A DNA stretch of 24,893 bases from the IMG/VR virus record IMGVR_UViG_2974665388_000001, positions 1 through 24,893 of that record; one strand, written 5' to 3'. Below the pieces are notes generated by a model. It did not search any database, was not told the origin of the DNA, and saw nothing but the letters and a program-made list of their open reading frames with translations. Shown one piece after another: positions 1 to 24,893 of this stretch (position 1 is the stretch's first letter; each line of letters begins with the position of its first letter). The position numbers were made by a program, and so were the translations under genes. This stretch comes from a virus.

Positions 1-30
1 TTGGGGGGACTGGGGCTCCCATTCGTTGCC

Positions 31-38
31 TTTATAAA
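31..38. promoter_or_regulatory. TATA box TTTATAAA (palindromic, possibly bidirectional)
   Basis: Lies 35 nt upstream of the first + strand ORF (TTG 73), in the divergent intergenic region shared across the junction with the only - strand gene. Confidence 0.55.
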
Positions 39-72
39 TCCTTGCAAGCCAATTAACAGGTTGGTGAGGGGC

Positions 73-174
73 TTGGGTGAAAAGGTGCTTAAGACTCCGT
101 GTAAGCAAAAGCCAGAGCTGTGTAAAAATGAGGAGAAAGTCAAGATATTGCCCGCTGGGGGTGAGGAAAAGTGA
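73..174 (+). CDS. Small 33-aa protein MGEKVLKTPCKQKPELCKNEEKVKILPAGGEEK (not in ORF track)
   Basis: SD GGTGAGGGG at 63-71, TTG start, TGA stop overlapping the GTG of the next ORF (GTGA); two Cys. Confidence 0.45.
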   Translation: MGEKVLKTPCKQKPELCKNEEKVKILPAGGEEK

Positions 175-407
175 GTGGAGGAGGGAAGCTCCCTGTAGAC
201 CCAAGCGAGATAAAGCAGATGCCTGAAGAGCAGCTACAGATGGGTATGAGCCTCCTAGAGCAGTTCCTGAAGGAGATAAAGGTTAAGGTGGAGCCGGACG
301 ACAAGGGAGTAAAGAGGATTGTCGTTGTTAGCTGGTATTATGAGATGCCAGACGAGGAAATGGCAAAGATTTTCGCTAAGAGTATAGCGGAGAGCCTCAG
401 GTCATAA
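171..407 (+). CDS. Hypothetical protein, 78 aa
   Basis: SD GGTGAGG upstream, natural composition, pyrimidine-rich tract downstream. Confidence 0.75.
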   Translation: MSGGGKLPVDPSEIKQMPEEQLQMGMSLLEQFLKEIKVKVEPDDKGVKRIVVVSWYYEMPDEEMAKIFAKSIAESLRS

Positions 408-441
408 TCCTCCTTCCAACCCCTTTCTTTAAGGTGGTATT

Positions 442-1068
442 ATGGGTAGGATTACTGTTGAGGAAGAGAGTGAGGTAAAGAAGGCTGCAAAGCGGGAGTC
501 TAGCAAGGAAGCATTAGACGTTGGGAGGCCTCTAGGCCCATTAAAAAAAGCGTATCCTGAGGCGTTTGAGAAGCTTACAGCCCTGGAGCACGCTACAGGG
601 AAGAAGAAGATAGAGATAATGGCTGAAGCAATAGAGTTCTATGCGGAACACGCCTTATTGGGGGAGGCTTTCAAGCGGATTAGGAATCTAGACCCGGATG
701 ATATTGAGGCTATATGGATAGTGTTCAACTATTTCGAGATGAAGGCGTGGAAGAGGCAGATGTTCATGGCTAAGGAGCTGATACAGGGAACAATAGGAGA
801 GGTCCTCAGGTGGAGGGAGGAGATTTATTCCGAGGCTTGGGAGCAGGCTAGGCAGTATTACGAGGAGAGGATTAGGAGGATGCAGCAGAGGGGAGACGAT
901 GCTAGGAGGAGGAGGGTGGAGGAGATAACAGAGAAGATTCTAGCGAGGCTTGAGCCTTTAGTTGAAGCAATGGTGGAGCAGATGCTTGCTCCAACTATGA
1001 AGGCAGCAGGGGTTAAAAAGAGGCCTATGGAGAATGTTAAAGTTACGGTAGAGGGCCTTGAGGATTAG
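442..1068 (+). CDS. Helical/coiled-coil protein with RHH-like segment, putative DNA-binding
   Basis: SD GGTGGT; PEAFEKLTALEHATGKKKIEIMAEAIEFY resembles the two helices of CopG-type RHH proteins; charged helical C-terminal half. Confidence 0.7.
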   Translation: MGRITVEEESEVKKAAKRESSKEALDVGRPLGPLKKAYPEAFEKLTALEHATGKKKIEIMAEAIEFYAEHALLGEAFKRIRNLDPDDIEAIWIVFNYFEMKAWKRQMFMAKELIQGTIGEVLRWREEIYSEAWEQARQYYEERIRRMQQRGDDARRRRVEEITEKILARLEPLVEAMVEQMLAPTMKAAGVKKRPMENVKVTVEGLED

Positions 1069-1294
1069 AATTGTAACTGAGGATTATGTTGCAATCATTT
1101 CTGTTAGAAGGGCAGCTTACCTCTATCCTCTTCTCCACTGTTTTGACTACAGGGACCCTAGGAGGTGTGTGATTGAGACTCTGAAGAGAAGAGGATATAC
1201 TGTCAAACACGGTTATGTTGATGAGCTAGGGGAGGTAATCGAGACTGAGAGGCATAAGATAGTTATTCAATATAATGAAAGAAAGGGTGATTGA
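1058..1294 (+). CDS. Hypothetical protein, 78 aa
   Basis: Overlaps the upstream gene, TTG start after GAGGG, natural composition. Confidence 0.65.
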   Translation: MRIRIVTEDYVAIISVRRAAYLYPLLHCFDYRDPRRCVIETLKRRGYTVKHGYVDELGEVIETERHKIVIQYNERKGD

Positions 1295-1297
1295 GGA

Positions 1298-1837
1298 TTG
1301 GTGAGGGGTGTGGCTAGAGAAAGAGAAGCGGGGTTTGAAAGGGTAATAGGGCTTGTTCTCACGCTTCCCCTAGTGCTTGTGATGACATGGCTCATATTCA
1401 ATGCAGCGGTAGCATTCGCTCAGCGAAAGGAGGAGACAGTTCAGGCTGGGTTGAAGGCAATAGAGACGTATAATGAGAGCACTGCTGTTGAGATACCTGA
1501 GGGCCCGATTGATTATCCTGTTGCCGTATTCGAGCCGGTTAATGGTGCTAGTCATTTCTCATACATTGAGGGCATAAAGATTGAGGACCTGAACCCAGGA
1601 GGATTTGATAGGATTATGGTTGCTGTAGAGGCGGAGCTGGGAAGCGGGGCAAGGGCAACTATAGTTCCGCCTACAGAGATAGCTGGGCCTGACACGCTTA
1701 GGTGGGTCCTTGACAGCGTCCCAACGGGTGATACTATAAAGAAGGTCCTCGTGTATATCTGGGGAGAGACGTTTAGAGCAGACCAGACCGCAACTGCAAC
1801 GATAAGGGTAACTGGGCTCCAGGCGAGGGTAACTTAA
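1298..1837 (+). CDS. Membrane-anchored beta-rich protein, putative virion/surface protein; paralog of 1844-2278
   Basis: N-terminal hydrophobic helix VIGLVLTLPLVLVMTWLIFNAAVAFA; shared motifs with the next ORF; likely start GTG 1310 after SD GGTGAGGGG. Confidence 0.75.
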   Translation: MVRGVAREREAGFERVIGLVLTLPLVLVMTWLIFNAAVAFAQRKEETVQAGLKAIETYNESTAVEIPEGPIDYPVAVFEPVNGASHFSYIEGIKIEDLNPGGFDRIMVAVEAELGSGARATIVPPTEIAGPDTLRWVLDSVPTGDTIKKVLVYIWGETFRADQTATATIRVTGLQARVT

Positions 1838-1843
1838 TAATAA

Positions 1844-2278
1844 ATGGAGCATGATGTAACGATTGGTGAGAGCGAAGTGCCGGTTTGGGAAAGCACGTTA
1901 AAGGGTCTTGCAATCCCCAAGGTCTTCAACGAGCAAAGGACTGGAAACATTAACTTCACGGGGAGCGGGACCCAGGATATCGAAACATTTGCTCCAGCGA
2001 ATGGGTTTGCCTATGTTGAGGGTGTTTATCTCAACTTGCAGAACCCAGGTACAGATGCTGTAACTGTTGATGTTGTTGCAGTCTATGATGATGCAACGGA
2101 AACAGTACTTGCATCCGTTAACCTCTCTGCTGGAGGAGCATTTGAAGACTGGCTAAGGTGGGCTTACGACGCTAAGACGAATGGGAAGACTGTAAAGCAA
2201 CTCAAGATAAGGGCAACTGCTGCTAGCAGCAATTCAGCTCTCAACTACACTGTCAGGGTTACTGGGACAGCACTCTAG
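1844..2278 (+). CDS. Beta-sandwich putative structural protein; paralog of 1298-1837
   Basis: T/A/V/N-rich beta pattern; motifs FAPANG, AYVEG, NPG, LRWAYD, TVRVTG are shared with the upstream ORF. Confidence 0.75.
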   Translation: MEHDVTIGESEVPVWESTLKGLAIPKVFNEQRTGNINFTGSGTQDIETFAPANGFAYVEGVYLNLQNPGTDAVTVDVVAVYDDATETVLASVNLSAGGAFEDWLRWAYDAKTNGKTVKQLKIRATAASSNSALNYTVRVTGTAL

Positions 2279-2287
2279 GTGAGTTGA

Positions 2288-2590
2288 ATGCCATTCTGGC
2301 AATCAGAGATTATCAAGGTTATAGTCAAGTACAAGGAGCCAGCAACAATAGAAAATGAGAAGGTTGAACGAGGGATACTAGAGACTGGTAACATTAGCTG
2401 GAGCTCGGGGGCCATAAACGAGTTCTTACTACTTCTTAACCCAAAGGGAGTTATGGATGTAGATTCGAAGAAGCAGCCAACACCATTTATGAATTCCGGA
2501 GGCAGGCCAACTGGGAACCACTTTAACTTAAACGCAAAGGCATCATATGAACACATTCCTCTTATTACATTCTCTGTCGAGGCTGCATAA
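2288..2590 (+). CDS. Hypothetical protein, 100 aa
   Basis: SD GGTGAG at 2278-2283, within the same gene run. Confidence 0.65.
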   Translation: MPFWQSEIIKVIVKYKEPATIENEKVERGILETGNISWSSGAINEFLLLLNPKGVMDVDSKKQPTPFMNSGGRPTGNHFNLNAKASYEHIPLITFSVEAA

Positions 2591-2634
2591 GATTATTAAT
2601 AAAAGGAGCCTCTCATAATCTGTGGTGCTTTGTC

Positions 2635-2766
2635 ATGAGCTTTAATGTCCCTACCGAGGCTGTCTCGAAAGCTAGCCTGGACGACCCCAATTGGGGGACA
2701 GGGGCCCATGAAATATTGATAAGCAAAGATTCACTTACTGAACTAGTTGAGAAAGGCACGGCTTAG
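2635..2766 (+). CDS. Small 43-aa protein MSFNVPTEAVSKASLDDPNWGTGAHEILISKDSLTELVEKGTA (not in ORF track)
   Basis: Fills the gap between genes, AT-rich TATA-like TATTAATAAA about 35 nt upstream, stop abuts the SD of the next gene. Confidence 0.5.
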   Translation: MSFNVPTEAVSKASLDDPNWGTGAHEILISKDSLTELVEKGTA

Positions 2767-2774
2767 GGGGTGGT

Positions 2775-3686
2775 ATGATGCCTCTATACAAGATTGAGGT
2801 GGGGAAAAGTAGCATAAAGGGTATTGTTGATGTTAATGGCGGTGTTAGAAGGAATCTCCAGCTTAGGCAGTTCTGGTCTCTCTTAACATCAATATTGCTT
2901 GACACGTCAGTAGCTCTCAGGGATACTGGAGGTTCTCAATATTCTGTTAACTATGGGAGTTCAAACCCGGACCTGGATGCTAGGATTGTGTTGGGCCAGG
3001 GAACGGACCCTCCTTCGTTTGGGCAGTATAACCTTGTGCAGTACTCGAAGGAGCTGCCTACAAACAAGGTTGTATCTGATGTCTCAGGTACTCCTCCATA
3101 CACGAGGGTAACTCTTTCAACTACTGCTGACATAGATGCACAGGAGCTCGGGATTAGGCAGGATATAAGATACTATTACCTGCTTACTAGGACTGTTCAG
3201 CAAGTAGCAATAGGAGACGTTCTGAACTATCATTTAGAGTTTAAGCAGCCCTGGCTGAAGAACTTTGCTTTATTCTGGTTTGGTAAGCTGAATAAGAGCA
3301 ATGTTGATGGGGTATTGGATGTTACTGGAGCTAGTAGGACGTTGAGGACGGCTGGGGATACAACTGCTGGAACTATGAGGCTGCTAATAAGCGAGGATAT
3401 TATAACGTGGAGCCCTACACTATATTCAATACCAAATGCGGTAGAGCTGACTGATTATCATTGGACCTTCTGGAGCAATGACAACTATGTTGTGCTAGTG
3501 TATCTTGCTAGCATAATACCGGCAGTAACTATGACGGTGAACACTATCGGGATAGTTCAGAGACTGTATGACTCGGGTGGGAACCAGTTTGATGCTCTCC
3601 TAGCTGCTTTGGACATATCATCCAGCCCATTGACCTTAGAAGCAAACAAGCACAACTTCATAATGCTGAAATTCGTGTTCCACTAG
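2775..3686 (+). CDS. Beta-rich putative fibre/appendage structural protein with internal duplication
   Basis: Motifs IVLGQGTDPPSFGQYNL and QELGI resemble tail-fibre/collar-type domains; the second half repeats the pattern (RLLISEDIITWSPTLYSI, NTIGI). Confidence 0.6.
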   Translation: MMPLYKIEVGKSSIKGIVDVNGGVRRNLQLRQFWSLLTSILLDTSVALRDTGGSQYSVNYGSSNPDLDARIVLGQGTDPPSFGQYNLVQYSKELPTNKVVSDVSGTPPYTRVTLSTTADIDAQELGIRQDIRYYYLLTRTVQQVAIGDVLNYHLEFKQPWLKNFALFWFGKLNKSNVDGVLDVTGASRTLRTAGDTTAGTMRLLISEDIITWSPTLYSIPNAVELTDYHWTFWSNDNYVVLVYLASIIPAVTMTVNTIGIVQRLYDSGGNQFDALLAALDISSSPLTLEANKHNFIMLKFVFH

Positions 3687-3693
3687 CTCGGCT

Positions 3694-3708
3694 AAACCCT
3701 TATCATAA
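3694..3708 (+). promoter_or_regulatory. BRE-TATA-like promoter AAACCCTTATCATAA
   Basis: Same AAACC(C)TT context as other intergenic promoters; upstream of SD GGGGTG and ATG 3741. Confidence 0.5.
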
Positions 3709-3740
3709 CTTTTTTGCTCTTACCTATTCTAGGGGTGCAT

Positions 3741-4526
3741 ATGAAGAGCGTTACGGCAGACCTTCCTTACCCCTACAAGTATGCTCATTGGCTCTGTGTA
3801 TCTATGAGAGCTAAGAGTATGAGTTATGAGGACAGGCTGGAGGCAGCCAGACAATGTTTAGCTGAGGGTAAGACGATAGGAATAGTAAACCTGTTTGGGC
3901 TCAAGCAGCCGTTGGACAGTCAGGGTTACAGGTACAGGTTTGACGGGGTTGCTTCAGTTGTTAGGAGGGATTCTAGGGTAGAGGTTGTTACTGAGAGGAG
4001 AGAGCGGGTTCCAGAGACGGTTTGGGAGAGGCTTGGTATGAGTGAGGAGCAGTACAGGCTGGGCATGAACTACTATAAAACTACTGCAAAAGAGCTGGCT
4101 GGAATATTTGATGTAAGCCTTGAGGAAGAGATTGAGAAGCTGTATAATAAGGCTTATGGGAGGATGACTCCTGAAGAGTTTGGAATAGAGCTTGCAAGGA
4201 TGATTAAGGACAGGCTTTTACAGCTTGTAAGAGAAGCTAGGAGGATGCAGGATGTTTTGAGAATGCTTGAGGAGAGGTATGGCATTAGGCTAGGCATAGA
4301 GGAGCCAACCGAGTTCATAAGGATTGTGGAGGAGGCTAGCCCTAGCAGCGTTATATCAATCCTATTCAAGGAGAACATCTACCAGATTGTCAGGTGGTAT
4401 AACAGGTTGAAGCGTGTTACAGAGCATGTCGAAGTTATAGAGAAGGCTGAGGAGTCTCTGAGGACAGGGAAGCTGCTAGTATCAGAGGAGGAGCTGAAAA
4501 GCTGCTTGAGGGCCTCCCAGAGCTAA
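3741..4526 (+). CDS. Protein with N-terminal His/Cys domain (paralog of 24377-24577) and helical C-terminus; C-terminus may be frameshift-truncated
   Basis: ATG 3741 after SD GGGGTG (track start 3714); alignable with 24377-24577; the -1 frame after 4500 continues to TGA 4607-4609. Confidence 0.75.
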   Translation: MKSVTADLPYPYKYAHWLCVSMRAKSMSYEDRLEAARQCLAEGKTIGIVNLFGLKQPLDSQGYRYRFDGVASVVRRDSRVEVVTERRERVPETVWERLGMSEEQYRLGMNYYKTTAKELAGIFDVSLEEEIEKLYNKAYGRMTPEEFGIELARMIKDRLLQLVREARRMQDVLRMLEERYGIRLGIEEPTEFIRIVEEASPSSVISILFKENIYQIVRWYNRLKRVTEHVEVIEKAEESLRTGKLLVSEEELKSCLRASQS

Positions 4527-4605
4527 GGGCAAGGTATGAGAGGCTATTACAGCAGTTTAAGGGAGGGCATACAGGTTTGAGATTCCAGGCTATGCTGTCG
4601 AGGAC

Positions 4606-5829
4606 TTGAATCATGTCTTTAGTATTAGTGGTGGGGATGTGTTTATAGTTCCATCTAGCTATGAAGTAGCATTTGTAACTCTCAACCCTGAATATACTGT
4701 AGCACTTGCCCTCTACCTCGACGTGAAGGTCGAGGGAACACCATTCCCCGTGAAGATTAGTAATGAGATAGTGCTAGAGCCGGGAGAGGTGGAGGTTAGG
4801 GAGAAGGCTGGGGTAGTAGAGGTTGTAGTAGCAGGAAGGAAGTACAGTGGTGCTCTGGCAAATCCAGAAGAGATACTGATGCCAGCGAAATTTGAAACAG
4901 TAGACATGCTCACAATTAGAGTTGATGTTGATGTGTTGAGGCTCATGAGGGACGTTAATACTGTAGCTTTATCGCTTGATGAGGATGTAGGCCTTGCTGA
5001 AGGAGACAACTGGGCTGTCATCGAGTTTGACAAGGATGGCAAGTTTGAGGCCGAGGCAGTGTTTCACGGTCGCTGGATAAGGCAGGCAGTACCTCCGAGC
5101 GTGTTTAGGGCGAGGAAGGATACAGTAACTATGAGGATTGCAAGGGATAGGCCTGTTATAGTTGAGGGTTATACTAGAGCTGGGCAACGGTTTGTTGCTG
5201 CAATAGGGCAATCTGTCGAGTCCCCAGGAATCCCATCAAGGTTCATATATCTTGAGCCAGAGTACATGAGGCCTAGTGAGCTCCTAGGCGTGCTTGAACT
5301 TGCATTTGATGTGGTGCTAGACTATTATAGCATATATGGAGTATTTACGCATTATGATTTCTTCAGTATAGGGCTCTCTAAAGGGGCTTCAGGAAGGTAC
5401 AGGTTGAGGCATAGCTTGCATGTGCCCAGGCCTATTAAGAGGGCAGTTGATATTGCAGGGGGGCTTCAAGCAGCACCGAGAGACGGTGTTTTAGACGTTA
5501 ATGGAGCCTTGCTAGAAGAGGTTGAGGAGCTACCTCGGGACATAGCAGAGGCAAAGGCTAGAGTAGAGGAGTATCAAATAGTTGAGGTATTCAACGTTAG
5601 AACGAAAGTGGATAGAGCTGAAATCAGGGATGGGGAGTTAATACTGTACAAGGGGAGGAGCGAGGTTCTAAGGATAAGCGTGCCTATATCAGGGGACTTT
5701 AGATTCGATAGCGAGCTGATACGGTACTTCACTCCAGGGGGGATAACGTTGATGGAGAGGGATGGGGAAGTTGCGTTGAGGTTTGAGAAGAGCTATAACA
5801 CATGGCTATTCGTGGAGGGGGTGAGATAA
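4606..5829 (+). CDS. Putative divergent sliding-clamp (PCNA-fold) protein with two fused PCNA-like units
   Basis: By-eye motifs: VAFVTLNPEYTVALALYL (PCNA AMDPSRVALIDL-like), KDTVTMRIARDRPVIVEGY (PCNA C-terminal strands), second unit ending GDFRFDSELIRYF...EVALRFEKSYNTWLFVEG. Coding is certain; the function is inferred. Confidence 0.55.
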   Translation: MNHVFSISGGDVFIVPSSYEVAFVTLNPEYTVALALYLDVKVEGTPFPVKISNEIVLEPGEVEVREKAGVVEVVVAGRKYSGALANPEEILMPAKFETVDMLTIRVDVDVLRLMRDVNTVALSLDEDVGLAEGDNWAVIEFDKDGKFEAEAVFHGRWIRQAVPPSVFRARKDTVTMRIARDRPVIVEGYTRAGQRFVAAIGQSVESPGIPSRFIYLEPEYMRPSELLGVLELAFDVVLDYYSIYGVFTHYDFFSIGLSKGASGRYRLRHSLHVPRPIKRAVDIAGGLQAAPRDGVLDVNGALLEEVEELPRDIAEAKARVEEYQIVEVFNVRTKVDRAEIRDGELILYKGRSEVLRISVPISGDFRFDSELIRYFTPGGITLMERDGEVALRFEKSYNTWLFVEGVR

Positions 5830-6293
5830 TGAACATAACTATGGAGGACATACAAAGGTTTATGGTTGGCTCGATAGGGATAGCTCTGATAGTTGCTATG
5901 GCAACGTTCATGAGAGAGGCTTTACTAGGTGATGAGCAGCCAAAGAAAACAGTTAGGGTTGTCCCTGGGGATGCTGCTTCTGCAATCCACGAGGTCCTAA
6001 GCACTAATGGCTATGTTTACATTGCAGTTGGGGAGGGGTGCAGCTACTGTCCAATAGCGTATTCAATGGTTGAGCTTGCTGGGATTCCAGTGAGAAAGAT
6101 AGTTGATATAAGGAACCTTAGAGACGAGGATGAAGTATGGAAGTTTGCAAGGACAGTTGGCATATCATCTGCTCCAGCACTTCTTCTTGTCGAGGATGGC
6201 AGGGTTGTAAGGGTTATAGAGTTCTCTGGGGATGTTGAAAAGGATAGGGAGGAGATTAAACGTGAGAAAGCTTATCTTGGGGCTGCATTCTAA
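5829..6293 (+). CDS. Membrane-anchored thioredoxin-fold protein (CSYC)
   Basis: GEGCSYCP CxxC motif, SAPALL cis-Pro loop, N-terminal TM helix; ATG 5829 after SD GGGGTGAG with TAATG coupling (track start 5802). Confidence 0.85.
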   Translation: MNITMEDIQRFMVGSIGIALIVAMATFMREALLGDEQPKKTVRVVPGDAASAIHEVLSTNGYVYIAVGEGCSYCPIAYSMVELAGIPVRKIVDIRNLRDEDEVWKFARTVGISSAPALLLVEDGRVVRVIEFSGDVEKDREEIKREKAYLGAAF

Positions 6294-6636
6294 AGGTGGC
6301 AGGGTTTCGTTCAGCGATTTCATTGAGATTGTAAAGAAGGAGAGGGCTTTTGCCCTGATATCAGGCCCTAACTGTAGGGAGTGTAGTGTGTTGAAGCACT
6401 TGCTGAAGGAGAGTGGTGCTGAGAGGTTCATAAAATACGAGCTTGAGATACCGGTTGATGATGAGGCTATTGAAGCTGCTCAGAAGGCGGGCATAATGCA
6501 TATCCCGATAATAGTTGACTGCTTCAGGGAGTGTGATATGATTATTGATGTGGACCCTTATAGGCAGTTTGAAGAGCTTGTTAGGAGGCTTGTTGGCTAC
6601 GGTTTAGCAGAGGTTAGGGAAGAGAAGGAGTTATAA
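6232..6636 (+). CDS. Thioredoxin/glutaredoxin-fold protein (CREC)
   Basis: ALISGPNCRECSVLK CxxC after a beta strand; HIPIIV cis-Pro loop. Confidence 0.8.
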   Translation: MLKRIGRRLNVRKLILGLHSKGGRVSFSDFIEIVKKERAFALISGPNCRECSVLKHLLKESGAERFIKYELEIPVDDEAIEAAQKAGIMHIPIIVDCFRECDMIIDVDPYRQFEELVRRLVGYGLAEVREEKEL

Positions 6637-6680
6637 TAAAAGCAACTGACTTTAGCTTGTGGTAGAGAGTGGGTGAGAAT

Positions 6681-6812
6681 ATGGCGAGCCCAGTAGACCT
6701 TGCGGCATTGTTTGGGCAGCTAGTGGGGATTCTGCCCTGGATAATGGTAATCGCATTACTGCCGGTCTTGATAAAGAGCATAGTAGAGGCGATAAGGGAG
6801 TTCAGGGCTTAG
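6681..6812 (+). CDS. 43-aa membrane peptide MASPVDLAALFGQLVGILPWIMVIALLPVLIKSIVEAIREFRA (MASP family; not in track)
   Basis: SD GGGTGAG; homologous N-terminus with 6826 and 20849. Confidence 0.85.
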   Translation: MASPVDLAALFGQLVGILPWIMVIALLPVLIKSIVEAIREFRA

Positions 6813-6825
6813 GGGGTGAGGAGTG

Positions 6826-6948
6826 ATGGCTAGTCCGTTCGACCTAAGTCAGATATTCCAGATGATAGTGCCAATAATGATGATACTCTTCGTGGTAATG
6901 CTTGTAAGCGTGCTCTTCAGGAGCCTCAGAGGAGCCTTCACAGCATAA
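6826..6948 (+). CDS. 40-aa membrane peptide MASPFDLSQIFQMIVPIMMILFVVMLVSVLFRSLRGAFTA (MASP family; not in track)
   Basis: SD GGTGAGGAG; homologous to 6681 and 20849. Confidence 0.85.
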   Translation: MASPFDLSQIFQMIVPIMMILFVVMLVSVLFRSLRGAFTA

Positions 6949-7017
6949 CACTAGCAGCACTAACGAGGCAGCCAAGCATATATCCAATCAAAGCATCTTT
7001 TTAACCCAGGGGCAGAG

Positions 7018-7236
7018 ATGACTGAAGACTGCAAAGTAGGGGTTAGATGTCCTGTCTGCAATACAGTATTCTTCATTGATAGGATGGCTCTTGCCCAAGG
7101 AGAGATAAAGTGCCCACATTGTGGGGCTTCTCTGGTATTAGTTCCTAAAGACCCAACGCTCTTAGCTCAAATGGCATTGTACAAGGAGCTCAGCTTAATA
7201 TTAAAGAAAGTTGAGAGAATGCTCGGTGGGGACTAG
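7018..7236 (+). CDS. Zinc-ribbon protein
   Basis: CPVC...CPHCG motif pair followed by a helix. Confidence 0.8.
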   Translation: MTEDCKVGVRCPVCNTVFFIDRMALAQGEIKCPHCGASLVLVPKDPTLLAQMALYKELSLILKKVERMLGGD

Positions 7237-7238
7237 CA

Positions 7239-7508
7239 ATGACGAGCCAGATAAAGGAGCTGGAGAGGAGGGTTTCGAAGCTGGAAGATAAAGTGAATGA
7301 TTTGGAGGTTGCTGTTGGGGACTTGAAGGTTGCTATTGGAAGGCTTGAGGCAAAGATAGACACCCTTGTTCAGCAAAATAAGGAGCTAGTATCAATTATA
7401 AAGTCGAGGAATACTGGCTCCCTCACGGTTTTATTAATAAAATATGTCGTGTTCCCTCTTATTGTCATTCTAGGGGGGTTGATTGGGCTCAAGCTCACAC
7501 TTCCTTAA
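7239..7508 (+). CDS. Coiled-coil protein with C-terminal TM anchor
   Basis: Heptad repeats (IKELERRVSKLEDKVNDLEVAVGDLKVAIGRLEAKID) followed by a hydrophobic helix. Confidence 0.8.
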   Translation: MTSQIKELERRVSKLEDKVNDLEVAVGDLKVAIGRLEAKIDTLVQQNKELVSIIKSRNTGSLTVLLIKYVVFPLIVILGGLIGLKLTLP

Positions 7509-7764
7509 ACAAATCATAAAGAAATGGTGGAGCTATGTTGGGAGGAATCCCCTGAAGAACTTGAGGAAGAGGCTTATACTGTGGTATGTTACCCTTGTTT
7601 TTTTGATATTAGCCGATGAATACGTTAAGGAGGGCTATATCCTGAGGCCTCGGGACTTCCTTATTCCATTTACGCATGAAAACCTTCTTCTCGTTTTAAC
7701 CCTAGCTTTTATAATTGCTTACTGGAAGCTCCTGGGTGGGAGGGATGATAGGGATAATAGCTGA
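7483..7764 (+). CDS. Small two-TM membrane protein (start uncertain)
   Basis: Two hydrophobic segments flanking DEYVKEGY...FTHE. Confidence 0.65.
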   Translation: MGSSSHFLKQIIKKWWSYVGRNPLKNLRKRLILWYVTLVFLILADEYVKEGYILRPRDFLIPFTHENLLLVLTLAFIIAYWKLLGGRDDRDNS

Positions 7765-8749
7765 TACTTGGGGGATTTCGTTTAGGAGGGTGGCTTTCCT
7801 CACTGAGATGGGTCTTAGAAGGATTGGCTATGTTTCTAGGGTCTATGAGGTTAGGTCTCCAACGATATTATGGGGGTCTTTTGCGAGGATTATAATCGTG
7901 GGGGATACGGCTCTCCTCCTTAAGATGGGTTCACACGAGGTGTGGGCACCTTATTCAGAGCAGAGGGTTTGGTGGGCAGACACCCCCCTTGAGTATGGCT
8001 CGATTGTTACTAGGAGGATGGTTGATTTTCTCAATGCAAATTATAGGGTTGCAGCGGTAAGCGAGTACAACGCTAGGCAGTATAGGGAGCTGGGTGTTAA
8101 GGTTCACGGACTAATACCGAGGCCTGTTGATATCGGGGCAATAGCTAGGGCTGACAGGACCGTTTGGAGGAGGAAGTTTGGAGGAGAGTATATCTTAACG
8201 ATAGGGAGCGATACGATATTGTTAAGAGACAGATATCCAAGGAAGGGGCTTGACATATGCGATGCTGCCATAGGGCTAATTAAGGGAGAGCTTAAGAAGA
8301 GGGGGATAAGGACGGTTGCAGTTACTAACTGGAACATGATGAACTTCGATTACGTGCTACAGGCTGGTAGTCTATCAGATGAGGAGATATACTCCTTAAT
8401 AGTCGGGGCCAAACTGTTTATCTGGTGTAGCAGAAGAGAAGGATTCGGAATGCCACCCCTTGAGGCTATGGCTGCTGGGGTTCCGATTGTCTACTCGGAC
8501 GCTCCAGCACACAACGAGTTCCTTGTTGGCTATAAGGTGCCTCCAAGAGCTGAGCTCGAAGTAACACATAGGGAATCGGGGCTTCCAATGATTGTTTACG
8601 ACTTCTCAGCTAAACACTTCGCTGATACAATCCTTTATGCTCTAGAGGATATTGAGAATGACATGCATCTTGCCTATGTCGAGGAGGGTCTTGAGAGAGC
8701 GAAATACTTTGACGTTAGAAACGTTGCACAAATGTTAATTGAAATATAG
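7745..8749 (+). CDS. GT-B fold glycosyltransferase, family 4-like
   Basis: RKG motif and EGFGMPPLEAMAAGVP signature; ATG 7745 after SD GGTGGGAGGG (track start 7715). Confidence 0.9.
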   Translation: MIGIIADTWGISFRRVAFLTEMGLRRIGYVSRVYEVRSPTILWGSFARIIIVGDTALLLKMGSHEVWAPYSEQRVWWADTPLEYGSIVTRRMVDFLNANYRVAAVSEYNARQYRELGVKVHGLIPRPVDIGAIARADRTVWRRKFGGEYILTIGSDTILLRDRYPRKGLDICDAAIGLIKGELKKRGIRTVAVTNWNMMNFDYVLQAGSLSDEEIYSLIVGAKLFIWCSRREGFGMPPLEAMAAGVPIVYSDAPAHNEFLVGYKVPPRAELEVTHRESGLPMIVYDFSAKHFADTILYALEDIENDMHLAYVEEGLERAKYFDVRNVAQMLIEI

Positions 8750-8774
8750 GGTATTATGGGGTGTGGGTGGTAGC

Positions 8775-8933
8775 ATGGATGTAGCAGAGGAGATAATAAG
8801 GAGGTTTCTGAACATAGTGATTACTATTGTCGTCTTGACAATGGCTCTCTTCATGTTCCAACCGCTCTTAGAGCGACTGGGGGTTGCTGGAGAGCTAATG
8901 ACAAGGGCAATAGTGTCAGCAGCGACAGGGTAA
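8775..8933 (+). CDS. Small single-TM protein, 52 aa
   Basis: ATG 8775 after GGGTGGT (track start 8739); hydrophobic helix FLNIVITIVVLTMALFMF. Confidence 0.7.
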   Translation: MDVAEEIIRRFLNIVITIVVLTMALFMFQPLLERLGVAGELMTRAIVSAATG

Positions 8934-9059
8934 CGTTATAATTAATGGAGAATGTATTCTTGAGAGGAGGGGGGTGCATGGCATGAATAGTGTTTCTGCT
9001 GATAAGGTGGAGAAAGCAACGAAGGTTCTTCCGGCATCTGAGGAGAGTGCTCCCGGGAG

Positions 9060-9752
9060 GTGAGTGGGATGGGGTGGAAGCAGTACCTTAGCATAACTTT
9101 CCCAGATTGCGATAGCTCGTGGGGTGATTTGCAGCCTATCAGGATAATCTTCCCTGATAGGGAGGTTTGTACTCGTGGAGTCCTTACAGATAGTAGCAAT
9201 GTCTACAGGGAGAGCCCGAAAAACGTAATGTATGGAGCATCGAAAGTGAGGATTAGAGTCAAGTATTATGTCATTTTCGAAGCTGGGCAATACGGGAACG
9301 TTGCAATTTATATTAGTACATGGGAGAACGATACTAGGAAGAAGTTTAATGGGCAGTATGAGCTAGTGGGCATTCTTCACTCACTCGATAGTCCCAGGTC
9401 TTACAACGTTATAGAGGAGAGAGAGGCGGTGTTTGAGTTTGAAGGAGCAACGATGAGGATATATGTTGATGGGCAAGAGCTAGCAAGCTACACTATTGAT
9501 GCTCCGCTCACCCACTTCAGCCTATGTGCTGCTACTAAGGAGCTATACGGCTCTACAGGAAGAGCTGGAGTTGCAATTGAACAAGTTGTTGGAGAATATT
9601 ACGACCAGTTTGAGGATATGATTGCTCAGTTCATGAGCATATTCAACGTAATGATACCGATGATGTTCATAATTATGATGTTGCCTATGGTGATTAGCCT
9701 ATTCAGAGGGATATTTGCAGAGCCTGGGGGTGGTAGGCGTGGCCAGGCTTGA
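9060..9752 (+). CDS. Beta-sandwich (lectin/ConA-like?) ectodomain protein with Met-rich C-terminal TM anchor
   Basis: Alternating beta pattern incl. VFEFEGATMRIYVDGQELASY; C-terminal FMSIFNVMIPMMFIIMMLPMVISLFRG. Confidence 0.65.
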   Translation: MSGMGWKQYLSITFPDCDSSWGDLQPIRIIFPDREVCTRGVLTDSSNVYRESPKNVMYGASKVRIRVKYYVIFEAGQYGNVAIYISTWENDTRKKFNGQYELVGILHSLDSPRSYNVIEEREAVFEFEGATMRIYVDGQELASYTIDAPLTHFSLCAATKELYGSTGRAGVAIEQVVGEYYDQFEDMIAQFMSIFNVMIPMMFIIMMLPMVISLFRGIFAEPGGGRRGQA

Positions 9753-10047
9753 GTCTGCTCTAGAGGTTGCAGCTCCTGCTGCTGCTAGGGCTGCTCGGGG
9801 GGCTGCCGAGTTTGTTGCAGCAGAGGAGTTCCCAAGGCTAGTGAGGAACATTATACTAGTGAGCATGATGGGAGCAATGGGCTATATGATACTGAGAACG
9901 TTCCAGGGGGTATCCCCGGCTGTAAGCGAGTCTATAGAGCAGCTTCAGCCTGTAATAGCTACAACAATAGCTGTCGTTGTTCCTATGATGGTAATAGTCT
10001 TCGTGCTTGCAGTGATTAGAGCTATTGTTAGGATAATTGCGGGGTGA
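9739..10047 (+). CDS. Two-TM membrane protein
   Basis: GTG 9739 after SD GGGGGTGGT (track start 9715); shares the RTFQGV motif with the next ORF. Confidence 0.75.
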   Translation: MARLESALEVAAPAAARAARGAAEFVAAEEFPRLVRNIILVSMMGAMGYMILRTFQGVSPAVSESIEQLQPVIATTIAVVVPMMVIVFVLAVIRAIVRIIAG

Positions 10048-10051
10048 GAAA

Positions 10052-10309
10052 ATGGCATTTATAGCTGGGATAGGGCTTGGAACTCTTTTATCAATACTTG
10101 CAAGGCTAGTCCTGGTAATAGGCGGGGCCATATCGGTATATTACATCTATAGGACGTTTAGCACAACGTTCCAGGGAGTGGAGCAGGCAGCACCAATAGC
10201 TGGGGGGGCTCTAGCAGTTATGGCTGCATTCTTCATGATGTTCCCAATATTCATGATAATGTTCATGATGATGACGCTAATGATAAGTCTGGTGAGGGTG
10301 TTTGACTAA
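10052..10309 (+). CDS. Two-TM Met-rich membrane protein
   Basis: ATG 10052 after SD GGGGTGA (track start 10037); TTFQGV motif. Confidence 0.75.
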   Translation: MAFIAGIGLGTLLSILARLVLVIGGAISVYYIYRTFSTTFQGVEQAAPIAGGALAVMAAFFMMFPIFMIMFMMMTLMISLVRVFD

Positions 10310-10466
10310 TGACAGATTGAAGGAGGCGATATACTGGGTTCACACTATTTTCATGTCATTCTTCACTATGGCGGTAACGACGATGGCAATCGAGAAGACG
10401 CTTGCAATAATAAGGGAGAGAAGGTGGGTGTACACATACGAGCTTTATAATGAAAAAGAGGGATAG
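10302..10466 (+). CDS. 54-aa hydrophobic protein MTNDRLKEAIYWVHTIFMSFFTMAVTTMAIEKTLAIIRERRWVYTYELYNEKEG (not in track)
   Basis: TTG start after SD GGTGAGGGTG, overlaps the previous stop, fills the gap before the protease. Confidence 0.55.
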   Translation: MTNDRLKEAIYWVHTIFMSFFTMAVTTMAIEKTLAIIRERRWVYTYELYNEKEG

Positions 10467-10492
10467 ATTATAGGGACTGAGAGGGGGTAAGG

Positions 10493-11473
10493 ATGCCAAG
10501 AAAAGAGGTTGTAGCACATATCCTGGAGAAGCGGAGGAGCGAGCTCTTATCTAAGCCCAACGTTGTAGGCTATTCTAACGTTATTCAGAAGAGGATTAGG
10601 AGGGGCAGGGTAGTTGATGAGCCCGTTATACGTGTTTACGTGAAGAAGAAGCTCCCGAGGAACCTGCTGCGGCCTCAGGACTTGGTGCCAGAAGAGGTTG
10701 AGGGAATCAGGACGGATGTCGTTGAGATAGGGGAGGTAGAGGCATGGGCTTTACTGCAGCCTAGAGCTGCAGCTTCTCCACTCTATACTGGGAGATACAG
10801 GCCTGTGATAGCTGGGGTTTCGATAGGGCATTATCAGATAACTGCAGGGACCCTTGGATGGTATGTCAAAGCTCCTAATGCAGAGATACTATTTGCTAGT
10901 AATGCTCATGTATTCACACCTAATGCATCAGGGCAGGAGGGGCAGTATGAGGGAGACCCCATCCTCCAGCCTGGACCATACGACGGTGGCAGAAACCCAG
11001 ATGACAAAGTGGCAGAGTATGTTTGGCATAAGAGAGTAGTGCCTGAAGGCGAGGGAGGCATCAATCACATTGACTTTGCGGTTGCAAGACCAGTTGTTGA
11101 CTACCTTGTTAGAAACTATCACGGTACTCAACCCGTTCACGCTATTGGCCTACTATTCGCTGGGAGTAGCTCGATAACAGTTGTCTGCAAATGTAAGCAC
11201 ATCTATAATGAGGGCTATAGGTTCATAGATTTCACGGGAGCTGAGATGAAGTGTGTAGACCCCCTCGATGATGAGGTAACGTTGAGTGCAACGAAGGAGG
11301 GAAGGACAACGGGATATCACGGAAACATTATAACTGACGAGAGTGCTGCTGTCAGGGTTAATTATGGAGGCTTTACAGCGTATTTCGAGGATGTGATATT
11401 CTTTAGAAACCCCTTCGGGCAACCCGGGGACTCGGGTTCATTTGTCTTTATCCCAGATGCATCATTTGACTGA
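10493..11473 (+). CDS. Trypsin-like (PA clan, Nal1-like) serine protease with N-terminal accessory domain
   Basis: GTLG, ASNAHV (His), HIDFAV (Asp), PGDSGS (Ser); KEGRTTG motif. Confidence 0.92.
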   Translation: MPRKEVVAHILEKRRSELLSKPNVVGYSNVIQKRIRRGRVVDEPVIRVYVKKKLPRNLLRPQDLVPEEVEGIRTDVVEIGEVEAWALLQPRAAASPLYTGRYRPVIAGVSIGHYQITAGTLGWYVKAPNAEILFASNAHVFTPNASGQEGQYEGDPILQPGPYDGGRNPDDKVAEYVWHKRVVPEGEGGINHIDFAVARPVVDYLVRNYHGTQPVHAIGLLFAGSSSITVVCKCKHIYNEGYRFIDFTGAEMKCVDPLDDEVTLSATKEGRTTGYHGNIITDESAAVRVNYGGFTAYFEDVIFFRNPFGQPGDSGSFVFIPDASFD

Positions 11474-11478
11474 GTGGG

Positions 11479-11919
11479 GTGAGAGGAGTGGGCTTGCAGC
11501 TTATTGAGCCACAGGATGGCAAGATTAATGCAAACTTTAAGGAGATATTCAACATCATTGTTAGGCCCACAACTAGCTATGATAAGATAGTGCTCCGTGA
11601 TAAGGACAGCAAACGTGTTATCACTGAGACTAGAAACCCCCCGGTAAACGAGGATTTACCTTTCACGGTAGCGGCATGGAATGGTGGTACATGGGAGATA
11701 GTTGGCATAGTAAGTAATAGTGAGACTGATAAGCTGGAGGTTCAGGTTAACGTTAGCAGTCCCTTTCCTCCACCGTCTCCTCCGCCTAGCAATATTAATG
11801 CTCAACTGGCTCTGTCAGTTTACACGATTAGCCAGATAACTATGGTTACTGCATTTGTGCTCGCTCTCACAAGGGTATTACGCTTGATAATGAAGAGGGT
11901 TGTTAGAAAGCTGGGATAA
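11479..11919 (+). CDS. Surface protein: beta domain, Pro-rich linker, C-terminal TM with basic tail
   Basis: SSPFPPPSPPPS linker; ITMVTAFVLALTRVLRLIMKRVVRK. Confidence 0.75.
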   Translation: MRGVGLQLIEPQDGKINANFKEIFNIIVRPTTSYDKIVLRDKDSKRVITETRNPPVNEDLPFTVAAWNGGTWEIVGIVSNSETDKLEVQVNVSSPFPPPSPPPSNINAQLALSVYTISQITMVTAFVLALTRVLRLIMKRVVRKLG

Positions 11920-11929
11920 CCCTTTAAAA
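11918..11929 (+). promoter_or_regulatory. BRE-TATA-like promoter AACCCTTTAAAA
   Basis: Intergenic, about 40 nt upstream of GTG 11966. Confidence 0.55.
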
Positions 11930-11965
11930 CCAAGGATGACAATAGTAGATGGTTGGTGAAGGCGG

Positions 11966-12142
11966 GTGCCTCACCCAAAGAGGGTTGTTGTTGAGGATAA
12001 TCTTAGTGAGTTGCAGAAGGCCATAATGGAGCTGCACTCTCAGGGCTTCAACAGGATAGAGCTTCATTTTCATGGTAGCAAGAGGCACGCTAGGGAGGGC
12101 ATAAAGCCCGATTTCGTGCTTGTCAGGGCTTTCAGAGAGTGA
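11966..12142 (+). CDS. 58-aa protein MPHPKRVVVEDNLSELQKAIMELHSQGFNRIELHFHGSKRHAREGIKPDFVLVRAFRE (not in track)
   Basis: SD GGTGAAGG, upstream TATA, natural composition; explains the - strand ORF 11924-12148 as its shadow. Confidence 0.7.
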   Translation: MPHPKRVVVEDNLSELQKAIMELHSQGFNRIELHFHGSKRHAREGIKPDFVLVRAFRE

Positions 12143-12146
12143 GAAC

Positions 12147-12409
12147 ATGGGGGACCCCTATAAGGTGATGGATGACGAGAAGACTATAGGAGGCTACTTT
12201 GTCAGCGGAAGCAATGTACTATGCAGACATGATAGTAAAGCGTTCAAGCTTCATAGCGATTCTAGCGGAGAAGGCTGGACGCCCCCATTGACACGATGAT
12301 TCGGGAGATAAGGGCAGTAGAGATGCTCGGGAAAGCGATAGCGACGGCAGCAGCAAACGCTGCAAAGAGGCTTGAGGAGCTGAAGCAGGTAAGGGAGGCG
12401 GAAGGGTGA
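12147..12409 (+). pseudogene. Three overlapping short frames (12147-12299, 12199-12291, 12296-12409), possibly one 86-aa gene split by two +1 frameshifts
   Basis: Removing one T at 12198-12200 and one C at 12282-12286 gives a continuous helical ORF; alternatively two coupled small genes (ATGA at 12296-12299). Confidence 0.35.
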
Positions 12410-12412
12410 GGC

Positions 12413-13459
12413 GTGATGGTGAAGACGGTAAAGGTTCCGGATGAGCTCTATGAGAAGCTAAAGGAGATGGCAGACTCCCAGGGCAAGGCAATACATGAGG
12501 TAATCTCAGGCCTCCTGGAGAGGATAGAGGTTGGGGAGGTTCAAATCAAGCTCCCAAAGCCAAAATTCATACCATTGAGGTATCCTGCATATTGTGTGTT
12601 AGGGAACCATAAGATTGACCCTGAGGAATACAGGAAGAATACTGGAAGAATACCATATGCTCTTTGGTTCCCAGAGCTAGGTGGAGTAATATGCATTGAT
12701 TGTTTGATAAAAGAGGTATTCACAAAGGAGGAGCAAGCGAAGGTTTTGACAAAACTTGAAGTAGAGATTAGGAAGCTTAGAGCAATCAAGAGACAGCTTA
12801 ACAAGGAAGTAGAGGAGCTTGCAATGCAGTATAGCGTTGCAGAGATATTTGCAAGGCTAGACTCGATTATTAATGAGATAAACGAAGCACTGAAGCTTGT
12901 AAGGAGCCTCGAAGACTATATTTGGTGTAAGGAGGAGGAGTGTGAGGAGAAGAAGAAGGTTGTTCTTGAGGCTATGGAGAAGATTGATGGCATAAAAGAG
13001 CAACTAGAAAAGCTGGAGCTACCCGAGAGTTGGGCTAAGAAGCTGATAAAGAAGGCTGCTTCAGAGTCATATACATCAACATCATATAGCAGCTACAGGA
13101 GGAGAAGGTGGGGGTCGATGGGATGGAAGCGGTTGAAAGAAAGAGCTATCAAGTCGAGGGTTATCAAAACGACGCATCGCCTTGTAGACGGCTCTTTGAA
13201 AGAGTACCAGCGAATCAACTACTACTTCCAGATGTACTTCTCGATTCCAGAGTGGTGGTTGAAAGAGGAGACGAAGCGTTACGAGATACTGCAAGTAGAG
13301 AAGGCGAGAAGCTTCTTAGTGCTACCCCAGGATATTACTCTGGAGGAGTTGGAGTCGTTGAGGAGAGAGATATCGAGCCTGATAAGAAAGGCGAGGAGAG
13401 GCAAACAGATATTTGCGACCAATGCGAGGAAGCGAAAAGAATCTGCAAGGGGAGGATGA
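12413..13459 (+). CDS. Multidomain protein: N-terminal RHH, C/H-C-x2-C zinc finger, coiled coil, basic C-terminal domain
   Basis: KTVKVPDELYEKLKEMADSQGKAIHEVI (RHH); YCVLGNH...ICIDC; long heptad region. Confidence 0.8.
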   Translation: MMVKTVKVPDELYEKLKEMADSQGKAIHEVISGLLERIEVGEVQIKLPKPKFIPLRYPAYCVLGNHKIDPEEYRKNTGRIPYALWFPELGGVICIDCLIKEVFTKEEQAKVLTKLEVEIRKLRAIKRQLNKEVEELAMQYSVAEIFARLDSIINEINEALKLVRSLEDYIWCKEEECEEKKKVVLEAMEKIDGIKEQLEKLELPESWAKKLIKKAASESYTSTSYSSYRRRRWGSMGWKRLKERAIKSRVIKTTHRLVDGSLKEYQRINYYFQMYFSIPEWWLKEETKRYEILQVEKARSFLVLPQDITLEELESLRREISSLIRKARRGKQIFATNARKRKESARGG

Positions 13460-13519
13460 AGCTAACGAGATTTTGCCTTGATGCTAAGGAGTATTGCATT
13501 GCGGTTGGGTGTGGATGGG

Positions 13520-13741
13520 ATGAAGGTTAGGGACTTCTGGAGGAGATACCTCGAAGCAGACGACGTTGAGAGGCTTGACTTGATTAAGGGGTTGCTAGAG
13601 AGGCATATCCACGCATGCTATACAATATACAAGGATAATAGAGTTCTTGGAGTTCATTGTCTAGTATCAATTGTGAACTCGTTTTTCCTTGATTTGATTA
13701 GGGTGCTCGGGGAGGAGAGAGATGGGCTGCGTGAGGAGTAG
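13520..13741 (+). CDS. Hypothetical protein
   Basis: ATG 13520 after GGTGTGGATGGG (track start 13478). Confidence 0.65.
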   Translation: MKVRDFWRRYLEADDVERLDLIKGLLERHIHACYTIYKDNRVLGVHCLVSIVNSFFLDLIRVLGEERDGLREE

Positions 13742-13940
13742 AGTTCTCTGGGGAGATGTTTATGATAAGCTCTTTCATGTTGTTGAGGAGGCTGCTAGAA
13801 AGGGCAGGGTTGATATCGTTAAAGAGGCAAGGAAGCTGATTAAGGATTTGGAAATGTGGGACCCAAGTGAGGAGGTCTGCTATGACGAATTCTATAGTAG
13901 GATATCACGTCTGAAGGCGATGTTGAGGGTGAGAAAATGA
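13722..13940 (+). CDS. Hypothetical helical protein, 72 aa
   Basis: SD GGAGGAG, ATGA coupling with the next ORF. Confidence 0.7.
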   Translation: MGCVRSRVLWGDVYDKLFHVVEEAARKGRVDIVKEARKLIKDLEMWDPSEEVCYDEFYSRISRLKAMLRVRK

Positions 13941-14125
13941 AAGTATCAACAGTGTTTAGAGTGTTTGTAACTGTCATTGCATTAATCCTATTTGCTTTCA
14001 GCATTCTCTACATCCCACCAGAATTTCTTTCGAATGATATATTTGCTGCAACACTATTTCTTTCGCTCTTCATGCTATTACTAATCGTTGTACTTCTCAT
14101 ATGGACCTCTCCAGCCCTCGATTAG
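13937..14125 (+). CDS. Two-TM small membrane protein
   Basis: Two hydrophobic helices; SD GGGTGAG. Confidence 0.7.
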   Translation: MKVSTVFRVFVTVIALILFAFSILYIPPEFLSNDIFAATLFLSLFMLLLIVVLLIWTSPALD

Positions 14126-14126
14126 G

Positions 14127-14179
14127 GTTTTGGCACATACAGACTAAGTAGTAAGGTTTATTACCCCCCGTGCCAAAAC
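14127..14179. repeat. Perfect 10-bp inverted repeat GTTTTGGCAC-N33-GTGCCAAAAC flanking the recombinase TATA box (TTTATTA 14157-14163)
   Basis: Read directly; the arms are identical to those at 22691-22718. Confidence 0.9.
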
Positions 14180-14201
14180 TGGTAGGGTGGAGGGATGCGG
14201 G

Positions 14202-15413
14202 ATGCCCAGGCCCTCTATCCAGAATGTCCTCGATTTAAGGCGGGATGAGGTCCTTGAGCTCCTTGGTCGAGGCATCCCAGCGGAGGATGTAGCGAAGAAA
14301 TTCGGGGTATCAAGGAGGACGCTATACCGCTGGCTAGAGCGTCAAGGCCTCACTGTTCAGAAAATCAGGGAGGAGTACCAGAAGCTGAAGGAGGAGCGTG
14401 AAAGGCGGAAGAGGGAGAGGCTAGCAGCTATTGGTGAGATACCGGAGGACTTCGAGAAGTTTGTTGAAATCGAGGAGGTAAGAAAGTTCCTTGACTGGCT
14501 CAAAGCAAGGAGGGTAACAACAGCAGTAGACATCGTGAGAACCCTACACAGGGTATGCCTAGACCTTGGTATCCACCCGATGCTACTGCTTGAGGATGAG
14601 GGGAAGGAGAAGCTGACGAGCCTCCTAGCCAAGTACAATGAAATGTATAAGAAGTGGACTGTGGAGAGCATTAAGGCCAATCTCAGGCTGTGGTACAAGT
14701 TCAACGAGAAGATGCCCCCCGCTATATTGAGCCTCGAAGCCTACAAGTCCAACATGGCTCACCTAGCGTGGTTCAACGTTAGCGATAGAGCCGTAATCCT
14801 TGAGACAGCCTTCCGCTTACTCGACAAGGAGCAGTTTGACAAGGTTAGAGCAGCTTTATTGTTCCTATTCTATACTGGGTCGAGGGCTGAAGCCCTGACT
14901 AACGTGAGGTTTGAGGCTCGTGAGGTTCAAGTTGATGGTAAGAGGATTACAGCGATAATAGCAATCACGAGGGAGAAGGGTAGGCACGGGAAAAAGCAGT
15001 GGGAGAAGCCTCTCCATCCAGTCATCTATGAAAAGTACATCAAGGGCAGGCTGCCATTCTCCCAGGCGGAGCTCAAGTGGTTGAGGAGGGTCCTCAAAGC
15101 GATATACAGAGAAGCTCTGAAGGGGCAGGAGAGCAGCGTGAAATATGAGTATGCTATGAAACACGTCATTCATATCTGGAGACACACGGCAGCAATGAGC
15201 ATGTTGCATGCGACGGACTGGAACGTTGGACTTGTTGCTGAGATTCTTGGGTGGGAGAGCCCCGATATTCTCCTCAAAATTTACGGCAGGATGCCTCCAG
15301 AGTGGAAGATTGCCCAGGCGTTGGGTGTAACTGTCGAGAGGCCTCCGTTCAGGTTTGTTTACGGGAATGAAGAAGAGAGGCTCAAGGAGCTTAGAATTCT
15401 GGAGCTCCCTTAA
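14202..15413 (+). CDS. Tyrosine recombinase with N-terminal HTH
   Basis: YTGSRAEAL (R), REKG (K), HIWRH (HxxR), LGW, KIYG (Y); N-terminal HTH GIPAEDVAKKFGVSRRTLYRWL; ATG 14202 after GGAGGG (track start 14187). Confidence 0.92.
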   Translation: MPRPSIQNVLDLRRDEVLELLGRGIPAEDVAKKFGVSRRTLYRWLERQGLTVQKIREEYQKLKEERERRKRERLAAIGEIPEDFEKFVEIEEVRKFLDWLKARRVTTAVDIVRTLHRVCLDLGIHPMLLLEDEGKEKLTSLLAKYNEMYKKWTVESIKANLRLWYKFNEKMPPAILSLEAYKSNMAHLAWFNVSDRAVILETAFRLLDKEQFDKVRAALLFLFYTGSRAEALTNVRFEAREVQVDGKRITAIIAITREKGRHGKKQWEKPLHPVIYEKYIKGRLPFSQAELKWLRRVLKAIYREALKGQESSVKYEYAMKHVIHIWRHTAAMSMLHATDWNVGLVAEILGWESPDILLKIYGRMPPEWKIAQALGVTVERPPFRFVYGNEEERLKELRILELP

Positions 15414-15437
15414 CCTCTTCGTACAGCAAGAAGAGGC

Positions 15438-15451
15438 AAACCCTTTTTATA
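15438..15451 (+). promoter_or_regulatory. BRE-TATA-like promoter AAACCCTTTTTATA
   Basis: Intergenic, about 40 nt upstream of ATG 15488 (SD GGTGAG). Confidence 0.6.
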
Positions 15452-15487
15452 GTTATGCCCCTTCAAGATTTTTAGTGGTGAGACCAT

Positions 15488-15709
15488 ATGGAGCTTGTTG
15501 ATGAAATCAGATGGTTGAGGGAGGCTTTGCAGGACCTCGAAGACAGGGTTATTAATTGGGTGTCAAGACCCAGGGTTTACACGAGTCTCAGGGAAGCGTT
15601 TGAGCACACTGCAACCGATATTATGCTTGCTAGGACGCTTTTGGATATAGCAGCTTACAGGGAGGAGCTAGCACGGATAGAGAGGGTGGTGAAGGATGCA
15701 TGGGGTTGA
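15488..15709 (+). CDS. Hypothetical helical protein, 73 aa
   Basis: Promoter and SD upstream. Confidence 0.75.
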   Translation: MELVDEIRWLREALQDLEDRVINWVSRPRVYTSLREAFEHTATDIMLARTLLDIAAYREELARIERVVKDAWG

Positions 15710-16100
15710 TGTTGAGAAGAGGATTTCCGAGCTGCTTGACGAATTTCAGCTATTCACCCCTCCTTTCCAGCAGCATATAATCAGCATCGAGGAGATTCTC
15801 CCTAAAACACCAATCTGTGTGATGCCAGAAGATATGAGAAGGATAGTTGCGAGTGCAAGGCTTGGAGATAGGAACATTGTTCTCTCTACACGGAGAAGGA
15901 TTAAGTTTGACACGACTATAACAGCAAAGGTTGACCCAGCAGCAAAGGCCTTCCTCGATGAAATGATTTCGCTCGGGATATTCGAGAATAAGAGCGAGGC
16001 GATAAGGGTTGCAATTTACCTCCTAAGGGAGGTGTTTGAGAAGGCGATACAGCAGAAGAGGGCTGAGCTAGACAATTTTAATAATGAAGGGAGAATATGA
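15696..16100 (+). CDS. Protein with C-terminal RHH (CopG/MetJ-like) domain
   Basis: TITAKVDPAAKAFLDEMISLGIFENKSEAIRVAI. Confidence 0.8.
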   Translation: MHGVDVEKRISELLDEFQLFTPPFQQHIISIEEILPKTPICVMPEDMRRIVASARLGDRNIVLSTRRRIKFDTTITAKVDPAAKAFLDEMISLGIFENKSEAIRVAIYLLREVFEKAIQQKRAELDNFNNEGRI

Positions 16101-16118
16101 GGAATGGTGGTGAGGGTT

Positions 16119-16235
16119 ATGGCTGCTCTCGGAAGCCCAGGACTAGCTGAGACGTTATCTAGCATAATGTATTGGCTCATGATAATAGGAGGGCTACTAG
16201 CTCTAGCGTATCTCCTGATTGAGGTGCTCAGATAA
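16119..16235 (+). CDS. 38-aa single-TM peptide MAALGSPGLAETLSSIMYWLMIIGGLLALAYLLIEVLR (not in track)
   Basis: Start context GGTGAGGGTTATGGCT identical to that of 20849; TAATG coupling with the next ORF. Confidence 0.7.
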   Translation: MAALGSPGLAETLSSIMYWLMIIGGLLALAYLLIEVLR

Positions 16236-16516
16236 TGAGCATCGAGGAGCTGAGGAGTATTGATGTTGAATGCATATTCAGGCTAATAGAGGAGTATGCA
16301 TCTTACCTCCCAGAGGGAACGAGGAGCGTAATACTTGAGAACTTGAGGAACAAGAGGATAGCGGATGCTAAGGCCTTCGTTGAAGGCATATTGGGGGAGA
16401 AAATAGAACCAGAGAGGCTTGTGAAGGATAACAGTTTAAAACCAGTCTTAGTTTTAGCTTTACATCGGTGCGGGAAGGGTGGGCAGGCTCCTAGTAAGGC
16501 ACTCCAGGGCATTTAG
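16235..16516 (+). CDS. Hypothetical protein, 93 aa
   Basis: TAATG coupling, natural composition. Confidence 0.7.
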   Translation: MSIEELRSIDVECIFRLIEEYASYLPEGTRSVILENLRNKRIADAKAFVEGILGEKIEPERLVKDNSLKPVLVLALHRCGKGGQAPSKALQGI

Positions 16517-17435
16517 CCTGACAAAAAAGGCTAGAGAGATTGCAAGCATACTTGGTGGGATTCTTTTAGGGCCCAATGATAACATTATAGTTGACTATCC
16601 AGCGGTTGCCCTTTATGTGCTTACGGCTAACAATCTAGACCTCGGTTTAGTTGCTTCCACGTATTTTCAGGCTAGAAGGAATATTTTCTATGCTATAGCT
16701 GAGGGAAGACCTAAGCTTCATTGGCTGGCTAGGGAGATGCTCGATAATTCAATTGTTATTGCTCCTTCTGAGTACTCTGCAAGCAAGATTAGCGAAGCGG
16801 GCATACATGTAGAGCGTGTTATCCATTTTGCAGTTACCCCTCCAAAGGTTGACTATGATTACGCTATTAGTCTGAGGCAAAAGTTCCAGGGGAAAAAGCT
16901 GGTCGTATGGGTGGGGGCTAACATGTATCGGAAGGGTGTTGATTTGATTGAGGATGCAGCGGAAACACTCGGTAACGATTATGCGGTTTACGTTGTAACT
17001 GGGCCTGGAGACTATAACATTAACGATATTAAAGCGAAGAACGTTCATGTTGACGACAGAGTGTTTAGGCTCCCCGAGGATAAGCTGGGGGCATTATATT
17101 ATGCAGCGGACGCACTCCTAATGACGACGAGGAACGAGGGGTTTGGGCTACCCTCTATAGAGGCTACACTAATAGGGACACCAGCAGTCATACCTGAACA
17201 CCCGGTGCTTCAAGAGGTCTTGGGAGACTGTGGGTTCTTTTACGAGGTGAGGAGGGTTAGGATTGAGGATTTCTTCGGCTTGATGGATATGGAATATTAC
17301 GAGCCAGATATCTCAACCCTGCCTGAAGCGATGGAGAGGGCTCTTAGGGAGGGGGTTTTAACTAGGTGTATTAGCGTCCTTAGTAAGAGGTTTGGCCCAG
17401 ATAATTACAAGGCGTTTCTTAGGTACTTGATTTAG
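16479..17435 (+). CDS. GT-B fold glycosyltransferase, family 4-like
   Basis: WVGANMYRKG and RNEGFGLPSIEATLIGTP signatures. Confidence 0.9.
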   Translation: MGRLLVRHSRAFSLTKKAREIASILGGILLGPNDNIIVDYPAVALYVLTANNLDLGLVASTYFQARRNIFYAIAEGRPKLHWLAREMLDNSIVIAPSEYSASKISEAGIHVERVIHFAVTPPKVDYDYAISLRQKFQGKKLVVWVGANMYRKGVDLIEDAAETLGNDYAVYVVTGPGDYNINDIKAKNVHVDDRVFRLPEDKLGALYYAADALLMTTRNEGFGLPSIEATLIGTPAVIPEHPVLQEVLGDCGFFYEVRRVRIEDFFGLMDMEYYEPDISTLPEAMERALREGVLTRCISVLSKRFGPDNYKAFLRYLI

Positions 17436-17440
17436 GAGGG

Positions 17441-18613
17441 GTGAGAGGCGTGAGAGTTCTGATAACAGGTGTAACTGGGTTCAAGGGCTCTTATCTTGCG
17501 AAGAGGCTCGTTGAGGAGGGATGGAGGGTTTTCGGGCTGGTCAGGGGGAGAAGCGATAACCACAGATTCGTAAGGCTTAGACTACTGGGGATTCTCGATA
17601 ACGTGGAGCTTGTTGATGGGGACATGACAGACCCTGTGAGCTTGCAGAGAGCGATAGCTAAGACCCAGCCGGACGTGATATTTCACCTTGCGGCTCAATC
17701 TTTCGTTGGAAGGAGTTTCGAGGCTCCGCTGGAAACATTTAACATTAACGCTTACGGGACGGTAGCCCTACTTGAGGCTGCAAGAGCTCATGTACCAGAC
17801 TCTAAGATAATCGTTGCAGGTAGCAGTGAGGAGTATGGTAAACAGTTCATATCGGAGATGCAGTGGGAGAGGAGCGGGAAGCCGGGTCCAGAGCCTAAAA
17901 GGCTCCCCGAGCTCCCGATTCGTGAAGACAACCCGCTTAGACCTGTTAGCCCATATGCTTTGAGTAAGGTTGTTGAGGACTTTGCTTGCCAGGCCTATGC
18001 TAGGATGTATAACATGGATTGTACAGTTCTCAGGGTCTTCAATACTGAGGGCCCTCTCAGGGGAGAGGTCTTCGTTACGGCATCAATAGTGAAGCAGCTT
18101 GTAGCAGTCAAGAACGGCTTGAGAAAATATGTCGAGCTAGGCAACGTTGCAGCTATGAGGGACTGGTCTCATATCGAGGACACCATTGAGGCTTATTATA
18201 ACGCTACAAAGGTGAGAGGAGGCGTTTACAACGTTGGTAGCGGGAGGATTAACAGTGTGCTCTACTTCCTTGTTAGAGCGTTTAACGCTGTGTTTAATGA
18301 TGAGGCAGAACTCGTTAGGATAGAGGATAGGAACGTTATTACACTGTTCCCAGAGGAGGTTGACGAGATGATTTTGAGTTACATGAAGGAAGGTGTTGAA
18401 CCATTCAAGCCAGGCATGAGGATATCTGTGATAGGCAAGAGACATAGTGTTGATGTGGTTCTTAGCAGAGAGAGGTTCAGGCCTGCTGACGTTCCTCTGC
18501 TACAAGCTGACTATTCAAGGTTTGCACAAGCTACTGGATGGAAGCCTATGAGGAGCCTAGACGACATCATAGAGGACCTTGTAAGCTTCTATACTGGAAG
18601 GTGGAAGCCTTGA
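17441..18613 (+). CDS. gmd: GDP-mannose 4,6-dehydratase-like extended SDR
   Basis: VLITGVTGFKGSYLA, HLAAQSFVGRSF, SSEEYG, SPYALSK (YxxxK), FNTEGPLRGEVFVT, RDWSH, RPADV. Confidence 0.9.
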   Translation: MRGVRVLITGVTGFKGSYLAKRLVEEGWRVFGLVRGRSDNHRFVRLRLLGILDNVELVDGDMTDPVSLQRAIAKTQPDVIFHLAAQSFVGRSFEAPLETFNINAYGTVALLEAARAHVPDSKIIVAGSSEEYGKQFISEMQWERSGKPGPEPKRLPELPIREDNPLRPVSPYALSKVVEDFACQAYARMYNMDCTVLRVFNTEGPLRGEVFVTASIVKQLVAVKNGLRKYVELGNVAAMRDWSHIEDTIEAYYNATKVRGGVYNVGSGRINSVLYFLVRAFNAVFNDEAELVRIEDRNVITLFPEEVDEMILSYMKEGVEPFKPGMRISVIGKRHSVDVVLSRERFRPADVPLLQADYSRFAQATGWKPMRSLDDIIEDLVSFYTGRWKP

Positions 18614-19269
18614 AGGCCCTCCAACGGATGGAGAAAGTGGTGGAACAGGCCAAGAAATGGGCTAGCAAGGGAGACGGAATCATTAGCGGTAGTGTTGCAG
18701 CATGGCTACAGGGAATTAAATTGCAGCTTCGAGACGCAGACATAATTGTTAAGAAGATGCCTAGCATTAAGGAAGTGGAGATAGTGAAGGCCGAGAGGGT
18801 TGTTTACGGGAGCACTATAAACGACGTTGTTGCATTCATTGATGATGGGGTTGGTGTGGAACTAGTTGCTAATCCAGTTGTGTACAGGTACCTTGCTGAG
18901 AGAGGTGTTGTGGTTGATGGGCTGAAGGTTGTGTCGTTGAGTGAAGTATTTGCAATGAAGCTGGCAAAGCTTGCAATAAGCCTTGGAGCCAGTAAAGCAG
19001 ATATTATCTGGCATCAAGTGCCAAAGACGGTATCAGACTTACTGTTGCTTTACGATGAAGGCGTTGTTGATTTTGCCCGTGTAAGAGATTTCATCGAGAC
19101 GTTTGGGTTCAGGGACGCTATTGCATTGCTAAGATACAGCCATATTGCTCTTGAAGTGCAGATGTCGTTTACTCTAGCATCATACTATCTTGGAATATAC
19201 GATTACGAGGAGGTTATGGAGATTTATCGAAGCATGATGAGGGAGACGTTGGAGGTGCTCGGGGTATGA
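18610..19269 (+). CDS. Pol-beta-superfamily nucleotidyltransferase 1 (AbiEii/MenT-like)
   Basis: IISGSVAAWLQG...RDADI, VELV, VVSLSEVFAMKL; TTG 18610 overlaps the gmd stop (TTGA), SD GGTGGA (track start 18538). Confidence 0.7.
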   Translation: MKALQRMEKVVEQAKKWASKGDGIISGSVAAWLQGIKLQLRDADIIVKKMPSIKEVEIVKAERVVYGSTINDVVAFIDDGVGVELVANPVVYRYLAERGVVVDGLKVVSLSEVFAMKLAKLAISLGASKADIIWHQVPKTVSDLLLLYDEGVVDFARVRDFIETFGFRDAIALLRYSHIALEVQMSFTLASYYLGIYDYEEVMEIYRSMMRETLEVLGV

Positions 19270-19865
19270 GGTTAAGGGCTTACACGTTAGAAGACCTAGC
19301 TAGAGTCTATAAAAAGGTAGATGCGAAGTTCAAAGTCGTTGTTGGGGATATTGTGGCCTGCATCTATGGATATCCTTGCTTGGCTAAAGACATTGACTTA
19401 GTTATGCCGCTTGAGCTAGCTGGGAGGCTCAAGAACCTGCCAGGCGTGAAACTCGGAGAAGGCAAGGTTGTTGAAACAGAGATTGACGGCATAAACGTTA
19501 GCTTCAACCTTGAGCCCATGTTCAGGCTTAAGCTATTCTACATGCCTTTTATTGAGGTATCAAGGATTAACGGGGTAGAGGTTGCTCATTACTCTCTGGA
19601 AAGGTATGTTGCTGGACGGCTGAAAAGGCTAATAATAATGCTAAGGAACGGGAAGGAGAATATCTATCTCATACCTTATCAGTTGATGGACTTGGTGCCA
19701 ATCCTGTGTGATAAGAGAGAGATACTATTGGGGGCTAGGCGTATTCTTGAGAGGAGGTTTGACATGGATTATAACGAGTTGTTGCGGATGAATAGGGACA
19801 TTATTGATGCTGCAAACAATATGAGTAGAGACATATTCGGAGTTGCTTGCAGATGGTCGTGGTGA
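19266..19865 (+). CDS. Pol-beta-superfamily nucleotidyltransferase 2
   Basis: VVVGDIVACIYG...KDIDLV, YSLERYVAGRLKRL; ATGA coupling. Confidence 0.65.
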   Translation: MRLRAYTLEDLARVYKKVDAKFKVVVGDIVACIYGYPCLAKDIDLVMPLELAGRLKNLPGVKLGEGKVVETEIDGINVSFNLEPMFRLKLFYMPFIEVSRINGVEVAHYSLERYVAGRLKRLIIMLRNGKENIYLIPYQLMDLVPILCDKREILLGARRILERRFDMDYNELLRMNRDIIDAANNMSRDIFGVACRWSW

Positions 19866-19868
19866 ATC

Positions 19869-20537
19869 GTGGTGGTATGGATAAGGGATAGGTGTTGCTT
19901 GAGGGCATTAAGCCTTGCAGAAGCCGTTTTAAAGGAGAGTACAGCGTTCCCTGCTGGGAGCCTTTTGCTCCTCAAGGGTGGTGTTCAGACTTACTTTAGG
20001 GATATTGATATTATGAGTACTGTTGAGGATTACGAGAGGAATGCTGAAGTTTTCAATAGAATCCTGAGTGAATGCACAGTCTTGAAGCATAGATGGCTTG
20101 CTAGGAGCTGTTTTGGTTGCCCTGTCGAGCTTATACCCGTCCCGAGCTTCCTAAAGGAAGAATACGAGAGGAGGGGCCCAGTAGAGTTTTGGCTTGGAAC
20201 TAACATTGCGAAACTTACACGTTGGAAGCACGAGTTCACGGCTGCAAAGTTCCTAGCAAAACTTTTTGTCGTGTTGTCCCAGGTGGATGATATTAGCATT
20301 GAAGATGTTAGGGAGCACTTAGAGGTTCAGAGGAAAGTTGGTTACATGCGGGGTAAGATTCAGATTAAAAAGAGCACGTTTACTCCTGCATATTATCTTT
20401 ACAGATACATCTATATTAGCGATGATACGAGGTTTGTTGAAGCAGCTTATGAGCACGAGTTAGGCGTATTCTCATCAAGGCTTATTGCATTTTTTGAGAG
20501 GCTTCGCTCACACGGAATACCCGTTGAAATCCTTTAG
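19869..20537 (+). CDS. Pol-beta-superfamily nucleotidyltransferase 3
   Basis: FPAGSLLLLKGG...RDIDIM, PVELI, AAKFLAKL. Confidence 0.65.
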   Translation: MVVWIRDRCCLRALSLAEAVLKESTAFPAGSLLLLKGGVQTYFRDIDIMSTVEDYERNAEVFNRILSECTVLKHRWLARSCFGCPVELIPVPSFLKEEYERRGPVEFWLGTNIAKLTRWKHEFTAAKFLAKLFVVLSQVDDISIEDVREHLEVQRKVGYMRGKIQIKKSTFTPAYYLYRYIYISDDTRFVEAAYEHELGVFSSRLIAFFERLRSHGIPVEIL

Positions 20538-20550
20538 AAACCTTTATTAT
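20538..20550 (+). promoter_or_regulatory. BRE-TATA-like promoter AAACCTTTATTAT
   Basis: Intergenic, about 36 nt upstream of ATG 20586. Confidence 0.6.
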
Positions 20551-20585
20551 GGGTCTGCATCATTGTATATGGATGGTGCCCAGCG

Positions 20586-20828
20586 ATGGACCCGGAGCTG
20601 AAACCCATTATTCGGCTTATCCTTCTAAGGCTCGTGGAAGAGCCCGGGGCAAGAATGAAATATAGAAAGCTTTACAGATATGTTCAAGAGCACGCAAAGA
20701 AATTCGGGGTATCCCCAACTGAAGCCATTTACGCAGCAGCCAACCTAGACCTTATTGTTATTGAGGGAGACGAGGTAAGGCTGACAGAGAAGGGGGAGAA
20801 AGAAACATTTATAATAATGGGATGGTAG
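20586..20828 (+). CDS. Winged-helix protein, 80 aa
   Basis: Helices followed by the wing LIVIEGDEVRLTEKG. Confidence 0.8.
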   Translation: MDPELKPIIRLILLRLVEEPGARMKYRKLYRYVQEHAKKFGVSPTEAIYAAANLDLIVIEGDEVRLTEKGEKETFIIMGW

Positions 20829-20848
20829 CTAGAGTTATGGTGAGGGTT

Positions 20849-21019
20849 ATGGCTAGCCCATTAGATTTATCATCAATATTCGGCCAGCTAGTGCCAATAT
20901 TCGTGTTCATCATGATATTTGTACTGCTGATTACGCTGTTCAAGACCCTCTTCAGAACAATATCAGGGGCCTCTGCTAGGAGGTTTCCAAGCATCTTAGC
21001 TAGGATAAGGGGCAGGTAA
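20849..21019 (+). CDS. 56-aa membrane peptide MASPLDLSSIFGQLVPIF... (MASP family) with basic tail
   Basis: ATG 20849 after SD GGTGAGGG (track start 20822); homologous to 6681 and 6826. Confidence 0.85.
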   Translation: MASPLDLSSIFGQLVPIFVFIMIFVLLITLFKTLFRTISGASARRFPSILARIRGR

Positions 21020-21032
21020 GGAGGGGATAGCC

Positions 21033-21305
21033 ATGCCCACGTTCAAGGTCTATCTCTGGGAGTGGGATACTGAGAATGGAGAGTATGTCTATCGAGATTA
21101 TGAAGGAGAGACAGTAGAGGCTGCAAATGAGGAGGACCTCTGGAGGACGCTTGAGAGTTGGCTTAGGGATATAGCTAAGGAGGCTGCAGGGGAAGGCTGG
21201 GACTGTGAGTTTACACCTAATGCAGAACTACTCTGTACAAGATGTGAAGAGGGATACTGTGAATCGAGGCAGATAGGCTATGATGTAGAAAAGGTTAGCC
21301 CATAA
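21033..21305 (+). CDS. Acidic 90-aa protein with four Cys
   Basis: SD GGAGGGG; E/D-rich. Confidence 0.8.
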   Translation: MPTFKVYLWEWDTENGEYVYRDYEGETVEAANEEDLWRTLESWLRDIAKEAAGEGWDCEFTPNAELLCTRCEEGYCESRQIGYDVEKVSP

Positions 21306-21342
21306 CACCTTTTAGCCCAAAAGCAGCCGAAATTAGAAACGG

Positions 21343-21627
21343 GTGGAAGGCTTGGAAAGGGATGTCTTCTGTGTTGTGGCTGGTAAGGGCTATCAGGGGA
21401 CATCTGTAGTTGGGGCTACTATCGTGTGCTATAGGACGTATGATGACACAAAGCAGATAACTATCAAGGCTACTAAGGCTGGGAGGACAATGGGGGGTAG
21501 GAGTGTCTGGAGAATGTGGATTGAGGGAAGACCCGAGACCGAGAACACAGTATTTATTAGAAGGGCAACAGAGGAGGAGCTTAGGAGGATGGCACATCTC
21601 CTATTCGGGCACATGGTGCCAAAGTGA
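21343..21627 (+). CDS. Hypothetical protein, 94 aa
   Basis: GTG start, beta-rich composition, same strand as neighbours. Confidence 0.65.
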   Translation: MEGLERDVFCVVAGKGYQGTSVVGATIVCYRTYDDTKQITIKATKAGRTMGGRSVWRMWIEGRPETENTVFIRRATEEELRRMAHLLFGHMVPK

Positions 21628-21739
21628 TTAGTTGAATACTCAGAAGAGGTTGGGGATGTCCTCTAACCCCTCAAACCTTAATTTTATCCTGGGGTAGCTC
21701 CCTTGTTTGAGGTGTTGATACTGATGAGGCTATTCAGAG

Positions 21740-22000
21740 ATGTTCTTAGAGGGCTCAAGCTATTCTTCAAGAGTTTTTTTCGATAGAGACCCTGCCTGGG
21801 TTAAGAGGTTCAAGTATGAAGTCAAGCTCATCCATGAGCAAGGAGGAAGAATCATAAAGGCTGTGGAGTGCAATGATGGATATGCTATGGTCTTTGAGGT
21901 AAAAGGAAAGAGATATTATCAAAGGTGCTGGAGTAGAGGCATAATAGTATCATGTTATACAGGATATGTGGAGGGAAGGAAGTATGGCAGCCTATGTTGA
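21740..22000 (+). CDS. Hypothetical protein, 86 aa, three Cys
   Basis: ATG after GAGG-type SD; fills the gene run. Confidence 0.6.
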   Translation: MFLEGSSYSSRVFFDRDPAWVKRFKYEVKLIHEQGGRIIKAVECNDGYAMVFEVKGKRYYQRCWSRGIIVSCYTGYVEGRKYGSLC

Positions 22001-22109
22001 TGATTATGATGAAGAATGCAAGGAAATCTGCAAGAGGATATGCAGGGAGCTTAAGCATAAGAAGGAAGAAAATGAGTATGAGCTCTATCAGGGGACCATA
22101 GGGCATTAG
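21984..22109 (+). CDS. 41-aa protein MAAYVDDYDEECKEICKRICRELKHKKEENEYELYQGTIGH (not in track)
   Basis: SD GGAGGG; CxxxCxxxC helix; overlaps the upstream stop. Confidence 0.6.
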   Translation: MAAYVDDYDEECKEICKRICRELKHKKEENEYELYQGTIGH

Positions 22110-22120
22110 GGGGATTCCAC

Positions 22121-22456
22121 ATGGTTAAGGTCTATGCCATTGACAGGGATGGAACTCTTGAGACTGGAGAGCCTCCAGGTCCTCTCAAGATATGCCAAGT
22201 CCTCAAGCTCCTCAAGCAAGGACACATCCTCTACTCCTATGGAAATTACAAGCTGATTGAGGAGCTGCCCATTCCCTATGCCCCAGGGAGGGACAAATGG
22301 CAGAGGCTCAAGTGGATAATGGAGAGGCATCCTGATGCAGAGGAGTACATCTATATTGATGATGTGGACCAAAAGATGCCTGGATGGAAGTGGCTTAAAC
22401 CCGAGGAGGCAGCAAGGATGATAGGACCGTGCCCCCATGAGGAGAGGGCCCTATGA
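22121..22456 (+). CDS. Minimal capless HAD-superfamily phosphatase
   Basis: Motif I AIDRDGTL (DxDGT), motif IV YIDD, Lys in RDKWQRL as candidate motif III. Confidence 0.75.
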   Translation: MVKVYAIDRDGTLETGEPPGPLKICQVLKLLKQGHILYSYGNYKLIEELPIPYAPGRDKWQRLKWIMERHPDAEEYIYIDDVDQKMPGWKWLKPEEAARMIGPCPHEERAL

Positions 22457-22498
22457 GGAGCGGGGAGCAATGACTGGGGAGCCCCACCTGAGGGGTGT

Positions 22499-22508
22499 GT
22501 GCCAAAAC
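22499..22508. repeat. Lone half-site GTGCCAAAAC
   Basis: Identical to the arms at 14170 and 22709. Confidence 0.8.
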
Positions 22509-22690
22509 CTCTCCTATAATAAAAATCTCTCCTTAGTAGGCTCGGGAAATGAGAAGAATAACCCCCCGGGATTGGGAGGCCCAAAGGAGAAACCATCAAA
22601 GGGGAAATGGCACACAGGACCATAATTCCAACTCTACATAGTCTAGGGAGTATCCTTAACTGAAGGCCTCTTCCTCATTGTTTAGAGGGG

Positions 22691-22718
22691 GTTTTGGCAC
22701 AGACACAAGTGCCAAAAC
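22691..22718. repeat. Perfect palindrome GTTTTGGCAC-AGACACAA-GTGCCAAAAC (10-8-10), candidate tyrosine-recombinase site / ssDNA hairpin
   Basis: Read directly; the architecture of two inverted arms with an asymmetric 8-nt spacer is typical of lox/FRT-type sites. Confidence 0.85.
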
Positions 22719-22758
22719 TGTGCCAGCATCATTGTCCATATGAAAAGGTCATCAGATA

Positions 22759-22839
22759 ATGGGGGTCCCAATCCGCTTGCTTATGGTATCCCAGCCATGA
22801 GGCTCATGGTATCCCAACTTCATCAGTCATGGTATCCCA
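22759..22839 (+). repeat. Direct repeats ATGGTATCCCA x3 (22783, 22806, 22829) plus degenerate ATGGGGGTCCCA (22759); exact 23-nt period; iteron-like
   Basis: 3' ends at 22770, 22793, 22816, 22839. Confidence 0.85.
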
Positions 22840-23034
22840 CATTATCATTACTATGTTTCAAAGCCCTCTTTCAAACATCATGAATCATTGATGTGAATAG
22901 GGCTTCGGCCTGTGCCAATTTGCAAGTTTTGAGTTAATAGGCATAAGAGTTTAGCTTATAGATGGTACAGAAGAGTTGTGTCTTTAAGCCAATCACCTTA
23001 CCAATTAAGGTATGTTTCCCAGCATACTCTAGCC

Positions 23035-23120
23035 TACCATCAAGTATGCTTTTTTCCATTCACTTAGAATACCCGAAGCTTACCATTCAGTATGCATAGT
23101 AATACCATCAAGCATACCAT
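23035..23120 (+). repeat. TACCAT-core repeats (23035, 23081, 23103, 23115), inverted relative to the ATGGTA cores
   Basis: TACCATCAAGTATGC, TACCATTCAGTATGC, TACCATCAAGCATAC read directly. Confidence 0.7.
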
Positions 23121-23496
23121 CATGGATGCTAGGTGGATATATCGGGGTATGCTCCTTAAAAGTGCGGTCTCCACAAGAAACAATATCGGTCGGAGGGGTT
23201 TGGTGGTGGATGAGGAATCATTCACCACAATCTTAAGGAGGCTTCATATGCCAGGATACCTCAAGGCTCTGCTGTACATCGCATATAAGTCTAAGAAGAC
23301 GGAGAACGGGGTTGTGCAGCTTCCGTTAGTGCTGAGAAGAAGCAAGTACCCGTTTAACCGCAACGACATCTATAGGCTTGAGTATGAGGGGATGATTGCT
23401 ATGGTTAAGGAAGAGAATAGGATAGTCGTTTCAATGCTTGCTAAGGGCTGGGAGGAGCTCAAGGCTTTAAGAGAAATCTTGGAGGTGGTCTCATGA
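23092..23496 (+). CDS. Winged-helix protein (real start probably ATG 23122 or 23149)
   Basis: C-terminal IYRLEYEGMIAMVKEENRIVVSMLAKGWEEL wing; the N-terminal codons overlap the repeats. Confidence 0.7.
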   Translation: MHSNTIKHTIMDARWIYRGMLLKSAVSTRNNIGRRGLVVDEESFTTILRRLHMPGYLKALLYIAYKSKKTENGVVQLPLVLRRSKYPFNRNDIYRLEYEGMIAMVKEENRIVVSMLAKGWEELKALREILEVVS

Positions 23497-23777
23497 AGGT
23501 GATTCAGACAAAGTTGGGTGAGGAGGAGTATAAGGTTCTAAAGGAGATTGCAGAGGCTCAAGGAGTCAGCATGTACGAGCTCGTTAGAAGGATAGTGTTG
23601 AAGGAGCTTGCAAAGATGGGGAAGGTAAAGCGGGATAAGATTAACAGTCAAGACAGGCTAGAGGAGCTTGAACATAGGGTATCAATGTTGGAGGAGCGAG
23701 TTAAGAGAATCGAGACGGATATCAAAGAAATCAAGCAACGACTCCAGAGGAACTCGATTGATAGGTGGGTGAGATAA
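23493..23777 (+). CDS. RHH (CopG-like) protein with coiled coil
   Basis: VIQTKLGEEEYKVLKEIAEAQGVSMYELVRRIV; heptads LEELEHRVSMLEERVKRIE. Confidence 0.85.
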   Translation: MKVIQTKLGEEEYKVLKEIAEAQGVSMYELVRRIVLKELAKMGKVKRDKINSQDRLEELEHRVSMLEERVKRIETDIKEIKQRLQRNSIDRWVR

Positions 23778-24136
23778 TGAACAAGATAGACAAGGATATA
23801 CTTGAGGCCGTGATGAAGATGACAAACCAGAGGCGTGATGTTAAGATAACGAAGGATGAGCTGTTTGTTTACATGTACCTGAGCATGAAGAGGAATGGCT
23901 TGAAACCATATAGCTTCGAGACGATAGCCAGGAGACTTAGAATCCTCGTTAGAAAGGGCTACTTTACCGTGAAATACGTTGAAGAGAAGAAAGGCAATCT
24001 GAAGTGGAGAAGAGCATACTACATTCCACGAAGGCTAACAATAGCTGCAAAGCTGAAGGCAGAGCAGTTAAGGTCTGCTACTCTAACAGTTTATGGGGTT
24101 AAAGTTGGAGCCAGCAGTAACAGCAGCGAGCGATGA
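23765..24136 (+). CDS. Winged-helix protein (start probably ATG 23777)
   Basis: SFETIARRLRILVRKGYF followed by a beta wing ending AYYIP. Confidence 0.8.
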   Translation: MGEIMNKIDKDILEAVMKMTNQRRDVKITKDELFVYMYLSMKRNGLKPYSFETIARRLRILVRKGYFTVKYVEEKKGNLKWRRAYYIPRRLTIAAKLKAEQLRSATLTVYGVKVGASSNSSER

Positions 24137-24398
24137 AGAGCTAAAACAGAGAATTATGAAGGTCTTGCAGAACGGGAGCAAGACTCTTGTCGAGGTTCAT
24201 TTTTTAGTTGAGAAGACTGGCTTCGTTGTTTCTTACAGGCGTCTCAAGCTGGTTGTTGACGAGATGGTTCAATCTGGGCTTATAGAAAAAATGAGGGACG
24301 GAAAAAAGGTAAAGTATAAGATAAAAGAAGGGCAGCATAAGATATGGCTCGAATACCCCTGGAGAGGTGAGGAAGAGTGGGCAAGTATGCGACTCTAA
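24093..24398 (+). CDS. ArsR-like winged-helix protein
   Basis: RIMKVLQNGSKTLVEV...LVVDEMVQSGLIEKMRDGKKVKYKI. Confidence 0.8.
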   Translation: MGLKLEPAVTAASDEELKQRIMKVLQNGSKTLVEVHFLVEKTGFVVSYRRLKLVVDEMVQSGLIEKMRDGKKVKYKIKEGQHKIWLEYPWRGEEEWASMRL

Positions 24399-24577
24399 CA
24401 CAGGACCTTCCCGAGGAGTACAGGAAGGCTCACCCCATATGTGTGGCTAGTAAAGTGGCCAAAATGGGCTACGAGCCTGCAAGGGCTCCTAGGGACGTGA
24501 GGCAGAGAGCAGCCGAGGAGTGTATAAGGGAGGGCAAGCTGCACGGCATAGTGAAGCTGCTAAGCCCCTCGGTTTGA
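24377..24577 (+). CDS. 66-aa His/Cys protein, stand-alone paralog of the N-terminal domain of 3741-4526
   Basis: TQDLPEEYRKAHPICV...AAEECIREGKLHGIVKL aligns with TADLPYPYKYAHWLCV...AARQCLAEGKTIGIVNL. Confidence 0.8.
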   Translation: MGKYATLTQDLPEEYRKAHPICVASKVAKMGYEPARAPRDVRQRAAEECIREGKLHGIVKLLSPSV

Positions 24578-24582
24578 AGGCC

Positions 24583-24804
24583 CTAGAACCTATACCTCCT
24601 AATTATTTTTTCAATGTCGCTTACACTGAACTTCTTCTTCTTGTTTGACATCAAATACTGAATTTGAAGGAATCTCAGTACTCTTACAACCTTTCCAATT
24701 GGATGCTTTAAGAGGATATCTGTCATCTTGTCTGCATCATCCTCTCCCAACCCTAGCTCGATGAGAGTCCTTCTTATCATATCTCTGAATTCTTTCCGCT
24801 CCAC
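24583..24804 (-). CDS. Only antisense gene; 73-aa basic helical protein
   Basis: GTG start with SD GGTAGGTGA on the - strand; lies in a gap with no + strand ORF; converges on the 24377 gene. Confidence 0.8.
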   Translation of the reverse strand: MERKEFRDMIRRTLIELGLGEDDADKMTDILLKHPIGKVVRVLRFLQIQYLMSNKKKKFSVSDIEKIIRRYRF

Positions 24805-24849
24805 ATTATCACCTACCTGTAAAGTTGTTGGCTACTGCTAATTTGGGTT

Positions 24850-24893
24850 TCCCAGTCTCTCCCAGTCTCCCCCATTAATTCATATTCACCTAA
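24850..24893. repeat. Tandem TCCCAGTCTC x2 (24850-24869) and left arm of a hairpin that closes across the circular junction with nt 2-14
   Basis: CCCAGTC[T]CCCCCA (24861-24874) pairs with TGGGGGGACTGGG (2-14): 13 Watson-Crick pairs, one bulge, 20-nt AT-rich loop. Confidence 0.75.

Follow-up and report, generated by a model that had tools for sequence, protein, structure and literature searches.

How is a viral genome copied when it carries no recognisable replication gene? The window, by which we mean the whole 24,893-nucleotide stretch of DNA analysed here, spans the entire genome of Aeropyrum coil-shaped virus (ACV, Spiraviridae). This identity, put forward in the initial annotation, is confirmed because length, GC content, ORF count and gene content agree with the published virus: we computed a GC content of 46.67% and found 57 plus-strand ORFs (40 codons or longer) that cover 93.8% of the window, compared to 24,893 nt, 46.7% GC, 57 ORFs and 93.5% coverage, on one strand except one ORF, in the ICTV profile of 2020. 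In these features the window does not differ from published ACV. A megablast search of a phage collection, from which the window's own record (HE681887 for ACV) may have been withheld, gave no match. A search of its 24,893 nt for a terminal repeat found none, and genes at its opposite ends are neighbours in relatives, which lends indirect support to a circular genome. GC skew tracks the coding strand.

That ACV has no replication genes is already published: the 2020 ICTV profile, citing the 2012 description, states that neither a polymerase nor an RCR Rep can be identified. More than 20 relatives came to light in metagenomes, on contigs that reach 48.6 kb and are colinear with ACV. What is new, judging from sequence comparison, is that a recombinase, strongly conserved, and a non-coding DNA element, also conserved, are common to these relatives, and we propose the two as the best candidates for the virus's own contribution to genome copying. 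In the searchable papers we found neither the metagenomic relatives, nor the conserved non-coding core, nor the co-variation of promoter and core arms described below.

The absence of Rep, polymerase, primase and ATPase noted at the outset held up in motif and profile scans. No open frame of at least 60 aa, in six frames of ACV, contains a Walker A ([GA]x4GK[ST]), HUH/HUQ, PolB DTD or AEP DxD motif. Pfam, PHROG and NCBIfam scans of all ACV ORFs brought up no family of Reps, polymerases, primases or helicases, and PF02407, PF01446, PF09250, PF00136, PF00705 and PF00712 had no match at E<=10 in six frames. ACV thus has no detectable HUH Rep (no HUH/HUQ motif in any frame; PF02407 and PF01446 without match at E<=10), no PolB or archaeo-eukaryotic primase (Prim-Pol; no DTD/DxD motif, no profile match) and no P-loop NTPase of the helicase or packaging/partition type (no Walker A in its ORFs). 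The HUH-Rep rolling-circle ssDNA viruses (Microviridae, Inoviridae, CRESS viruses and some Pleolipoviridae) share with ACV a non-coding region that holds stem-loops and iteron-like repeats, as well as the circular ssDNA genome ascribed to it, but ACV lacks an HUH/Y motif, a Rep profile match, an SF3 helicase and a P-loop protein, and its genome is several times larger.

Relatives of 20-48.6 kb likewise yielded no replication gene and no true P-loop, with precomputed Pfam coverage of the whole 48.6-kb contig, 35.8 kb of a 40-kb contig and the ~20-kb contigs. These scans support the view that the absence extends across the ACV family. The Walker A matches that do occur in relatives fall within ORFs of Ig-like, RHH and methyltransferase type and were rejected as spurious.

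For polymerases, the claim stands as far as replicases are concerned, but three ORFs bear a Pol-beta nucleotidyltransferase motif:

18538..20537, plus strand: three Pol-beta-fold nucleotidyltransferase paralogs (ORFs 18538, 19266 and 19869), assigned by motif

All three contain G[SD]x11RD[IA]D followed by a VEL/VSF strand, in line with the superfamily pattern hG[GS]x9-13Dh[DE]h plus a third carboxylate strand, and none has a Pfam match at E<=0.1. The Atlas model of ORF 19266 (pTM 0.82) aligns with AbiEii/DUF2204/DUF6036 clusters at TM 0.62-0.67 with a feature score of 0.97. We considered these ORFs as replicases and rejected them, their type appearing to be AbiEii/DUF6036.

A cryptic replication enzyme could still sit among the unannotated ORFs (with 2775, 3714, 442 and 9060 as candidates), or the three nucleotidyltransferases could act as unconventional polymerases or primases. 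Around 30 ORFs are without homology-based annotation, among which folding covered ORF 4606 only, and the catalytic motif of the Pol-beta superfamily is present in three ORFs. We nevertheless give this possibility little credence: even permissive thresholds bring up neither a motif nor a profile signal, and the nucleotidyltransferases resemble AbiEii/DUF6036/DUF2204 minimal enzymes, adjoin glycosylation genes and are absent from three relatives (N672, L023 and L024). Moreover, ORFs 1298-4606 make up a variable block that some relatives lack. The last ORF of this block had been called PCNA-like and, if it were a clamp, would imply a polymerase partner:

4606..5829, plus strand: 407-aa beta-rich protein, possible sliding-clamp fold from AF2 and Foldseek

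What remains of the PCNA claim is a weak likeness at the level of fold. The two AF2 models have pLDDT of only 41 and 43. Searched against the PDB with Foldseek, these low-confidence models gave best E values of 1.2e-4 and 2.6e-5 (prob 0.92, TM 0.15), and every match at E<=1e-3 was a clamp. VIA Z scores against clamps were 4.1-5.6 for residues 108-207 and 239-407 of the same models. The PCNA_N and DNA_pol3_beta profiles had no match in ACV at E<=10, and a family profile of ORF 4606 found no clamp among PDB sequences. Compared to DNA sliding clamps (PCNA, beta clamp, T4 gp45 and herpesvirus UL42/UL44), ORF 4606 is alike in the order of predicted secondary structure and in domain superpositions, but shows no sequence similarity, and the superpositions come from low-confidence models with TM 0.15 and Z of at most 5.6. 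Its relatives also bear a long N-terminal coiled-coil extension (690-759 aa). Homologs are absent from the syntenic place in two relatives, so the protein is not universal in the family. A sliding-clamp fold is possible, based on these models.

Given that ACV has no initiator, no polymerase, no primase and neither a helicase nor any other P-loop ATPase, we infer that the host replisome must copy its DNA, which is the published view as well. Our tentative reading, to which we give a little less than an even chance, is that the host replisome copies ACV while the recombinase and its site resolve or circularise the products. It starts from two neighbouring genes:

12413..13459, plus strand: protein with RHH, Cys/His (C61, H66, C94, C97) and coiled-coil regions, always adjoined by the recombinase gene
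14187..15413, plus strand: HTH_7 and tyrosine recombinase protein, 408 aa, likely ATG start at 14202

The tyrosine recombinase is intact, as annotated. It matches Pfam HTH_7 (1.6e-8), PHROG phrog_8 (1.4e-23) and the integrase profiles phrog_216 (1.3e-8) and phrog_1 (2.7e-7), and the catalytic residues R233, H329xxR332, W356 and Y366 are invariant in three genomes. A Lys-rich beta-hairpin (GRHGKKQWEKP) completes the catalytic set R...K...HxxR...[HW]...Y. Matches of PF00589 to its homologs are weak or faint, and a PDB sequence search found none for the recombinase. In more than 20 metagenomic contigs the protein is 54-70% identical over ~400 aa, which by sequence makes it the best-conserved large protein of the family. 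Every relative has the gene on the opposite strand, so the ACV arrangement is atypical, a point against our reading. The adjoining ORF 12413 has homologs in 23 clusters (52-58% identity), is split into a 231-aa and a 97-aa gene in relatives, and gave only coiled-coil matches in a PDB profile search.

The recombinase promoter and a distant non-coding region carry the same short sequence:

14127..14179, no strand: inverted 10-nt arms GTTTTGGCAC / GTGCCAAAAC flanking a TATA-like box, the recombinase promoter
22499..22508, minus strand: additional 10-nt arm copy, exact match
22691..22718, no strand: perfect 10-8-10 palindrome, candidate core-type site of the recombinase, which would fold into a hairpin on ssDNA

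The 10-mer GTTTTGGCAC has five exact copies (at 14127, 14170, 22499, 22691 and 22709), a number reached in 0 of 100 shuffles. Inverted arms bracket the recombinase promoter in every genome checked. Their layout upstream of the gene is the same in N672, S704, L023 and L024, and paired arms 41-44 nt apart are found in around 10 further loci. The arms themselves differ between genomes (TTTTGGCAC in ACV, TTTTGRCAC in S704 and TTTGCACTC in N672, L023 and L024); within each genome the promoter arms match those of the non-coding element, and the two co-vary between genomes. This co-variation of both arm sites supports the prediction that the recombinase binds and cleaves the candidate core site. The palindrome, suspected from the start to be cognate to the recombinase, is a 10-8-10 structure built from the arms of the recombinase promoter.

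The palindrome is part of a larger conserved element:

22683..22865, plus strand: conserved non-coding core with the palindrome, a third half-site, a TCATT block, GGG..TCCC and three iterons
22783..22839, plus strand: three ATGGTATCCCA iterons (consensus ATGGTRTCCC) with a 23-nt period, TRF score 69 (tandem array 22779-22839)
22962..23125, no strand: ATGGTA/TACCAT cores, one forward and four inverted, downstream of an AT-richer stretch

Aligned across five genomes, the non-coding core (~170 nt) has a mean column identity of 74% and 66 invariant columns, while the proteins of these genomes are 25-66% identical. The iteron-like region noted at the outset is confirmed: the iteron block has the top TRF score in the ACV genome and aligns across the five genomes. 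Its 9-mer ATGGTATCC is found in ACV only within the iteron region; S704 has 11 copies and N672 has 5, only in the equivalent region of each. Three repeats spaced by 23 nt are present in both ACV and S704. The ATGGTA/TACCAT cores overlap the annotated start of ORF 23092, and S704 contains many copies of GGATACCAT, in both orientations, at the equivalent position. Phased direct repeats followed by AT-richer DNA make the ACV region look like an iteron-type origin.

These comparisons support a conserved unit made up of the recombinase, the inverted arms and the region of iterons, which may act in replication, multimer resolution, integration or transcription control. The initial annotation had joined these parts with others into one replication system; the unit is supported, and the clamp-like ORF, which is not universal, is not. 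Together the parts may form a replication system. In this putative assignment of proteins to sites and to replication steps, the virus would supply a cis/trans set comprising the HTH-tyrosine recombinase, the TTTTGGCAC arms, the ~170-nt element and small RHH-type DNA binders. The recombinase would bind the arms and repress its own promoter, and would recombine the palindrome, possibly on a folded single strand, thereby resolving or circularising replication products into unit-length genomes. The iteron block may serve as an accessory or origin-like assembly site.

Known systems offer partial parallels. Cre/loxP of phage P1 and FLP/FRT of the yeast 2-micron plasmid likewise combine a host-replicated replicon with a tyrosine recombinase and a 13-8-13-like site. 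Cre cyclises or resolves genomes and FLP amplifies copy number. However, P1 and 2-micron are dsDNA replicons, and P1 has its own initiator RepA and 2-micron a defined ARS, of which we identified no equivalent in ACV. XerCD/dif with CTX phage and integron IntI/attC share with ACV a tyrosine recombinase and a site that would fold as a hairpin on the packaged single strand. These act in chromosomal integration through host Xer or an integron platform, whereas the ACV enzyme is virus-encoded and has a candidate ssDNA site.

An integration site resembling attP, or a group of operators, would fit the palindrome and direct repeats as well. As an integration module, the palindrome would be the attP core, the iterons would be arm-type sites for the N-terminal HTH and the RHH protein would be excisionase-like, with no role in replication. 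In lambda attP, inverted core arms surround a 5-8-nt spacer with phased direct repeats alongside. The ACV layout recalls this arrangement, with its palindromic core, short spacer and adjacent phased repeats, and its recombinase also has a separate N-terminal DNA-binding domain. Yet the ACV domain is an HTH_7 of the resolvase/transposase type, the recombinase's own TATA box is bracketed by the arms too, and the gene is universal and the best-conserved large gene of the family, which is unusual among integrases. We saw no attB or integrated copy: host flanks were found in none of the more than 20 contigs, most of which are short, and the exact 10-N8-10 pattern gave only 8 bacterial chance matches in a one-genome-per-species collection, a weak test as an attB may do without one or both arms. 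The window contains no tRNA gene. Finally, ACV infection is reported as chronic and non-lytic (ICTV profile). Overall, we regard integration as the sole role of the module as unlikely.

Alternatively, the tyrosine recombinase may itself initiate replication by nicking the palindrome hairpin for rolling-circle synthesis. It is the sole DNA-cleaving enzyme conserved throughout the family, with sites that are likewise conserved and able to form hairpins. The chemistry speaks against such a nicking role: tyrosine recombinases attach to DNA through a 3'-phosphotyrosyl link, with a 5'-OH left behind, and therefore, unlike an HUH Rep, cannot provide a 3'-OH primer. We know of no precedent for a tyrosine recombinase as replication initiator and give the idea very little credence.

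Beyond the element lie several small genes, four of which had been read as DNA-binding:

23092..24577, plus strand: cluster of small ORFs (23092, 23493, 23765, 24093 and 24377) with weak wHTH hints apart from the RHH protein
23493..23777, plus strand: predicted RHH and coiled-coil DNA-binding protein, the first supported DNA binder past the non-coding region

ORF 23493 retains this assignment, with a Pfam RHH_1 match of 2.2e-4 (21.5 bits against a cutoff of 20.5) and homologs directly past the non-coding region in N672 and S704; the other three have only hints at E 0.05-0.09. ORFs 24093 and 24377 are conserved in relatives.

A hairpin at the junction of the window ends had also been listed among the replication parts:

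24851..24893, plus strand: junction hairpin, left half and loop, in a divergent promoter region
1..14, plus strand: junction hairpin, right arm, from folding

The hairpin is stable (dG -15.1, z -3.9) and among the four most stable 70-nt ssDNA windows, a stability equalled by hairpins within coding regions. The sequence CCCCATTAATTCATAT at the junction is shared by S704, and a GGGA(C/G)TCCC palindrome is found there in 5 of 5 genomes compared. Because it lies in a divergent promoter region and has this palindrome in all five genomes, the junction reads more like an operator, and the suggested replication role is not supported.

One may also ask whether all repeats and hairpins are transcriptional operators only, bound by RHH/HTH proteins or used in recombinase autoregulation, with the true origin elsewhere or not defined by sequence. 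The arms do bracket a TATA box, the junction hairpin with its conserved palindrome sits between divergent promoters and the iteron region is just upstream of the RHH gene cluster. Still, a 10-8-10 palindrome of recombinase-promoter arms has the canonical shape of a recombination site, and ~170 nt of non-coding DNA with 74% identity and 23-nt phasing exceed what an operator typically needs. An operator-only explanation is, in our view, clearly unlikely, and host copying with recombinase-mediated resolution stays the reading that we prefer.

The junction region also adjoins the sole gene on the opposite strand:

24583..24804, minus strand: 73-aa gene, conserved

By blastp (E 3e-8 to 1.5e-7) this gene matches minus-strand genes of 74-78 aa that occupy the equivalent position in four relatives.

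The virus record is complete: 24,893 nt, 46.67% GC and without a terminal repeat. Its 57 plus-strand ORFs (at least 40 codons) cover 93.8% of the sequence, and its single minus-strand ORF (24583-24804) is conserved in relatives. The initial annotation named the virus as Aeropyrum coil-shaped virus (ACV); length, GC content, ORF count and coding share all agree with the ICTV profile of Spiraviridae (24,893 nt, 46.7% GC, 57 ORFs, 93.5% coding). Megablast gave no match for the window in the phage collection, from which its own entry is probably left out. ACV has the largest ssDNA genome known and is the sole known hyperthermophilic ssDNA virus.

The initial annotation reported no recognisable Rep, polymerase, primase or ATPase, and our searches agree. 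A six-frame scan of the whole window (open frames of at least 60 aa) found no Walker A, HUH/HUQ, PolB DTD or AEP DxD motif, and six-frame profile searches of the window for Viral_Rep, Rep_1, Prim-Pol, DNA_pol_B, PCNA_N and DNA_pol3_beta gave no match even at E<=10. Neither a tRNA gene nor an Rfam family was found in the window. Scans of all window ORFs against Pfam, PHROGs and NCBIfam gave only the following:

Profile matches among the ORFs of the window
Two GT4 glycosyltransferases
GDP-mannose dehydratase/epimerase
Nal1-like serine protease
Thioredoxin-like proteins
Zinc ribbon
RHH and HTH domains
Integrase

This headline is not new, because the ICTV profile already states that no DNA or RNA polymerase and no rolling-circle Rep homolog can be identified in ACV. 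One of the main rival explanations for how the virus replicates holds that some ORF among those not folded encodes a cryptic replication enzyme. A Pol-beta-superfamily signature, G[SD]x11RD[IA]D, occurs in ORFs 18538, 19266 and 19869 (numbered by start coordinate), which adjoin glycosylation genes. The ESM-Atlas model of ORF 19266 (pTM 0.82) resembles AbiEii/DUF2204/DUF6036 nucleotidyltransferase clusters (feature score 0.97, TM 0.62-0.67), and a word-index homology search with this ORF returned the query alone. We consider the three to be minimal nucleotidyltransferases and reject them as replicative polymerases.

Spiraviridae has been described as a family with one member and no known relatives. 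ORF 12413 has 22 metagenomic homolog clusters (52-58% identity), and walking along the contigs of these homologs led to several relatives:

Relatives reached by walking
NODE_672 (ena:ERZ1742239), contig of 48,627 nt
scaffold_704 (ena:ERZ23491094), contig of 39,965 nt, of which 35.8 kb were read
L003, L023 and L024, contigs of ~20 kb

Another 18 loci came from JGI metagenomes, which were scanned for patterns taken from the recombinase alignment. More than 20 contigs (L002-L011, L020-L042; one example is jgi Ga0190363_1000513, 22,752 nt) are colinear with ACV, with a GC content of 37-50% and a longest member of 48.6 kb. All come from the protein collection and the JGI/ENA metagenomes; scans of IMG/VR with ORF 4606, ORF 12413 and the recombinase alignment yielded no relatives. 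No mention of such relatives turned up in the searchable literature, and this set of relatives is new here. Genes from both window ends (24093, 24377, the minus-strand gene, 171 and 442) are neighbours in the relatives, and because they adjoin each other there, this gene order supports a circular ACV map.

Precomputed Pfam annotation of the walked relative contigs contains no Rep, polymerase, primase or helicase, and the Walker A matches in relatives are spurious, lying in Ig-like, RHH and methyltransferase ORFs. Because of these two results, missing replication genes are a trait of the family, across genome sizes from ~20 kb to at least 48.6 kb.

What the relatives do add is a radical-SAM protein with an intein, a methyltransferase, Ig-like proteins, Cas4-like nucleases, RAMP/Csf3, PAPS reductase and Cren7. 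The Cas4-like nucleases are found in marine relatives, and NODE_672 has in addition type IV CRISPR-like genes (RAMP and Csf3), one for a PAPS reductase and one resembling STIV B116. The loci concerned are L008:8615-9244, L023:16302-16901, L024:11421-12011 and L010:11398-15567 (NODE_672 43.8-48.0 kb). All of these genes are absent from ACV. The chromatin protein Cren7 (Pfam PF11520) is encoded by scaffold_704 (L022:7304-7474), which suggests that the host is a crenarchaeon and that the virus may direct DNA compaction.

The best-conserved large protein of the family is the recombinase, an HTH_7 domain fused with a tyrosine-recombinase domain. Its identity over ~400 residues reaches 54-70% in each of the relatives, compared with 35-56% for the homologs of the glycosyltransferases, the protease and ORF 12413. 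Residues R233, H329xxR332, W356 and Y366 are invariant, in keeping with the intact enzyme first noted.

Recombinase genes
Window 14187-15413, co-oriented with its neighbours
L005:1593-2801, opposite strand to neighbours
L004:7948-9171, opposite strand to neighbours
L023:10932-12146, opposite strand to neighbours
L024:7264-8487, opposite strand to neighbours

The gene always adjoins an ORF 12413 homolog. Because it lies on the strand opposite to its neighbours in every relative and is co-oriented only in ACV, the recombinase gene and its arm-flanked promoter must have been inverted in one lineage. The neighbouring ORF 12413 family ranks second in protein conservation, with an N-terminal RHH domain, a coiled coil and an invariant C61/H66/C94/C97 set that is probably zinc-binding; in ACV ORF 12413-13459, two genes that stand side by side in the relatives (231 aa and 97 aa) are fused into one. 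Searches of PDB sequences with the recombinase and with the ORF 12413 and ORF 4606 families returned HTH and coiled-coil noise and nothing else. About 1 kb from the recombinase promoter, relatives also have a unit repeated in tandem every 54 nt (core TCTATCGAGAGATC, 8 copies or more; L005:3888-4430, that is NODE_672 26495-27037, and L003:11898-12450), which falls in a 410-aa ORF call on one contig and in an uncalled gap on another.

The initial annotation paired the recombinase with a cognate-looking palindrome and listed an iteron-like region as a further part; recombinase, site and iterons recur as a conserved unit across the relatives. The 10-mer GTTTTGGCAC occurs exactly five times in ACV, a number reached in 0 of 100 shuffles. 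One inverted pair, 33 nt apart (14127-14179), brackets a TATA-like box immediately upstream of the recombinase gene; another pair makes up a perfect 10-8-10 palindrome (22691-22718), and the fifth copy lies at 22499. Arms flanking TTATATA at the recombinase promoter have the same layout in NODE_672, scaffold_704, L023 and L024, and arms paired 41-44 nt apart are found in ~10 more loci. The arm sequence differs by lineage (TTTTGGCAC in ACV, TTTTGRCAC in scaffold_704, TTTGCACTC in NODE_672, L023 and L024), and the promoter arms of each genome match those of its own large non-coding region. This joint change of two distant sites is the strongest evidence here for a single protein that would read both. 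The most economical candidate is the recombinase, because one of the two sites is its own promoter.

The region after the palindrome (element 22683-22865) has 66 invariant columns and a mean column identity of 74% in a five-genome alignment, exceeding the conservation of most proteins in those genomes. Its parts, in order, are as follows:

Conserved non-coding element
Inverted arms flanking a spacer of 5-8 nt
Third half-site, AGTGC(C)AG
TCATT..C.A.AT block
GGG..TCCC
Three ATGGTRTCCC iterons at 23-nt spacing (in ACV ATGGTATCCC)

The 9-mer ATGGTATCC is confined to the non-coding region, with 3 copies in ACV, 11 in scaffold_704 and 5 in NODE_672; beyond an AT-richer stretch come more copies, in either orientation. 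The iteron region always precedes an RHH gene (ORF 23493 or its homologs). Four DNA-binding genes had been proposed here: ORF 23493 is a supported RHH protein, but the others give weak wHTH hints. A 47-codon ORF (22740-22883) spans the iterons and its sole match, by tblastn in scaffold_704, is iteron DNA; it is probably not a gene.

Another main rival is that these repeats are purely transcriptional operators; one arm pair does bracket a TATA-like box. The same question arises at the junction hairpin (24861-24893 with 1-14), previously listed as a possible replication part. When 2,489 segments of 70 nt are ranked by stability under ssDNA parameters, this hairpin and the segment holding the palindrome come in the top four (z-scores -3.9 and -3.8, respectively), but hairpins in coding regions match them in stability. 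The junction hairpin falls in a divergent promoter region, with the minus-strand gene on one side and ORF 171 on the other, where a GGGA(C/G)TCCC palindrome sits between two TATA boxes in 5 of 5 genomes and CCCCATTAATTCATAT is common to ACV and scaffold_704. An operator is here at least as probable as an origin. GC skew was rejected as a replication signal: the strong G>C skew (+0.25) follows the coding strand (codon positions 1 and 3), reverses over opposite-strand genes including the relatives' recombinase, is slightly negative (C-rich) in ACV non-coding DNA, and is uninformative on replication mode.

ORF 4606 had been called PCNA-like. It shows no sequence similarity to clamps (PCNA_N, DNA_pol3_beta, family profile against PDB sequences) and no internal repeats by self-hhalign; a word-index search returned the query alone, and an exhaustive phmmer search one true relative. 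Two AlphaFold2 runs with 2-3 sequences reached pLDDT 41 and 43, with only residues ~310-407 confident. Foldseek matches of these low-confidence models to the PDB at E<=1e-3 are all sliding clamps, and the two models have 40 and 66 of them, respectively (best E 1.2e-4 and 2.6e-5, prob 0.91-0.92, TM 0.15). By VIA, residues 108-207 align with one PCNA domain (Z 4.1-4.9) and residues 239-407 with UL42, gp45, UL44 and PCNA (Z 4.3-5.6), both below the tool's noise of Z 7-8. The poor Atlas model is nearest to beta-clamp clusters (TM 0.30). The chances of a clamp fold are about evenly balanced. In NODE_672 and scaffold_704 a single protein joins this region, by way of a long coiled coil, to an N-terminal domain resembling ORF 3714:

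Fused ORF 3714/4606-type proteins (690-759 aa)
L008:12372-14441, NODE_672, 690 aa
L022:17899-20175, scaffold_704, 759 aa

No homolog is present in L024 between ORF 442 and the thioredoxin genes, nor in the parts of L023 and L024 read, and because of this ORF 4606 does not count as core equipment; the variable block in which it lies could equally be structural. The N-terminus of ORF 3714 (3714-4526) is paralogous to ORF 24377 (24377-24577; E 4e-10).

The target of tyrosine recombinases is a pair of inverted arms separated by a spacer of 6-8 bp; the enzymes form a 3'-phosphotyrosyl link and leave a 5'-OH. Some use folded ssDNA (XerCD on CTX phage, IntI on attC), and Cre and FLP serve host-replicated replicons in cyclisation, resolution or amplification. 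The 5'-OH chemistry argues against the recombinase as primer of rolling-circle synthesis. The host replisome would copy ACV, and the recombinase would repress its own promoter and recombine the palindrome, so that unit circles arise from the products of replication. RHH/HTH proteins would bind the iteron block, which may serve as an accessory or origin-like site of assembly. The third main rival sees the recombinase and its sites as an attP-like integration module; the exact palindrome had 8 chance bacterial matches in the genome collection and no archaeal attB.

The earlier observation is largely confirmed. Its joining of the parts has partial support: the recombinase/site/iteron unit is real and conserved, but a role for it in replication stays inference. 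We think it unlikely, though worth stating, that spiravirus-like elements are large ssDNA circles copied without a virus-encoded initiator, polymerase, primase or ATPase, in which a tyrosine recombinase acting on a hairpin-forming core site beside iterons cuts and reseals unit circles from host-made concatemeric or rolling-circle products, as a functional replacement for HUH Rep termination and circularisation, and in some members a clamp-fold protein may recruit the host polymerase. Such a route, if true, would add a new means of forming ssDNA circles. The question of ACV replication has stood since the 2012 description; the relatives narrow the virus-specific candidates to three, namely the conserved recombinase, the co-varying sites and the ~170-nt element with iterons, and so turn a vague novel mechanism into specific, testable cis and trans candidates.

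Several small features were also seen. Three small membrane peptides (6669-6812, 6823-6948 and 20822-21019) are paralogous, and two of them are 59-77% identical to same-place peptides in relatives, unusually high for the family. ORF 1298-1837 is paralogous to ORF 1844-2278 (E 1e-9), as are residues 237-274 of the protease (10493-11473) to ORF 21343-21627 (E 2e-4).

What the first reader, a model, noticed from the sequence alone, without database searches (positions are those of the whole stretch)
4561..5829. Putative tandem (four-domain) PCNA-fold protein: two clamp subunits in one chain
The sequence threads by eye onto the PCNA beta-alpha-beta pattern twice. Unit 1 has VAFVTLNPEYTVALALYL (cf. 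AMDPSRVALIDL), a linker PEEILMPAKF, and KDTVTMRIARDRPVIVEGYTRAGQRFVAAI (cf. the PCNA C-terminal strands). Unit 2 ends GDFRFDSELIRYFTPGGITLMERDGEVALRFEKSYNTWLFV. The frame is open back to 4561 (GRAYRFEIPGYAVED), which would supply the first strand and helix, but it has no canonical start. Established: clamps are six-domain rings and crenarchaeal PCNA is heterotrimeric. Inference: four viral domains plus one host PCNA subunit could close a hybrid ring that redirects or blocks host replication factors.
Basis: inference. Interest (0 to 1): 0.85.

Follow-up and report, generated by a model that had tools for sequence, protein, structure and literature searches.

The report
Clamp-like module of a split viral gene
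The flagged reading frame of the Aeropyrum coil-shaped virus is probably the back two-thirds of one larger, frame-broken gene, and its product most likely folds like a multi-domain DNA sliding clamp, which would be the first replication-type protein seen in this virus.

Summary
The window is the whole 24,893-nt Aeropyrum coil-shaped virus (ACV) genome. The quoted peptides, the TTG start at 4606 and the frame open back to 4561 are all confirmed.

1. ORF407 is not a stand-alone gene.
- Two metagenomic ACV relatives carry its counterpart fused to the upstream ORF (3741-4526), as single 690-aa and 839-aa proteins.
- In ACV, codon usage runs frame 0, then frame 2 (about 4466-4567), then frame 1.
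- One extra base at each of two GGG runs (4467-69 and 4565-67) would give a 696-codon gene.

2. The clamp idea gets consistent but modest support.
- Pfam and PDB sequence searches find nothing.
- A low-confidence AlphaFold model (only residues 330-422 are confident) returns sliding clamps almost exclusively. Foldseek top rows are DnaN (E 5e-5). At least 20 of the top 50 rows in a Foldseek-independent search are clamps (best Z 5.8).
- Residues 1-224 align end to end with an archaeal PCNA profile (P about 0.01-0.02; 0-1 of 190 shuffles reach the score).

Four domains (two PCNA-like units) is the best reading, and three is not excluded. The hybrid ring with host PCNA could not be tested. Verdict: a probable new variant of the clamp fold, at moderate confidence.

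The parts
3741..4469 (+). N-terminal segment of the composite gene, read in frame 0. It is annotated alone as a 261-aa ORF ending at 4526. It holds a conserved roughly 60-aa domain (DLPYPYKYAHWLCV...CLAEGKTIGIVNL...GYRYRFD) followed by a helical, coiled-coil-like linker.
   Evidence: ATG 3741 is preceded by a GGGGTG Shine-Dalgarno-like motif. The segment is 43-72% identical to the N-termini of the fused proteins of L002 and L003. The matching linker in P0003 gives weak Rad50/SMC coiled-coil hits.
4467..4469 (+). GGG run, the candidate site of the first frame change (frame 0 to frame 2). One extra G here would keep the reading frame open.
   Evidence: A frameshift-aware alignment to the L002 protein places the shift at about 4464. 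The codon-usage score switches from frame 0 to frame 2 between 4450 and 4465. The exact site is not fixed and could lie anywhere in 4448-4523.
4448..4609 (+). Open stretch in the third frame (position mod 3 = 2) that bridges the two annotated ORFs. The part from about 4466 to 4567 looks translated (…EAASIRGGAEKLLEGLPELRARYERLLQQFKGG).
   Evidence: 24-codon windows here score 8.4-9.8 log-odds. None of 3088 off-frame windows in the long ORFs of the genome reaches 8, and the in-frame mean is 5.6 with sd 2.9.
4565..4567 (+). GGG run, the candidate site of the second frame change (frame 2 to frame 1).
   Evidence: The alignment places the shift at about 4565. Frame 1 only opens at 4561, and frame 2 closes at 4607-4609.
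4561..5829 (+). C-terminal segment in frame 1, which is the finding itself. The annotated ORF407 starts at TTG 4606. This is the putative clamp-fold module.
   Evidence: It is homologous over residues 48-390 to P0003 residues 287-649 (E 1.2e-8 against 1.8 billion representatives; BLASTP 8e-14). The TTG has only a GAGG 2 nt upstream, unlike the GGTG-type motifs of most genes in this genome.
4561..5232 (+). Putative unit 1 (protein P0001 residues 1-224), comprising clamp domains D1 (4561-4884) and D2 (4885-5232).
   Evidence: hhalign against a 28-sequence archaeal PCNA profile is colinear over PCNA columns 1-250, with P 0.014-0.019. D2 alone aligns with the PCNA C-domain at P 0.005-0.0075. Shuffles reach the score in 1 of 190 and 0 of 190 trials. 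The AlphaFold model is unreliable in this region (pLDDT 22-57).
5233..5826 (+). Putative unit 2 (residues 225-422), comprising domains D3 (5233-5496) and D4 (5497-5826).
   Evidence: VIA-align superposes model residues 157/177-422 on whole two-domain clamps: Rad9/Hus1/Rad1 Z 5.6-5.8, PCNAs Z 4.7-5.6, gp45 4.9, UL44 4.8. The domain borders are my inference from helix spacing.
5545..5826 (+). The only confidently modelled domain (residues 329-422, pLDDT 65-88), with topology alpha-beta(4-5)-alpha-beta(3).
   Evidence: With low-confidence stretches trimmed, it superposes on E. coli DnaN (58-65 residues at 2.0-2.5 A, Z 5.0-5.5) and on PCNA (about 100 residues, Z 5.2-5.6).
24377..24577 (+). Stand-alone 66-aa paralog of the N-terminal conserved domain.
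   Evidence: tblastn of the L002 protein matches 24407-24562 at 44% identity over 52 aa, E 1e-6. ORF listing.
5802..6293 (+). Downstream membrane-anchored thioredoxin-like gene. It overlaps the 3' end by 28 nt and keeps the same position in both relatives.
   Evidence: phrog_22 thioredoxin domain, E 8.8e-9. Same gene order in L002, L003 and L005.

Best explanation
Positions 4561-5829 encode the C-terminal roughly 420 residues of one ACV gene of about 696 codons (3741-5829). The deposited sequence breaks this gene into two annotated ORFs (261 aa and 407 aa) through two apparent one-base losses at GGG runs.

The protein has three parts: a small conserved N-terminal helical domain, a coiled-coil-like linker of about 150 aa, and a C-terminal module built from repeated beta-alpha-beta-beta-beta motifs of the DNA sliding-clamp fold. 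The module is most likely four domains, that is two PCNA-like units in tandem.

Shown here: the fusion in relatives, the coding signal in the bridging frame, conservation upstream of the TTG, and clamp-only structural neighbours of the predicted models.

Inferred: the number of domains, and the function. The function I think most likely is a virus-made clamp-like platform that sits on the viral DNA and recruits host replication enzymes. The virus has no polymerase or Rep of its own. Four head-to-tail clamp domains would make an open arc of about 240 degrees, because each clamp domain spans 60 degrees of a six-domain ring (established clamp geometry). Such an arc could act alone, as the herpesvirus factors do, or be closed by one two-domain host PCNA subunit.
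For: Gene structure:
- P0003 (672 aa as called) from metagenome contig L002 matches the upstream ORF with its N-terminus and ORF407 with its C-terminal 360 aa, in one open frame.
- With the overlapping contig L004 (exact 123-nt overlap) the relative's protein is 690 aa. The ACV composite is 696 codons.
- A second, more distant relative (L003/L005, 839 aa) also has the N-terminal domain and a long C-terminal part in one ORF, with the same downstream thioredoxin gene.
- Codon-usage log-odds pick frame 0, then frame 2, then frame 1. Frame-2 scores of 8.4-9.8 are reached by 0 of 3088 off-frame windows.
- A frameshift-aware alignment puts the shifts at about 4464 and 4565.
- The TTG at 4606 would cut the conserved RFEIP strand and the following putative helix. 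It also lacks the usual GGTG-type ribosome-binding motif.

Fold:
- In the AlphaFold model made with the two-sequence alignment, Foldseek against the PDB finds 83 hits at E <= 1e-3. The listed top rows are bacterial beta clamps (best E 5.2e-5, prob 0.98, about 445 aligned columns).
- The Foldseek-independent VIA-align search of 48,161 chains lists at least 20 sliding clamps of all branches among the top 50. These include 9-1-1, PCNA (among them A. pernix PCNA1), gp45, DnaN, UL44, BMRF1 and the ASFV clamp. Best Z is 5.8 (second look).
- In BFVD, the next three rows after the protein itself are phage beta clamps (E 3e-4 to 8e-4), and clamps and PCNAs recur down the list.
- In the ESM Atlas, DnaN clusters are among the nearest neighbours both of my model and of the Atlas's own ESMFold model.
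- The profile-profile alignment of residues 1-224 with archaeal PCNA is colinear end to end and beats 189 of 190 shuffles. For domain 2 it beats 190 of 190.

Context: the ICTV profile states that ACV has no identifiable polymerase or Rep and probably depends on the host replisome (PMC7416610). Another crenarchaeal virus, SIRV2, is reported to recruit host PCNA (Gardner et al. 2014, as cited in PMC6105669).
Against: - No sequence family model recognises the protein.
- Both AlphaFold models are of low confidence (mean pLDDT 36 and 42.8), and only the last 90 residues are trustworthy.
- Foldseek TM-scores are about 0.2 and VIA Z-scores are below 6. By the tool's own notes this is within the range of common arrangements.
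- The single-sequence model gave no Foldseek hit below E 0.028, although clamps were scattered among the weak rows.
- The hhalign P-values are only 0.005-0.03, and the DnaN profile gave P 0.066.
- Neither model predicts helices in residues 1-110, so the first domain rests on by-eye threading plus the hhalign alignment.
- The more distant relative P0005 shows no detectable similarity in its C-terminal part.
- The frame changes could be real, leaving two separate or defective products in this isolate.
- Nothing tested bears on DNA binding, ring formation or partners.
Confidence: 0.55

Rival explanations
1. The module is a three-domain, DnaN-like clamp (domains at about residues 109-224, 225-315 and 316-422) preceded by an unrelated beta-rich region of about 110 aa. 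Two copies would then close a six-domain ring as bacterial beta clamps do.
For: Foldseek's best hits are three-domain beta clamps aligned over the whole length. Both AlphaFold models predict exactly six helices, each followed by 3-4 strands, and none in residues 1-110. Viral DnaN clusters are the nearest ESM Atlas neighbours.
Against: hhalign against a 34-sequence DnaN profile is not significant (P 0.066). By contrast, residues 1-224 align with a whole two-domain PCNA, which places a clamp domain in residues 1-108. The N-terminal region is the least reliable part of the models (pLDDT 22-45). The conserved RFEIP strand and the two short helix-like segments recur in the homolog at the expected spacing.
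Confidence: 0.2
2. The module is not a clamp. It is an alpha/beta protein of another or a new fold, and the clamp hits arise because poor models of repeated beta-alpha-beta-beta-beta segments resemble clamps locally.
For: pLDDT is below 50 for 311 of 422 residues. TM is about 0.2 and Z is below 6. The single-sequence model also drew diaminopimelate epimerases and microtubule inner proteins at similar weak E-values. There is no family-level sequence match.
Against: Clamps make up at least 20 of the top 50 among 48,161 representative chains, far more than their share of the library. Two different predictors agree. The confident C-terminal domain has the clamp-domain topology. An independent sequence-profile test points to the same family in the predicted register.
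Confidence: 0.2
3. The annotation is right. ORF261 and ORF407 are two separate genes in ACV, a real split of a gene that is fused in relatives, and ORF407 starts at TTG 4606.
For: The deposited sequence has stops in both frames (4524-26 and 4558-60) and a canonical TTG with a GAGG just upstream. Public records list 261-aa and 407-aa proteins. No independent reads could be found to check the sequence (none was listed).
Against: A 100-nt stretch in the third frame has full coding character. Conserved residues lie upstream of the TTG. The composite length matches the relative's (696 against 690 codons). The TTG lacks the usual ribosome-binding motif. If real, the split must be very recent.
Confidence: 0.2

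Closest known systems
Archaeal PCNA (PF00705/PF02747), including the heterotrimeric PCNA1/2/3 of Crenarchaeota
   Same: It shares the predicted two-domain beta-alpha-beta-beta-beta x4 unit. The profile alignment of residues 1-224 is colinear, including the C-terminal 'P-x-x-[IL]-E ... hydrophobic strand' motif (the relative has ...QPILIE...DVYLAPS). VIA superpositions reach Z 4-5.6 on Sulfolobus, Aeropyrum and eukaryotic PCNAs.
   Different: There is no Pfam-level sequence match. It has two units in one chain instead of one, and compact domains of about 100-112 aa. It is fused behind an N-terminal domain and a coiled coil. No interdomain connector loop or PIP pocket could be assessed, and ring formation is unknown.
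Bacterial and phage DnaN beta clamp (PF00712/PF02767/PF02768)
   Same: It gives the best Foldseek matches over the whole length (E 5e-5). It is also a multi-domain single chain of similar size (366 against about 420 aa).
   Different: DnaN has three domains and dimerises. The DnaN profile alignment here is not significant, and the helix count with the N-terminal part included favours four domains. The host is an archaeon that uses PCNA.
Herpesvirus processivity factors UL42, UL44 and BMRF1, and T4 gp45
   Same: These are virus-encoded clamp-fold proteins with no or little sequence similarity to cellular clamps. UL44 and BMRF1 appear among the structural matches (Z 4.2-4.8). From my own knowledge, not tested here, the UL44 dimer is an open four-domain C-clamp that works without a loader.
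   Different: Those work with a virus-encoded polymerase, and ACV has none. The UL44 arc is a head-to-head dimer, not a single head-to-tail chain.
SIRV2 proteins that recruit host PCNA (Gardner et al. 2014, cited in PMC6105669)
   Same: The problem is the same: a crenarchaeal virus without its own polymerase must capture the host replisome through the clamp.
   Different: Those are small proteins that bind PCNA, not clamp mimics. The link here is functional analogy only.

Membership tests
PCNA (PF00705 PCNA_N / PF02747 PCNA_C) | Significant match to the family HMMs | tested here: not met
   hmmscan of the 407-aa and 422-aa forms and of both relatives at E up to 10 found no PCNA family. PF00705 searched against the six frames of the genome found no match at E <= 10, while control genomes matched.
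PCNA (PF00705 PCNA_N / PF02747 PCNA_C) | Two topologically identical domains, each made of two beta-alpha-beta-beta-beta motifs | tested here: inconclusive
   The model of residues 157/177-422 superposes on whole PCNA chains (Z 4.7-5.6, 125-150 residues, rmsd about 4-5 A). Residues 1-224 align with the PCNA profile at P 0.014-0.019. The model confidence is low except for residues 330-422.
PCNA (PF00705 PCNA_N / PF02747 PCNA_C) | Head-to-tail assembly into a closed six-domain ring around DNA | not testable with these tools
This needs SEC-MALS, EM or crystallography.
PCNA (PF00705 PCNA_N / PF02747 PCNA_C) | Hydrophobic pocket under the interdomain connector that binds PIP-box partners | not tested
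   The model is too poor in the relevant region (pLDDT below 50).
DnaN beta clamp (PF00712/PF02767/PF02768) | Significant match to the family HMMs or profile | tested here: not met
   There was no Pfam hit. hhalign against a 34-sequence DnaN profile gave P 0.066.
DnaN beta clamp (PF00712/PF02767/PF02768) | Three clamp domains in one chain | tested here: inconclusive
   Foldseek aligns about 445 columns to three-domain clamps (E 5e-5, TM about 0.2). Six helices are predicted, but the alignment of residues 1-108 to the PCNA N-domain suggests a fourth domain.
Viral clamp-fold processivity factors (UL42/UL44/BMRF1, gp45) | Clamp fold with little or no sequence similarity to cellular clamps, encoded next to or acting with a viral polymerase | tested here: inconclusive
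   Structural matches were gp45 Z 4.9, UL44 Z 4.8 and BMRF1 Z 4.2. No polymerase gene is known in this genome (PMC7416610).

The most novel reading that the evidence does not exclude
ACV makes a single-chain, four-domain, PCNA-like arc, tethered through a coiled coil to a small DNA- or protein-binding head. One host PCNA subunit completes this arc into a hybrid ring. That ring would be the missing replication factor of the largest known ssDNA virus genome, capturing the host polymerases for a Rep-less replication mode.
Probability: 0.1. Interest if true: 0.9.

Novelty: new variant of a known kind. Interest (0 to 1): 0.6.

Why it matters
ACV has the largest known ssDNA virus genome, and no replication protein has been recognised in it. 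The ICTV profile says it may use a novel mechanism that depends on the host replisome (PMC7416610). A virus-encoded clamp-like protein would be the first handle on that mechanism. It would also be a clamp architecture not described before: tandem units in one chain, fused to a coiled coil and a head domain.

Two results stand on their own. Two annotated ACV genes are probably one gene. ACV also has metagenomic relatives, which changes the gene map of a family so far known from a single genome and gives material for better structure prediction.

In the paper library searched, no paper links Spiraviridae with a viral clamp or PCNA homolog.

Tried and rejected
- **Family and sequence searches.** Pfam, PHROGs and NCBIfam scans of ORF407, the 422-aa form, the upstream ORF, P0003 and P0005 found nothing relevant. 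P0003 gave only coiled-coil noise. PDB sequence searches with single proteins and with the two-sequence profile found nothing relevant.
- **Homolog searches.** The word-based search found only the protein itself. The exhaustive representative search found one true homolog, P0003, and one spurious zinc-finger repeat protein, P0004. Further searches added only a 98%-identical copy of P0005.
- **Collection scans.** Scans of viral contigs (three), genome contigs and the phage collection found no relatives.
- **Internal repeats.** BLASTP of the two halves and hhalign of the four putative domains against each other were not significant.
- **P0005 C-terminal part.** There was no similarity by BLASTP or hhalign to ORF407 or to the PCNA profile. 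Against DnaN it gave P 0.046, which is not significant.
- **Single-sequence AlphaFold model.** Mean pLDDT was 36, and Foldseek gave no hit below E 0.028.
- **Language-model search with P0006.** The best scores were 0.80-0.82, at chance level. A cluster partly annotated gp45-slide_C at rank 28 is only a lead.
- **Sequencing runs holding the region.** None was listed, so the two frame changes could not be checked against reads.
- **Programmed frameshifting.** I saw no X XXY YYZ slippery heptamer at either site and no long homopolymer for transcriptional slippage (read). I consider it unlikely, but it is not excluded.
- **N-terminal structural matches.** Matches of the N-terminal 140 residues to Whirly-type MRP1/2, SsgA, ToxS and similar chains (Z 3.7-5.0) lie in the lowest-confidence part of the model and were disregarded.
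Full report
**Identity of the window.** The window is a complete 24,893-base virus record with 46.7% G+C. Both values are those given for Aeropyrum coil-shaped virus, ACV (PMC7416610). The BFVD library names the flagged protein J7QC59, 'Uncharacterized protein [Alphaspiravirus yamagawaense]', 407 aa. The ICTV profile states that ACV has no identifiable DNA or RNA polymerase and no Rep. It adds that replication probably depends on the host replisome and that no relatives are known.

**Check of the observation.**
- The frame is open from 4561 to the stop at 5827-5829, behind a TAA at 4558-4560.
- The first ATG/GTG/TTG in the frame is the TTG at 4606, giving 407 aa.
- All the quoted peptides are present.
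- Standard searches do not recognise the protein. Pfam, PHROGs and NCBIfam find nothing, and PDB sequence searches find nothing.
- The PCNA_N model finds nothing in the six frames of the genome, while it does find the control archaea.
- The two halves share no detectable sequence repeat.

**The gene is larger than the finding.** An exhaustive HMMER search of 1.8 billion representatives found one true homolog, P0003 (E 1.2e-8; 26% identity over 383 aligned positions).
- P0003 lies on a 2.3-kb metagenome contig, L002.
- Its N-terminus matches the ORF upstream of the finding (window 3762-4241, 43% identity, E 2e-30). Its C-terminal 360 residues match ORF407, all in one open frame.
- Contig L004 overlaps L002 by exactly 123 nt and supplies the start (MPITRDLPYPY..., behind a GGTG motif). 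The protein is therefore 690 aa.
- A second, more distant relative (L003, and the 98%-identical L005 from another sample) has an 839-aa ORF. It starts with the same N-terminal domain (58% identity over 69 aa to P0003) and is followed by the same membrane-anchored thioredoxin-like gene as in ACV.
- tblastx shows these contigs are colinear with ACV over several genes. They are ACV-like viruses of lower G+C (37%).

**The frame path in ACV.** In ACV the two parts lie in different frames and no single shift can join them. Frame 0 closes at 4526 and frame 1 opens at 4561. The third frame is open from 4448 to 4609 and bridges them.
- A codon-usage log-odds scan, trained on the other long ORFs of the genome, picks frame 0 up to about 4465, frame 2 from about 4466 to 4565, and frame 1 from about 4560.
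- The frame-2 windows score 8.4-9.8. None of 3088 off-frame windows elsewhere reaches 8, and true reading frames average 5.6.
- A frameshift-aware alignment to the L002 protein takes the same path, with shifts at about 4464 and 4565.
- Both positions are GGG runs. One more base at each gives 2088 nt, or 696 codons, from the ATG at 3741. That ATG has a GGGGTG ribosome-binding motif. The relative has 690 codons.
- The residues just upstream of the TTG are conserved with the relative (R-x-x-I-P-x5-D-x2-H-x2-S-x-S).
- The TTG has only a GAGG two bases upstream. Many genes of this genome have GGTG-type motifs upstream of the start.

I conclude that 3741-5829 is, or very recently was, one gene. I cannot tell whether the two missing bases are errors in the deposited sequence, real mutations of the sequenced isolate, or recoding. 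No sequencing run holding the region was listed. I saw no slippery heptamer.

**Fold: predicted structures.**
- AlphaFold without an alignment failed (mean pLDDT 36).
- With the two-sequence alignment the mean rose only to 42.8, but residues 330-422 reached 65-88. Their topology is helix, 4-5 strands, helix, 3 strands.
- Foldseek against the PDB gave 83 hits at E <= 1e-3. The listed top rows are bacterial beta sliding clamps (best E 5.2e-5, probability 0.98, about 445 aligned columns). TM-scores were only about 0.2, so the local structure strings match but the global arrangement of the poor model does not.
- A search that does not depend on Foldseek (VIA-align against 48,161 representative chains) put Rad9-Rad1-Hus1 first (Z 5.8).
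- It listed at least 20 sliding clamps among the top 50. These were T4 gp45, HCMV UL44, EBV BMRF1, the ASFV clamp, PCNAs from Sulfolobus, Aeropyrum, Thermococcus, Haloferax and eukaryotes, and several DnaN. They usually align model residues 157/177-422 with a whole two-domain chain (second look).
- With low-confidence stretches trimmed, the confident part superposes on E. coli DnaN at 2.0-2.5 A over 58-65 residues (Z 5.0-5.5).
- In BFVD, the next three rows after the protein itself are phage beta clamps, and clamps and PCNAs recur among mixed weaker rows.
- The ESM Atlas's own ESMFold model of this protein (pLDDT 0.36) has a viral DnaN cluster as nearest neighbour. My model does too, at rows 2-3.
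- All Z-scores are below the level the tool regards as safe. The argument rests on the near-exclusive enrichment for one fold, not on any single score.

**Fold: sequence profiles.** For a sequence-based test I built a 28-sequence archaeal PCNA profile from genomes reached through the genome search and compared it with the two-sequence alignment.
- Residues 1-224 align colinearly with the entire PCNA, profile columns 1-250 (P 0.014-0.019).
- Residues 109-224 align with the PCNA C-terminal domain (P 0.005-0.0075).
- Column shuffles reached the observed score in 1 of 190 trials (residues 1-224) and 0 of 190 trials (domain 2).
- The relative alone gives P 0.0066 at the same place (...KDQPILIETNVPEGMLDVYLAPS).
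- As a yardstick, E. coli DnaN against the same PCNA profile gives P 4e-4.
- A 34-sequence DnaN profile gave P 0.066, which is not significant. Loci from two unpublished genomes were left out.
- The second half of the protein gave nothing significant by sequence.

**How many domains.** Both models predict six helices, each followed by three or four strands. They begin at about residues 123, 170, 238, 290, 318/323 and 385. That makes six half-domain motifs, or three domains. The PCNA alignment places two further short helices at about residues 12-20 and 64-72, conserved in position in the relative. Eight motifs at about 55-residue spacing would give four domains of 100-112 aa. My estimates are four domains at roughly 55%, three domains plus another N-terminal domain at 25-30%, and no clamp fold at about 20%.

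**Mechanism (inferred).** The protein would be a head domain, a coiled coil and a clamp-fold arc. The linker of the relative gives weak Rad50/SMC coiled-coil matches.
- In known clamps six domains close the ring, so four head-to-tail domains would span about 240 degrees.
- Such an arc could hold DNA by itself. From my own knowledge, not tested here, the herpesvirus factors work without a loader.
- For a virus with no polymerase or Rep, the plausible role is to recruit host replication enzymes to the viral DNA.
- None of this was tested.

**Comparison and novelty.** The protein fails the sequence definition of both the PCNA and DnaN families, so I do not file it as a member of either. It most likely shares their fold. 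The architecture has no described counterpart that I know of: tandem units in one chain, fused to a coiled coil and a head domain, in a ssDNA archaeal virus. The paper library holds no paper linking Spiraviridae with a viral clamp. I rate it a new variant of a known kind, at moderate confidence, with interest 0.6. The gene-model correction and the discovery of ACV relatives are solid by-products.

Noticed in passing
L002 (1-2329), L004 (1-8508), L003 (1-3074), L005 (1-6130): Four metagenome contigs from two samples (JGI 3300014911, ENA ERZ27248349) come from at least two ACV-like viruses. They have about 37% G+C and share gene order with ACV. L005 follows ACV from about 760 to 8380. L004 follows ACV 24135-24652, then 180-888, then the fused gene. 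The ICTV profile says no relatives of ACV are known.
   Followed up: partly
window 24377-24577 (+): This 66-aa ORF is a stand-alone paralog of the conserved N-terminal domain of the composite gene (DLPxxY[RK]xAHx[IL]CV...AAxxC[IL]xEGKxxGIVxLL). It lies next to the small DNA-binding-protein genes. No family match was found.
   Followed up: partly
window 1298-3686 versus L004 7400-8400: In the relative on L004, the homolog of ACV ORF 442-1068 is followed directly by the fused gene. The ACV genes between 1298 and 3686 have no counterpart there, so this block is an insertion in ACV or a loss in the relative.
   Followed up: no
window 5802-6636 (+); L005 2863-4177: Two thioredoxin/glutaredoxin-like genes follow the composite gene in ACV, the first with an N-terminal membrane helix. 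The relatives keep a thioredoxin-like gene at the same place, and L005 adds a ferredoxin-thioredoxin-reductase-like gene (PF02943).
   Followed up: no
window, whole length: G over C skew is strong and uniform on the + strand (0.10-0.36 in every 1-kb window). L002 and L004 share it (0.23-0.31), but L003 and L005 do not (0.03).
   Followed up: no

Follow-up and report, generated by a model that had tools for sequence, protein, structure and literature searches.

Three diverged paralogues with a MenT/AbiEii-type nucleotidyltransferase fold encoded beside glycosyltransferase and gmd genes in a 24.9-kb viral genome

The window, that is, the whole 24,893-nt stretch of DNA analysed here, carries three consecutive genes directly behind two sugar genes, and the question is what the three proteins are and on what they act. 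This stretch is, almost beyond doubt, the whole genome of Aeropyrum coil-shaped virus (ACV, Spiraviridae). To our knowledge, no other member of the Spiraviridae has been classified and no other spiravirus is known, and the genome of ACV is the largest known of an ssDNA virus. Hardly any of its 57 ORFs has an annotation. The genes concerned are the following.

16479..17435, plus strand: GT, glycosyltransferase (GT4 / Glycos_transf_1) that opens the tight block; Pfam Glycos_transf_1, E 1.8e-11.
17441..18613, plus strand: gmd, GDP-mannose 4,6-dehydratase-like SDR; Pfam GDP_Man_Dehyd, E 2.9e-76.
18610..19269, plus strand: NT1, MenT/AbiEii-fold nucleotidyltransferase, predicted active; G27-S28, D42, D44, E84, K117, D131.
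19266..19865, plus strand: NT2, diverged paralogue, probably catalytically impaired; G27-D28, D42, D44, with S79 at the third-acid position and R118 for Lys.
19869..20537, plus strand: NT3, paralogue, predicted active; G30-S31, D45, D47, E87, K127, D140/D141.
20586..20828, plus strand: wHTH-like gene of 80 aa, neighbour of the NT module; weak AAA_assoc_C match, E 0.0099.
22121..22456, plus strand: ORF111, tied to the NT family via a domain fusion in the relative L004.

The gmd gene, whose product shows the catalytic residues S-E and YxxxK in its sequence, starts 5 nt past the end of GT. Its stop codon (TGA, 18611-18613) and the NT1 start codon, TTG at 18610, share bases (TTGA), and so do the stop codon of NT1 (TGA, 19267-19269) and the ATG of NT2 at 19266 (ATGA). 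NT3 starts either at GTG 19869, after a 3-nt gap from the end of NT2 at 19865, or at the alternative GTG 19872; its database record is the 221-aa form. This coupling reads as the preliminary description of the locus had claimed, and GT belongs to the same tight block. GGTG-type Shine-Dalgarno motifs were found upstream of all three NT starts (3/3). Since the ACV genome is 93.5%-coding and single-strand (PMC7416610), the overlap of NT1 with gmd is a weak sign of a common pathway. Overlapping genes are a general rule in this genome.

The G[SD] and D-x-D elements that had been reported for each of the three ORFs were confirmed, with an identical x13 spacing: G27-S28-x13-D42-A-D44 in NT1, G27-D28-x13-D42-I-D44 in NT2, and G30-S31-x13-D45-I-D47 in NT3. 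A strict form of the motif, defined post hoc as G[SD]-x12-[RK]-D-[AI]-D-[ILVM], had exactly three matches among six-frame ORFs of at least 60 aa in the genome, one in each NT, and none in shuffled sequences (0/300). The Pol-beta motif hG[GS]-x9-13-DhD, as quoted in PMC3985639, reads GS-x13-DAD in NT1, GD-x13-DID in NT2 and GS-x13-DID in NT3, Asp replacing the second G/S in NT2. Furthermore, the third acid proposed for copies 1 and 3, and said to be absent from copy 2, was confirmed: 'VEL' provides E84 in NT1 and, as placed by alignment, E87 in NT3, whereas NT2 has S79 at the position aligned by hhalign. E84 lies on strand 81-87 of the NT1 model, and E or D occupies its position in 4/4 members of the NT1 family. 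The proposed K/R helix was also present in all three copies, its Lys/Arg being K117 in NT1, R118 in NT2 and K127 in NT3. By sequence spacing alone, this residue is followed by D131 in NT1 (+14) and D140/D141 in NT3 (+13/+14); in NT2, R118 goes with E131. Among the NT1-family members, at 23-56% identity, G-S, D-x-D, E/D and K-L are invariant, which is the pattern expected for catalysis. The NT2 orthologue of L004 (35-39% identity) keeps G-D, 'NVSFNLEP', the Ser corresponding to S79, and R118. Because the same substitutions are conserved in this orthologue, NT2 seems to be a selected, probably non-catalytic or altered partner.

Direct comparison of the three proteins by BLASTP was marginal (E 0.11 and 0.29, and no match for the third pair). 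When family profiles were compared, the NT1 family matched the NT2 family over 118 columns (hhalign 71%, E 3.8e-5). The NT1-family HMM scored NT2 above 2000/2000 shuffles of NT2 and NT3 above 1998/2000 shuffles of NT3, whereas the controls, wHTH and GT, showed no standout score against their shuffles. The NT3-NT1 alignment was colinear over the whole length. In addition, the NT1 model retrieved NT2 (J7QC75) at rank 2 (E 7.5e-6) and NT3 (J7Q212) at rank 3 (E 2.9e-4, TM 0.56) among the viral BFVD models. Profiles, shuffles and model matches thus bear out the mutual homology on which the proposed triplet depended.

The AF2 model of NT1 had a pLDDT of 90.1, and an independent ESM Atlas model (pTM 0.85) had the same structural neighbours. 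The closest solved structures were MenT3/TglT, MenT1, MenT4 and JHP933 of the AbiEii/DUF1814 group. The alpha/beta core superposed on solved nucleotidyltransferases for NT1, for NT2 via its ESM Atlas and BFVD models, and for NT3 via the BFVD model only (TM 0.56); the bi-lobed form with a C-terminal helical lobe, like that of MenT3 and MenT4, was present. For NT3 the fold is based on that BFVD model and weak sequence statistics, a single-sequence AF2 model having a pLDDT of 34. The ESM Atlas comparison placed NT2 near the DUF6036/DUF2204/AbiEii clusters (cosine 0.97, TM 0.62-0.67).

The sequence databases gave a different picture. No Pfam model detected NT1, NT2 or NT3, and PF08843 gave none at E <= 1 by hmmscan; a six-frame genome search with PF08843, PF19502 and PF09970 yielded no match at E <= 10. 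The NT1 homologue P0002 matched PF08843 at E 0.098 only, and another, P0005, had a sub-threshold DUF6036 match (E 0.011). PHROGs, NCBIfam and PADLOC provided no usable match for NT1-3. Accordingly, the AbiEii/MenT-like assignment held for the fold and was not supported for family membership by sequence. The triplet is also less new than had been supposed: UniProt already names NT1 (J7Q329) 'Nucleotidyltransferase', and lists NT2 and NT3 as uncharacterised. What is gained is a fold-level identity for these two ORFs, while NT1 now appears to have two paralogues, one of the three copies being degenerate, and the predicted catalytic residues of the set are specified. Taken together, these findings suggest that a single lineage-restricted nucleotidyltransferase family of the Pol-beta superfamily, with the two-lobed MenT/AbiEii (DUF1814-like) architecture, is present in ACV as three paralogues, NT1-3, which are old and have diverged strongly. 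We are highly confident that the three share a fold and are paralogous, that their sets of catalytic residues are as listed, and that they are packed tightly and co-linearly with GT and gmd.

MenT3/TglT (Rv1045), MenT1 (Rv0078A) and MenT4 (Rv2826c) of M. tuberculosis and AbiEii of S. agalactiae (DUF1814, PF08843) share 8-20% identity with the ACV NTs. The motif I-II spacing of DUF1814 proteins is x15, with an Arg four residues before the first Asp, whereas that of the ACV NTs is x13, with Arg/Lys directly before it (PMC3985639). The DUF1814 +DxxD pentad is absent from the ACV proteins, and the KLxAaxxR and +DxxD consensus is not literally reproduced in NT1-3 (PMC3985639). The MenT catalytic positions, taken from PMC10435456 and PMC7450476, include a family-specific Lys of motif III (K137 in MenT1, K189 in MenT3) and an Asp 15-22 residues later (D152 and D211, respectively). 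In MenT enzymes, the residue two positions ahead of the first catalytic Asp is a phospho-acceptor Ser/Thr (MenT1 T39, MenT3 S78, MenT4 S67; PMC10435456); it is missing from the ACV proteins, where the position is L40 (NT1), A40 (NT2) or F43 (NT3). MenT surfaces are electropositive (PMC7450476), whereas the NT1-lineage proteins are acidic (pI 5.4-6.1); NT2 (pI 9.0) and NT3 (pI 8.2) are basic. MenT/AbiEii genes follow an AbiEi/MenA antitoxin gene, whereas the ACV NT genes are viral, in triplicate, and behind GT and gmd.

Other likenesses were more limited. JHP933 of H. pylori (PDB 4O8S, 4OK0), at 13-15% identity, is a single-copy bacterial plasticity-zone gene. The archaeal ESM Atlas clusters DUF6036 (PF19502), DUF2204 (PF09970) and 'Aminoglyc_resit' were nearest to NT1/NT2 (features 0.96-0.97, TM 0.62-0.71); their members are mostly archaeal and, like the NTs, about 200 aa long, but the ACV proteins reach none of their Pfam models. 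TM1012 of Thermotoga maritima (PDB 2EWR, 2FCL, 4HX0) was found by sequence with the NT1-family profile (E 1.2e-4) and covers the N-terminal lobe only, because it has 160 aa. ANT(2'')-Ia and LnuA, resistance enzymes without a link to GT/GMD genes, were more distant than the MenT group, and because these enzymes are shorter, the C-terminal lobe is matched only in part. The related ANT(2'')/Lnu enzymes nucleotidylate sugar hydroxyls.

Word-indexed homologue searches returned one relative for NT1 and none for NT2 or NT3, and an exhaustive HMMER search with the NT1 profile against 1.84 billion representatives returned P0002 and P0005 only. IMG/VR scans with NT1, NT3 and gmd gave no match, nor did a metagenome scan with NT3, which had no detectable homologue in any collection searched. 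A metagenome scan with the gmd alignment yielded only cellular GMDs of about 37% identity, with no NT-like ORF adjoining them. GenBank/INPHARED phages, a collection that may omit ACV's own record, were not matched by DNA, NT1, the integrase or ORF 4606-5829. Only three related elements are known, ACV and the metagenomic L001 and L004, the last being contig JOHN19-1 scaffold_704; these relatives open comparative analysis of ACV, apparently for the first time in the literature consulted.

The gmd of ACV is 67% identical to the L001 copy and 55% to that of L004, and the GT proteins of ACV and L004 share 45% identity. The order GT-gmd-NT1-NT2-NT3 of ACV, with its TTGA and ATGA overlaps, becomes gmd-(ATGA)-NT1-41 aa-NT2 in L001. 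In L004, an NT2-like gene lies 10 nt after GT and some 2.5 kb upstream of the closest NT1-like gene, while gmd overlaps a gene whose 332-aa product contains a dead NT-like domain; this gene in turn overlaps an active-looking NT1-like gene. NT-like genes thus adjoin a gmd-like or GT gene in both relatives. The conservation of this neighbourhood may partly reflect inheritance rather than selection, because the three elements share wider synteny (integrase ... GT ... gmd).

With G-S, D-x-D, the Glu of the strand, the Lys of the helix and an Asp 13-14 residues further on, NT1 and NT3 would bind NTP-Mg2+ and would then transfer NMP to a hydroxyl acceptor. NT2, in which Ser replaces the canonical third carboxylate and Arg the Lys, would accompany these active copies as a partner that is probably altered or non-catalytic. 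The acceptor, the least certain step, may be of the sugar type (sugar, sugar nucleotide or glycan) and linked to the GT/GMD module. We slightly favour such an acceptor over tRNA, because NT-like genes adjoin gmd/GT in all three related elements despite rearrangement. The acidic NT1 lineage, the lack of an antitoxin-type partner and the missing phospho-acceptor Ser/Thr agree with a sugar-type acceptor. Against it, tRNA 3' ends are the substrate of every one of the nearest relatives with a solved structure, ANT(2'') and LnuA being more distant, and the basic NT2 and NT3 suit nucleic-acid binding. As a whole, diverged paralogues with active NT1 and NT3, an altered partner NT2 and a slightly favoured sugar-type acceptor are the best explanation, which we put forward tentatively, at somewhat less than an even chance.

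A more specific proposal is that a MenT/AbiEii-fold family was recruited to a viral nucleotide-sugar or glycan pathway, in which active NTs, together with conserved dead paralogues (NT2 and the NT-ORF111 fusion of L004), would act on a product of GMD and GT (sugar, sugar nucleotide or glycan), activating it by nucleotidylation or otherwise. Classical sugar-1-phosphate nucleotidylyltransferases have another fold, and we know of no Pol-beta-fold enzyme in nucleotide-sugar biosynthesis. This proposal is rather unlikely; if true, the sugar or glycan role would be new for the MenT/AbiEii fold, and would be found in the only known spiravirus. Any functional link of the NTs to GMD/GT would mean new chemistry for this fold.

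The chief alternative is that NT1 and NT3 are MenT/AbiEii-like RNA enzymes extending the 3' CCA ends of host tRNAs, with NT2 as a pseudo-enzyme regulator or antidote. Translation might then be throttled or re-programmed, competing viruses excluded, or a chronically infected host made virus-dependent. All characterised members of the closest group (MenT1, MenT3 and MenT4) extend tRNA acceptor stems (PMC7450476, PMC10435456), the D, K and D catalytic residues of MenT have equivalents at similar spacing in NT1 and NT3, and NT2 and NT3 are basic. Several MenT paralogues with differing tRNA preferences also coexist in one genome (PMC10435456). However, no AbiEi, COG5340 or MenA-type antitoxin gene was found upstream of the NT genes, where gmd lies instead, and PADLOC gave no relevant match. 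The regulatory Ser/Thr is replaced as described above, the spacing is x13 against x15 for DUF1814 (PMC3985639), Pfam AbiEii is not matched, the NT1 lineage is acidic, and the conserved neighbours are sugar genes rather than regulators. We regard tRNA extension as somewhat unlikely. The ACV NTs would be a further case of a virus-encoded, MenT-shaped enzyme without toxin-antitoxin context, and since the characterised members of the fold group come from work on bacterial toxins, the roles of the fold may be wider.

Whatever the acceptor, NT1 and/or NT3 could depend on the degenerate NT2 as an obligatory subunit with a structural or regulatory role. The ATGA overlap of NT1 and NT2 and the conserved NT2-type substitutions are consistent with this, and the pairing of an active with a degenerate copy recurs, as NT1-NT2 in ACV and as the dead NT domain overlapping the active-looking NT1-like gene in L004. 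However, MenT1, MenT3 and MenT4 are monomeric in solution (PMC7450476, PMC10435456), the NT2-like gene of L004 lies by GT, far from the NT1-like gene, and gene overlap is the rule in ACV. Such a hetero-oligomer is unlikely.

ORF111 bears on a further alternative, in which the NTs would process nucleic-acid ends for the virus, by template-independent 3' addition to DNA or RNA, tRNA/RNA repair, or priming/tailing in ssDNA replication, perhaps with ORF111 as a cap-less HAD-type 3'-phosphatase. ORF111 matches the C-terminal 100 aa of the L004 protein 12588-13586 (BLASTP, E 3.7e-33), whose N-terminal 228 aa form an NT-like but degenerate domain (hhalign 86.6%, E 4.4e-6), and its motifs DRDGT, K59 and YIYIDD have a HAD-like appearance. 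Polynucleotide 3'-phosphatases carry similar DxDGT, K and DD motifs. ACV is also without a recognisable polymerase, primase or Rep (PMC7416610). However, Pfam, NCBIfam and PDB sequence searches gave no match supporting a HAD assignment, which we keep as a motif-level lead. Moreover, the fused NT domain is dead by sequence, R-x-E standing where D-x-D is expected, the likeness to Pol X and CCA enzymes is confined to the generic core, and there is no evidence of a DNA-binding module. We consider end processing very improbable. More remote still, and barely credible, is the idea that the NTs provide the nucleotide-adding activity that is otherwise missing when the 24.9-kb ssDNA genome replicates. 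That none of NT1-3 is an enzyme, all being NTase-fold scaffolds or ligand sensors kept for binding, is highly improbable: pseudo-NTases do occur in the lineage (L004 12588-13586 and NT2) and the activity of members is predicted only, but the catalytic set invariant in the NT1 family recurs in NT3.

The 80-aa wHTH product had been suggested as an AbiEi-like antitoxin, a role that we reject: it has a wHTH-sized body only, without the AbiEi C-terminal domain, its sole family match is the weak one to AAA_assoc_C, and no homologue was detectable next to the NT genes in L004. Its gene has a TATA-like TTTATTA at 20543-20549 and GGTG 7 nt ahead of the ATG.

The gene order given in the preliminary description, in which gmd runs into NT1 through TTGA, NT1 runs into NT2 through ATGA, and NT3 follows a 3-nt gap, was confirmed from the sequence. 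NT1, NT2, and NT3 are three neighbouring nucleotidyltransferase-like ORFs in the following block.

16479-17435, glycosyltransferase gene (GT), 5-nt gap to gmd
17441-18613, GDP-mannose 4,6-dehydratase-like gene (gmd), TTGA overlap with NT1
18610-19269, NT1, ATGA overlap with NT2
19266-19865, NT2, 3-nt gap to NT3 (6 nt with the alternative NT3 start)
19869-20537, NT3, alternative start GTG 19872, 48 nt to the next ORF
20586-20828, winged-helix (wHTH)-like ORF, 80 aa

The gmd product (GMD) is a homologue of GDP-mannose 4,6-dehydratase (E 2.9e-76). The viral protein has 390 aa, of which cellular homologues match ~315 aa. An insertion separates its two catalytic segments, S-E-E-Y-G and S-P-Y-A-L-S-K, and is also present in two related metagenomic contigs, L001 and L004. 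Downstream of gmd, genes for a GDP-fucose synthase, a reductase, or an aminotransferase were not found. A second GT4-type glycosyltransferase (Glycos_transf_1, E 1.2e-12) is encoded 8 kb upstream at 7715-8749, and has no NT-like neighbour.

When the NT1 model was compared with predicted viral structures using Foldseek, ranks 1-3 were occupied by three proteins of Alphaspiravirus yamagawaense, that is, Aeropyrum coil-shaped virus (ACV): J7Q329 ('Nucleotidyltransferase', 219 aa), J7QC75 (uncharacterised, 199 aa), and J7Q212 (uncharacterised, 221 aa). Judged from protein length and organism, these are NT1, NT2, and NT3. The ICTV profile describes ACV as a circular positive-sense ssDNA genome of 24,893 nt with 46.7% G+C and 57 ORFs (93.5% coding), all but one on one strand (PMC7416610). 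The window, a complete virus record of 24,893 bases, agrees with ACV in proteins, length, and G+C, and can almost certainly be identified as that virus's genome. The few annotated functions include proteins with a role in carbohydrate metabolism, and the profile states that related viruses are not known (PMC7416610). The two metagenomic relatives are new. L004 (1-20684 of a 40-kb contig, JOHN19-1 scaffold_704) has at least 14 ORFs in common with ACV (integrase 57% identity, gmd 55%, GT 45%, ORF 24377-24577 68%), and the 1.6-kb L001 (REYS20-1, 1-1630) is nearer to ACV (gmd 67%, NT1 54%).

The AlphaFold2 model of NT1 was confident (pLDDT 90.1, pTM 0.88, 7-sequence alignment), and an independent ESM Atlas model (pTM 0.85) had the same structural neighbours. 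The highest similarity score was obtained with TglT/MenT3 (14.6, rmsd 3.5 Å, 204/219 residues), followed by MenT1 (12.2), MenT4 and JHP933 (11.1 each), a Paracoccidioides NTase-like antigen (10.5), the C-terminal domain of the AbiEi antitoxin (9.4), TM1012 (9.2), ANT(2'')-Ia (8.9), LnuA (8.2), and generic Pol X and similar enzymes (6.9 and below). TM1012 was also found from sequence alone by the NT1-family profile (E 1.2e-4), in an alignment that pairs the G-S, D-x-D, and strand-acid positions. The ESM Atlas neighbours of NT2 were DUF6036, DUF2204, and AbiEii clusters (cosine 0.97, TM 0.62-0.67). Hence, the description of the triplet as AbiEii/MenT-like stands for structure, MenT3, MenT1, MenT4, and JHP933 being nearest to the NT1 model, but not for sequence, where PF08843, PF19502, and PF09970 give no match to any of the three. 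Moreover, DUF1814 proteins have x15 motif spacing and literal motif III/IV consensus forms (PMC3985639), whereas the triplet has x13 and reproduces neither. The fold and family are already known, and NT1 was previously named a nucleotidyltransferase; the recognition of NT2 and NT3 as its paralogues is new.

The mutual homology proposed for the triplet was supported by several comparisons. G-[SD]-x13-D-x-D is present with identical spacing in all three, and its strict form, a pattern set post hoc, was confined to these ORFs when every six-frame ORF of the genome was scanned, and occurred in 0/300 shuffles. Pairwise BLASTP matches were marginal yet colinear, and the signal became significant once relatives were added. 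The NT1 family (NT1, P0002 of L001, P0005 of L004, and L004 13583-14224; 23-56% identity) matched the NT2 family (NT2 and L004 6842-7510) in hhalign with 71% probability (E 3.8e-5, 118 columns). With the NT1-family HMM, NT2 outscored 2000/2000 shuffles and NT3 1998/2000, two proteins of this block used as controls had ordinary scores, and the top non-member matches in a 259-ORF local database were exactly the candidate paralogues. Furthermore, NT3 was colinear with NT1 (MAFFT) through the VEL strand, the V-R-x-x-[IL]-E helix, and the F-T-x-A-x-Y-[YL]-x-x-Y segment, and the BFVD (predicted viral structure) models of NT2 and NT3 matched the NT1 model better than any other viral protein did. NT3 is the least secure paralogue, since its single-sequence structure model was unsuccessful.

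Published MenT work describes the Pol-beta Asp (MenT1 D41, MenT3 D80), a Lys (K137, K189) and an Asp (D152, D211) that are specific to the family, and a regulatory Ser/Thr two residues ahead of the first Asp (T39, S78) (PMC10435456, PMC7450476). The residues of the three ACV proteins are as follows, the candidates for the family-specific Lys and Asp being placed by sequence spacing.

NT1: G27-S28; D42, D44; strand acid E84 (model strand 81-87); helix Lys K117; later acid D131 (+14)
NT2: G27-D28; D42, D44; S79 at the strand-acid position; R118 at the helix-Lys position; later acid E131
NT3: G30-S31; D45, D47; strand acid E87; helix Lys K127; later acid D140/D141 (+13/+14)

The candidate third acid noted earlier in copies 1 and 3, and lacking in copy 2, corresponds to E84 and E87 versus S79. 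Across the NT1 family, G, S, D, D, K, and L do not vary, and position 84 is occupied by E or D throughout. Because the L004 orthologue, 35-39% identical, keeps the NT2 pattern ('NVSFNLEP', R), NT2 is read as a divergent form under selection and not as a gene in decay. It is well supported that NT1 and NT3, predicted to be active, would perform NTP-Mg2+-dependent nucleotidyl transfer, NT2 being a paralogue that is either altered or non-catalytic. An enzyme-pseudoenzyme heteromer, a question orthogonal to the acceptor, is unlikely.

When 1.84 billion representative proteins were searched exhaustively with HMMER, P0002 and P0005 were the only two NT1 relatives to emerge. L001 has the order gmd-(ATGA)-NT1-41 aa-NT2 start; its 41-aa ORF (1399-1524) separates the homologues of NT1 and NT2, genes that in ACV overlap directly through ATGA. 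The L004 order is rearranged, yet each NT-like gene lies in or near sugar genes: the NT2-like gene is 10 nt after GT, P0005 is ~750 nt upstream of gmd, and gmd overlaps a 332-aa gene that overlaps an active-looking NT1-like gene. That NT-like genes stay with the GMD and GT genes in this way is new.

The acceptor is tentatively regarded as sugar- or glycan-linked, the leading reading. Three related elements all keep NT-like genes next to gmd or GT, translation of NT1 is coupled to that of gmd, and the NT1 lineage is acidic (pI 5.4-6.1). Two members of the clan, ANT(2'') and LnuA, transfer nucleotides to the hydroxyls of sugars, which also speaks for such an acceptor. Toxin-antitoxin features are all absent, which is a new finding: no AbiEi- or MenA-type antitoxin was found, the gene upstream of NT1 encoding GMD, and the Ser/Thr phospho-acceptor is absent from NT1 (L40), NT2 (A40), and NT3 (F43). 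The suggested antitoxin role of the downstream wHTH protein was not upheld; it has only 80 aa and no homologue in L004, and ACV encodes many small DNA-binding proteins (PMC7416610), so that such a neighbour is not specific. However, the sugar linkage may be over-read, because the related genomes number only three and have wider synteny in common, and the genome is so compact that gene overlaps are the norm. A tRNA or RNA acceptor, as in MenT, is less likely; in its favour, NT2 and NT3 are basic, and the characterised proteins of the structurally closest group all act on tRNA. Protein targets or no catalysis take the remaining weight, and nucleic-acid end repair or replication is very improbable. 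A sugar-type acceptor is slightly preferred. The NT assignments, with their predicted functions, are useful for this very poorly annotated virus.

In the 332-aa L004 protein (12588-13586), residues 1-228 form an NT-like domain (hhalign 86.6%, E 4.4e-6) that is probably catalytically dead, because R-x-E replaces D-x-D and Ser replaces the third acid. An active-looking copy beside a degenerate copy hence recurs in ACV and L004; this apparent pattern and its conservation, read from motifs, are new. Its C-terminal 100 residues share 48% identity with ACV ORF 22121-22456 (ORF111; E 3.7e-33), a fusion that connects the NT family with ORF111 and is also a new observation. ORF111 has conserved DRDGT, K59, and YIYIDD motifs reminiscent of cap-less HAD phosphatases; Pfam, NCBIfam, and PDB sequence searches gave no match supporting this assignment. 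L004 also encodes a homologue of the Cren7 chromatin protein (15480-15650, precomputed Pfam PF11520), which points either to a Cren7 carried by the virus or to integration of the element in a Thermoproteota genome.

Follow-up and report, generated by a model that had tools for sequence, protein, structure and literature searches.

The perfect palindrome at positions 22691-22718 of the analysed window (the whole stretch of 24,893 nt) is the central inverted pair of a half-site family that recurs non-randomly in the largest non-coding region and at the promoter of the tyrosine recombinase gene, and that is inherited together with this gene in related elements from hydrothermal metagenomes. Our preferred reading, to which we assign a probability of roughly 0.45, is that the palindrome and its accessory half-sites would form a duplex core site for the virus's own recombinase, with the pair at the promoter as a putative operator.

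The window was treated as the genome of Aeropyrum coil-shaped virus (ACV). Its open reading frames lie almost all on the plus strand, it shows a strong G>C skew, and its genes encode two GT4 glycosyltransferases, a GDP-mannose dehydratase-like enzyme, a Nal1/trypsin-like protease and several RHH/HTH proteins; both its gene repertoire and its strand bias agree with the ICTV profile of the Spiraviridae. According to this profile, ACV has a circular, positive-sense ssDNA genome of 24,893 nt, the largest ssDNA virus genome described there, which is packaged as the plus strand, has all but one of its ORFs co-directional, and encodes a tyrosine recombinase and neither a Rep nor a polymerase; its mode of replication is unknown and it has no known relatives (PMC7416610). 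For a virus without a recognisable Rep or polymerase, the palindrome and the recombinase provide a concrete pairing of a cis-element with an enzyme, and a half-site family common to the control region and the recombinase promoter, conserved across previously unreported hydrothermal-metagenome relatives, makes the question testable.

Table 1. Positions of the palindrome, half-sites, repeats and associated genes in the window, with promoter arm pairs of ACV and selected relatives
Feature	Position	Strand	Remarks
RHH (ribbon-helix-helix) + coiled-coil protein P0029	12413-13459	+	Co-inherited with the recombinase; rival candidate half-site binder
Inverted exact 10-mer pair	14127-14179 (14127-14136, 14170-14179)		33 nt apart; brackets TATA-like TTTATTA (14157-14163); proposed operator
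Tyrosine recombinase gene P0001	14187-15413	+	408 aa from GTG; database form from ATG 14202, 403 aa
Exact arm copies	22499(+), 22691(-), 22709(+), 14127(-), 14170(+)		Three in non-coding region, two at recombinase promoter
Non-coding control region, ~635 nt	22457-23091		Holds every array element except the promoter pair
Third exact arm copy in non-coding region	22499-22508	+	Inside 22-nt element 22495-22516
Partial half-site TGGCACA (TGTGCCA on minus strand)	22608-22614	-	87 nt from left arm; corresponds to the relatives' fixed +75/+90 accessory half-site
Palindrome	22691-22718		Left arm 22691-22700 GTTTTGGCAC; asymmetric spacer 22701-22708 AGACACAA; right arm 22709-22718 GTGCCAAAAC; proposed duplex core site
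Partial half-site TGTGCCA	22719-22725	+	Abuts right arm; corresponds to the relatives' '-10' half-site
Three ATGGTATCCCA-containing iterons	22779-22839	+	Exact 23-nt spacing, beside half-site array; separate binding-site family (putative)
Partial half-site TGTGCCA, then A	22911-22917	+	~200 nt downstream
3-4 TACCAT-containing repeats	23028-23130	+	Far end of non-coding region
Promoter arm pair, ACV			GTTTTGGCAC / GTGCCAAAAC
Promoter arm pair, L005			GAATTGGCAC / GTGCCAATTC
Promoter arm pair, L003			TTTGCACTCC / GGAGTGCAAA
Promoter arm pair, L011			TTGCACCC / GGGTGCAA
Promoter arm pair, L041			GGCACTC / GAGTGCC
Promoter arm pair, L035			GACACTC / GAGTGTC

The palindrome and half-site array of ACV

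The initial annotation had described a perfect 10-8-10 palindrome in the largest non-coding region, with further full or partial arms at 22499, 22608, 22719 and 22911. Inspection of the window bore out each of these points: the 10-nt arms are exact inverted copies around an asymmetric 8-nt spacer, all of the additional arms are present, and the control region is the longest stretch without a credible gene (Table 1). The single ORF inside it (22437-22625, 62 aa) is of low complexity, and no gene was called at the homologous place in relatives. Across the 24,893 nt the palindrome is the sole perfect stem of at least 10 bp (loop of 3-12 nt); comparable stems were found in 15% of first-order Markov shuffles, so that the palindrome taken alone is weak evidence. 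The arm 10-mer GTGCCAAAAC is represented by five exact copies, counting both strands, against 0.9 expected, a number reached in none of 100 shuffles, and all of them lie either in the non-coding region or at the recombinase promoter. Its shorter form TGTGCCA occurs seven times: the stretch 22498-22917 holds five copies, the recombinase promoter has one (14131), and a single isolated copy lies at 21590. The 22-nt element around the third exact arm is 82% complementary to 22683-22704. Overall, the ACV half-sites conform to a consensus of approximately TGTGCCAAAACC, which extends to about 12 bp. The perfect 10-bp arms compare with the approximately 9-14 bp expected of tyrosine-recombinase core sites.

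A chance origin of the palindrome was rejected because of the five exact arm copies and the conservation described below. An intrinsic terminator was likewise discarded: no T run follows the stem on either strand, and the terminator scan raised no flag. With no Rfam match at gathering score and no tRNA, the palindrome also does not qualify as a known structured RNA or a tRNA relic.

In ACV (22569-22583 and 22760-22774) and, with a different sequence, in the related metagenome contig L001 (5696-5708 and 5870-5882), the palindrome is enclosed by a long-range inverted repeat of 13-15 nt whose copies stand ~160-176 nt apart. This repeat may represent either a structure or a further pair of binding sites. 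A perfect 13-nt palindrome, GTTTTGACAAAAC, with an arm-like outer part (GTTTTG / CAAAAC), was also noted at 12743-12755 within the gene of the RHH protein, possibly by chance.

The recombinase gene and its relatives

The ACV recombinase is composed of an N-terminal HTH_7/HTH_23 region, a long helix, a helical core-binding domain and a catalytic domain, and its residues R233, K264, H329, R332, W356 and Y366 are invariant among 22 homologues. The best PDB matches of its AlphaFold2 model (pLDDT 88.4), identified with Foldseek, were XerH-difH, archaeal XerA, Tn1549 Int and Cre, with a probability of 1.00 over 310-355 columns covering both domains. Catalytic residues and two-domain fold thus place the predicted protein among the tyrosine recombinases as an intact member with an extra, putatively DNA-binding, domain. 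At the sequence level, the ACV protein does not reach the curated cut-off of PF00589 and a six-frame PF00589 search of the whole window returned no match, while 16 of the 22 homologues match at E ≤ 0.01 and that of L036 scores 28.8 bits against a cut-off of 27.1; a search of PDB sequences with the profile of the recombinase family returned none at E ≤ 0.01.

The ACV array lies 7 kb from the recombinase gene, whose promoter is bracketed by the same exact 10-mer as an inverted pair. The right arm of this pair follows the TATA-like box and precedes the start codon, which is the position of a repressor. Since the arms of such promoter pairs stand 28-43 bp apart, too far for a core site, they are interpreted as an operator. 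No arm copy was found at the 3' end of the recombinase gene.

The protein search revealed about 25 recombinase homologues with 55-85% identity and more with 23-41%, and the metagenome scan yielded 45 loci, two of which are also present in Guaymas Basin MAG records; the scan of viral contigs with the recombinase returned no relative. The hydrothermal metagenome contigs, ranging from 2 to 48.6 kb (L001, L003, L005-L011 and L012-L028), encode recombinases 55-85% identical to that of ACV and possess a homologous control region. L001, L003, L006 and L007 are among the contigs with further ACV-like genes, namely those for the protease, glycosyltransferase, thioredoxin and small ORFs. Among the papers searched, none was found that reports these ACV relatives. 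In nearly all related loci, with recombinases 26-85% identical, inverted arms 28-43 nt apart surround the TATA box of the recombinase gene. They keep a GCAC...GTGC core, whereas the outer and inner positions vary symmetrically by lineage (Table 1), and the bracket persists at protein identities as low as 26-30% (L032-L046).

The ACV non-coding region aligns at the nucleotide level with those of L001, L007, L008, L010, L011 and L020, and a short-spacer palindrome occupies the homologous place in all six. Such palindromes are also present in L040 and L031 and, by pattern search, in L036, L041, L043 and L045; a further candidate in L033, at 20689, falls within a coding frame and was put down to chance. 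In the relatives, the palindrome has the core TTKGCAY, 8-9 nt, GTGCMAA. Of eight distinct sequences, seven or eight show pairing at arm positions 1-7, and the 7-bp cores are conserved; position 8 is usually mismatched, position 5 is altered on both sides in ACV, and the spacer sequence is variable. The central region is asymmetric and 8 nt long in ACV, and measures 8 or 9 nt between the conserved cores of the relatives, or 5-7 nt between their maximal arms. Additional half-sites are located at fixed offsets in the relatives, with left-type copies at -107 and -10 and right-type copies at +90 and +155/164. The check for conservation in related genomes, proposed in the initial annotation, therefore had a positive outcome: palindrome, accessory half-sites and promoter arms are kept with the recombinase down to 26-32% identity.

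L036, L040, L041, L043 and L045 combine palindrome, accessory copies (in steps of 62-65 nt) and promoter arms in a single block that immediately precedes the recombinase gene, the usual position for a recombinase's own site. Judging from its 127-nt terminal direct overlap, the 10,962-nt contig L036 is complete and circular, with a unit length of about 10.8 kb. Besides the recombinase and a pair of RHH proteins, its genes specify a GT4 glycosyltransferase, a lectin-like protein and a STIV B116-like protein, and no Rep is recognisable among them.

The RHH/coiled-coil protein of the relatives consists of approximately 220 aa and its gene adjoins that of the recombinase (L001:9153-10087; L035:4516-5175; L041:4206-4859). 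The ACV version, with RHH, Cys-rich and coiled-coil parts, is a 348-aa fusion matching two adjacent genes (92 and 218 aa) in relatives. Another co-occurring protein, ~70 aa in length (L001:10868-11098), is present in 14 loci. The recombinase gene is opposite to nearly all other genes in most relatives (L001:7871-9156, L003, L006-L011) and co-directional with them in ACV and its closest relative, L005, from which an inversion of gene and promoter in the ACV/L005 lineage is deduced.

The otherwise diverged relatives L001 (4700-5800) and L020 (6040-7140) share 96-100% identity along roughly 1 kb; the match reaches ~45 nt beyond the palindrome and then breaks off sharply. This segment points to a recent exchange, one end of which lies within the control region. 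As the break in identity falls 50-70 nt beyond the palindrome, outside the spacer, it leaves no footprint of exchange at the palindrome itself, and its position is neither support for nor evidence against such an exchange. The palindrome centres (window 22701-22708; L001:5760-5766; L008:4236-4240; L010; L007) have one strongly purine-rich strand in every relative, and the centre seems flipped between the close relatives L001 (GGGGGAG) and L008 (CCCCCTG), with an identity of 6/9 when reverse-complemented versus 3/9 as read. These flipped centres could be a trace of hairpin-mediated template switching.

Readings of the half-site array

The simplest reading of a motif that travels with the recombinase gene, forms an inverted pair with accessory copies and brackets the gene's own promoter is that it is the binding site of the recombinase. 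We infer that the array, made up of half-sites of ~9-12 bp, would act on the double-stranded replicative form and that the Xer/Cre-like recombinase would be its likeliest binder, two monomers occupying the two arms and exchanging strands across the asymmetric 8-bp centre. The single half-sites at 22608, 22719, 22499 and 22911 would then be accessory sites shaping the synapse, like DR1/DR2 in TnpI/IRS, and the job of the system would be to convert circular multimers of the replicative form into monomers before single-strand packaging. The arm pair around the TATA-like box would let the enzyme repress its own promoter. The association between palindrome and tyrosine recombinase that had been put forward from the sequence of the control region gains support from the same arm bracketing the recombinase promoter, from its conservation with the gene in relatives, and from the Xer/Cre-like fold and catalytic intactness of the enzyme. 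The 10-8-10 layout fits a duplex core site, for which dimer resolution is the most economical function. Against this model stands the core-to-core spacing, which is 8 in some relatives and 9 in others, a variation not usual for a single recombinase family. The distance of 7 kb between array and gene in ACV, the score of the ACV protein below the PF00589 cut-off and the co-inheritance of an RHH/coiled-coil protein that could read the half-sites also weigh against it.

The half-sites, palindrome included, could alternatively serve another viral DNA-binding protein, foremost the RHH/coiled-coil protein, as operators or as centromere- or origin-like sites. That protein would control the recombinase gene and give the control region its organisation, with no strand exchange at the palindrome, a proposal we regard as somewhat unlikely. 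Its gene and that of the recombinase are no more than 4 kb apart in 22 of 25 loci, and 8 kb apart in L033; no other gene family was found to accompany the recombinase in near as well as remote elements. Short repeats, direct or inverted, are the typical targets of RHH dimers, the L036 array is situated between divergent RHH and recombinase genes with one half-site ~50 nt from the RHH start, and single half-sites at regular steps of 62-87 nt resemble a regulatory or partition array as much as a recombination site. It is with the recombinase promoter, however, that the arms are most tightly and constantly associated, whereas the RHH gene is found downstream of the recombinase in most loci and lacks arms of its own. 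Moreover, a half-site of 7-12 bp with a centre-to-centre distance of 15-18 bp fits Xer/Cre-type sites well, while RHH subsites are usually shorter and closer together. As both proteins track the same phylogeny, the sequence fits either of them as the half-site reader, and the RHH/coiled-coil protein could be that reader or a partner of the recombinase, such as a directionality factor. Very unlikely, in our estimation, is an attP core at which the recombinase, acting as an integrase, would insert the replicative form into the host chromosome. The enzyme does fall within the integrase/Xer superfamily, 'integrase' is the label that one distant homologue carries in its source, and arm-like accessory sites around a core resemble the organisation of attP. 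Nevertheless, no tRNA or tRNA-like segment was found in the genome, and among the genomes of 185,579 species (one per species, scanned with two stringent peptide patterns) the recombinase family was detected only in two short metagenome-assembled contigs without chromosomal context. Comparison of the 661-nt control region with 351 genomes, from the class of one MAG and perhaps not including Aeropyrum, gave chance-level matches of 17-24 nt, none spanning the palindrome. ACV infection is chronic and non-lytic, and its profile describes no integrated form (PMC7416610). Resolution is thus favoured over integration because no chromosomal copy of the family was seen among the 185,579 species genomes, no tRNA-like segment in the viral genome and no attB-like match in the 351 genomes; the lack of integrated recombinase copies in the species genomes fits an episomal role.

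The initial annotation further considered the palindrome as a 10-bp hairpin on single-stranded DNA. In silico, the clean stem does fold at 37 °C, with ΔG of -9.6 kcal/mol, but it melts at about 74 °C (ΔG ~0) and is unfavourable at 90 °C (+4.3 kcal/mol), values that derive from a nearest-neighbour DNA model extrapolated in temperature for DNA free of proteins and compatible solutes. The energy of the clean stem was used here instead of the ViennaRNA minimum free energy with DNA parameters, which shows lonely-pair artefacts at 75 °C and above. A hairpin on the packaged strand, functioning as a packaging or virion-end signal, as a start for the complementary strand (cf. Ff), or as a substrate cut and rejoined into unit circles, appears quite improbable. 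It would suit a genome packaged as a circular plus strand (PMC7416610) and the sole perfect stem of at least 10 bp, which is retained in the centroid fold of the region. Left-type half-sites upstream and right-type half-sites downstream of the palindrome make nested pairings possible, and the flipped spacers of L001 and L008 might be explained by hairpin-mediated template switching. RNAalifold also gives a three-way fold with some two-sided changes; this fold was not relied on, being based on 6-7 sequences with ACV misaligned by MAFFT in the loop and many outer pairs of the G-T type. Opposed to the hairpin are the host growth temperature of 90-95 °C (PMC7416610) and the stems of the relatives, which have 6-9 bp, are A/T-rich with a recurrent mismatch at arm position 8, and are likewise unfavourable at 90 °C (+3.1 to +5.6 kcal/mol). 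Promoter arms 28-43 nt apart around a TATA box are sensible in duplex DNA only, and the fold of the whole region is unexceptional (z = -1.7). In attC and CTXphi attP(+), the stem rebuilds two recombinase binding boxes around a central unpaired region. The ACV hairpin, in contrast, pairs arm with arm into one 10-bp box with an 8-nt loop, and nested pairings give tandem rather than inverted boxes, so the tempting analogy with these folded single-stranded sites is structurally unsound. The suggestion that nicking at this site replaces a Rep clashes with the chemistry of the enzyme. Tyrosine recombinases form a 3'-phosphotyrosine and a free 5'-OH, while HUH Reps provide a 3'-OH primer; with the 3' phosphate attached and the 5'-OH freed, a tyrosine-recombinase nick cannot prime like a HUH Rep, although the enzyme might still resolve or circularise products. 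We give a low likelihood to a wider role, in which the recombinase would process replication intermediates at the palindrome, for example from concatemers or dimers into unit circles for packaging, and in which recombinase, array, iterons and RHH/coiled-coil protein would make up the replication module of a Rep-less archaeal virus family. If true, site-specific recombination would be an obligatory step of ssDNA genome production and not housekeeping resolution, and an enzyme essential for unit-length genomes would imply a new way of replicating ssDNA.

Comparison with known sites and neighbouring repeats

Judged by its sequence organisation, the element most likely joins the known core-plus-accessory sites of recombinases, in an unusual host element, and a duplex core site for the viral recombinase would make it the equivalent, in an archaeal virus, of Cre/loxP or TnpI/IRS, equipped with an autoregulatory operator of its own. 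In TnpI/IRS, one motif serves both the inverted core pair and directly repeated accessory sites that confer resolution selectivity, the 14-bp motifs being 4 bp apart with a cleavage stagger of 6 bp (PMC2847244). The ACV family similarly has a common motif in its inverted core and accessory copies, arms that can extend into the centre as the 14-bp IRS motifs do, and a site that adjoins the recombinase gene in L036 and L041, as it also does in L040, L043 and L045, but is 7 kb from it in ACV. Its accessory copies, also at fixed offsets, differ in being 62-87 nt apart, on both sides and in mirror orientation, whereas those of the IRS are two adjacent direct repeats. The ACV enzyme differs as well in its additional N-terminal HTH_7, and the putative system in a half-site pair that brackets an archaeal TATA box and in its occurrence in an archaeal ssDNA virus.

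Cre/loxP (13-8-13) and the single-recombinase Xer systems XerH/difH and archaeal XerA/dif, to which the closest structural matches of the enzyme belong, share with the ACV site (near-)perfect inverted arms around an asymmetric centre of 6-8 bp, and the proposed role in multimer resolution of a circular replicon. The arms of the ACV family are nonetheless shorter (7-10 bp conserved), the core-to-core distance is 8-9 nt, extra half-sites are present, and the enzyme has no sequence-level match to a solved recombinase. The likeness to attC and attP(+) consists in inverted repeats and in the combination of a tyrosine recombinase with an ssDNA genome, the difference in the single box of the ACV hairpin as against the two boxes around a central bubble. 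Ff phages (M13/f1) have one large non-coding region, circular ssDNA and co-directional genes in common with ACV, together with a stem-loop as candidate signal on the packaged strand; their hairpins are long imperfect stems of tens of bp that are stable at host temperature, compared with 10 bp at 90 °C in ACV, where moreover the arm recurs as separated half-sites at a promoter.

Finally, iteron plasmids with autoregulated initiators (RepA, RepE, pi) offer a parallel in regularly spaced direct repeats (23-nt spacing in ACV) beside inverted repeats that overlap the promoter of a gene for a DNA-binding enzyme. The ACV iterons (ATGGTATCCCA), however, differ in motif from the arms, and the enzyme is a tyrosine recombinase, a class not known to have an initiator role. 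The 23-nt iterons are regarded as a second putative family of binding sites, distinct from the arms and possibly an origin. At the same place as in ACV, L001 carries 23-nt-spaced GGGACACCATCAGAAC repeats. The iterons are kept in position and partly in sequence, as ATGGTATCCC in ACV (22779-22839), GGGACACCATCAG in L001 (5629-5667) and GGGGAACATCAG in L036 (3260-3345).
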